Source of the DNA: a bacterium
GTDB taxonomy: Bacteria > Chloroflexota > Anaerolineae > Anaerolineales > Villigracilaceae
Direction of reading: 5' to 3'
Length of the DNA: 34,698 nt
Assembly: GCA_036170295.1 (NCBI GenBank)
Contig: JAVHOY010000190.1
Span: forward strand, 1-34,698
The notes under the pieces are model-generated. The model worked only from the letters and a program-made list of their open reading frames with translations. It was not told where the DNA came from and ran no database searches. Numbering within the stretch: the stretch's first letter is position 1; each line of letters starts with the position of its first letter. The position numbers and the translations under genes are program-made. Positions 1 to 34,698 of this stretch are shown one piece after another.

Positions 1-884
1 ATGCGGATATAGCGTCCGTCTTGATCTACAACCAGCACTACGTCTTCCATCGAAGTGAATAATGCGCGCAGATCAGCCTCGGATTTGGAGAGAGCTTCTT
101 CTGATTTTTTGCGTTCGCTAATATCTTGATGCACGGCAAGGAAACCAAGAATTTTTCCATTCTCATCAAGAATGGCGGTATTCGTTCCTGATATGAAGAT
201 AATACGACCATCTTTTGTCTTGTTGACAATATCGCCCGAGATTGTGCCTCCGTTTAGAAGCGTTGCCCAGAAACTTTTGTATTGTTCATCTGGGATAAGA
301 CCAGATTTTATAATACGAGGCGTTTTCCCTAATGCCTCTTCATTTGTATATCCATACACCTTTTCAAAGCCCGGGTTTGTGTATTGAATTACGCCTTCAG
401 GGTCGGTAATGAATACGGCGTTATCAGTTCTGTCAATTCCAAGTTTGAATTTTTGAGCTTCTTGAAACAGGCGCGCATTTTCAAGCGCCAGCGCTAATTG
501 ATCAGAGACTTGTTTAACGAGCAGTTGTTCGTCCGTCGTCCATTCGCGCTCCGCGTTTTCGTCCATGACGCGCAAAACCGACCAATCGCCATAACCTGTT
601 TGAATATCCACCGAATAGGAAGATGCGCCAATCAGTTCGTAGGGACGATGCGCGGACTCGTTGGAAATCAGCGCGGGTTCCGCAACCTTAATTGCAGAGC
701 TGCGCGGCGCGATTTCTTCCGATTTTTGCCGAGCCGTTTGAAGGTCGGGCGCGGACGCGTTTATAGGCGCGGCTGATTCCTTCTCCGCTTTTGGTTTTCG
801 TCTATCTTTGACGCCGCTTTCTTCAGGATGAATCTCCTGAAAAAATTTGTCAAGCCGTTTGTTTATTTTCGGTTTCTTTGGCAT
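1..884 (-). CDS. 5' part of a PAS/GAF-fragment signal transduction protein (possible sensor histidine kinase), truncated by the window edge
   Basis: Hand translation from the ATG at 884 (overlaps the parA 3' end) is open to base 1. It reads MPKKPKINKRLDKFFQEI, then a low-complexity linker, then the half-GAF WTTDEQLLVKQVSDQLALALENARLFQE. A PAS-PAC follows (AVFITDPEGVIQYTNPGFEKVYGYTNEEALGKTPRIIKSG...FLAVHQDISERKKSEE), then the start of a second PAS (LFTSMEDVVLVVDQDGRY). No kinase domain is visible within the window. Confidence 0.85.
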   Translation of the reverse strand, partial: MPKKPKINKRLDKFFQEIHPEESGVKDRRKPKAEKESAAPINASAPDLQTARQKSEEIAPRSSAIKVAEPALISNESAHRPYELIGASSYSVDIQTGYGDWSVLRVMDENAEREWTTDEQLLVKQVSDQLALALENARLFQEAQKFKLGIDRTDNAVFITDPEGVIQYTNPGFEKVYGYTNEEALGKTPRIIKSGLIPDEQYKSFWATLLNGGTISGDIVNKTKDGRIIFISGTNTAILDENGKILGFLAVHQDISERKKSEEALSKSEADLRALFTSMEDVVLVVDQDGRYIR

Positions 885-1641
885 ATTCTATAAGTTCCTC
901 GGCAAGAATGCGGTATTGCGTCGAGCCGCGTGTGTTTGGTTTGTAGCGCGAGATGGGCATGCCCGCGATGGGGCTTTCGCGTAACTTGGTGTCTATTTCG
1001 ATCACGGTGTCAAACACGCCTGCGCCAAATGTCGAGCGCAGTTGTTCGTGGATGTTGCGATGTGTGCGATTTCTTTTGTCCAACATGGTGACGAGGATGC
1101 GATACGCGAGGTTTGAGTTGCCGCCTTCGCGCACGTTGCGGATGAGCGACATCATATTTCGCAGCGCATACGCGGAGAAGTATTCCGCTTGCGTGGGAAT
1201 GAGCAACAGGTCGGCGGCGGTCAGCGCGTTTTGAGTGATGGCGCCGATGGCGGGCGGGCAATCCAGCAGAATAAAATCGTAAGGCGCGGTTTCTAATAGG
1301 GTTGTGATTGCGCGTTGCAAGATGTTTGTGTAGTTTGTCCGCACGGGCAGATATTGTTCGCAGGTTTCAATGCGCGCGCTGGATTGCACAAGGTCGAGGT
1401 TTTCCACATCCGTTTTATAGCGCACGTTTGCCAGCGGTATATTATCCAGCAAAACTTCGCTGGAGGTGTGTTCGGCTTCGCTGGGTTCAAAACCGAGCGA
1501 GAGCGTCAGGTTGGCTTGCGCGTCAAGGTCTATTAATAAAACGCGATGCCCCATATCTACCAGCGCGGCGCCCAGCGAGAGCGTTGTTGTGGTTTTTGCC
1601 ACCCCGCCTTTTTCATTGGATACGGCGATTATCTTTAACAT
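850..1641 (-). CDS. Orphan ParA/Soj/MinD-family ATPase
   Basis: Deviant Walker A KGGVAKTTT, IDLDAQANL, Walker B LDCPP, TMLDKR and a C-terminal RESP..G.PI..Y.P..RG...Y motif; 263 aa; no parB next to it. Confidence 0.93.
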   Translation of the reverse strand: MLKIIAVSNEKGGVAKTTTTLSLGAALVDMGHRVLLIDLDAQANLTLSLGFEPSEAEHTSSEVLLDNIPLANVRYKTDVENLDLVQSSARIETCEQYLPVRTNYTNILQRAITTLLETAPYDFILLDCPPAIGAITQNALTAADLLLIPTQAEYFSAYALRNMMSLIRNVREGGNSNLAYRILVTMLDKRNRTHRNIHEQLRSTFGAGVFDTVIEIDTKLRESPIAGMPISRYKPNTRGSTQYRILAEELIEYAKETENKQTA

Positions 1642-1648
1642 GGTTACC

Positions 1649-4447
1649 TCAACTTGTGGGTTGATCTTTTTGCGGCGCGGTTTTCTTAGGAATAATTTCG
1701 ATGCGGCTTGCGCCTAACGCGCGCTTTAATTCTTCCACTGCGGTTTGGATCATTTCCTGCGGATCGTTCGTTCCGCGAATCTTGGCGGTGATGTCGGTGA
1801 CGAGTCTTTCGCGCGAGGCGCGCGAGGACGTTTCCTCAAAGAGGCGGGCGTTTTCCAGCGCAAGACCCAGCCGCTCCGTAACCGATTCAATGATGTTGAC
1901 TTGCTCCATAGATAACGCTTCGTTGTCTTTGTTTACGCGGATGTTCAAAGCGCCGATTGTCTGTCCGCGCAATTGAATGGGAACGGCAAGCGTATTTTTC
2001 CCATCTTCCAGAAGTAGGTCGGTTTCTGGCGCCGATTTGCGGGTGATGACCTTGCCGCCCATCGCGGTTTGATGATAGCCCAAAACATTTGAGGCGGCTT
2101 TACTTTGCCATGCCTCTGCAATATATTCGCTGAAAACAGACTGCGATTGAGCGAGGGCTTTTTTGCTTTCTTCCAGCAGACGCGCGTTGTCAATGGCGAT
2201 GGCGATTTGATCGGCGAGCAAACTAAGGACGGAAATATCCGAAGTCGTAAACGCGTTTGACTCCGTGCTTTGCACATCCAACGCGCCGATGACTTCTCCA
2301 CGCGCAGATAAGGGCAACGCCATTTCAGAGTGCGTTTCTGGCAGATCGGGATTGTTGAAGTATGCAGCGTCTGCGCCGGTGTCTAAAGCGATGCGCGGCG
2401 CGCCTGTGGCGGTTACGTTTCCTACAATGCCCGTCTGACCGACTTCGAGTTTATGTTCCCTTTTTAGCATCGCCTGTCCGCCGACGCTGTTGGCGGCGCG
2501 TAACACGGCGAAATTTTTATTTTCATTCAATAGAAATATGCCGACATGATAGAAGCCGAAGCGTTCGCTCACGGCGCGGGCGATGAGCGGTAGAAGTCCT
2601 TCCAAATCTTTTTCGGCGGAAATATAACGCGCGATTTCAGCGATGGTTTGCAGCTCGCTTGCGCGCTTTTCGCTTTGCGCCGTCGCCTTCTCCATTTCAG
2701 AAGTGCGTTGCGCGACTCTGTCTTCAAGGCTTGCGATCAATTCTTGAATTTCATCCGCCATACTGTTAAACGTTTTTCCCAAAACGCCGATTTCGTCGTT
2801 GGATTTGATTAGCGCTTTTTGTTTGAAATCGCCTGCGGAAATTTTTTCCGCCGCTTCCGTTAATTGAATGATTGGGTTGGTAAAAAAGTTTGAAACGAAT
2901 AAGGCGATGATTGCGGCAATCATCAAGATGATTGCGCTGGATGTGACTGTTACGCGGGTTTGATTCTGCGTCAGCGCGGCGATGGCGCTGATCGGTTGCG
3001 ACGCGACGACGATCCAATTTGTCCCCGTCACGCGCGCGGCGGCAGATTCCGCCAATTGTCCGCTATTCTCCAACGAGGGCGCTTGGAAGGATTTTTGCAG
3101 TTCCATTCCGCGCAACGCGCTGACAACTTCCGGCTGAGGCGCAAGCAGCGCGTTTTGATTGCCCGCTCTGAGAATATTTTTTCCTTGCAGGTCGAGCAAG
3201 GCTGCGTCGTCTATGTTCATGTAACTTTTATAGAGCAGATCGGGTTTTGAAGAATGACCCAAATTGATAAAATACGCGCTGTCTATGAGGAATGTATATT
3301 CCGTTTTGCTGGAGCGGCTTTGCGCGGCGGCTTGCAAAACGGACTGCAAAACATTAGCTTTATAAGTCGCCAGCAAAACGCCGATGACTTGCTGTTTTGC
3401 GTCGAAGATTGGCACGGCAAAATAAATAATGGGGGAGCTAAATTTTCTGGGAAACAACACGTTGGAAAGATAAGGTTTTTTGGCGTTAAGCGGCTCTGTA
3501 AAGAAAACCTGATTTTGATCAGACGAGTTGATGTTGGACGGAACGGTGTCAAGCAAGTTGCGTCCGTTTGCGTCGAGCAGCGCGTATGAAATAATATCTT
3601 CCGCGTCTTTTTTAGTAAAAGTTTGCAGGGCGTTCAGGGCGTGTTGTTCATGGTCGGAATTTTTTCTTTGGGAGGCTGGCATAGACACATAATTAATAAT
3701 ATCTGCGAGGCTCGCTTCCGTCGTCAGAATCTCGGATTGTTCATTGATGAAATCCGCTAAACTTCCGCTTGTCGAAGCGGCGCTCGCGCGCAAGCTCGCT
3801 TTGGCTTGATCTTGTAGGATAGTTTTGGATGTTATGTAAGTTTGCCAGCCAAGCATGATCAACGGCGTGGCGCTGAGGAAGAGAAACCCCACGATCAATT
3901 TTGTGCGTAGGTTGAATTTTGAAAATCGGCTTGCCACGATGGCGAGGTAGATCGCGCCGAGAATTAACGCGGTGGTCATGCCTGTTTCGGACGAAGAAAC
4001 TGCGGGAATTCTGTTCGTCGTATATTGATCAATAATGACTGTGACGATGGTTGCCAAAAAAGACAGCGCAATGACGCGCCCGATCCACTTGGGAGATAGG
4101 GCATAGACTGCAATAGCGGATATTAAAACAATGTTTGTAACGCCGTTGGGGATGGAGAGTCCTTGTTGAACAAAGACGCGACCAAAGATTGTAACGAGCA
4201 GCGCCGCAATGACCAACAAAACGCCCAGATCGCTTTTTCCGCGCCGACTCAGCCATGCGCCGACGAAGGCAGCCGCAATCGTGAGTAAGATCAAGTACAG
4301 GCTCAGCCCCAGCTGAATAGAGCGACTCACAAACATCGCGCTTGCCGCGATTAAGATAAAAATCACGCCCGTAGAAACGCAGATATTGAACGCATTTTTT
4401 GCGCGTTTTTCTAAATCGCTTTGGCTGTTTTCAATGGACTCTTGCAT
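1649..4447 (-). CDS. Membrane receptor: multi-TM + dCache + HAMP + GAF + split-GAF C-terminal module
   Basis: About 6 N-terminal hydrophobic helices; extracellular Cache-like region (ISYALLDANG...IYFAVPI...GVLLATY); HAMP (PIIQLTEAAEKISAGDF...DEIGVLGKTFNSM); GAF (FYHVGIFLL...ALDVQS...NARL). Confidence 0.88.
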   Translation of the reverse strand: MQESIENSQSDLEKRAKNAFNICVSTGVIFILIAASAMFVSRSIQLGLSLYLILLTIAAAFVGAWLSRRGKSDLGVLLVIAALLVTIFGRVFVQQGLSIPNGVTNIVLISAIAVYALSPKWIGRVIALSFLATIVTVIIDQYTTNRIPAVSSSETGMTTALILGAIYLAIVASRFSKFNLRTKLIVGFLFLSATPLIMLGWQTYITSKTILQDQAKASLRASAASTSGSLADFINEQSEILTTEASLADIINYVSMPASQRKNSDHEQHALNALQTFTKKDAEDIISYALLDANGRNLLDTVPSNINSSDQNQVFFTEPLNAKKPYLSNVLFPRKFSSPIIYFAVPIFDAKQQVIGVLLATYKANVLQSVLQAAAQSRSSKTEYTFLIDSAYFINLGHSSKPDLLYKSYMNIDDAALLDLQGKNILRAGNQNALLAPQPEVVSALRGMELQKSFQAPSLENSGQLAESAAARVTGTNWIVVASQPISAIAALTQNQTRVTVTSSAIILMIAAIIALFVSNFFTNPIIQLTEAAEKISAGDFKQKALIKSNDEIGVLGKTFNSMADEIQELIASLEDRVAQRTSEMEKATAQSEKRASELQTIAEIARYISAEKDLEGLLPLIARAVSERFGFYHVGIFLLNENKNFAVLRAANSVGGQAMLKREHKLEVGQTGIVGNVTATGAPRIALDTGADAAYFNNPDLPETHSEMALPLSARGEVIGALDVQSTESNAFTTSDISVLSLLADQIAIAIDNARLLEESKKALAQSQSVFSEYIAEAWQSKAASNVLGYHQTAMGGKVITRKSAPETDLLLEDGKNTLAVPIQLRGQTIGALNIRVNKDNEALSMEQVNIIESVTERLGLALENARLFEETSSRASRERLVTDITAKIRGTNDPQEMIQTAVEELKRALGASRIEIIPKKTAPQKDQPTS

Positions 4448-4549
4448 AAAATAAATTCCTAAATAGGTGTGCGGTTTTGACGGCGCAACTTAATGTATCA
4501 TCTTTTGGCGGCGACAGATGAATCTTCAACATTCTTACAACGCGTCTTT

Positions 4550-6409
4550 TTATTTTTCTGGCGCGGTTTTGCTTGGCGGTTGCAATTTGATAATCACATC
4601 CGCGTTTTCCAGCAGCGCGCTTAGTTCTTGGGCGGTGGTTTGCAGGATGCTTTCCGTTTGGAACGACGAACCGATTTTAGATGAAATATCGGAAACAACG
4701 CGCTCGCGTTCGGCGCGGCGGGAGGTCTCGTCGAACAGGCGCGCATTTTCAGCGGATAGCGCCACGCGCTCTGCGACGGCGTTGATCAGATCTATTTGAT
4801 CGGCGCTAACGTTTTCTTGACGCGGCATTTGCACACTGAGCGTTCCGATGGTTTCTCCGCGCAACAGAATCGGCACAGCGAATTCTGAGTTTTTATTATT
4901 TGAATCTGCCGCTTCTTCGTTTTCCTTAATCAATGTCGCGCCCAGCGCCGAGTAACGGAAGCCCGTAAATTTTTCTTCCTTGGGCAGGCGACTCCATGTA
5001 TCGCGCAGATATTGACGTTGAATCGCTTCGGCTTCGGCGAGCGTCTTTCGCGTTTGATCGAATAAGCGCGCGTTTTGAATCGCCAGGCTCACTTGTTCTG
5101 CAAGTCCGGACAACACTTCCACGTCTTCGTCTGAGAAGGCGTTAGATTCCGCGCTTTGAATATCCAGCGCGCCTTCGATCTTTCCTGCAATGCTCAAAGG
5201 CAGCGCCATTTCGGAGTGCGTCTCGGGCAAGTCGGGGTTGTTGAAATAGACCACGTCCTGACCCACATCCAGCGCGATGCGCGGCTTGCCTGTGCTGGTT
5301 GCGTAGCCGACGATGCCTTGTTCGCCGATCCTTAACTGATGACCGCGTTTGAGCATTCTCTTCCCGCCTTCGCTGTTTGCCGCCGCGAGAATGGCGTATT
5401 GGCTGTTGGCGTCGTTCAAGAAAATGCCGACGTGATAAAAGCCAAATTGCTGGCTGATCACTTGGGAAATGTAAGGCAACAATTCTTGCAGGCTGACGGT
5501 CGTGTTGATGGATTGCGAAACTTTTGTAATGGCTTCAAATTGTTTGGCGCGCCGTTCGATGTAAGCGACGGCGGTATTTAATTCGATCGTGCGTTCTGAT
5601 ACGCGCGATTCAAGACCGGCAATTAACTCGCGGACTTGTTTGGTTAGTTTGTTGAAAATATCCGCGATCACGGTGAGCTCGTCTGCGCCGCTGACGTGGA
5701 TGGTGTAAACGCCGCCTTTTTGGAAAGTCTCGGCGCTTGCGCGTAATTCAGCCAAAGGGCGGGTGATGCTGAGCGCGATCAGCGTGGAAGCCGTAAGCGC
5801 CAGGAAAAAACCGACGATGACCATGATCAACCCGACGCGACCGCTTTGCTGCGCGTCGTTAAATACTTCGTCGTTTGTTTTAGTAACTTGCGCGACGTTG
5901 TCGTTGACCACTAGCTCAAGCCGAGCGCTAATGTCGTTTCCCAATTTTTGCAGTTGAGACGCCAAACGTGTCGCGTCGCTGTTATTTCCCGCCATGTGCG
6001 CTTTTTGCAGGTCTGTGATTTGCTGTCGGTAGATTTCCAACGAGCGGATAATCTGGTCAATGGTTTGGGTTTGCGTCGCGTTGGTTGCAAGGCTTTTTGC
6101 TTCTTTTAGATTTCGCAGAGCTTGATTGCTGTCGTCTAGCGCTTCAAAGGGACTGGCGGCTAGGTCTTGAATATAGCGATTAAGATCTAATTGCGAAACC
6201 ACCACGCGCTGCGATGCAATCAAAAGTAGGCGTTCTATTTTTGTATCCACATTTGTAACTTGTCCAAGACGCGCCACCAGCGAGTTCAGGCTGAATAGAA
6301 TGATTGGCGCTATTGAGCCGGCAAGCAGCATGATCAGCATGAAACTGCCGATGATGCGTATGCGTACCGGTATTCGTCGTAAAAACTTGTCAAAAACCCA
6401 TTTAGCCAT
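4550..6409 (-). CDS. Membrane receptor: four-helix-bundle-like sensor + HAMP + GAF + split-GAF module
   Basis: Start moved to the ATG at 6409 (MAKWVFDK, AGAAGG upstream), which removes the overlap with the upstream gene. Two TM helices flank an all-helical ~150-aa region; HAMP and the conserved GAF follow. Confidence 0.85.
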   Translation of the reverse strand: MAKWVFDKFLRRIPVRIRIIGSFMLIMLLAGSIAPIILFSLNSLVARLGQVTNVDTKIERLLLIASQRVVVSQLDLNRYIQDLAASPFEALDDSNQALRNLKEAKSLATNATQTQTIDQIIRSLEIYRQQITDLQKAHMAGNNSDATRLASQLQKLGNDISARLELVVNDNVAQVTKTNDEVFNDAQQSGRVGLIMVIVGFFLALTASTLIALSITRPLAELRASAETFQKGGVYTIHVSGADELTVIADIFNKLTKQVRELIAGLESRVSERTIELNTAVAYIERRAKQFEAITKVSQSINTTVSLQELLPYISQVISQQFGFYHVGIFLNDANSQYAILAAANSEGGKRMLKRGHQLRIGEQGIVGYATSTGKPRIALDVGQDVVYFNNPDLPETHSEMALPLSIAGKIEGALDIQSAESNAFSDEDVEVLSGLAEQVSLAIQNARLFDQTRKTLAEAEAIQRQYLRDTWSRLPKEEKFTGFRYSALGATLIKENEEAADSNNKNSEFAVPILLRGETIGTLSVQMPRQENVSADQIDLINAVAERVALSAENARLFDETSRRAERERVVSDISSKIGSSFQTESILQTTAQELSALLENADVIIKLQPPSKTAPEK

Positions 6410-6429
6410 TTCTTGATACCTTCTTGATT

Positions 6430-7440
6430 TTAGGGCTTGGCTTGTTCCCAAAAACTATTGGTAAAAATAGTTTCTGGATTCGGCGTGGCGTTCAAAATCT
6501 TGTATGAATATAATGTGTCAATCACACGCAGTATATTTGCGCGATTTGTGTAGCCCAGCGGAAGCCCGCTCGCTTGCACAAGTTTGGAGATTTCCTTCAT
6601 CATTGCGAGCTGATGGTCGCGCGTTTGCGTGTGGCTGTCGTCGTATTTTAGAACAATATCCACCGCCTCTTCGGGATGGTCAACGGCGTATTGCCAGCCG
6701 CGCAGACTGGCGCGCAACATACTTGTGCAGAGTTGCGGATGATCCTTTGCGAATTGCGCGGAGGTGAACAGTACGTCCCCGGGAAAATCCAAACCGTAAT
6801 CTGCATAGTTGATAATCGTTAAATCTTCCGGCTTTATGCCGCTTTCGAGCACAGTGTAATATTCGTTGTAGATCATTGCCGAGGCGACGTCTAAATCGCC
6901 GTTGATGAACGCGTCCATGCTAAAGCCTTGAGAGACCAAAGTAAAGTCGTTGGGGCTGATGTTTTCCTTTGCAATCAGCGCGTCAAATTGCGCTTCCCAA
7001 TTTCCAAGCCAGATGCCGACTTTCTTTCCCTTAAAATCGCTTGGCTTATTGATGCCCGAACTTTTTTTTGCGAGCAACAGCAATCCGTTTGTTTGTTGGA
7101 TCTGCGCGATACTGATCAGATCGTTTGCGCCTTGATTGGCGACGATAATATCTGCAAGCAGATTTGTGCCAAATTGGGCGCTGCCGGCGCGTACCGAGTT
7201 GACTGGCGATATATCAGGTCCGCCTGGTCGGATGGTCAGGTCAATTCCTTCTTCCTGATACCAGCCTTTATCCAACGCAACGTAATATCCTGCAAATTGA
7301 GCCTGCGTGACCCATTGCAGATTGAGCGTTATGGGCGTTGTCGCGTTCTGCGTAGCGGTTGGCGTTTGGGCGCAGGCGGCGATCATGACGACACAAAGGA
7401 TCGTTATAAACAATCGAGTTAAATTTGAAATTTTCATCAT
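6430..7440 (-). CDS. NMT1/THI5-like substrate-binding lipoprotein
   Basis: Lipobox IAAC; family motifs LQWVTQAQFAGYYVA..KGWY..EG, DFKGKKVG and YGLDFPGDVLFTS. Confidence 0.88.
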   Translation of the reverse strand: MMKISNLTRLFITILCVVMIAACAQTPTATQNATTPITLNLQWVTQAQFAGYYVALDKGWYQEEGIDLTIRPGGPDISPVNSVRAGSAQFGTNLLADIIVANQGANDLISIAQIQQTNGLLLLAKKSSGINKPSDFKGKKVGIWLGNWEAQFDALIAKENISPNDFTLVSQGFSMDAFINGDLDVASAMIYNEYYTVLESGIKPEDLTIINYADYGLDFPGDVLFTSAQFAKDHPQLCTSMLRASLRGWQYAVDHPEEAVDIVLKYDDSHTQTRDHQLAMMKEISKLVQASGLPLGYTNRANILRVIDTLYSYKILNATPNPETIFTNSFWEQAKP

Positions 7441-7451
7441 GGTTTTTCCTT

Positions 7452-10286
7452 TTACGATTGTTGACTCGCTTCATCCGTTGAAGTCAATTTGAGGACGACT
7501 TCCGAGCCGGGCAATACCCGTCCCAATTCTTCCACCGCGATTTGCAATACGTTCTTCAAATTGATCGAGGAACTAATCTTCTCAGTCATGTCGCGGATGG
7601 TTTGTTGCTTGACTACCTGACGCTGCGATTCTTGAATGAGGCGCGCATTTTCCAGCGCAATGGAAAGGCGTTCGGAAATCGCTTCGACCAGGTTGATCTC
7701 GTCCGCGTTCCATTGACGGTCTTGCGTCGGCGCTTTGACATTTAGAACGCCGATCACTTGCCCGCGCAGTTTGATGGGAACGACGATGTACGGCTCTTGA
7801 ACGTTCGCGTCCGCGTTGATGTATAAAGACGCGCCGCTATTTGTGACGCGCCGAATTTCATCGCTTTCTATCGTCTCTTTTAATTTTGTTCCGCCTTTCA
7901 TGGTTTGGCGGTATCCGACTAGATTTTCTTCGCCGATGAACGTCGCCCAATCTTTTTGTAAATTCTGACGATAAAGCGTTTGAGTTTCGCTCAAGGCTTG
8001 TTGCGTTTGTTCAAAGAGGCGCGTATTTTCCAGCGCGATTGAAATTTGATCCGCCAAAATACTCAAATTTTTCACATCGCTTTCGCTAAAGGCGCTGGCG
8101 AGTTCGCTTTGCACATCCAATGCGCCGATGGTTTGGTTGCGTATTTTTAGCGGCAACGCCATTTCGGAGCGGGTGGTTGGCATGTCGGGATTATTGAAGT
8201 AAACGGAATCCGTTCCCACGTCCAGCGCGATGCGATGCTCGCCGCTTTGAGCGACGTTTCCCACAATTCCATGTCCTAATTCGAGTTTATGTCCGCGCGC
8301 CAACATTCTTTTTCCGCCTTCGCTGTTGGCGGCTTGCAGCACGGCGAATTGTTTTGTTTCCTCTATCAGGAAAATGCCGGTGTGATAAAAGCCAAAGCGT
8401 TCGCTGACCAAACGGGCGATGAGCGGCAGCAGAGTTTCGAGTTTTTGTTCGCTCGCGACAATTTTTGAAATTTCGCTAATCGCCTCGAGCTCGTTCGCGC
8501 GTTTTTCGCTTTGCTGCTGCGCGGCTTCAAGGTCTACGGTGCGTTCGGCGACGCGCCCTTCAAGGCTGTCCAGCGTCGCGTTTAATTCGTCAGTCATGCG
8601 GTTAAATGAATGAGAGAGCGCGCCGATTTCATCTTGCGTATGGATATTTGCGCGCGCGCTGATGTCGCCCGACGCGATTTGTTCCGCGACTTTGGTCAGC
8701 GCGACAAGCGGAGACGCGAGAATCTGCGCGCCGCCCAACGCCAATAGAATTGCCATGCCTGCCAGCGCTAACGAAATCAGAATTGTGTTGCGGGTTTGAG
8801 TTTTAATGGTCGCGGCGCTGCTTGTATAAGACTCGCGCACGAGGGCAATCCAATTTTGAGTTTTTAACTTTGCGCCGGTGTTGACGGTGTTGACGCCCAA
8901 TGAATCTGAATAGGCGTCGAAAAATGGAACGGCGTCAAGATGGTTAATGCCGTCTACGACCTTTGCATTCGTGCCGACCAGTACCTCTGCGGGCGTTCCG
9001 GGCGGCATTCTGCCTTCAGACTGAAACGCCACTACTTCAAGCGTGTTAAACGATTTGTACGATTTGAATAATTCGTCGCGGTTGCCGGTATAGGCAAGGC
9101 GCAGATAGGAGATTCGATCCATAAGCGTGACAGTGATATCGGAATCGTTTGGCGCAACCGCGCGCGCCATGCTTTGCAGAATGGTGGCGCGGTATTCGAC
9201 TCTCAGCACGCCGATAATTTGGTTGGCTGGATTTTTGATCGGCGCGCTGAAATAAATGCTCTTTTTTCCTCCGATGAATATCACATTCGACGCAAATGGA
9301 GCGCCCGTTTTTATGACTTGGGTGAAATAAATTCTGACGCTCTCGTCGCCCCCGATATGCTCGGCGGATGTATCCAGCAGATTTTTTCCCGTCGCATCCA
9401 GAACGGCGTATGAATCAATGAAGATTGGATCTTTGCGCTGAAATAAAGACAGGGTAATTTCGGCTTTGCTTTTTTCAACGCTGCTTTCGCGGTCTTGCGG
9501 CGCAAGCGACAAGTAGTCAATCAGCGCGGTTTGTCTCGCTTCGGTGCGGATAGAATCTGTTTGTTGAATATAAAAACTGTCAAAAGTCTCCGCTAGGCTG
9601 TTGGCAAGCGAGGTTAAGCGGTCATGGCTTTCTTGCGTTAGGGTTTGTGCGGTCACATAGTTGTTGTAGATTCCCAGAATGACGAGCGGGATGATTGTGA
9701 TCGTTGCAAATGCGAGCGCCAACTTTGCGCGCAATGTAAATTCATTGAATTGACGCGCAATAATGAAAATGAAAATCGCGGATAGGACGATGGCAAAGAC
9801 TTGTGTGTAGATCGGTTCTGTGTAAAAACCAAAATCGGGCAAGAGCTGATCTAAGACGATAATCAGCGCGCCGACGAGCAGCGACAGCGTATTTCCGCGC
9901 GTGGAATATTTCAACGGCAAGGTTGCCGCCGTAATGCCTATGCCAAGAATTGCGACAAGCGCGCCAACGGCGACGCCTTGTCCGTGACCAATGACAGGAA
10001 TGGCGAGCGATATCAAAAGAATGGACGTTAGCAAGAGCGCGCCCGCAACGGTGGCGCGCCCGCGCCATGCCATCCATGCGCTTATAAAGCTGATTAACGA
10101 AAGCAGGGTCGCGATGCTCAATCCCCAAATATTTACCGCAAATTTGTCGGCGCCTTGCGCGAAAAGGATTCCGCTAATCAGCGCAAACAGGGAACCAATA
10201 ATTACGCTGACCCAGATAGTTCGGGTTCGGCGCGTCTCTTCCTGTTTGATTGTTTTTTGTTCGGTTGCGTAAGTGTCGCTCATCAT
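7452..10286 (-). CDS. Membrane receptor: multi-TM + dCache + HAMP + GAF + split-GAF module
   Basis: Same architecture as 1649-4447, sharing SYA.LDA.G.NLLDT and IYF.API; HAMP (PLVALTKVAEQIASGD...DEIGALSHSFNRM); conserved GAF. Confidence 0.88.
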   Translation of the reverse strand: MMSDTYATEQKTIKQEETRRTRTIWVSVIIGSLFALISGILFAQGADKFAVNIWGLSIATLLSLISFISAWMAWRGRATVAGALLLTSILLISLAIPVIGHGQGVAVGALVAILGIGITAATLPLKYSTRGNTLSLLVGALIIVLDQLLPDFGFYTEPIYTQVFAIVLSAIFIFIIARQFNEFTLRAKLALAFATITIIPLVILGIYNNYVTAQTLTQESHDRLTSLANSLAETFDSFYIQQTDSIRTEARQTALIDYLSLAPQDRESSVEKSKAEITLSLFQRKDPIFIDSYAVLDATGKNLLDTSAEHIGGDESVRIYFTQVIKTGAPFASNVIFIGGKKSIYFSAPIKNPANQIIGVLRVEYRATILQSMARAVAPNDSDITVTLMDRISYLRLAYTGNRDELFKSYKSFNTLEVVAFQSEGRMPPGTPAEVLVGTNAKVVDGINHLDAVPFFDAYSDSLGVNTVNTGAKLKTQNWIALVRESYTSSAATIKTQTRNTILISLALAGMAILLALGGAQILASPLVALTKVAEQIASGDISARANIHTQDEIGALSHSFNRMTDELNATLDSLEGRVAERTVDLEAAQQQSEKRANELEAISEISKIVASEQKLETLLPLIARLVSERFGFYHTGIFLIEETKQFAVLQAANSEGGKRMLARGHKLELGHGIVGNVAQSGEHRIALDVGTDSVYFNNPDMPTTRSEMALPLKIRNQTIGALDVQSELASAFSESDVKNLSILADQISIALENTRLFEQTQQALSETQTLYRQNLQKDWATFIGEENLVGYRQTMKGGTKLKETIESDEIRRVTNSGASLYINADANVQEPYIVVPIKLRGQVIGVLNVKAPTQDRQWNADEINLVEAISERLSIALENARLIQESQRQVVKQQTIRDMTEKISSSINLKNVLQIAVEELGRVLPGSEVVLKLTSTDEASQQS

Positions 10287-10300
10287 CGCTCTCTAAAAAA

Positions 10301-11296
10301 TCATTTTGGTTGGGGAAGAAAATTTGGCGTAAAGATGGATTTTATATTCGGCTGGATGGCTAAAGCGCCGCTGGAGATTAAATAATCGGCGGTCTTTTGC
10401 GCTATGTTGAAAATCGAATTTGCTTCGCTGACAGGCAGCGTATACATGGCGAGATTGTCTTCGTAGGTATACACCTTTAAGTTTGGGTCTGCTTCAATTT
10501 GTTTCACGGGAACGCCGAGATATTTTGCGGCGATCTGACGGGTTTCTTCCGGGTGATTGAAGCGGTAGGCAATCGCCTTAAACATCGCGCGCATATACGC
10601 TTGAATATCTTGAGGACGCTGGTCCACGACGTTTTGGCGAAAAGCGATTGTATCGGGAAAGAGTCGCAGCGTATTATCCGTTGGATAAAGAATGTGCGCG
10701 CCCTCCTTGATGGCTTGCGACGTGGACGGCTCCCAAGTGAACGCCGCCTGAATTTCATTTTTTGACAACGCTTCAGAGACTTGTTCTGGGTTGACGTTGC
10801 GAATATTAACATCCGCCGCGCTCATGCCTGCGGAGGCGAGCATTTCTCTGACCAGCAATTCATACTGCGTTCCCACGAGCGTCCCAACGGTTTTTCCCTT
10901 TAGGTCGCTGATGGATTTTATTTCTGGCTGCGCGACGATGGGCATGTAGCCGCCGTCGTCTTCCAAGCCGATCACTTTTAGTGGGGCATGACGGTTAATG
11001 CTCATCACATCGCCGATGGCGAGATAGGCGGCGTCAATCTGTCCAGCGGCGAGGTCTGAAAAAGCGTCGGTATATATTTTATAGTACACAGGCTCGACCT
11101 CAACGCCTTCTTCCGCAAAAAAACCTTTTTCTTTAGCGACCAATAATGTGTAATCGCCCCACCAGAACGTATATTCCACGCGGAGCGGAGGCAACGGGCG
11201 CGGCGTGGGTTGAAACAACGAGCCGCCGCTGCATGACGCGAGCGCGGAAACAATCAATGCGAGTAAAACGATTTTTACGAGAATGGCGCTTTTCAT
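10301..11296 (-). CDS. SsuA/NrtA/TauA-like (NMT1 superfamily) substrate-binding lipoprotein
   Basis: Lipobox LASC; motifs VAKEKGFFAEEGVEVE, IKSISDLKGKTVG and AAFTWEP. Confidence 0.87.
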   Translation of the reverse strand: MKSAILVKIVLLALIVSALASCSGGSLFQPTPRPLPPLRVEYTFWWGDYTLLVAKEKGFFAEEGVEVEPVYYKIYTDAFSDLAAGQIDAAYLAIGDVMSINRHAPLKVIGLEDDGGYMPIVAQPEIKSISDLKGKTVGTLVGTQYELLVREMLASAGMSAADVNIRNVNPEQVSEALSKNEIQAAFTWEPSTSQAIKEGAHILYPTDNTLRLFPDTIAFRQNVVDQRPQDIQAYMRAMFKAIAYRFNHPEETRQIAAKYLGVPVKQIEADPNLKVYTYEDNLAMYTLPVSEANSIFNIAQKTADYLISSGALAIQPNIKSIFTPNFLPQPK

Positions 11297-11302
11297 TATG
11301 AT

Positions 11303-13249
11303 TTAGCCCATCATGTCTAATTCAATAGCGTTTGGTTCGATCTGCACGACCACATCCGAGCCGCCCAGCGCGCGACTGAGTTCTTGCGCGGCGGTTTGCA
11401 GAATCGTTTCAAAGCGCGACGAGGAACTGATCATGGATGAAATATCCGTAGTGACGCGCTCCATATTGGCGCGGTGTTGCGTGGCTTGCAACAGACTTGC
11501 CGTTTCCATCGCAAGCGAGAGACGCTCAATGACTGATTCGACAATATCCACGTCGTCGCTCGTGATTTTGTAATTATTGTTCGCGCGCAGGTTGATAACG
11601 CCCACGACTTTTTCGCGCAACCGAATGGGAACCGCCAGCGTCGAATCTGATTCGTTATTCGTTAGCACGGATTTATTTTGCGCGATGGCGTTTTGAATAT
11701 CTTCGCCTGCCAATTGTTTCTCCAGCGGGCGCATGATGGATTTTGCGTACTCAAATCCCAATCCCAAAGATTTGGGGCGCATGGCTTTCCACGTTTCATG
11801 CGCGTTCTCTCCGATGGATTTTTTGTATTCGGCGAGTTCGCTGCGAATTTCATCAAAGACGAGCGTATTTCTGATGACGGCGGATACTTGGTCGGCAAGC
11901 GTTAGCAGCGTTTCAATATCGTCTTGTCCAAAGGCGTTGGCTTCCGTGCTTTGCACATCCAAAGCGCCGATGACCTGTCCGGCGTAACGCAACGGCATGG
12001 CGATCTCTGAGCGGGTGTCTGGCAGGTCTGGGTTTTCAAAGTGGACCGCGTCGGCGCCGATGTCTAATGCGATGCGCGTTTGCCCGGTGGCGGTCACAAA
12101 GCCTACGATGCCGACTTGTCCGACGCGCAGTTTATGCCCGCGCGCGAGCATTTTTCTGCCGCCGTCGCTGTTCGCGGCGCGTAAGACGGCAAACTCGCGT
12201 TCTTTATCCAGCAAAAAAATGCCGGTGTGATAAATGTCGAATTGTTCGCTGATCACTTGGGTCACATACGGAAGCAAAGTGTCTGGGTCTTGAATGGATG
12301 TGATGGCGCGAGTCACCTGCGAAATCGCTTCAAATTGATGCGCGCGGTTAATCTTTTGTTGGTTGACGCTTTCCAGTTTAGATGTGCGTTCTGCGACGCG
12401 CTGCTCTAGGTTTTGCACCAAGCTCTGGAGTTCGCTGGACATTTTATTAAATATTTGTATTAGATCAAAAGCTTCTTTGCTGTTTCTTGCCAATGAAATT
12501 GGGATTGTTTCAAAGTCGCCTTTGGATGCGAGAGCAATTTGGGCGGCTACTGTAGTTAATGCAACAGAGGGGCGAGAAAAACGATACCCAAAAAACGAGG
12601 CGAGTAAGATAACAAGAGGAATAGACAGTCCAAAATAAATTAAGATTTGCTGCCTTGCTTTTTGTTCCACCTGTGTGACGATATCCGCCTTTATATCTAC
12701 ACCCAGAATAGATTCAAGACTGCCATCCCGTTTATAAATAGGCGTGTAGGCAGAAATAACGGTTCCAAACTCATCTGTATAGATGTCGTTTTCCACTACG
12801 GTGCCTGAGGGCGAAGCGAAGGTCGCCAATAGCAAATCAGTTGGTTGTTCGTACGGTATGACTCCGGGCGGGTCGGGTACATAGCTTGGGATGCCTGCGT
12901 CCATATAAAAATATATGATTCCTTCTTTATTCTGGCGCATGGTGTAGATGTTGAGTACGTCGCTGTCGGCGTTGATAATGTCGGAAAGTTCCTTTTGATA
13001 CTTAATATAGGATGGGTTTTCAAGATCGGTTTTATCCGCTATTGTGGCTAGTTCTTGCGGATCGAGTTGAAGCGCGGCTATATTTGCGATGCTTTTCAAA
13101 CGCAATTTTAAATCTTCGAGCGCTTGATTGCTGAGATCTAAATAAAATATTCCAGTAACAATTACGCTAATCACAATTCCCAATATAACCATGCCGATTG
13201 TGATTGTCGTTTGTAAGTTAATGTAGCGTCGTTTTGACCGGCTATCCAC
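11303..13249 (-). CDS. Membrane receptor: single Cache-like sensor + degenerate HAMP + GAF + split-GAF module
   Basis: GTG start with an AAGGAG RBS; two TM helices flank NIYTMR...YTDEFGTVISAYTPI...LGVDI; conserved GAF. Confidence 0.86.
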   Translation of the reverse strand: MDSRSKRRYINLQTTITIGMVILGIVISVIVTGIFYLDLSNQALEDLKLRLKSIANIAALQLDPQELATIADKTDLENPSYIKYQKELSDIINADSDVLNIYTMRQNKEGIIYFYMDAGIPSYVPDPPGVIPYEQPTDLLLATFASPSGTVVENDIYTDEFGTVISAYTPIYKRDGSLESILGVDIKADIVTQVEQKARQQILIYFGLSIPLVILLASFFGYRFSRPSVALTTVAAQIALASKGDFETIPISLARNSKEAFDLIQIFNKMSSELQSLVQNLEQRVAERTSKLESVNQQKINRAHQFEAISQVTRAITSIQDPDTLLPYVTQVISEQFDIYHTGIFLLDKEREFAVLRAANSDGGRKMLARGHKLRVGQVGIVGFVTATGQTRIALDIGADAVHFENPDLPDTRSEIAMPLRYAGQVIGALDVQSTEANAFGQDDIETLLTLADQVSAVIRNTLVFDEIRSELAEYKKSIGENAHETWKAMRPKSLGLGFEYAKSIMRPLEKQLAGEDIQNAIAQNKSVLTNNESDSTLAVPIRLREKVVGVINLRANNNYKITSDDVDIVESVIERLSLAMETASLLQATQHRANMERVTTDISSMISSSSRFETILQTAAQELSRALGGSDVVVQIEPNAIELDMMG

Positions 13250-13331
13250 AGGTTTGCTCCTTGCTGAAAACTCTGTTCTTTTTTGCGGAAGAATTTATAA
13301 AATTGGCAAGCATAAAAATAACTCCTGCGAC

Positions 13332-16262
13332 TTACGACTTGGCGGGCGTATCGGTAAATTGAATGGCAACGTCTACGCCGGGCAACGTGGCGCCCAGTTC
13401 TTGAATGGCGGTTTGGACGAGACGCTCAATGTCGGTCAACCCGCCGATCTTGGCGGAGATTTCTCCGATGGTGCGTTCTTTGGACGCGCGTTTTTGCGAC
13501 TCGAGCAGCAGACGCGCATTATCCAGCGCGAGGGCGGTGCGTTCGGCGGCGGCTTGCGCCATCGAAATTTCGTCGTTACTCCATTCGCGATTGGGGTCGA
13601 GCGCGCTGAGTTTGATCGAGCCAATTTGAATGCCGCGCAACATGAGCGGAACGCTAAGTTTATGCGGGCGTTGTTTATCGGCAGGCTGAATGGTTTTTAT
13701 GTCTATGCCGTCGAAGTAATATCCTTGCGTCGTTTCGCTGGCAAGGAAGCGACTCCATTGCTGTCCGCTCAATTGAAGCGACGCATTTTCAGCCTGAGCG
13801 AGCGCTTCGCGGCTTTGTTGATACGAGCGCGCGTTTTGAATAGCGGCGCTGACTTGGTCCGCCAAGATGGATAGAATGTTGATATCTTCCTGCGAGAATG
13901 CGTTTGTCTCTGTGCTTTGCGCGTCTAGCGCGCCAAAAATTTCCGAGCCAACGCGCAGGGGCAGGGCAATCTCGGAGTGCGTATCGGGCAGGTCTGGATT
14001 ATTGAAGTAAGCCGCATCCAAACCCACGTTTAGCGCGACGCGCGCTTGACCGACATTTGTAACATAACCGACGATGCCGACTCCGCCAACCTTCAGACGA
14101 TGGTTTCTCGCGAGCAGTTTTTTTCCGCCCTCGCTGTTGGCGGCGACAAGAATTGCAAATTCGTGATGGTTGTCTAAAAGGAAAATACCGACGTGATAGA
14201 AATTGAATTCTGTCGAAATGGTTTCTGTAATTTGCGGAAGAAGCGCGTCCAGCGTCTGCGTAGATGCGATGACGCTCGCCACGCGCGCGATGGCTTCGAA
14301 TTGAGCGGCGCGACGCGTGGCGCTTTCATTGGCTTTTTCCAAATCCAGTGTGCGTTCAGATACGCGTCCCTCAAGCCCTTGAAGCGAGTCGTTCAATTTT
14401 TCAGTCATGGTATTGAAGGAAGCGGCGAGGACTCCCGTTTCATCTTGAGCGTCAATACTGGCGCGCGCCGAAAGGTCTCCCGCCGCGATCTGTTCTACGG
14501 TTTTGGTCAGACGCAACAACGGTCTAGTGATGATTTGACCGATCCATAAACTGACGAGCGCCGCGCCGACGAACAGTCCGATCATGAGGAAGAATACGCC
14601 TTGCAGCGCCGCCTTTAATTCGTTTTGAATATCCGCGCGATTTTTAAGAATGATTTGATTGAGTTCGTTTTTTGGCGCGATTATCGCCAGGCGATATGCG
14701 GGCGTTTTGACCGGAGCGAAACCCAGATAGGTATCCACGCCATTAATTTCAAGGCTGGATAAATTTGTTTCGCCGCTTACGATTTTTCGCGTTGCCTGTT
14801 GCAGCGCATCTGTGCCTTTGCCAAACGCTGTTTGTTTCGGGCTTTCATTCACGGGAACTTGTTCGGGCTTCAAACCAAACAAGGCATATCCCTGCGGCGG
14901 CATAGCAAGGATGTGACCTTCGCTGTCTAGCAGGAAGGCGAAACTGCCTTCGCCAATTTTAATATTTGATATTGTCTCCGCGATTTGTGCGAGCTGCAAA
15001 TCCGCGCTGAGTACGCCTTTGAAAGTATTATCCGCATAGATCGGAATGGATAAGGTGACGATCAAGCCCGTTCCTGCCGGGTCTTGGTAGGGAGGCGTCC
15101 AACGCGGCAGACGCTTGGGATCGTTTTGCGGGTCGGCGATGGTGAAGAAGGGCTGCTTGACCGCGTCAAAATCTGCGGGGATGTTATCCACTAAATTGAT
15201 GTTTGGGTAATAAGTTGTTGCGCCTGACGCGCTGATGTAATATACAGCTGCGATCTTCGGGTTTGTTTTCAAAAAATTGGGCGCGGCAAAATTAAGGTAG
15301 GCGGTTGTATTCAGGTCAGCCAACATGGCTTCGTTTAGAGGATATATATTGGGTATGAAAATAGAGGCGGGACCCGTAGATAAATTGCCGTATTGTCCTT
15401 TAGGAAATTGAAAAACTTTTTCGCTCGCGTTCCAATAATCTCCTGCTGTAAATAGATCTTTGCGGGCTTCCAGATTGGCTCGATATTCGGCAAGGCTGGT
15501 CAGGTTGTTTAGCGTCTCAAAGAAAACATCGTCGGCTTTGTCGGCTTCCACTTCAGTCGCGTTTAAGATTTGCGTTTTGCTGTGTTCCGTAGCGCTGCTT
15601 TCAAACTTTTTCGTCAGCGAGTCTACGACCGCGCCCGCGCGGTTCAAGCCGAATAACATCAGCGCAAAGACGGTGATTGCGCCTGTGACCAGAATGCCGA
15701 AAGCGATCTTGGTGCGCAGGCTGAATTTTTTAAACTCTTGCAGCAATACGACGAAAAGCAAGATCACGGCGACGACGACAATATAAGGCGTATAGGCTTG
15801 CAACTGCGGAATGTTGAGCCGCTCGGCGCCGAGATTAAGGTCTATCCCAAAAGCGAGCAAACCCGCGAGGATGCCGATTATGAATCCAGCCGATGAATAT
15901 TTTGGCGGCATGGCAAGCCTTGTAATTGCCAAGGTCGCGCTGATCGCTGCGACCGTAATGATGAGTCCCAGTCCTTGCACAAAGAATGGAATGAGTAAAA
16001 GGTTGACGAGAAGCAGCGCAATAATCAGACTCATTGCCAGCGTGATTTTGCCCGCGCGAATTTGCGAAAGCAGCCAAACATCAATAACCACCGTGAGCGC
16101 TAAAGACGCGGGCAGGATAAATAACTGCGGCAGGTTGTTTGCGAAACCGAGATAAGCAAACAGAGCGCCCGCCGTCGTTGCGACGAACATCAGCGTTGCG
16201 ATAATAAAACGTCCGTTGCGGGCGTAATTTATCGCGGAAGTTTTCTGCGAAGGTTGAGACAT
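13332..16262 (-). CDS. Membrane receptor: multi-TM + dCache_1 + HAMP + GAF + split-GAF module
   Basis: dCache_1 hallmarks WTPPYQDPAGTGLIVTLSIPIY...GVLSADL...FAFLLDSEGHILAMP; HAMP; conserved GAF. Confidence 0.88.
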   Translation of the reverse strand: MSQPSQKTSAINYARNGRFIIATLMFVATTAGALFAYLGFANNLPQLFILPASLALTVVIDVWLLSQIRAGKITLAMSLIIALLLVNLLLIPFFVQGLGLIITVAAISATLAITRLAMPPKYSSAGFIIGILAGLLAFGIDLNLGAERLNIPQLQAYTPYIVVVAVILLFVVLLQEFKKFSLRTKIAFGILVTGAITVFALMLFGLNRAGAVVDSLTKKFESSATEHSKTQILNATEVEADKADDVFFETLNNLTSLAEYRANLEARKDLFTAGDYWNASEKVFQFPKGQYGNLSTGPASIFIPNIYPLNEAMLADLNTTAYLNFAAPNFLKTNPKIAAVYYISASGATTYYPNINLVDNIPADFDAVKQPFFTIADPQNDPKRLPRWTPPYQDPAGTGLIVTLSIPIYADNTFKGVLSADLQLAQIAETISNIKIGEGSFAFLLDSEGHILAMPPQGYALFGLKPEQVPVNESPKQTAFGKGTDALQQATRKIVSGETNLSSLEINGVDTYLGFAPVKTPAYRLAIIAPKNELNQIILKNRADIQNELKAALQGVFFLMIGLFVGAALVSLWIGQIITRPLLRLTKTVEQIAAGDLSARASIDAQDETGVLAASFNTMTEKLNDSLQGLEGRVSERTLDLEKANESATRRAAQFEAIARVASVIASTQTLDALLPQITETISTEFNFYHVGIFLLDNHHEFAILVAANSEGGKKLLARNHRLKVGGVGIVGYVTNVGQARVALNVGLDAAYFNNPDLPDTHSEIALPLRVGSEIFGALDAQSTETNAFSQEDINILSILADQVSAAIQNARSYQQSREALAQAENASLQLSGQQWSRFLASETTQGYYFDGIDIKTIQPADKQRPHKLSVPLMLRGIQIGSIKLSALDPNREWSNDEISMAQAAAERTALALDNARLLLESQKRASKERTIGEISAKIGGLTDIERLVQTAIQELGATLPGVDVAIQFTDTPAKS

Positions 16263-16264
16263 AG

Positions 16265-18007
16265 CTACGCCTTCTCCTCTTTTTCCTGATTCTCAATCTC
16301 CGCCGAAATTTGAGCTCCGCTAATTTGAGAGCTTAACTCGCGGATGACAGTTTTCAAAATCGTCTCAATTTCCGTTGCCCCGCTGATCTTTGCGGACATT
16401 TCGCTGATGGTCTTTTCGCGTTGAGCGCGCCGTTGACTTTCTTCAAGCAGCGAGGCGCTTTCAAGCGCTATGGCTATTCGTTGCGTCGCCGCGCGCGCTA
16501 CATCTATTTCGTCTTCTCCTATTTCTGTGTCTAGCGGAAAATTAATATTAAGTACGCCGATTGTTAACCCGCGCAGTTTAAGCGGAACCGCCAGCGCATT
16601 CTCATTTTTTCTTCTGCTTGGATGGGTAACGGCTATGTCGCCGTTTTCAAACGCATCATGAATTTCGATTGAGGTCGCCTCTTGACTCAACGCAATCGGT
16701 TCTATGCCTACATAGCGATACCCGATCTGCGGATGGGCGCTTAGGTTGGACTTCCACGCTTGTTTTATAACCGTCCCATACCGCAATTGACTTTCTGCGA
16801 GAGCGGTTTGCGTTTCATTGAACATGCGCGCATTTTGAATGGAGATCGTGATCTGGTTGGCGAGCGCCGTTAACGCTTCAACATCTGTCTGATCGAACGC
16901 GTCGACGTCCTTGCTTTGCAGGTCCAATACGCCGATGATCTGCGCGCCGACTTTAAGCGGCAACGCAAATTCTGAACGCGTCTCAGGAAATTCAACGTTG
17001 TTGAATTCAGTTTCCGCGCCCGTTTGGGAATTGCCCGCTTTTGCAACGTATCCTACAAGGCTGGTTTGTCCAAGCGCTAATTTGTATCCGCGTTCCATCA
17101 TGCGCTTTCCGTCTTTGCTGTTGGCTGCGCTTAAGATTGTATATTCCTGCGCCTTGTCGTTCAAATAGATGGCGACGTGATAATAATTAAATTGAGCGCC
17201 GATATCTTCTGTAATGACGGATAACAGCGTATTTAGGTCGCGCTCTGAGGCGATCTTTTGAGTAATCATTTGCGTAACCGCTTTGGATTGCGCCGCGCGC
17301 CGCTTGTTTTCGACGTCCGTTTTTTGCAGAGCAAGCGCTCGTTCTTGCGCTTTGTTTTCAAGCGTTTCCCGAAGTTCTCCTAGCGCTTCATTGCTCTCTT
17401 CAAGGTCTTGTGATTTTTTCTGTATCTGTTTGATAAATTTTTTCGTGTCGCTTAAACTTAGGTAGATAAATAACGCGCTGAAAATTAACAGCATCGTGAT
17501 TTGTATGGCTACCACAAACGGCGCATCGTTTTTTTCTACAATCAGACCCGCCGAGCTGCCGTATGCAAGCGCAAAGACGCTCAACGCGGAAAATCCAGTG
17601 AGCCATAATCCGATTCGATATCCTAAAATTAGACTGGATAGCGCGACAACCATAATATAGCCGCCCGACGCCATAACGTCCTTTACGCCGTTTCCGTTAA
17701 TTGCAAGTAAAGTGGAAGCAGCCCAGATCGTGAAGATATATAAATAACTTGCAGTCTCAACGCGCCCGTTTTTTTCCAAAAAAAAGACAACGATCCATAT
17801 ACCGATTATGCCTTCTATGATTGAGTAGGCTTTGACGGCAAAAATTTGATTGCCTCCCAAATAGGCTGTCAAGTAGGCATAAATCAAGAACAGCGTAACA
17901 ATCGCGGCGAAGCTCAGCACGATCGCGTTAAGATAATACGCGGAGCGCGTTTTCTCTTCGTCGTCGGGAAAAACTGGGGGGCTGAAAAATTTCAGGAGCG
18001 CTTTCAT
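16265..18007 (-). CDS. Membrane receptor: ~6-TM intramembrane sensor + GAF (divergent) + split-GAF module
   Basis: Start moved to the ATG at 18007 (MKALLKFF) because the longer ORF overlaps the previous gene with non-protein-like sequence. Multiple TM helices, a coiled coil, then GAF (YYHVAIYL...LDLQS...NARM). Confidence 0.85.
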   Translation of the reverse strand: MKALLKFFSPPVFPDDEEKTRSAYYLNAIVLSFAAIVTLFLIYAYLTAYLGGNQIFAVKAYSIIEGIIGIWIVVFFLEKNGRVETASYLYIFTIWAASTLLAINGNGVKDVMASGGYIMVVALSSLILGYRIGLWLTGFSALSVFALAYGSSAGLIVEKNDAPFVVAIQITMLLIFSALFIYLSLSDTKKFIKQIQKKSQDLEESNEALGELRETLENKAQERALALQKTDVENKRRAAQSKAVTQMITQKIASERDLNTLLSVITEDIGAQFNYYHVAIYLNDKAQEYTILSAANSKDGKRMMERGYKLALGQTSLVGYVAKAGNSQTGAETEFNNVEFPETRSEFALPLKVGAQIIGVLDLQSKDVDAFDQTDVEALTALANQITISIQNARMFNETQTALAESQLRYGTVIKQAWKSNLSAHPQIGYRYVGIEPIALSQEATSIEIHDAFENGDIAVTHPSRRKNENALAVPLKLRGLTIGVLNINFPLDTEIGEDEIDVARAATQRIAIALESASLLEESQRRAQREKTISEMSAKISGATEIETILKTVIRELSSQISGAQISAEIENQEKEEKA

Positions 18008-18018
18008 GGTCTTCTCTT

Positions 18019-19431
18019 TTACCTTGTGTCCGCGTCGTTTTGGTTGCTGTTTTGAATCTGTAATATGATTTCCGCGCCGGGCAATGCGCGCCCGATTTCT
18101 GTCACTGCGGCTTGCAGGATGTTGTCGCGATTCGTGAACGCGCTGACCTTTGCGGAGATTTCGCCGACGACGCGTTCTTTTTCGGCGATCTTGCGGCTTT
18201 CTGCCAGCAGGCGCGCGCTTTCGATGGAGAGCGCCGCGCGTTCTACAATTGCGGCGACAATGTCCATTTCGTCGCCAGTCCACTTACGTTCTTCATCGGT
18301 TTTTACGTTGAGCATGCCGACGATTTCTCCGCGCAGTTTGATGGGGATGGTCGTCTGCGATTTATGGTCGCGGTGGATGTACGCCGCTCCAGATCGTTTT
18401 GCCTCTTCCGCGCCGGGCAGCTCGATCGGCTCTGAGTAGATGCTCGCCTTGTTCCTTGTGCGGCGGATGCCCGCGATCCTTTGAGCGCGGGTGAATTTTC
18501 TCCAGCCGGCTTGCAAGTCGCGGCGGTAGAGCATCTCCGCTTCGATCAAATTCTTTTGCGTTTCTTCATAAAGGCGCGCATTAGAAATCGCCACAGAAAC
18601 CTGATCTGCTAATATGGATAAAATCTCAATGTTTTCGCGGTTGAAGGCGCTTGGCTCGACGCTTTGTATATCCAGCGCGCCGATGATCAGCCCGTCCGTT
18701 TGCAGAAGCGGCAGCGCCATTTCCGAGCGAGTTTCGGGCAAGTCTGGATTGTTGAAATAGACCGCGTCTTCGCCGGTGTCCAGCGCGATGCGCGGCTTTC
18801 CGCTTTCTGCCACATAGCCCACAATGCCGATTTGTCCCACGCGCAGTTTATGATTTCGCTCTAGCATTTTCTGCCCGCCTTCGCTGTTGGCTGCGCTCAA
18901 AACGGCGTAGTCTCTTTTTGCGTCAATCAGGAAAATGCCGACATGGTAGTAACCAAATTGCTGGCTGATGACTTGGGCGATCTGCGGAAGAATATCCTGC
19001 ACGTTTTGCGTCTGGTTGATCACGCGCGAAACCTGCGCGATGGCTTCAAATTGTTTGGCGCGCCGCTCGTTGTGTTGATTGGCAGTCTTCAATTCAATTG
19101 TGCGTTGCGTGACGCGTTGTTCAAGCGTTTCTTGATTATTTTTTAATTCAACTTCGCTCTGATACAGCTGGTCGTTGATGTTGGATAATCGGTCTTGCTT
19201 ATACCCGGCGTATGCCGCAAATAAGCCCAACACGATAGGCGCGGTATCCACCACCCATAGGATAGGATCTGTTTTTTGGGCATAAAGCGCATCGGATACG
19301 TTCACGGGAAGACGCAACAAAAGGAGTCTGGCAAGCGTCGCAACCAGCGGAAAAGTGGCGCCAAAAATTGCGCCAAATATGGCATAACGCAGGGTCTCGC
19401 TTATTTTGGGACGATTTGCTTTTGGATCCAT
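18019..19431 (-). CDS. Membrane receptor: small 2-TM input + GAF + split-GAF module
   Basis: Two hydrophobic segments (GAIFGATFP; LWVVDTAPIVLG), coiled coil LEQRVTQRT, conserved GAF. Confidence 0.87.
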   Translation of the reverse strand: MDPKANRPKISETLRYAIFGAIFGATFPLVATLARLLLLRLPVNVSDALYAQKTDPILWVVDTAPIVLGLFAAYAGYKQDRLSNINDQLYQSEVELKNNQETLEQRVTQRTIELKTANQHNERRAKQFEAIAQVSRVINQTQNVQDILPQIAQVISQQFGYYHVGIFLIDAKRDYAVLSAANSEGGQKMLERNHKLRVGQIGIVGYVAESGKPRIALDTGEDAVYFNNPDLPETRSEMALPLLQTDGLIIGALDIQSVEPSAFNRENIEILSILADQVSVAISNARLYEETQKNLIEAEMLYRRDLQAGWRKFTRAQRIAGIRRTRNKASIYSEPIELPGAEEAKRSGAAYIHRDHKSQTTIPIKLRGEIVGMLNVKTDEERKWTGDEMDIVAAIVERAALSIESARLLAESRKIAEKERVVGEISAKVSAFTNRDNILQAAVTEIGRALPGAEIILQIQNSNQNDADTR

Positions 19432-19474
19432 AATTTTCCTGACGAGCTAATTTATACCTGTATCTTCAATGCGA

Positions 19475-21841
19475 TTATGATTTCTTGTCGTTCATAAATT
19501 GCAGCGTGATTTCCGCGCCGCTTAAGACGCGCTCTATTTCTTCGGCGGTTGTGTGCAAAATATTTTCGATATTTAAGGCGGAACCAATGTGCGCGGTCGC
19601 TTCAAAGATGGCGCGTTCTTTGGCAGCGCGCCGCTGACTTTCTTCGAGCAGACGCGCGTTTTCTAAAGTCAGCGCGGCGCGGTTTGCGGCTGCCTCTACG
19701 AGAGCGATTTCCTCGTCGCTCCAAACATGATTCGGATCTTCCTGTTCCAAGCCAATTACGCCGATGACTTGATTAAGGATTCGCAAGGGAACCATGAGGG
19801 TCTTCTTTTCGCCGCGTTCGCCTTGATTTATATTTTTTTCTTTGACAATAATCGGCTTTCCATTTTCAAGTTGCTTGAGCAGGTCTTCGGGCAGGCGCGG
19901 CGGGATTGCTCGCACTTGTAAACCGTCATATTCATAAGCGGGACGTTCGCGCTGCTTCGTCTCAATTTGCCAAGATTGCCGCGTTTGCAATCGAGACACG
20001 CCGTTCATTTGAGCGAGCGTTCCCTTGACTTGGTCTGCGAGCTGAGCGTTTTCGATGGCGGCGGTCAGCTGATCCGCAAGCAATTGCAGAATTTTCACGT
20101 CGCGTTCGGCGAACGCCGATTGAACGTTGCTTTGGATGTCCAGCGCGCCAATCGTGATGCTGTGTGTGCGCAACGGCAAAGCGACTTCGGAGCGGGTATC
20201 GGGCAGATATGGATTTTGGAAATGCGCCGCGTCCGCGCCGACGTCCAACGCGATGTGCGCTTGTCCCGTGCGAGTGACGCTGCCCACCAGTCCTTCCTGA
20301 CCGACTTTGAGTTTGTAATTTTGATCGAGCATCTCTTGCGCGGCGACGCTGCTTGCGGCGCGCAACAAGGCGTATTCTCCGCGATTATCTATGAGGAAAA
20401 TACCGACGTGGTAATAATTAAATCGCTCGCGGATCAAATTTACGGAGACGTTCAGCAGCGTATCCAAATCGCGGATGATGGTAATGTCGCGCGCGACTTC
20501 CGCGATGGTGGCAAGTTCCAGCGTATTGCGTTCCAAGTCGCGGGTGCGGTCTGTCACTTTTTCTTCCAGCGTTTCAAACGCGAACGCTACGTTGGCAGCC
20601 ATTTGATTGAAAGCTTCGGCGAGGTCTTCCAGTTCGTCCTTTGTGTGGATTTGAATCGGTTCGATTAACCTGCCTTCGACCAGATGTAAATTTTCTGTGG
20701 ATAGTTTACCGGCGTGCAAAGTTAAGCGGCGCAACGGTTGAGTAATGGAAAGCGTGAATAGATAGATGATGAAGCCGAAGAAGATCGCGATCAGGCTGGT
20801 GTAAACGATGAGCGAGTTTTGGATCCGCGATGATTTTTCCAAAATCTCTGTCTGCGGGAAAGCCAATCCGAGCGACCAACCTGTATCAAGCCCAACCGGC
20901 GTATAAGCGACAAACATCGGGCGTCCTTGCGCGTCTGTGGCGCTGACAAATCCGCTTTTATTTGTAATCATCGCGTTGACTAAATTTTCCCATGCTGTGA
21001 TTTTTGATTCTTGCGCGACCGTGAGCATGGAGGTTTCCATTGTTTGATAAAAGCCGCCTTTGTCGCCGATTCCTAAAATGGTTCCTTTTTGATCTAACAG
21101 GAAGGCATATCCGTTTTGTCCAACGGCTATATCGCTGACGATCTTTTGCGTTTGCGAGAAGGCAATATCGGCTGTCGCAACGCCTTTGAAAGCTTTTGTT
21201 TTGGGGTCGAAGAAGGGCGCGCTCCAAGTGACCATCCAAATATTTCCGCCGCCGTCGTCAAAGTAGGGAGGCGATAAGACCGGCGTTCCTTTTTGTTTGG
21301 GCAGCGTGTACCAATCCCATTTGAAGTAATTATAAGTGGGGTTGCCGAGCTGCGTAAATTTCAAACTTCCATCGGATGCGCGGCTGTAATAGGGCGACCA
21401 ATAATAAATGTCGGTTTGAAATTGATTAGGTTCGTACGCAATCGTAGAGCCGAAAATCTGTTCGTTGTGTTTGAGCGTATTTTGAATGGCGCTGAGCTGC
21501 GTCGCCTCATCGTATTTTTCAACTTCAGCGGCGGCAGCCAGGTCTATGGCTACGCTTCTCGTCCAGATCAAGTTGGAGCGGATGAGTTCCGCTTTGGACG
21601 CGGCTTGCGCGTTCAATTCATTTGTCAGCGTTTCAATCAGCGCGTTCTGAGTCGCCTTCACGCTTAAGTATGTGGAAATTAGGAAGGCGAGCGCCAACAG
21701 CAAAATAATGATGACAGGCAGTCTGACTCCCAGCCTTAAGAGAGAGCCGCGAATCCCTTTGGGGCGCGGTTTAGTTTTGCGCGTCTCTTTAGACGGCGGC
21801 GGCATGATCCATTTTGGCGAAGTGGTGGGAGCGTTCATCAT
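19475..21841 (-). CDS. Membrane receptor: dCache_1 + HAMP + GAF + split-GAF module
   Basis: TM-dCache_1 (YEPN...PYY...DWY..PK...PYFD...MVTWSAP...GVATADI)-TM, then HAMP (DELEDLAEAFNQM) and the conserved GAF. Confidence 0.88.
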   Translation of the reverse strand: MMNAPTTSPKWIMPPPSKETRKTKPRPKGIRGSLLRLGVRLPVIIILLLALAFLISTYLSVKATQNALIETLTNELNAQAASKAELIRSNLIWTRSVAIDLAAAAEVEKYDEATQLSAIQNTLKHNEQIFGSTIAYEPNQFQTDIYYWSPYYSRASDGSLKFTQLGNPTYNYFKWDWYTLPKQKGTPVLSPPYFDDGGGNIWMVTWSAPFFDPKTKAFKGVATADIAFSQTQKIVSDIAVGQNGYAFLLDQKGTILGIGDKGGFYQTMETSMLTVAQESKITAWENLVNAMITNKSGFVSATDAQGRPMFVAYTPVGLDTGWSLGLAFPQTEILEKSSRIQNSLIVYTSLIAIFFGFIIYLFTLSITQPLRRLTLHAGKLSTENLHLVEGRLIEPIQIHTKDELEDLAEAFNQMAANVAFAFETLEEKVTDRTRDLERNTLELATIAEVARDITIIRDLDTLLNVSVNLIRERFNYYHVGIFLIDNRGEYALLRAASSVAAQEMLDQNYKLKVGQEGLVGSVTRTGQAHIALDVGADAAHFQNPYLPDTRSEVALPLRTHSITIGALDIQSNVQSAFAERDVKILQLLADQLTAAIENAQLADQVKGTLAQMNGVSRLQTRQSWQIETKQRERPAYEYDGLQVRAIPPRLPEDLLKQLENGKPIIVKEKNINQGERGEKKTLMVPLRILNQVIGVIGLEQEDPNHVWSDEEIALVEAAANRAALTLENARLLEESQRRAAKERAIFEATAHIGSALNIENILHTTAEEIERVLSGAEITLQFMNDKKS

Positions 21842-21849
21842 TAAATTCC

Positions 21850-23574
21850 TTAATTCACTTCAACGCCCTCTTCGGATGAAGACGGCGTTTCTATTTGAAT
21901 AAAGGCGCGTTTTGCTCCTAGTGTGCGTCCAATTTCCTGAATGGCGGTTTTCAGGATGCGTTCAAAATTTGTGGATTCGCCAATGCGCGCCGTGACTTGC
22001 GCCATGACTTGTTCCTGCTCGGCGCGGCGTTCTGTCGCTTCAAAGAGGCGCGCGTTTTCAAGCGCCAGCGCGGCGCGCTCCGAAACCGATTGCGCCATAG
22101 CGATTTCATTTTCGCTCCATTTTCTGTTTTCTTCTGCCGCTTCAATTTGAATGTAGCCGATCACATGGTCGCGGACTTTGACGGGAATAGCCAGCGTTGG
22201 GTGCGCGTCTTTGGACAAAGGCAGGGCAATCGCTTTGCCCGACGCGACTGCCTGCTCCACAACGGGACTATGGATGCTTTTTGCCGACAAAATAGTTCCA
22301 TCGGCGAGGTAGGTATACCCGCCTTGTTCTTTGTGGATTATATATTCGCCTTGTTGTTGCGAAGCGCTCGGCGACGCATTTTGGCTTCCGCTCATATTTT
22401 GAACGACGAGCGCGATCTGATTAGCAAGCGCGGTAAAAGTATGCGTATCTTCCTCGCTGAATGCGGAAGGAAAAACGCTTTGCACATCCAACGCCCCGAT
22501 GACTTCATATCCAATTTTGAGCGGCAACGCCATTTCAGATTGCGTGTCGGGCAAATCGGGATTATTGAAGAAGACCGCGTCTGCGCCGGTAGATAACGCA
22601 ATGCGCGGATAACCGCTTTGTGCCACATATCCCACGATGCCCGCGCCGCCGACTTTTAATTGATGATGACGTTCCAGCATCGCCTGTCCGCCTTTACTGT
22701 TTGCGGCGCGCAGTTCCGCGTATTGACGATTTTTATCGAGTAGAAAGATGCCGACGTGATAGAACCCAAGTTTTTCACTGACGATCTGCGCGATGTGCGC
22801 GAACAAACCCTCTGGATTTTTTGCAATGCCCGCTGAAATTTCCTGCGAAAGTTCGGCGATGACGCGCAGTCGCGTCGCGTACGCTTGACTCTGTTGGTTG
22901 GCAGATTCTATTTCTTGGGCATGTTCGGCGTTGCGCTTTTCAAGATATGTTTTGGCGTTTTTAATTTCATTATCTTTTGCGCGAGATTCGCTTAAGAAGG
23001 ACTTCTCAAGATTGGCGCGCGTCACATTCGTGCCGTATAAAATTGCGCTTACGGATAAGATCGCGCTGCCAATCAACGTGGAATTATCCGTCATGATTGT
23101 CGGCTGCGAATAGTATGGCGCTAAAAAAGCCGCCAGAGTTGTTAAGCACGCGAAGATTGCAAATGTATTTTGACTGGTAATCGCATTTGTCACGATCAAC
23201 GCTGCGGGGACGATCGCTAAAATCGTAATTGAATAATTGTTGACGTAGCCAAAATATAAAGATATATACGCGACCGAAAGAATGCCTAATGAGAATAAGA
23301 ACACACCCACGCGCGGATATTTTGATTTGCCCAGCAGGAACGCGCCGATTGAAACGACAAGCATGAATAAAAAGTCTTTCAGCGCGTTGTATTGGACGAT
23401 CAAGCCGACGATCAATAGAATCGTAAAGAGAAGCGCAATGGCGTTCAGCGCTTGCGCGCGTCTTCTTTGACTGAGATCGGCGACGACCGCGTGAGGAGCG
23501 ACGACTCTCTCTCCGAACAGCGCGATGCGTTCGATGAGAGTTTGATCGTTCTTGGGCGTTTGCAAATTCGACAT
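21850..23574 (-). CDS. Membrane receptor: multi-TM intramembrane sensor + GAF + split-GAF module
   Basis: About 5-6 TM helices, a coiled coil, and the conserved GAF (FYHVGIFLLD...FFNNPDLP...ALDVQS). Confidence 0.86.
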   Translation of the reverse strand: MSNLQTPKNDQTLIERIALFGERVVAPHAVVADLSQRRRAQALNAIALLFTILLIVGLIVQYNALKDFLFMLVVSIGAFLLGKSKYPRVGVFLFSLGILSVAYISLYFGYVNNYSITILAIVPAALIVTNAITSQNTFAIFACLTTLAAFLAPYYSQPTIMTDNSTLIGSAILSVSAILYGTNVTRANLEKSFLSESRAKDNEIKNAKTYLEKRNAEHAQEIESANQQSQAYATRLRVIAELSQEISAGIAKNPEGLFAHIAQIVSEKLGFYHVGIFLLDKNRQYAELRAANSKGGQAMLERHHQLKVGGAGIVGYVAQSGYPRIALSTGADAVFFNNPDLPDTQSEMALPLKIGYEVIGALDVQSVFPSAFSEEDTHTFTALANQIALVVQNMSGSQNASPSASQQQGEYIIHKEQGGYTYLADGTILSAKSIHSPVVEQAVASGKAIALPLSKDAHPTLAIPVKVRDHVIGYIQIEAAEENRKWSENEIAMAQSVSERAALALENARLFEATERRAEQEQVMAQVTARIGESTNFERILKTAIQEIGRTLGAKRAFIQIETPSSSEEGVEVN

Positions 23575-23576
23575 GC

Positions 23577-25424
23577 TTATTCTCTCGCCTTTCTGTTGGC
23601 GTTGAGCGCGTAATCTCGTTCCTGAATTTCAGACGGTTTTGATTCGTCGAATTGATCCAGCAACTTGAAAGTGACCGATACGTTGCCGATGGTTTGCCCT
23701 AATTCTTGCACCGTTTCGCGCAAAATGGCGTCGGTGTGCGCGGCGGCGCCAATCCGCGCGGAAATATCTGAAACGAGCGATTCGCGCGCGGCGCGTTGTT
23801 GCGATTCTTTGTAAAGACGCGCGCTTTCAAGCGCGCCGCTGATTTGATCGGCTAGCGAAATCGCTAAGTTAGTTTCATCCTGCGTCCACGCTTCCGCGAT
23901 CTCGGATTTTTTTAAGCGGATCGCGCCAATGGCTTGACCGCGAATCTTGACTGGCACACTGATGGTTAAGTTGTCCGCGCCAGCCACCAGTTCTCCCGTT
24001 TCAAAGGCTTTGGCTAGGTTTGGCTCAAGGATATTGGAGTGCAATCGCGTCGTGCTGGGCGGCGTGGCGAGGAAGCCAATGCGCGGTTGACTGCGCAGCA
24101 TGGCGCTCCACGCTTCGCGGCTCATCTCGCCGTAAACCATGCGGGCTGATTCAAGCGCCTTCTCGGTTTCGCTGAGCAGGTTCGCATTTTGAAGCGCTAC
24201 GGCAAGTTGCTCGGCAAGAATTTGCAAAGTGGAAATATCCTCTTCTGAAAATGCCTGCGCCTCGACGCTTTGCACATCTAATGCGCCGAGAAGTTGTCCG
24301 CCGATCACAAGCGGCAACGCCATTTCTGAGCGCGTCTTAGGCAAGTCGGGATTGTCAAAATAAACGGCGTCCGCGCCGACGTCCAACGCGATACGCGCTT
24401 TTGCGTTTTGGGCGACGTATCCCACGATGCTGTTTCCGCCGACTTTAAGTTGATGCTTTCTCTTCAACATGACTTGCCCGCCTTCGCTGTTGGCGGCGCT
24501 TAAGACGGCGTATTCTTTATGTTCGTCAAGCAGGAAAATGCCCGCGTGATAATACCCAAAATTCTCGGAGATCAAATGCGTGGTTTGTTCCATCAACTCT
24601 GTAATGTCGCGGAAGGAGGTAATGGCTTTTCCAACGTCGGCGACGGCTTTCAATAAGGCGCTGCGCCTTTCAAGTTTAAGCGCGCGTTCCTCAACCTTGA
24701 CTTCCATGTTTGTAAACGACCTTTGCATGTTTGCGGAAATGGCTTGCAAGTGAGACGCAATTTCGGCAAATTCGCCGCGCAATCTTTTAGATTCAAGCGG
24801 CGCCGCTAGGTTGCCTTTCTCGATCTCGTTTGAGAAAGTTGTCAATTTTTTTAGCGGATTCGCGATGGATGAAAACGCGATAATCCCCGCGCCAATAGAC
24901 GCAATCATCAGCGCGATAGATAATTGGATAATGAGGCCTTGCGGAATCGTATTCAACGTCAGCGTTTTTTGCGCGATGCTGCCCACAGATACCGCCAGAG
25001 GTTGCGTGAGCGATTGGCGATAAGCGCCGATTAAGCGCCCGTTGCCCTCGTCAAGAATAGTTGTAGAATCGGTCGCCAGTAAATTTTGCAGAGTTTCAAA
25101 GTTGAAATCTTCCAGCGCGGAATGTCCGATTTTTTCATAATTTGAACTGGCAAGATAAGTTCCATTGCTCGCGATGAGGTAGAACGTATCTCCACTGGTC
25201 GTATTCATCATATCAAAAGCGATTTCGGATTCTTTGCCGGGGTCGGCTTTCATACGAGTCGCGTATAGACGCGCATGGTCGCGCATGATCTCTAATTGTG
25301 TGGCGACGGTATTTTCGCGTATTTGTCTTTGGGTGAAAGCGAAAACAATGCCGACGGGAATCAGCGATAACAGCAGAAATCCGATTGCGAGTCGCCAAAC
25401 CATTGATATTCTGAGTCGAGTCAT
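23577..25424 (-). CDS. Membrane receptor: small Cache/PDC-like sensor + HAMP + GAF + split-GAF module
   Basis: Two TM helices flank a ~130-aa alpha/beta region (FYLIASNGTYLASS); HAMP; conserved GAF; ATGA overlap with the upstream gene. Confidence 0.86.
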   Translation of the reverse strand: MTRLRISMVWRLAIGFLLLSLIPVGIVFAFTQRQIRENTVATQLEIMRDHARLYATRMKADPGKESEIAFDMMNTTSGDTFYLIASNGTYLASSNYEKIGHSALEDFNFETLQNLLATDSTTILDEGNGRLIGAYRQSLTQPLAVSVGSIAQKTLTLNTIPQGLIIQLSIALMIASIGAGIIAFSSIANPLKKLTTFSNEIEKGNLAAPLESKRLRGEFAEIASHLQAISANMQRSFTNMEVKVEERALKLERRSALLKAVADVGKAITSFRDITELMEQTTHLISENFGYYHAGIFLLDEHKEYAVLSAANSEGGQVMLKRKHQLKVGGNSIVGYVAQNAKARIALDVGADAVYFDNPDLPKTRSEMALPLVIGGQLLGALDVQSVEAQAFSEEDISTLQILAEQLAVALQNANLLSETEKALESARMVYGEMSREAWSAMLRSQPRIGFLATPPSTTRLHSNILEPNLAKAFETGELVAGADNLTISVPVKIRGQAIGAIRLKKSEIAEAWTQDETNLAISLADQISGALESARLYKESQQRAARESLVSDISARIGAAAHTDAILRETVQELGQTIGNVSVTFKLLDQFDESKPSEIQERDYALNANRKARE

Positions 25425-27106
25425 AATTTATTTTCGCCTTGCGCGTTTGTGTTTTTATCGTCCGCTTGCAGGAAGCCGACGCTGATCTCGGCTTCTTTTA
25501 GATCGAATACTTTACGCAATTCGATAGTGGCGTTGCGGACCACCGATTCAATATCCAGCGTTTCGCGCACACGCGATGAGACGTTGGCGATCATTTGGTT
25601 GCGCAGCGCGTTCTTTTGAGCTTCGTCTACGAGACGGCTGTTTTCCAGCGCCAACGAGACTTGATCCGCTATTTTTTCAACGAGCTCTTGCTCATGCTCC
25701 GACCAGCTGGCAAAAGCGCCTTTGCGGCGCAGTTTGATATTCCCAATCGTTTGCCCGTGCAGTGTTAAAGGCACATTCAAGTCGTCGGCGCTGACTGCGT
25801 CGCTGTTCTTTTGCGAAAAAATTGGGCGCACTCCCGCAGGCGTATATTGATAGGCGGGGGCATGACGTTTGGTTAATTTTGACCAAGTCTCATGCGTTTG
25901 GAAAGATAACTTGGTTTCTAATTCGTCGGCGATACTTTTTGTCTCGTTACTGAGGCGCAGATTTTCAAGCGAAATTGCGACCATATCCGCTACCGTTTGC
26001 AAGACTTCAGCGTCTTCGACGTGAAACGCTTGCGTTTGTTCCGAATGTAAATCCAACGCGCCGATCACCTCGCCGCGAACCGCGAGCGGCAACGTTATGC
26101 GCGCGCGGATGGTTGGGAAGTTCGCGTCGTGGGCGTAATTTGCGCTGTCTGTGTCTGAAATGATCTGGCGCTGATTTTGTTCAACCACGAGGTAAAGCGG
26201 ATTTCTTCTATTCGGTTCTATGTGAAATCCTTGACCGATATATTGCTTGCCGTTCTCGGAAGACGCCGCCTGAAGAAAAGCGGTATTCTTTTGTTCGTTC
26301 AAAATGTAAAGTCCAACATGCGAAACGCCAAATTGTTCCGCCATAAGATTTACGGTCGCATCCATTAATTCCGTTATGTCTTGAATGGCAGCCACTTGAC
26401 GCACCACATAAGACGCGGATACAAGCTGATCGTTGCGGTTGTTGATCGTCTCGGCGTATGCCGCTCTTTCTTCGCTGCGCTGGGCGGTTTGAGTTAAGGT
26501 TTCGTTTGCGACGCTGGTTTGCAGGTTTTCAGCCCAGACCTTTTCATTGTTTCCCCAGAGCCTTGCAATGAAAAAACTCGCTATAAGTATTAAGGAGACC
26601 GATCCGATATTTGTAAACAGTCGCATTAATTGAGCGCGTTGGAGCAGGGCGGCTTGAACCGACGCTATAGATTCGGTTAAGGTCTCAAAAGTTGGGTCCA
26701 CATTTTCGCTGTCTATGCGTTTAGCCCCCTCTACGTCGCCTGATTTTAGCGCCTGTATTTCTTGGTCTAGAAAATTCATATAACTTTTAAGCGTTTCTTT
26801 TGCGGCAAGCAAATCGGCGTTGCGCGGATTCAACGCAAGAACCTGATTGAGCGTTTCCGTTATTTTTGAACGGGTTTGGAACATGAGCTGCGCCGTCTCT
26901 TGGTCTACCGTTCCTTCGCCGATCATTTGCCATTCGGTGGCTGATATTTTGTAGGCAAGCGCTTGAACGGAAGCCAGCAGCGTTTCGGCTTGCCGACTCT
27001 GATCGACAATTTGGTTTAAGACGACGATGCCGATCGAGATGAATAGCGCGATAGCGACAAACGTCGCGTATTTTGCCCATTGGGGAAGTTGACGAGAGGC
27101 GGTCAT
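25421..27106 (-). CDS. Membrane receptor: four-helix-bundle-like sensor + divergent GAF + split-GAF module
   Basis: Two TM helices flank a helical region; no clear HAMP; GAF (SHVGLYIL...LPLAVRGEVIGALDLHS); ATGA overlap. Confidence 0.85.
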   Translation of the reverse strand: MTASRQLPQWAKYATFVAIALFISIGIVVLNQIVDQSRQAETLLASVQALAYKISATEWQMIGEGTVDQETAQLMFQTRSKITETLNQVLALNPRNADLLAAKETLKSYMNFLDQEIQALKSGDVEGAKRIDSENVDPTFETLTESIASVQAALLQRAQLMRLFTNIGSVSLILIASFFIARLWGNNEKVWAENLQTSVANETLTQTAQRSEERAAYAETINNRNDQLVSASYVVRQVAAIQDITELMDATVNLMAEQFGVSHVGLYILNEQKNTAFLQAASSENGKQYIGQGFHIEPNRRNPLYLVVEQNQRQIISDTDSANYAHDANFPTIRARITLPLAVRGEVIGALDLHSEQTQAFHVEDAEVLQTVADMVAISLENLRLSNETKSIADELETKLSFQTHETWSKLTKRHAPAYQYTPAGVRPIFSQKNSDAVSADDLNVPLTLHGQTIGNIKLRRKGAFASWSEHEQELVEKIADQVSLALENSRLVDEAQKNALRNQMIANVSSRVRETLDIESVVRNATIELRKVFDLKEAEISVGFLQADDKNTNAQGENKL

Positions 27107-28713
27107 TGAACTTTATCCTTTGTTTCGTCAGCGTCGTCTTTTTGATTCGCGTTCAATTCAATCACGATTTCCGCCGCTTCAAGCGCGCGCCCTAATTCTC
27201 GCGCCGTCGTTTGCAGAATACCGTTCATGCTGGTTGAAGCCCAAACTTTTGCGGTGATTTCGCTTGCCAGTCTTTCGCGCGCGGCAATGGATTGACTTTC
27301 TTCCACCAGACGCGCATTCTCCAGCGCCAGCGCGGCTTGCGTGGCAATGGCTTCAATGAGATTTTTTTGTTCGAGCGGCAAATCTTCCTTTGTTGCCATT
27401 TCGATCTGACCGATGATCTGATCGCGCAGAGTCAGCGGGATCGCAATTTGATTTTGTCCCGTTTCGTTCTCGCCCAGCGAATATTCCAGCCGCTGTTCAG
27501 CCGCAGTGGACGACCATGCGTTTTGTAAATATTGTCTTTGCGTAGCGCGCATTTCAGCCAGACTTTGCTGCGCTTCTTTGAACAAGCGCGCGTTTTCAAA
27601 CGCAACCGCAATTTCGTTTGCCATGTTTTGATAAGTCTCGGCGTCCTGTTGTAAAAAGGCGTTTTCCTGTTTGGATTGCAATTCTAACGCGCCGATGACG
27701 CGCTCGCCTATCGCTAAGGGAATGGCAATCTGAGATCGCGTATAGGGAAGCAAAGGATTGTCAAAGCGGACGGGGTTGTCTCCCGTATCTTGCGCGATGC
27801 GCGTCTGCCTCATGCGGATTGCCGCGCCGACGAGATTTTTTCCTTTGACGTCCATGCGATATTTATTCTCGCGCAACACTTTACCCGCGTCGCCGGTGGC
27901 TTCTTTGAGCTCAGCCCACCGTTCGGTGACGTCCAGTAAAAAGACGGCGGCATAGTAACATTCAAATTCGTCGCCGATTAAACGCGTCGCGCGCGCCAGT
28001 AATTCATCGGGGTCTAAAATCGAAGTGATCGAACGCCCAATTTCGTTAACTCTTCTTAACTTCGTCGTGCGCTCCAACACTTTATCTTCGAGGCTGCCGC
28101 GTTGCTTCTCTAATTCGTTCAGCGCTAAAGATGTTTGTTTTTGCGCCTCAACAAATTCTTTCTCCAGCCGTTGAAAGCCGAGAATAATTACCGCGCCAAA
28201 CAACAAGATGACGGCGGTTCCGCTGATCCAATCCGCGAGTTTTGCTTCGGCGATAGCGCTCAGCGCTTTGACGTCGCCGTTCAGCATTAAGTAGCCAAAT
28301 AGGATGCAGGTAATCATGATCAGCGCGGTGGCGATCATGCCGGCTCTTGGCGAGAGCAACATGGTCGCAAGAACGATCAGCGCTAAAAAGAAAATACTGC
28401 TGTCTCCCAAAATATTGTAGCGGATCAATTCGCTTACGCTGATGACGTAAACGCTAAGCAGAAACACTCCAATACGAATTTGGTATGGAAAGCGTATGAA
28501 CGTTACAACCGCGATCATTACATAAACTGCGACAAACACAGAATTGAGCGCGGCATCCCCCGTGCTGCTGACCGCTGAAACTAAAATGACGGCGCCAAAG
28601 ATAAGCGCTCCAATCAGCAAAGGCAAGACAAATCCCTCGCGCCAGTTTTTATACAGCGCGCGAGTCGCTTCATCCGAATTAAAGGCTTTAGGGAATGTGA
28701 ATTTGCTTGCCAT
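27103..28713 (-). CDS. Membrane receptor: multi-TM intramembrane sensor + GAF + minimal split-GAF module
   Basis: About 6 TM helices, LEDKVLERT helix, GAF (YYAAVFLLD...FDNPLLPYTRSQIAIPL...ALELQS). Confidence 0.86.
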   Translation of the reverse strand: MASKFTFPKAFNSDEATRALYKNWREGFVLPLLIGALIFGAVILVSAVSSTGDAALNSVFVAVYVMIAVVTFIRFPYQIRIGVFLLSVYVISVSELIRYNILGDSSIFFLALIVLATMLLSPRAGMIATALIMITCILFGYLMLNGDVKALSAIAEAKLADWISGTAVILLFGAVIILGFQRLEKEFVEAQKQTSLALNELEKQRGSLEDKVLERTTKLRRVNEIGRSITSILDPDELLARATRLIGDEFECYYAAVFLLDVTERWAELKEATGDAGKVLRENKYRMDVKGKNLVGAAIRMRQTRIAQDTGDNPVRFDNPLLPYTRSQIAIPLAIGERVIGALELQSKQENAFLQQDAETYQNMANEIAVAFENARLFKEAQQSLAEMRATQRQYLQNAWSSTAAEQRLEYSLGENETGQNQIAIPLTLRDQIIGQIEMATKEDLPLEQKNLIEAIATQAALALENARLVEESQSIAARERLASEITAKVWASTSMNGILQTTARELGRALEAAEIVIELNANQKDDADETKDKVQ

Positions 28714-28714
28714 G

Positions 28715-31700
28715 TTATGAGCCTTTTTGACCTTTGTTCTCTTCAGGCTTTACTTGGATCTTTGTGTAACGCGCTCCGGTAATGCGCGTCAATTCGCTGG
28801 CGGTGGTCATCATAATGGATTGAATGTCGGTAGACCTGCGGATTTTTCCGCTCACTTCGTAGATCAGCCTTTCGCGTTCCGCTTGCAGGCGGATCTGTTC
28901 GAGCAGGCGCGCATTGGCGATGATCGCCGCAAGGCTGCCGCCTAATGTGCCGAGCATTTCTTCGTCGTTTTCCGCGTAAGCGTCAAGTTGTTCGCTTTCC
29001 ACGTTCAACACGCCGAGCAATTCGTTGCGATAAACCAACGGGATGGCAAGTTCGGAGCGCGTATTGGAACTAATCTCAAAATAGCGCGGGTCTGCGGCGA
29101 CGTCTTTGATGCGTAAAGGTTTTCTGTACGCCGCCGCCCAGCCGATCACGCCGCTGCCAATCGGAATCCGCAATTGAGTAATATCTTCGGCGTATCCGAT
29201 GGAAGCTTTGACTTCAAGGTTTTTGTTTTCAGCGTCCGCCAGTAAGATGATGACGCGGTCGCCGCCCAGCGTTACTTGTAAGCCGCTCACCGCGCTTTCC
29301 AACGCTTCATCGAGCGTTGTGCCAGATGCGACTGTGGTGGTGATGTGGTGCAGAAGACGATGCTGCGAAAGATGTTCCTGCGTCTCTGCGAACAATTCCG
29401 TATTGATTACCGCAATCGCAATTTGATCCGCAAGGATTTGCAGAATGCGTAAACTTTCTTCGGTGAATGCGTAAGGCTTTGCGCTTTGCACATCTAACAC
29501 GCCTAGTATGCGCTCGCCGACTTTCATCGGAATGGCGGCTTCGGCGCGCGTTTCAGGAAAGAGGGGATTCGCGTAGTAGGTCGCGTCTTTTGTCGTGTCA
29601 TTAATGACCAGCGCTTCGCCGCGACTGGCGACAAATCCGACGATGGATTTTGAGCCGACGCCGATCTTGTAGCCTGCGCGTTTCATTTGCGCCCCAGCTT
29701 CGCCCGTCGCTTCGCGGATCACAGCGAATTCTCCAGACAGGTCGCGCAGGAATACGGACGCATGATAAAAATTAAAACGCTCGCGAATTAAGTTGACCGA
29801 TTTGGCGAGCAGCTCGTCAATATTTAGCGAACCGCTAATATCGCGGGCGATTTCTGCGGCGGTTTCTAGTTGCACCGCTTTGCGTTGACTCTCCTCTAAA
29901 AGATGGACGTTATGCACCACGCCCGCCACTTGAGCGGTGACGGTGGTTAGAAATTTCAAGTCGTCTTCGTCGAAGGCGTGTTCGCGCTCGGCGTCCTGAA
30001 TGATTAACGCGCCGATGGGTTTGTTCTGCACCAACATGGGAGCGCCCATCCATGAACGCGCCGCTTTTCCCACGATCTTTGCGCCCAGCTTGGCGGCTTT
30101 CCGTTCTGTATCTTCCACCAGCATCAAAGGTTGAAGCGTGCGAATGAGTATGGAGGTTAACCCTTCTCCTAACGGGAAAGACTCAATCGCTAGAATTTGT
30201 CCGTCTTCGTAACCGAAAGGCACATTGATGGTGTTTGTTTTTTCATCGTAAAGCGCGACGAGCAAGTTGTAATCGCCGATGATCTCTTGTATTTTTTTAT
30301 GCAGCGCCTGATAGAAATCTTGCAGGCTGGAGGATTTTGAGATGGCTTCATTAATAGAAGCGAGCGACTCCACTTCGCGGAGGTGTTTTTCCGTTTGCTG
30401 GATCGCGTCCGCTTTATCTAAAGAGACAGACATCAGCTCCGCTAGATTTGTGTAGGGTTGCAGCGCCGCGCTTGTGAGAGTTCCTTGCCGCATCCCCATC
30501 ATCATGACGACTTCTAGTTTGCCGTTTTTTCTGATGGGCAGATAGGCGGCGCTTTCAATCTTTATGCTTTGCGCGAAGTTCTTTAACGCGCTGGGGCTTT
30601 CGCCGACTTTGGGCGTGGCGATGATCGGTCCGCGTGAAAGATATTTTTCAATTTCTTCCGTTGCGATTGAAATGCGTTTCGGCAGCGCGTCGAGCGGCAA
30701 GCCGATTTTTGTTTCGTCTGAAGACGAGAATATTTCCAGCCCATCGTTTTGCGCGCGCAACCACACCACGACGTAAGGCGCTTCCTTTAGAATTTGATTG
30801 CCGATTTTAAGGATTTTATCTTCCGCGTTTGATTCCGCGATCAATCGGCTGGAGCGATACAAGCGCGCAAGTTCGTCAAAGTCAATCTGGCTGATTTCGG
30901 TTAGCCCGGCGGTTTGAATTGCCGTCGCCAGTTGACTGGCAAGCGTTTGCAGCATGACGATTGTCTCTGCGCCAAACGCATCTTCTTGCGCGCTTTGCAC
31001 ATCCAAAACGCCCAAGACCAAAGCGCCTCTTGAAATGGGCAGAGTCGCTTCAGAGCGCGTCTCTGGCAACAATTCATTCTTCAAGTGGAGTTCGTCTTCC
31101 GAAACATCCGAAGCGATGCGCGGTTGATTATTCGCGCCGACCCAACCCATGATGGAGGTTGAGCCGACTTCGAGTCGGTAGTTGTTTTCCTTCAATCCTT
31201 GTGTGGCGGGACCGAACCCCGCTTTGAATTCAAGATATTTTCCGCTGCGATCCAGCATGAACACGCTGGCTTGATAAAAATCGAATTGCTTAATCAGCAG
31301 TTCCACTGTGGAACTGAGCATCTCGTCGAGGTTGGAAAGCGTCGTGAAATTTTGAGCCACCTCGGCGGCGGTGTTGATCTGGCGCGTGCGCTCGTCCACT
31401 TTTTGTTCAAGCGAGCGATACGTGCCGACGAGCTCGTCCGCCATTTTATTGAACGAACTGGCAAGGAAGCCTACTTCGTCGGCGCTTAATACTTCCGCGC
31501 GCTGGCTAAAATCGCCTTCCGCGAATTTTTGCGTAATCTCCGAAAGCGCGCTCAAGGGCTTGACGACGCGGTTCGCGCCGAGCGTCAGCACAATCGTCGT
31601 GGCGACGAGCGTTCCCAGAATCAATAAAATTGTGAACGGCGCTAGGCTTGTGATCTGCCTGTAAATATCCGCTTCTTTTGCTTCTAAAACAACGCCCGCC

Positions 31701-32599
31701 TGCATGAAGGGAAGCCATTGAATTTGCGCCAGCGCCGCTTCGCCTTTGGATGTGGTAATGTCCATTGCGGCTGGTTTTAATTCGCTCTTTTTGATCAAGT
31801 CTGATAATTGCGCCGCGATCTTAATCTGCGTCGGCGCGGACGCGTCGGCGAGAAGAAATGCGTCGCTATTTGAGTCGCGATAGACGACTTGTCCGCTTGA
31901 AAGAATAAAATAAGTATTGGCTAGCGGAGACAAGCCGTTGATTGGCTGAGTCATTCTGGATAGATTTTTGCCTTCGGTAATTCCCACTAAAGTTCCAAGC
32001 GTCGAGCCGCGCGCCGTATTGTATTTGTAGGCGGTTATGAAGACGAACTTGTTTTCATAAAGCGGAGACAACCCGTATAGTGCGAGCGAGGGATGTTCTT
32101 CCGAAATTTGATCGAACATAGACGGGTCAACGATCTTGCCCTGCCATTGCGGGTCGCTTGAGATTTTGACGTTCCCGTTGAAATCAATCAAAATAAAATT
32201 GTTAAAAGACGGCGATTCTTCCAGCGCGTTCAGGCTTTCAAACTCTTTCAAAAAATCGGCGCGGATTTTATCAAATTCTTCGGGGCGTTGCGGGTTGGCG
32301 TGCAAGCCAAGTTCGATTAATAGTTTAAAGTCGTTTTTATCAAGCAGATGTTTAAGTTGATCTTCTTTATTTTTTACTTCGGCGTTTACCGTTCTTACTT
32401 GCGTATCAAGCAGGTTTTGATACTGAGCGACGGCTTGCTCGCGTAACAGCGCGCGCGCGCGAAAATAAGCCGCGCCCGCCATCAAGGCGAAGGGGATGAA
32501 AGTGAAGACTAAGAGCGTTCTTACAAGCGTGCCTGCCAGACTGCCCTTAAATCTTTTTTGCTTAGCGTCAAGGATGGGCGTCGTTTGAGTTTTTGTCAT
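28715..32599 (-). CDS. Large membrane receptor: Cache + HAMP + five tandem GAF domains + orphan GAF-start tail
   Basis: TM-Cache-TM and HAMP (DEVGFLASSFNKM). The GAF repeats contain LDVQS, AYLPI (degenerate), SWMGAPM, LDVQS and LNVES, followed by the AERERL...EL tail. Confidence 0.9.
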   Translation of the reverse strand: MTKTQTTPILDAKQKRFKGSLAGTLVRTLLVFTFIPFALMAGAAYFRARALLREQAVAQYQNLLDTQVRTVNAEVKNKEDQLKHLLDKNDFKLLIELGLHANPQRPEEFDKIRADFLKEFESLNALEESPSFNNFILIDFNGNVKISSDPQWQGKIVDPSMFDQISEEHPSLALYGLSPLYENKFVFITAYKYNTARGSTLGTLVGITEGKNLSRMTQPINGLSPLANTYFILSSGQVVYRDSNSDAFLLADASAPTQIKIAAQLSDLIKKSELKPAAMDITTSKGEAALAQIQWLPFMQAGVVLEAKEADIYRQITSLAPFTILLILGTLVATTIVLTLGANRVVKPLSALSEITQKFAEGDFSQRAEVLSADEVGFLASSFNKMADELVGTYRSLEQKVDERTRQINTAAEVAQNFTTLSNLDEMLSSTVELLIKQFDFYQASVFMLDRSGKYLEFKAGFGPATQGLKENNYRLEVGSTSIMGWVGANNQPRIASDVSEDELHLKNELLPETRSEATLPISRGALVLGVLDVQSAQEDAFGAETIVMLQTLASQLATAIQTAGLTEISQIDFDELARLYRSSRLIAESNAEDKILKIGNQILKEAPYVVVWLRAQNDGLEIFSSSDETKIGLPLDALPKRISIATEEIEKYLSRGPIIATPKVGESPSALKNFAQSIKIESAAYLPIRKNGKLEVVMMMGMRQGTLTSAALQPYTNLAELMSVSLDKADAIQQTEKHLREVESLASINEAISKSSSLQDFYQALHKKIQEIIGDYNLLVALYDEKTNTINVPFGYEDGQILAIESFPLGEGLTSILIRTLQPLMLVEDTERKAAKLGAKIVGKAARSWMGAPMLVQNKPIGALIIQDAEREHAFDEDDLKFLTTVTAQVAGVVHNVHLLEESQRKAVQLETAAEIARDISGSLNIDELLAKSVNLIRERFNFYHASVFLRDLSGEFAVIREATGEAGAQMKRAGYKIGVGSKSIVGFVASRGEALVINDTTKDATYYANPLFPETRAEAAIPMKVGERILGVLDVQSAKPYAFTEESLRILQILADQIAIAVINTELFAETQEHLSQHRLLHHITTTVASGTTLDEALESAVSGLQVTLGGDRVIILLADAENKNLEVKASIGYAEDITQLRIPIGSGVIGWAAAYRKPLRIKDVAADPRYFEISSNTRSELAIPLVYRNELLGVLNVESEQLDAYAENDEEMLGTLGGSLAAIIANARLLEQIRLQAERERLIYEVSGKIRRSTDIQSIMMTTASELTRITGARYTKIQVKPEENKGQKGS

Positions 32600-32607
32600 T
32601 ACTAAAG

Positions 32608-33060
32608 TTAACTATACTCCCAAACAGGTTCTCCACTTAAGATGCGGCGGATCTGATCGGGGAAGCGGTCGGGGTCGAGCGGTTTTCCTAGAAAACCGTC
32701 GAAGCCTGAAGTCTTCGCCTTGTTCATTTGCTCTATGCTGGCTTCGGCGGTGACCGCGACAATCGGCACATCTTTGAAGCGTTCTGAAGCGCGGATTTTT
32801 TTCAACGCGCCGTAACCGTCTTCGTAAGGCAGGCGGATGTCCATGAGGATCAAGTCGAGTCGCGGCAGCGTATCCGCGTATTCCACCACCTCATAGCCCG
32901 ATGTTTTCCATTCGCAGTGAATTCCTAAATATCCGAGCATGCGCGCGATCAACACAAAATTGGAGACATTGTCTTCCACCACTAGCACAGCCGCGTCTTT
33001 GGGAATATTGGGTTTGTGGATAGGTTGCGTATCAAATACGCCGGGCGTTTGGTCAGACAT
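32608..33060 (-). CDS. Single-domain response regulator (DivK/CheY-like receiver)
   Basis: VVEDN, ILMDIRLP (phospho-Asp), AVTA and GKP motifs; start moved to the ATG at 33060, preceded by AAGGAG. Confidence 0.9.
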   Translation of the reverse strand: MSDQTPGVFDTQPIHKPNIPKDAAVLVVEDNVSNFVLIARMLGYLGIHCEWKTSGYEVVEYADTLPRLDLILMDIRLPYEDGYGALKKIRASERFKDVPIVAVTAEASIEQMNKAKTSGFDGFLGKPLDPDRFPDQIRRILSGEPVWEYS

Positions 33061-33445
33061 TATTGCTCCTTGTAAATCGCTCGATTTGCTGGGCGAGCGT
33101 GTCAATGTCAATCGGCTTTTGAATATATCCGTCGCATCCCGCCTCCAGCGATTTTTCTCTATCGCCGCGCATGGCGTTGGCAGTCACTGCAATAATCGGA
33201 ATTTTTGAAAATTTTTCAATCGCTTTTATTTTGGCGGTCAATGTATAACCGTCCATATCGGGCATGTTAATATCCATGAGGATAACGTCAACGCCGCCGT
33301 TTTCCAACTTTTCGATGGCTTGTTTTGCGTTCACAGCCTCGACCATTTCGTAGCCTTCCGAGTTCAAAACGCGGCGGATTAAGTTTCTGTTGTCAGGATT
33401 GTCTTCCACATACAGTATAGTGCTTTTTTTTTCTGTCGGCGTCAT
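33053..33445 (-). CDS. Single-domain response regulator, DivK-like
   Basis: YVEDN, ILMDINMPDMDG and IPIIAVTANAMRGDREKSLEAGCDGYIQKPID; GGAG RBS upstream. Confidence 0.92.
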   Translation of the reverse strand: MTPTEKKSTILYVEDNPDNRNLIRRVLNSEGYEMVEAVNAKQAIEKLENGGVDVILMDINMPDMDGYTLTAKIKAIEKFSKIPIIAVTANAMRGDREKSLEAGCDGYIQKPIDIDTLAQQIERFTRSNNV

Positions 33446-33525
33446 AGCGAATTTCTCCGAAACCTATTGTACTTGTAAGCCGAAAATGCCTACATGACAG
33501 CAACCTTACAATCATCTAAAAATAT

Positions 33526-33557
33526 AACCAAAAGGTCGAGGGGTTTGTCCTCGACCT
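33526..33557 (-). terminator. Rho-independent terminator downstream of tRNA-Gly
   Basis: Perfect 9-bp stem AGGTCGAGG-(ACAAACC)-CCTCGACCT followed by TTTGGTT on the minus strand. Confidence 0.7.
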
Positions 33558-33564
33558 GATGTTG

Positions 33565-33636
33565 AGCGGGTGATGGGACTCGAACCCACGATATCTTGCT
33601 TGGGAAGCAAGCGTTCTACCACTGAACTACACCCGC
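33565..33636 (-). tRNA. tRNA-Gly (anticodon CCC), 3' CCA not encoded
   Basis: Full cloverleaf GCGGGTG-TA-GTTC AGTGGTA GAAC-G-CTTGC TTCCCAA GCAAG-ATATC-GTGGG TTCGAGT CCCAT-CACCCGC-T, followed by CAA. Confidence 0.96.
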
Positions 33637-33648
33637 TTGATGAGAAGG

Positions 33649-33678
33649 ATTATACGCTACGCGGAAAAGCCATGTCAA
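33649..33678 (-). promoter_or_regulatory. Consensus sigma70-type promoter of tRNA-Gly
   Basis: TTGACA (33678-33673), an 18-nt spacer, then TATAAT (33654-33649), ending 12 nt upstream of the tRNA 5' end. Confidence 0.8.
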
Positions 33679-33711
33679 GTGACGATTAAAATCCGCGACT
33701 TGCCTTCTTTG

Positions 33712-34698
33712 TCACTGTTTTCGATTAAGCAAAACGTTTGCCAGTTCAAATATGGCTTCGTCCGCCGCTCCCTGCGGATTTGCCTGACGCAAATATTCCA
33801 ACGCCTGATGCGTTTCCTGCGCCGCGATTTCTTCCGCGTAGTTTTTTGCGCCTTCGTCTTCCAATTGCTTTGCAACCGCTTTCACTTCATTTATCCTAAT
33901 CGCGCCTTGTTTCCAGCGCTTTGCAAATGCGCCTTGTTTGCCAAGCCCATACAATGTTGGCAGTGAATTTTTTCCTTCCACCAGATCGCTCGCCGCAGAT
34001 TTGCCCGTCAGCGCTTCGTCGCCCCATACGCCGAGAATGTCATCCTGAATTTGGAAGGCAAGTCCCAAGTGAAATCCAAATTGACGATAGGATTCCTGTT
34101 CCGTTGCGCTTGCGCCGCCGAGCAGCGCTCCGATATGCGTACACGCGGAAAGTAGCGCGGATGTTTTCCCGCCGATCATCGGGAAGTAGTCTTCGATGGT
34201 CAGGTCGCTTCGTTCTTCGTAGGACATATCGAGGAATTGTCCGCGCGTCAAATCAAGACAGGCGTCTTGCAAAATAGAAGCGGCGCGCAGGACAGTGTCG
34301 GCGGAGTATGTTTTCGTCAAATCCAACAACGCTTGATTGGAGATCACAAACAGCGCGTCGCCGACGTTGATTGCCATCGGCGCGCCCCATTTTTTCCACA
34401 CCGTCAATCTGCCGCGCCGCTTATCCGAATTATCTTGAATATCGTCATGCACGAGGCTGAAGTTATGCACGAGTTCCACTGCGGCGGCGGCGGGCAGCGC
34501 GGAGCGATAATCAGCGCCGCAGGACGCCGTTGCCAGCAAAACCATCAGCGGGCGGATGCGCTTGCCCGTTGCATCTTTGTCCGCGCCTGCGCCCGTCCAG
34601 CCCATGTGATAAGTAAGCATTTCATGAAAGAGCCGCGTGCGATTTTCATCCAAGCGAGCGACTTGCTTTTGCAACTCCGCTTCTATTTCGGGCAGCAT
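33712..34698 (-). CDS. Short-chain trans-polyprenyl diphosphate synthase (GGPP/FPP synthase, IdsA-like); start may lie beyond the window
   Basis: GKRIRP, FARM HNFSLVHDDIQD...RRG, GQFLD, KT and SARM-like FQIQDDILG. Confidence 0.92.
   Translation of the reverse strand: MLPEIEAELQKQVARLDENRTRLFHEMLTYHMGWTGAGADKDATGKRIRPLMVLLATASCGADYRSALPAAAAVELVHNFSLVHDDIQDNSDKRRGRLTVWKKWGAPMAINVGDALFVISNQALLDLTKTYSADTVLRAASILQDACLDLTRGQFLDMSYEERSDLTIEDYFPMIGGKTSALLSACTHIGALLGGASATEQESYRQFGFHLGLAFQIQDDILGVWGDEALTGKSAASDLVEGKNSLPTLYGLGKQGAFAKRWKQGAIRINEVKAVAKQLEDEGAKNYAEEIAAQETHQALEYLRQANPQGAADEAIFELANVLLNRKQ

What the first reader, a model, noticed from the sequence alone, without database searches (positions are those of the whole stretch)
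1..33445. Candidate MCP-independent receptor array: 13 output-less GAF receptors, ParA, two receivers and a putative kinase in one operon
Seen: 19 co-oriented, mostly abutting genes, 13 of which are membrane receptors with varied inputs and a common cytoplasmic GAF-based region. None has HisKA/HATPase, MCP signalling, GGDEF/EAL, cyclase or PP2C domains, and the window has no cheA/W/R/B. Known: chemosensory operons follow this logic of many catalytically inert receptors, a shared kinase, stand-alone receivers and a ParA-like positioner (PpfA, ParC). Inference: this is an analogous signal-integration system that uses GAF modules in place of MCP hairpins and CheW. I do not know of a described system like it, but could not search.
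Basis: partly seen in the sequence, partly recalled or inferred. Interest (0 to 1): 0.92.

Follow-up and report, generated by a model that had tools for sequence, protein, structure and literature searches.

The report
Split-GAF sensor chain feeding one kinase
Thirteen membrane sensor proteins with no enzyme of their own each end in a piece of a GAF domain that likely plugs into a matching gap in the protein of the next gene, which would link them in gene order onto one histidine kinase, a way of wiring many sensors to one kinase that I did not find described.

Summary
Observation confirmed: 19 co-oriented genes, including 13 output-less TM-GAF receptors, ParA and two receivers. The cut PAS protein continues on contig C114 as an intact hybrid histidine kinase. 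A PLP-enzyme-REC fusion and an EamA gene follow. The layout is conserved across Anaerolineae.

The wiring looks like a chain, not an MCP-like lattice. Every receptor ends in a GAF first third (plug). Receptors 2-13 and the kinase N-terminus carry a GAF lacking that third (socket); receptor 1 has no socket. Plug type predicts the NEXT gene's socket in 177 of 177 genus junctions but its own socket in only 133 of 163 genes. A plug-socket residue rule held in 185 of 185 held-out neighbour pairs versus 130 of 184 within one protein. The complex prediction gave weak support (0.54 vs 0.00). The gene after ParA starts with a basic partner-type peptide (40 of 43).

Binding and signal relay are inferred, not shown. 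Ten literature searches found no description. The scan noted this system before on other DNA, once with the chain idea (e1-7674339).

The parts
33053..33445 (-). Single-domain receiver 1 (130 aa), phospho-acceptor Asp, Thr and Lys visible in the translation
   Evidence: Pfam Response_reg 7.6e-32; translation
32608..33060 (-). Single-domain receiver 2 (150 aa from the ATG at 33060); 81-93% identical across the family, a marker of the system
28715..32599 (-). Receptor 1 (chain start): 2 TM, dCache, HAMP, complete GAFs, C-terminal plug (28739-28882), no socket
27103..28713 (-). Receptor 2: MASE11, GAF1, socket (27301-27459), plug (27142-27285)
25421..27106 (-). Receptor 3: 2 TM with extracytoplasmic domain, GAF1, socket (25634-25792), plug (25466-25609)
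23577..25424 (-). Receptor 4: 2 TM, weak HAMP, GAF1, socket (23817-23975), plug (23649-23792)
21850..23574 (-). Receptor 5: multi-TM, GAF1, socket (22048-22206), plug (21880-22023)
19475..21841 (-). Receptor 6: dCache, HAMP, GAF1, socket (19652-19810), plug (19484-19627)
18019..19431 (-). Receptor 7: 2 TM, GAF1, socket (18208-18366), plug (18043-18186)
16265..18007 (-). Receptor 8: multi-TM, GAF1, socket (16448-16606), plug (16283-16426); likely ATG start about 18007 (the frame is open from 18283)
13332..16262 (-). Receptor 9: multi-TM, dCache, HAMP, GAF1, socket (13512-13670), plug (13344-13487)
11303..13249 (-). Receptor 10: 2 TM, GAF1, socket (11492-11650), plug (11327-11470)
10301..11296 (-). 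NMT1/THI5-like solute-binding lipoprotein, likely ligand partner of receptor 11
   Evidence: Pfam NMT1 1.7e-26; position before the 920-946 aa receptor in relatives
7452..10286 (-). Receptor 11: multi-TM, dCache, HAMP, GAF1, socket (7641-7799), plug (7473-7616)
6430..7440 (-). NMT1/THI5-like solute-binding lipoprotein, likely partner of receptor 12
   Evidence: Pfam NMT1 8.9e-52
4550..6409 (-). Receptor 12: 2 TM, HAMP, GAF1, socket (4736-4894), plug (4571-4714); its cytoplasmic module was folded
1649..4447 (-). Receptor 13 (chain end): multi-TM, dCache, HAMP, GAF1, socket (1844-2002), kinase-type plug (1676-1819)
850..1641 (-). Dedicated ParA/Soj-like ATPase; its stop overlaps the kinase start; 72-86% identical in 23 of 24 same-genus genomes
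3..884 (-). N-terminal 294 aa of the hybrid histidine kinase: basic partner-type peptide (about residues 1-20), low-complexity linker, minimal socket (471-629), PAS; continues on C114 to PAS-GAF-HisKA-HATPase-REC-REC
33564..33636 (-). tRNA-Gly(CCC) with its own sigma70-type promoter and terminator; flanks the operon, not part of it

Best explanation
The operon encodes 13 enzyme-less membrane receptors whose C-terminal GAF fragment likely completes an incomplete GAF domain in the protein of the next gene, which would link them in gene order into one chain ending at the N-terminus of a hybrid histidine kinase that likely receives their combined signal. SHOWN by sequence: each receptor ends in helix1-helix2-strand1 of a GAF (plug). 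Receptors 2-13 and the kinase carry a GAF lacking helix2-strand1 (socket). Receptor 1 has a plug only and the kinase a socket only. Plug types track the next gene's socket through deletions and rearrangements. INFERRED: each composite GAF would take one input from its own receptor (sensor, HAMP, GAF1, then the helix entering the socket) and one from upstream (the plug). It would pass the sum down its last helix, which runs on into the next plug, and finally into PAS-PAS-GAF-HisKA. The kinase would phosphorylate its own receivers, the two free receivers and the REC of a threonine-synthase-like PLP enzyme, whose product the EamA protein might export. A ParA dimer would grip the basic N-terminal peptide of the kinase and position the chain. 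I put physical chain docking at about 0.8, and signal relay along the chain at about 0.75 given docking.
For: (1) Anatomy: receptors 2-13 lack about 32 alignment columns of the second GAF (helix2, strand1) that receptor 1 has, and all 13 end with that element. (2) AlphaFold2 on receptor 12's module (81 sequences, pLDDT 90): the socket's last helix and the plug's first helix form one 45-residue helix, and the plug strand stays unpaired. (3) Census of 56 locus groups: first receptor socket-less in 48 of 49, other receptors with one socket in 359 of 365, kinase with at least one socket in 47 of 52, plug count equal to socket count in 38 of 45 full arrays (1-13 receptors). Held-out loci: 66 of 67 and 183 of 184. 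(4) Typing against three 13-receptor references, confident calls only: in 19 same-genus genomes the plug matched the next gene's socket in 177 of 177 junctions and its own socket in 133 of 163 genes. 29 chimeras of 6 distinct kinds all keep the neighbour match. Other genera gave 51 of 54 vs 18 of 32. (5) Reference-free check on 305 genes: best-hit congruence 5671 of 6193 for the next socket vs 4185 of 6193 for the own socket. (6) Top coupling Z 9.6 for neighbour pairs vs 4.4 within one protein and 4.0-5.3 in 8 shuffles. It is a size/charge pair: a small plug residue goes with Arg, a large one with Gln/Glu. It held in 185 of 185 held-out neighbour pairs vs 130 of 184 within one protein. (7) Complex of receptor 13 socket+plug with the kinase socket: 0.54, best of 3 controls 0.00, runs agree in at least 88% of contacts, partner pLDDT at least 72. 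The tool's verdict is weak support; at 0.60 or under only 18 of 157 solved complexes passed, as did both passing mismatches of 215. (8) Sensors are swapped against chain position (29 of 107 confident calls) while GAF1 stays with the socket (140 of 141). GAF1 DNA is as similar between paralogues as the junction is and about nine times longer. (9) Some paralogous kinases consist only of a peptide, three sockets and the kinase core. (10) The peptide follows ParA in 40 of 43 loci vs 18 of 416 receptor N-termini, even when the next gene is a receptor. This matches the charged N-terminal partner peptides described in PMC10241942 (passages).
Against: No binding, localisation or phosphotransfer experiment exists. 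The complex score is only a weak pass, gives no interface, and may reflect likeness to solved GAF domains. Comparing the neighbour-pair coupling map with that of intact GAFs was inconclusive: mean Z at intact top pairs was 0.50 vs 0.40-0.64 in shuffles. The genomes are kin, so 177 junctions reflect perhaps 6-7 independent events. Counts do not balance in 7 of 45 arrays. Of these, G117 shows a leading socket, and G022 has a split gene. G055 (11 plugs, 13 sockets) and the second system in G171 (1 plug, 3 sockets) and G059 (3 plugs, 5 sockets) are real imbalances. In distant families most plugs are alike, so the residue rule has little power there (36 of 40 neighbour vs 28 of 35 same-protein pairs). 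G001 kept an intact ParA but lost the array, kinase and enzyme, so ParA may have another role. How 13 membrane-anchored dimers fit a chain that rises one GAF per step is unexplained.
Confidence: 0.6

Rival explanations
1. The chain is real but only a scaffold: it gathers and positions receptors and kinase in fixed order and number, with ParA, while signals reach the kinase by another route such as a ligand bound by the conserved GAF1 or side contacts.
For: All pairing evidence shows who binds whom, not that conformational change travels. The model has its lowest internal confidence (block pLDDT 73-82) around the linker between the GAF1 output helix and the socket strands. GAF1 is the most conserved part.
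Against: The kinase socket's last helix runs straight on towards PAS, GAF and HisKA. Some paralogous kinases have no input domain other than sockets.
Confidence: 0.2
2. One reading: a chemoreceptor-like array or hub in which any receptor's tail docks on the shared kinase or on any other receptor.
For: Plugs in G055 and G042 are much alike and their kinases have three sockets. The second system of the own genome has a three-socket kinase. Receptor number varies from 1 to 13.
Against: The kinase here has one socket, matched by one conserved plug type whatever sensor carries it. The order of plug-socket pairs survives every deletion typed in the genus (177 of 177).
Confidence: 0.09
3. Each receptor is self-contained: the plug completes its own socket, or the partner subunit's in a homodimer, and receptors act on the kinase by other contacts.
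For: Socket and plug sit side by side in 359 of 365 non-first receptors. A single-chain model cannot show a homodimer swap.
Against: Plug-only and socket-only proteins sit at the two ends of nearly every array. Some proteins have a socket followed by complete GAFs or by more sockets. Same-protein pairing is broken in 30 of 163 genes and the residue rule fails in 54 of 184.
Confidence: 0.06
4. The neighbour match is a genetic by-product: the array grows and shrinks by recombination at a hot-spot between socket and plug, so plug n and socket n+1 are inherited together without binding.
For: They are linked on the DNA. The junction codes for a conserved helix (57% DNA identity among paralogues).
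Against: No DNA motif at the junction; identical runs of 12 nt or more occur in 4 of 66 paralogue pairs there vs 24 and 20 of 66 in two GAF1 segments. It does not explain complementary missing structure, the plug-only start and socket-only end, a size/charge-complementary residue pair, or the complex score.
Confidence: 0.05

Closest known systems
Chemosensory arrays (MCP-CheW-CheA-CheY) positioned by PpfA (Rhodobacter) or ParC-ParP (Vibrio)
   Same: Many enzyme-less receptors with varied inputs, one kinase, single-domain receivers and a ParA-like ATPase in one operon (array and ParC/PpfA description: PMC11407121 passages; PMC10241942 passages).
   Different: No MCP hairpin, CheW, CheA, CheR or CheB in the operon. 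The kinase is a HisKA hybrid. The inferred wiring is a serial, position-specific chain rather than a hexagonal lattice. No adaptation system is visible.
Tandem GAF regulatory modules (PDE2A, PDE5, cyanobacterial cyclase, multi-GAF histidine kinases)
   Same: GAF1 is a canonical GAF (best match 3trc_A, Z 22.2, rmsd 2.1 over 165 residues; Foldseek E about 1e-9). A long helix links one GAF to the next.
   Different: Here the stack is cut inside a GAF and spread over separate genes. Tandem-GAF structures align across both domains only at rmsd 12-16 A.
PKS/NRPS docking domains and pilus donor-strand complementation (recalled, no call)
   Same: A C-terminal element of one protein completes or binds a site on the next, giving an ordered chain that follows gene order, with a start unit and an end unit.
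   Different: Those are enzymes or fibres with unrelated folds. Here the joint is a split sensory domain and the chain ends in a kinase.
Plant ethylene receptors (TM-GAF-kinase)
   Same: GAF-bearing membrane receptors form higher-order complexes and bind a downstream kinase (PMC2799528 passages).
   Different: Those receptors keep their output motifs and their GAFs are whole; no ordered plug-socket chain was described in the passages I saw.
ParA/MinD positioning ATPases with N-terminal partner peptides (Soj-ParB, McdA-McdB, PpfA)
   Same: Soj-like sequence (E 3.5e-38 to 1wcv) with basic residues kept at the two C-terminal positions aligned. The downstream gene starts with a basic peptide and a low-complexity linker.
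   Different: The putative partner is a histidine kinase, a receptor (G027) or a 128-aa socket protein (G025). The Walker A motif reads GVAKT where Soj has GVGKT.

Membership tests
Chemosensory system | Receptors with an MCP signalling domain | tested here: not met
   No MCPsignal hit in 13 of 13 receptors; 0 of 5 genomes
Chemosensory system | CheA-type kinase and CheW adaptor | tested here: not met
   Kinase is HisKA-HATPase-REC-REC. CheW was found in 0 of 8 family genomes, and in 5 of 15 system-bearing genomes at other loci
Chemosensory system | Receptor clustering in cells and control of motility | not testable with these tools
   Needs imaging and mutants; a Tad-type ATPase was found in 14 of 15 system-bearing vs 5 of 17 other genomes, confounded by kinship and genome size
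Hybrid histidine kinase (HisKA class) | HisKA with His box, HATPase N/G boxes, fused receivers | tested here: met
   Pfam HisKA 6e-22, HATPase_c 2e-32, two REC stretches; motifs visible
Sensor histidine kinase (for the 13 receptors) | Transmitter domains after the sensor | tested here: not met
   None in Pfam or NCBIfam; the proteins end about 50-80 aa after the last GAF helix
GAF domain (GAF1) | Full GAF fold | tested here: met
   Model pLDDT above 90 over most of GAF1; Z 22.2, rmsd 2.1, 165 aligned to 3trc_A
GAF domain (socket or plug alone) | Full GAF fold within one chain | tested here: not met
   Socket lacks helix2-strand1; four strands only and the plug strand unpaired in the model
ParA/Soj positioning ATPase | Deviant Walker A with signature Lys; basic DNA-binding surface; no membrane-targeting helix | tested here: met
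   AAA_31 4e-48; alignment to Soj structures keeps the signature Lys and two C-terminal basic positions; one Gly-to-Ala change in Walker A; below NCBIfam equivalog cut-offs
ParA/Soj positioning ATPase | Partner protein with a charged N-terminal peptide that stimulates the ATPase | tested here: inconclusive
   Peptide pattern in 40 of 43 downstream genes vs 18 of 416 receptors (pattern defined after seeing examples); binding not tested; G001 has ParA without such a neighbour
Threonine synthase (downstream PLP-REC protein) | NCBIfam ThrC equivalog cut-off and activity | tested here: inconclusive
   Best 263.6 vs cut-off 303 and 157.1 vs 167.1 (G009 orthologue); genomes also hold 30-36% identical REC-less paralogues

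The most novel reading that the evidence does not exclude
A new class of bacterial signalling machine: a gene-order-encoded receptor polymer. Split GAF domains act as specific docking joints, so up to 13 different sensors assemble into one ordered chain, or a small tree where two- and three-socket hubs occur. The chain sums their inputs serially into a single histidine kinase positioned by its own ParA, and sensors can be swapped freely without rewiring.
Probability: 0.55. Interest if true: 0.95.

Novelty: categorically new. Interest (0 to 1): 0.88.

Why it matters
Chemoreceptor arrays are the main known way (my own knowledge) for a bacterium to feed many inert sensors into one kinase. This would be a second, unrelated solution, using fold complementation and gene order, more like an enzyme assembly line than a lattice. 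It is present in 25 of 25 sampled genomes of the family. Close relatives are labelled Ca. Villigracilis, filamentous bacteria abundant in activated sludge (PMC10746286 passages), whose signalling I found nothing on. The claim is cheap to test: plugs (about 48 aa) and sockets can be expressed alone, and the sequences predict a 13 by 13 binding matrix and a compensatory residue pair. If specific, the pairs would also be a natural set of orthogonal protein connectors.

Tried and rejected
The 50%-representative search was swamped by multi-GAF proteins and said nothing about distribution. The coupling-map comparison with intact GAFs was no better than shuffles. Foldseek and VIA-align hits covered GAF1; the socket and plug were barely tested, so no claim is made about their fold matches. 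The protein atlas did not answer in five tries. No RNA holder was listed, so expression and co-transcription are untested. The perfect sigma70 site at 33678-33649 and the hairpin at 33557-33533 looked like an operon promoter with attenuator, but belong to tRNA-Gly. Promoter and terminator counts in both halves of the window were within 1.5 sd of shuffle levels. The plasmid collection held no match covering 80% of the socket-plug query. One 'broken' neighbour pair (G203) came from my ORF caller dropping genes overlapped by opposite-strand frames. G203 was dropped but is in the and 108 counts. Searches also left out G022, G033, G275b and G016; one search also left out G055. Of the 54 of 401 phylum genomes matching the module, the single-hit ones I inspected were mostly partial matches to multi-GAF kinases, so I do not count them as systems. 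A motility role was considered but rests only on a kin-confounded co-occurrence. Literature searches with no description of the system: (listings and abstract starts only). Searches were for comparators. Subscription journals are mostly not in the library.
Full report
CHECK OF THE OBSERVATION. The window is bases 1-34698 of contig C190. Nineteen minus-strand genes run from 33445 to the contig end. Thirteen are membrane proteins (2-8 predicted TM segments) with GAF domains and no output domain. The rest are two receivers, two NMT1/THI5 lipoproteins, ParA and a cut PAS protein. Relatives of the C-terminal module number 1863 at E<=1e-8 among 3763 candidates; the taxon names shown are Anaerolineales and Chloroflexi.

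THE MISSING END. Orthologous loci showed that ParA is followed by a hybrid kinase, a PLP enzyme fused to REC and an EamA gene. In the own genome these lie on C114 and C354 at 65-91% identity. Each join is an exact 55-nt overlap found only at those two ends. The kinase reads peptide, linker, half-GAF, PAS, PAS, GAF, HisKA, HATPase, REC, REC, about 1050 aa. A stand-alone Hpt lies on C116.

DISTRIBUTION. Receiver 2 matched at E<=1e-35 in 35 of 401 phylum genomes. These include 25 of 25 of the family and scattered genomes of the order, class and one further family; three weak matches at 44-49% are doubtful. The socket-plug profile gave 6-8 scored matches in 25 of 25 family genomes. The PLP-REC orthologue (E<1e-170) was in 14 of 15 system-bearing and 0 of 17 other genomes (I chose the groups from earlier calls). 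G001 (97% complete) keeps only ParA behind tRNA-Gly. Other phyla were not searched systematically.

WHAT THE SHARED MODULE IS. Aligning the 13 tails shows GAF1, then a second GAF missing about 32 columns that receptor 1 has (helix 2, strand 1), then a final helix-helix-strand that aligns with the start of GAF1. I call these socket and plug. The kinase begins with a minimal socket. AlphaFold2 leaves the plug at the end of a continuous helix with its strand unpaired. In 56 locus groups the first receptor had no socket in 48 of 49, later receptors had one in 359 of 365, and kinases had at least one in 47 of 52. Plugs equalled sockets in 38 of 45 full arrays (sockets were called from GAF spacing of 145 aa or less). 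G275 showed two plug-only receptors ahead of a two-socket receptor, with four plugs and four sockets on a contig that starts inside the first gene; G033 is similar.

WHO PAIRS WITH WHOM. Among confident calls in 19 other genomes of the genus, plug n was followed by socket n+1 in 177 of 177 junctions, while a gene's own plug and socket agreed in 133 of 163. Shortened arrays contain chimeras such as socket 7 with plug 9 followed by socket 10 (6 kinds, 29 cases). Other genera gave 51 of 54 against 18 of 32. A reference-free version agreed. Sensors, which lie between a plug and the next socket on the DNA, are often exchanged (29 of 107), while GAF1 stays with its socket (140 of 141). The 54-nt junction is no more similar between paralogues than the 489 nt of GAF1 and shows no motif. 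Breakpoints confined to it therefore suggest selection to keep neighbours matched; that step is inference.

COVARIATION. Covariation between plug and next socket peaked at Z 9.6, against 4.4 within proteins and 4.0-5.3 in shuffles. Other top pairs joined the plug strand to the socket's last strand in antiparallel register. The top pair is a small residue with Arg, or a large residue with Gln/Glu. It held in 211 of 213, 115 of 116 and 36 of 40 classifiable neighbour pairs in genus, family and other families, against 162 of 196, 67 of 104 and 28 of 35 within proteins (this is the discovery set). In 67 of 77 new loci sharing no identical protein end with the earlier set, it held in 185 of 185 against 130 of 184 (these cover only the first few genes and are kin). 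The comparison with intact-GAF couplings was inconclusive.

COMPLEX PREDICTION. The one complex job scored 0.54 against 0.00 for the best of 3 controls, with at least 88% contact agreement and partner pLDDT of at least 72. The tool calls this weak support: 116 of 157 solved and 2 of 215 mismatched pairs passed, but only 18 solved ones passed at 0.60 or under. A split GAF may pass by likeness to solved GAFs.

PARA. It is Soj-like and overlaps or abuts the next gene, which begins with a basic peptide in 40 of 43 loci against 18 of 416 receptors. The peptide moves with position: in G027 it heads a receptor, and in G025 a variant heads a 128-aa socket-only protein. Charged N-terminal partner peptides are the general rule for these ATPases (PMC10241942 and PMC11407121, passages). 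In seven ParA-less arrays only 1 kinase matched the pattern. However, the second-system kinases carry a similar peptide with no ParA seen in the fetched loci, and G001 keeps ParA alone.

MECHANISM. Most likely a chain from receptor 1 to receptor 13 to the kinase, each joint a GAF rebuilt from two proteins, with signal passed along the connecting helices and the whole positioned by ParA. Anatomy, synteny and neighbour matching are shown. Binding, relay, phosphotransfer and positioning are inferred. The physiological output is unknown; the best lead is phosphorylation control of the PLP enzyme, with EamA as a possible exporter. Rivals are a scaffold-only chain (0.2), a promiscuous hub (0.09), self-completion (0.06) and a recombination by-product (0.05).

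COMPARISON AND NOVELTY. It works like a chemosensory system in logic but fails the membership tests. Its inferred joint resembles assembly-line docking and donor-strand complementation (recalled, no call). Ten searches listed no description of it. I saw listings and abstract starts, plus passages of four papers, and no supplements. The scan's own notes describe the operon on other DNA several times, and e1-7674339 states the chain idea. My reading was in the notebook before those look-ups. Verdict: a real feature, apparently undescribed, categorically new if docking is confirmed; interest 0.88.

Noticed in passing
G000 contigs C36 (L042) and C31 (L131): A second, paralogous system in the same genome: a plug-bearing gene end, a soluble kinase with peptide and three tandem sockets, a second PLP-REC; C31 holds part of a two-socket receptor with a plug. 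Similar loci occur in G171 and G059.
   Followed up: partly
L030:512-2788: Minimal module with no kinase nearby: HAMP-GAF-plug receptor, ParA, and a 128-aa peptide-plus-socket protein.
   Followed up: partly
L037:19079-19879: G001 retains an intact system-type ParA between tRNA-Gly and a GidA-family gene after losing both flanking parts of the operon.
   Followed up: partly
window 33564-33636 and 33712-34698: tRNA-Gly(CCC) and a polyprenyl synthetase gene flank the operon; the synthetase gene is upstream in several same-genus loci too.
   Followed up: yes
L040:2350-3585 and C354: Threonine-synthase-like PLP enzyme with a C-terminal receiver, 85-88% identical within the genus (G009 orthologue as query), followed by EamA and a convergent kinase-kinase-OmpR-type trio.
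   Followed up: partly
window 6430-7440, 10301-11296: NMT1/THI5 lipoproteins without ABC partners in the operon; in relatives the second one sits before a 920-946 aa receptor and is absent in many arrays.
   Followed up: partly
L046 and L047 (G055, G042): Membrane-bound kinases with three tandem sockets in ParA-less versions of the operon; G055 also has a 2521-aa multi-GAF protein ending in a plug.
   Followed up: partly
L032:4761-6347: A 529-aa gene with no Pfam hit inserted among the receptors in G039.
   Followed up: no

Follow-up and report, generated by a model that had tools for sequence, protein, structure and literature searches.

A putative ordered chain of receptors and a histidine kinase based on GAF domains split between neighbouring genes

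Introduction

The closest described systems are tandem-GAF arrays (PDE2/5/6, CyaB2, Cph2 and cyanobacteriochrome kinases), chemosensory arrays (MCP-CheW-CheA), stressosomes, chaperone-usher pili and the docking domains of PKS/NRPS. In the stressosome (RsbR/RsbS/RsbT), variable-sensor paralogues with a shared C-terminal assembly domain are combined with one kinase; its STAS domains are complete folds and the particle is closed. In chaperone-usher pili, a subunit is completed by the strand of its neighbour (donor-strand complementation), which results in an ordered polymer with an initiator and a terminator. In PKS/NRPS, collinear docking domains let the C-terminus of protein n pair specifically with a segment of protein n+1, in many cases following gene order. 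In the known multi-receptor hubs, chemoreceptor arrays and stressosomes, different paralogues share one mixed lattice. According to an excerpt of PMC10241942, chemosensory arrays are positioned by the ParA-family system ParC/PpfA.

The locus described here resembles tandem-GAF arrays, as its module corresponds to a two-GAF junction of equal linker length and the completed unit is predicted to fold as a GAF. In contrast to those arrays, the cut through its domains falls between beta1 and the next hairpin, the parts belong to separate gene products, and the chain carries no output enzyme. With chemosensory arrays it shares many receptors that lack an enzyme and combine a variable sensor with a common C-terminal module, and an operon that also encodes a single kinase, free-standing receivers and a ParA-family ATPase, whereas the coupling appears to be ordered and slot-specific instead of a mixed lattice. 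The MCP signalling domain (PF00015) was absent from the Pfam hits of the 13 receptors and from all five relatives of 99–100% completeness, and CheW gave no matches in the own genome (88% complete) or in the window's operon. The operon kinase of the relative G010, GAF/PAS-HisKA-HATPase-REC, is of the HisKA type and not of the CheA type (Hpt, CheW domain). As in the stressosome, a single kinase would be fed by proteins that differ in their sensors and have the C-terminal assembly domain in common; no STAS domain was detected in the window operon by Pfam. The completion of an incomplete fold by a neighbour is shared with chaperone-usher pili, but the fold is another one, the donor consists of two helices and a strand, the assembly would be cytoplasmic and membrane-anchored, and no chaperone or usher was seen. 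Unlike in PKS/NRPS docking, two halves would be combined into a whole globular domain, the accepting part lies inside the protein and the chain serves sensing; the comparison does not imply homology to PKS/NRPS docking domains.

Results

The window, i.e. the whole analysed stretch of 34,698 nucleotides, carries one operon of a type conserved in Anaerolineae, all features of which lie on the minus strand. The first gene encodes a single-domain receiver (33053–33445; Pfam Response_reg, 7.6e-32) that occupies the same position in relatives, and a second receiver follows (32608–33111; Response_reg, 3.4e-20). A perfect sigma-70 promoter at 33678–33649 precedes a tRNA and a terminator, and not the operon directly. 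The head receptor R13 (28715–32599) is a dCache-HAMP-multi-GAF protein ending with a full GAF and a tail (28781–28885; GAF alpha1-alpha2-beta1; tail HMM, 5.9e-08) and has no core.

Twelve receptor genes, R12 to R1, occupy 1649–28713, each encoding one full GAF (Pfam GAF_2 above the cut-off) and no output domain of its own (Pfam). R12 (27103–28713) has a MASE11 membrane sensor, the full GAF at 27574–28062, a short core at 27298–27453 and the tail at 27160–27291. R11 (25421–27106) and R10 (23577–25424) have 2-TM sensors, R10 with a weak HAMP; their W segments, cores and tails are located at 25817–25951, 25622–25783 and 25484–25615, and at 24039–24173, 23805–23966 and 23667–23798, respectively. 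The multi-TM receptor R9 (21850–23574; core 22036–22197, tail 21898–22029) has a hairpin without the W. It is followed by R8 with a dCache-HAMP sensor (19475–21841; W segment 19901–20035, core 19640–19804, tail 19502–19633), R7 with 2 TM (18019–19431; 18436–18570, 18199–18360 and 18061–18192, in the same order) and the multi-TM R6 (16265–18007; 16685–16822, 16439–16600 and 16304–16432), the start of which is the ATG at 18007 and not at 18283. R5 has a multi-TM dCache-HAMP sensor (13332–16262; 13686–13823, 13500–13664 and 13362–13493) and R4 a 2-TM sensor (11303–13249; 11720–11857, 11483–11644 and 11345–11476). An NMT1/THI5-like solute-binding protein (10301–11296; Pfam NMT1, 1.7e-26), likely an accessory ligand-binding input, separates R4 from the multi-TM dCache-HAMP receptor R3 (7452–10286; 7878–8015, 7629–7790 and 7491–7622). 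A second protein of this type (6430–7440; NMT1, 8.9e-52) precedes R2 with a 2-TM HAMP sensor (4550–6451; 4925–5062, 4727–4885 and 4589–4720). The last receptor, R1 (1649–4447), has a multi-TM dCache-HAMP sensor, a W segment at 2045–2176, a core at 1832–1996 and a terminal-type tail at 1694–1825.

Downstream lie a ParA-family ATPase (850–1641; Pfam AAA_31, 4.1e-48) with the Walker A variant NEKGGVAKT and the 5' part of a hybrid histidine kinase (3–884; core, PAS) cut by the contig end; the ParA gene and the kinase start overlap by 35 bp. In relatives the kinase continues as GAF/PAS-HisKA-HATPase-REC-REC. Its naked core (459–620; core HMM, 5.8e-11) stands after a Pro/Lys-rich linker and comprises two strands and the final helix without a GAF N-half (54% mean column identity in 62 aligned N-termini).

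All 12 receptors show the order full GAF, W segment, core (GAF C-half) and C-terminal tail (GAF N-half), and core and tail are joined by a helix of tandem-GAF length. The shared C-terminal module after the full GAF was thus correctly recognised in the original prediction, whose range, 1649–27600, is the span of the 12 modules; the tail-only head (28715–32599) and the core-only kinase start (459–620) were absent from its list. The motifs it named are present in looser form than worded: a strict G(Y/F)xY was counted in 4/12 receptors, with the W kept in 11 (R9 lacks it), and the strict hVP-x-LRG in 6/12, compared to [VI]P[IVL]x[LIV][RHL] in 12/12. The literal ALALENARL was found in two receptors and RER inside the tail in three (R1, R2, R12), the regex match of R8 falling outside its tail. 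A tail HMM trained on the 12 receptors was run on six-frame ORFs of the whole 2.3-Mb assembly. Apart from the 12 training sequences, it matched only the head gene and a gene of contig C36 in those ORFs, in every case at the C-terminus, which indicates that the tail motif is not due to chance.

In solved GAF domains, the final ~60 residues correspond to the core and the initial ~45 to the tail; core and tail together align to a tandem-GAF junction without linker gaps (8w26 145–244). When core and tail were compared separately by hhalign with the family's own full GAF, the probabilities were 99.1 and 93.9, respectively. The proposed assignment of the middle part to the end and of the terminal part to the start of a GAF fold, and thereby the permuted order of the elements, was confirmed by both comparisons, and similarity of the tail to GAF N-terminal elements is clear. 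By the likeness of its N- and C-terminal elements the module can be assigned to the GAF superfamily. The W-hairpin segment gave no significant profile match to GAF strands against the same full GAF. Several cores (those of R12, R5, R2, R11 and the kinase) have only a short pocket-lining region or lack it, and ligand binding there is judged unlikely from sequence.

The N-to-EL distance was 40 residues in 378/378 modules. A 50%-cluster search, dominated by poly-GAF proteins, supplied the natural fusions described below and the control for this distance: 769 of 1030 internal tandem-GAF junctions had the same 40 residues and 125 more had 47. In the AlphaFold2 model of the R3 module, residues 111–157 form one helix (pLDDT of the blocks 77–98, 92 across the linker), and the tail strand is an unpaired coil. 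The invariant linker and this helix bear out the predicted continuity from NARL to RER, and a confident monomer folded in cis was not obtained. According to an excerpt of PMC8199190, the N- and C-terminal helices of GAF domains run parallel; on geometric grounds, parallel helices and a straight linker would permit neither cis folding nor a reciprocal swap.

The unfused R3 module covers a GAF in part only (VIA Z 8.6, rmsd 2.0, 78 aligned) and gave a single Foldseek hit at E≤0.001; residues 26–156 of the model align on PDE6 283–461. Judged only from the alignment ranges and approximate strand positions, the W-hairpin appears to occupy the place of beta1-beta2, so the core may close on itself without the tail.

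In 15 same-genus operon stretches, tails and cores were labelled by the nearest window type. All 145 junctions from a tail to the next core matched the window order, compared to 116/134 core|tail pairs within genes; the remaining 18 are chimeras of four kinds (2|1, 7|6, 9|6, 7|5) and may derive from as few as 4 events. In reciprocal-best tail comparisons, which are non-independent, agreement of only the next core versus only the own core was seen 207 vs 2 times within the genus (of 1722), 805 vs 163 in mixed comparisons (of 2048) and 266 vs 71 outside the genus (of 878). The tails track the next core even though it is their own core that lies beside them in the DNA.

A recombination artefact would explain these counts if deletions fell at ALENARL and left the junctions seemingly kept, the module being a cis-folded permutant or a promiscuous polymer. 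The core-tail joint is indeed a conserved repeat (mean DNA identity 0.565) and the independent events are few. However, the full GAF offers recombination just as good a target of greater length (164 codons, identity 0.535, vs 24 codons), with longest exact runs of 12.7 nt on average and 26 nt at most, compared to 8.2 and 14 nt at the joint. The sensors are often exchanged at one slot with unbroken junctions, and a cis fold is not predicted by AlphaFold2. Together with the covariation presented below, this makes the artefact highly improbable.

The ends of the order are fixed as well. A core-less head precedes the first receptor in 21/23 operons, the other two stretches ending before the head position; the first core was of the R12 type in 21 of 23 operons with a head. 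In 23/23 operons ParA follows the last receptor, and then comes the kinase, which opens with a tail-less core. The tail of the last receptor was R1-type in 30/30 operons and that type occurred once among 198 other receptors. We infer that R13 initiates the chain and the kinase core terminates it; the predicted partner of the head tail is the R12 core, and the R1 tail is predicted to dock on the kinase.

Alternatively, all the tails could compete for the one kinase core, the W-cores of the receptors being self-complete, truncated GAF spacers. Consistent with this are the well-conserved kinase core without a hairpin, the sheet made without a tail in the monomer model, and a second operon type in which receptors are tail-only and the kinases bear tail-less W-cores. 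We consider such competition very unlikely, since a single tail type stands ahead of the kinase, the tails track and co-vary with the core of the next receptor, natural fusions link tails to receptor cores, and some kinases offer W-cores only (G021, G032, G045). The kinases of G032 and G045 contain internal cores; the stretches covered there showed no ParA, and slot labels were not assignable.

Inter-gene mean-field DCA was scored at the 20 strongest couplings between the N-half and C-half of intact GAFs. The mean z of the tail with the next core was 1.25 and was reached in 0/20,000 random draws (262 pairs), at a low depth (effective ~118) and with slot types that share history. The corresponding values were 0.08 with the own core (262 pairs), 0.18 with the next-but-one and -0.05 with the previous core (227 pairs each), and -0.19 to 0.46 in 8 shuffles. 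The coupling at GAF contact positions, seen for the next core only, speaks against the recombination artefact. Intra-module DCA of 378 sequences had a weak overall signal and no clear tail-core contacts, as expected in hindsight if the partner is encoded in another gene.

The original prediction left open a circularly permuted or a split GAF and proposed that the tail completes a neighbour's half-GAF. The split GAF and the completion in trans are supported by anatomy, junction conservation, covariation and fusions, but as the neighbour these comparisons support specifically the product of the next gene rather than an arbitrary paralogue or a copy in a homo-oligomer, and partner specificity appears to follow gene order. 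A single-chain circular permutant was rejected on the predicted continuous helix 111–157, the unpaired tail strand, the 40-residue linker and the lack of own-core covariation. A homo-polymer or a reciprocal dimer of one receptor was rejected by the helix geometry and, again, the missing own-core covariation.

Two natural fusions, P0079 (R11, R10 and R9 modules) and P0092 (R10, R9, R8 core, R1 tail), join four tails to cores, all 4/4 in window order. The P0092 junction was modelled with a pLDDT of 83.8 and a formed tail strand, and reached a best Foldseek TM of 0.69 with 172 hits at E≤0.001 (VIA Z 15.6, rmsd 2.8, 148 aligned). Among the models, the complete alpha1-alpha2-sheet-final-helix GAF fold was predicted only for a tail with the next core in the natural fusion. 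For a fused sequence in GAF order, a GAF-like model would be anticipated from the likeness to GAF domains. Both fusions, P0079 on 1 contig and P0092 in a cluster of 3, stem from metagenome assemblies and may be assembly errors. When P0079 was used in a word-index search, the best 120 of 237 matches contained no further fusion. The distant fusions P0083 and P0067 were labelled R10-to-R5 and R9-to-R5 with small margins, not in window order.

Discussion

The results are best explained by an ordered chain of head, receptors and kinase formed through trans-completion of split GAFs, to which we assign a probability of about 0.75. Each tail would complete the core of the next gene's protein, and the resulting assembly in the cell would run in gene order from the head through R12 to R1 and on to the kinase, as one tandem-GAF backbone funnelling many sensors into a single histidine kinase. 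The shape would be comb-like, with the backbone along the membrane and the receptors joined sideways through the W-helix. Signals would reach the kinase through the helices that neighbouring units share, and the targets of its phosphorylation would be both receivers and a PALP-REC protein. With sensors freely swapped per slot, the chain would represent an ordered rack of exchangeable inputs. The membrane-to-core distance varies among the receptors (with or without HAMP), and therefore a planar chain needs flexible stalks.

The pairing could also be local, a tail and the next core completing a GAF in short dynamic segments, or serving co-assembly and localisation rather than signal transfer to the kinase. 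All the genomic and covariation results concern single junctions, and a 13-unit rod with unequal receptor stalks is geometrically demanding. Nevertheless, 0/145 broken junctions and fixed initiator and terminator types suggest that the whole path matters, and no output domain was detected in the receptors themselves, which leaves the local pairing unlikely and the continuous chain preferred.

A literature search, mostly at title and abstract level and with subscription journals largely outside its scope, turned up no published account of a GAF system that is split or collinear. What appears to be new is the collinear pairing of a tail with the core of the next gene: by dividing one common domain between neighbouring genes, the system seems to determine how many receptors are joined and in which sequence, operon order being the order of the complex. 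We lean towards a new class of bacterial signalling machine in which 4–13 membrane sensors and one kinase, joined stoichiometrically and slot by slot on a continuous, gene-ordered GAF backbone that integrates all inputs and is positioned by a dedicated ParA, stand in for chemoreceptor arrays in Anaerolineae. If so, the rows of "GAF domain-containing proteins" without output domains in Anaerolineae, and the absence of MCPs in the 5 relatives searched, would be accounted for in bacteria abundant in sediments and wastewater reactors. Signal passage along an extended tandem-GAF rod could then be tested directly, and protein engineering would gain roughly a dozen small and probably orthogonal split-domain pairs usable as addressable connectors.

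The ParA-family ATPase is encoded in the cargo operon in 23/23 operons (AAA_31), and its Walker A motif was of the NEKGGVAKT type in 107/108 distinct homologues. A K..KRLDKxF motif and a Pro/Lys-rich stretch were present at the N-terminus of 23/23 kinases (peptide at 837–884 in the window). This N-terminus is basic and, judged from its composition, probably disordered like a partner of ParA/MinD. By analogy with the positioning system in the excerpt of PMC10241942, the peptide is a candidate ParA-binding tag through which ParA would position the complex. The same basic peptide heads the kinases of the second operon type, mostly without ParA in the stretches covered.

Split GAF architecture of the receptor C-termini

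The GAF domain at the receptor C-termini is split. All 12 membrane receptors of the window (R12 lying behind the tail-only head receptor, R1 before ParA and the kinase) end in the same order: full GAF domain, W-helix, G(Y/F)x hairpin, core (hVP strand, IGxL strand and final helix) and tail. The common module of the original prediction was unambiguous in 12/12 receptors, but its literal motifs turned out to be looser than claimed. In the comparison with solved structures, the tail aligned with ~45 residues at the start of GAF domains and the core with ~60 at their end, and both jointly resembled a tandem-GAF junction. The separate profile comparison with the family's own GAF (hhalign) resulted in 99.1 for the core and 93.9 for the tail, and no significant match was obtained for the W-hairpin. 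Both parts are GAF-like, and the proposed permuted order of the GAF elements was confirmed, the core corresponding to the end and the tail to the start of the domain. By prediction, the core/tail module falls outside the circular permutants. From 10 to 28 modules were counted per genome in 17 of the 18 same-genus genomes, the remaining one (G001) giving a single weak match. In a phylum-wide survey of 251 genomes, with 14 candidates scored in each, the module was detected at E ≤ 1e-25 in at least 22.

Folding in cis or in trans

The N of NARL and the EL of the tail were 40 residues apart in 378/378 modules, and the same spacing was determined for 769 of the 1030 internal junctions of poly-GAF proteins. 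The AlphaFold2 model of the R3 module (124 rows; pLDDT 89.8, pTM 0.68) contained a single helix at 111-157, so that the expected continuous NARL-to-RER helix held, and the tail strand was modeled as coil. The monomer model thus agrees with the claim that the tail would not fold onto its own core. The N- and C-terminal helices of GAF domains are parallel to each other (PMC8199190); combined with a straight linker, this would allow neither a cis fold nor a reciprocal dimer. Such a linker would leave an open-ended stagger of modules. Against trans completion counts that in the modeled unfused monomer the hairpin may close the sheet by itself.

Pairing of tails with the cores of the next gene

Each core and tail was labelled by the most similar window type. 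In 15 same-genus operon stretches, the junctions between a tail and the next core were as in the window in 145/145 cases, whereas only 116/134 core/tail pairs within genes were. The 18 deviating genes were chimeras of four kinds, with the break always between the core and its own tail; the independent events may number only four. The last receptor carried the R1-type tail in all 30 operons with a kinase, compared with 1/198 receptors elsewhere, and the first core was of R12 type in 21/23 operons.

Similar results were obtained without labels. Among reciprocal-best tails, the next core alone agreed in 207 and the own core alone in 2 comparisons within the genus; the corresponding values were 805 and 163 for comparisons mixed across the genus, and 266 and 71 outside it. 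These comparisons are non-independent and exclude G032 and G045, two genomes whose deviating layout, with unassignable slot labels, counts against the ordered pairing. The correlation of tail similarity was 0.66 with the next core and 0.50 with the own core. Linkage would predict agreement with the own core instead, because the next core is more than 1 kb distant.

The sensor N-termini were often swapped at a fixed slot (window 1649-28713 compared with relatives). The slot 4 sensor has two transmembrane segments in the window and six in 12 relatives, and at slot 12 the MASE11 sensor was kept in 12/12 genomes listed. That the conserved junctions are the product of a recombination hotspot is unlikely, because the full GAF is the bigger target with longer exact matches, and the free exchange of sensors at a slot leaves the junctions intact.

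Covariation between adjacent genes

The conserved junctions also co-vary. Mean-field DCA of tail n with core n+1 (231 pairs) gave top z values of 7.5, 7.4, 5.4 and 5.3, compared with 3.7 in a shuffle and, two shared-residue artefacts aside, 3.5 with the own core. By our reading, the top pairs represent parallel alpha1/final helix and antiparallel alpha2/final helix contacts, with further ones between the tail strand and the IGxL strand and between alpha2 and the hairpin tyrosine. They include tail position 20 with core helix position 81, and tail 37 with hairpin 21. At the 20 best pairs from the reference couplings of 1221 intact GAFs, the mean z of tail and next core was 1.25 (0/20,000 random draws), in contrast to 0.08 with the own, 0.18 with the next-but-one and -0.05 with the previous core, and -0.19 to 0.46 in eight shuffles. 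The effective depth of the DCA was low (~118). The original prediction that the tail completes a neighbour's half-GAF is thereby supported at the sequence level by junctions and covariation alike, the neighbour probably being the product of the next gene.

Natural fusions

Among the best 150 50%-cluster matches, four proteins (P0079, P0092, P0083 and P0067) had a tail running directly into a hairpin and core. The order was R11, R10, R9 in P0079 and R10, R9, R8 core, R1 tail in P0092, giving 4/4 fused junctions in window order. The labels of P0083 and P0067 were out of order with small margins, these proteins being too distant. The model of the P0092 junction (R9 tail, R8 core), with an alignment depth covering the core only, had a pLDDT of 83.8 and a formed tail strand. 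It resembled whole GAF domains with a best TM of 0.69 (Z 15.6, rmsd 2.8, 148 aligned), compared with Z 8.6 for the unfused module. A completed GAF fold is thus predicted; the model indicates compatibility of tail and core and is not proof of binding, because such a sequence would fold by likeness and the fusions are assembly products.

Ends of the proposed chain and the second operon type

The ends of the operon are fixed. The head receptor (1294 aa, minus strand) terminates in a full GAF and a tail without a core, and preceded the first receptor in 21/23 fetched operons, the remaining two stretches stopping earlier. In some genomes (L009:17641-17847 and L010 of G009; also G072 and G162) the head lacks the membrane and Cache part; the multi-GAF protein there is largely soluble and has an unchanged tail. 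Operons held 3-12 receptors, and ParA with a core-first kinase followed the last one in 23/23. The Walker A motif of ParA (850-1641) reads NEKGGVAKT, with Ala in place of the usual Gly, and this variant was present in 107 of 108 distinct homologues. The gene after ParA encodes a PAS protein truncated at the contig end, in which a basic N-terminal peptide and a Pro/Lys-rich stretch lead into a naked core. Its counterpart in relatives is a hybrid kinase (HisKA-HATPase-REC-REC), and the next gene there encodes a PALP-REC protein.

A second split-GAF operon type was found on contigs C36 (L182:2075-4851) and C31 (L183) of the own genome and in relatives, combining tail-only receptors with kinases or large receptors bearing tandem tail-less W-cores. 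On C36 and C31, a gene that ends in a GAF and a tail comes first; next is a kinase that is soluble and contains three tail-less cores, and then the PALP-REC and receiver genes. In 14/30 relatives, related loci with tail-only receptors were present. This arrangement supports W-cores as acceptors. The KRLDKxF-type N-terminal peptide (window 837-884) also starts the kinases of this type, mostly with no ParA nearby, and a single ParA may serve several kinases. PALP-REC, located after the kinase in both types (L012:9357-11006 of G010; L182:426-2069), is a conserved threonine-synthase-like PALP enzyme fused to a receiver, with a Cys-rich N-terminal stretch, and is a possible enzymatic output.

Proposed chain and related systems

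The receptors would form an ordered chain along the membrane, from the head through R12 to R1 and the kinase, with an estimated length of about 50-60 nm at about 4.5 nm per unit. Conformational signals would travel along this chain to reach the kinase and, further on, the receivers. The unequal stalk lengths of the receptors count against a chain. ParA could position the assembly via the basic N-terminus of the kinase, by analogy with other ParA cargos (PMC10241942). Motility as the output is a guess: two T2SSF-family pilus platform genes lie on C191, the MCP domain was found in 0/5 relatives searched, and no CheW was detected in the own genome (88% complete, 2.3 Mb). The system is similar to chemosensory arrays in logic but falls outside the Che systems, and resembles assembly-line docking and donor-strand complementation in construction. 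No printed description of split-GAF wiring was found in sources covered mostly at the abstract level. We consider the module real and the proposed wiring principle new.

Operon setting

The nearest named relatives of the genome are Anaerolineales MAGs. The window, the opening 34,698 bases of contig C190, is filled by the minus-strand operon: two receivers, the head, 12 membrane receptors interspersed with two NMT1-type binding proteins, ParA and the PAS protein start, with intergenic distances of -59 to 102 bp. The domain search of the window receptors found kinase, cyclase, phosphatase and MCP domains in none. Upstream of the operon, the stretch 33533-33678 holds a perfect sigma-70 promoter (33678-33649, minus strand), a tRNA (33565-33636, minus strand) and a terminator (33557-33533, minus strand). 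Downstream of the kinase, many relatives (L008, L012, L082 and others) have an EamA transporter and a convergent cluster of three genes, for a GAF kinase, a REC-kinase and a REC protein. One operon copy (L028) came from a MAG assigned to Bacteroidota, in which its contig is probably misbinned, and another (L027) was split into many short ORFs, probably by long-read frameshift errors.
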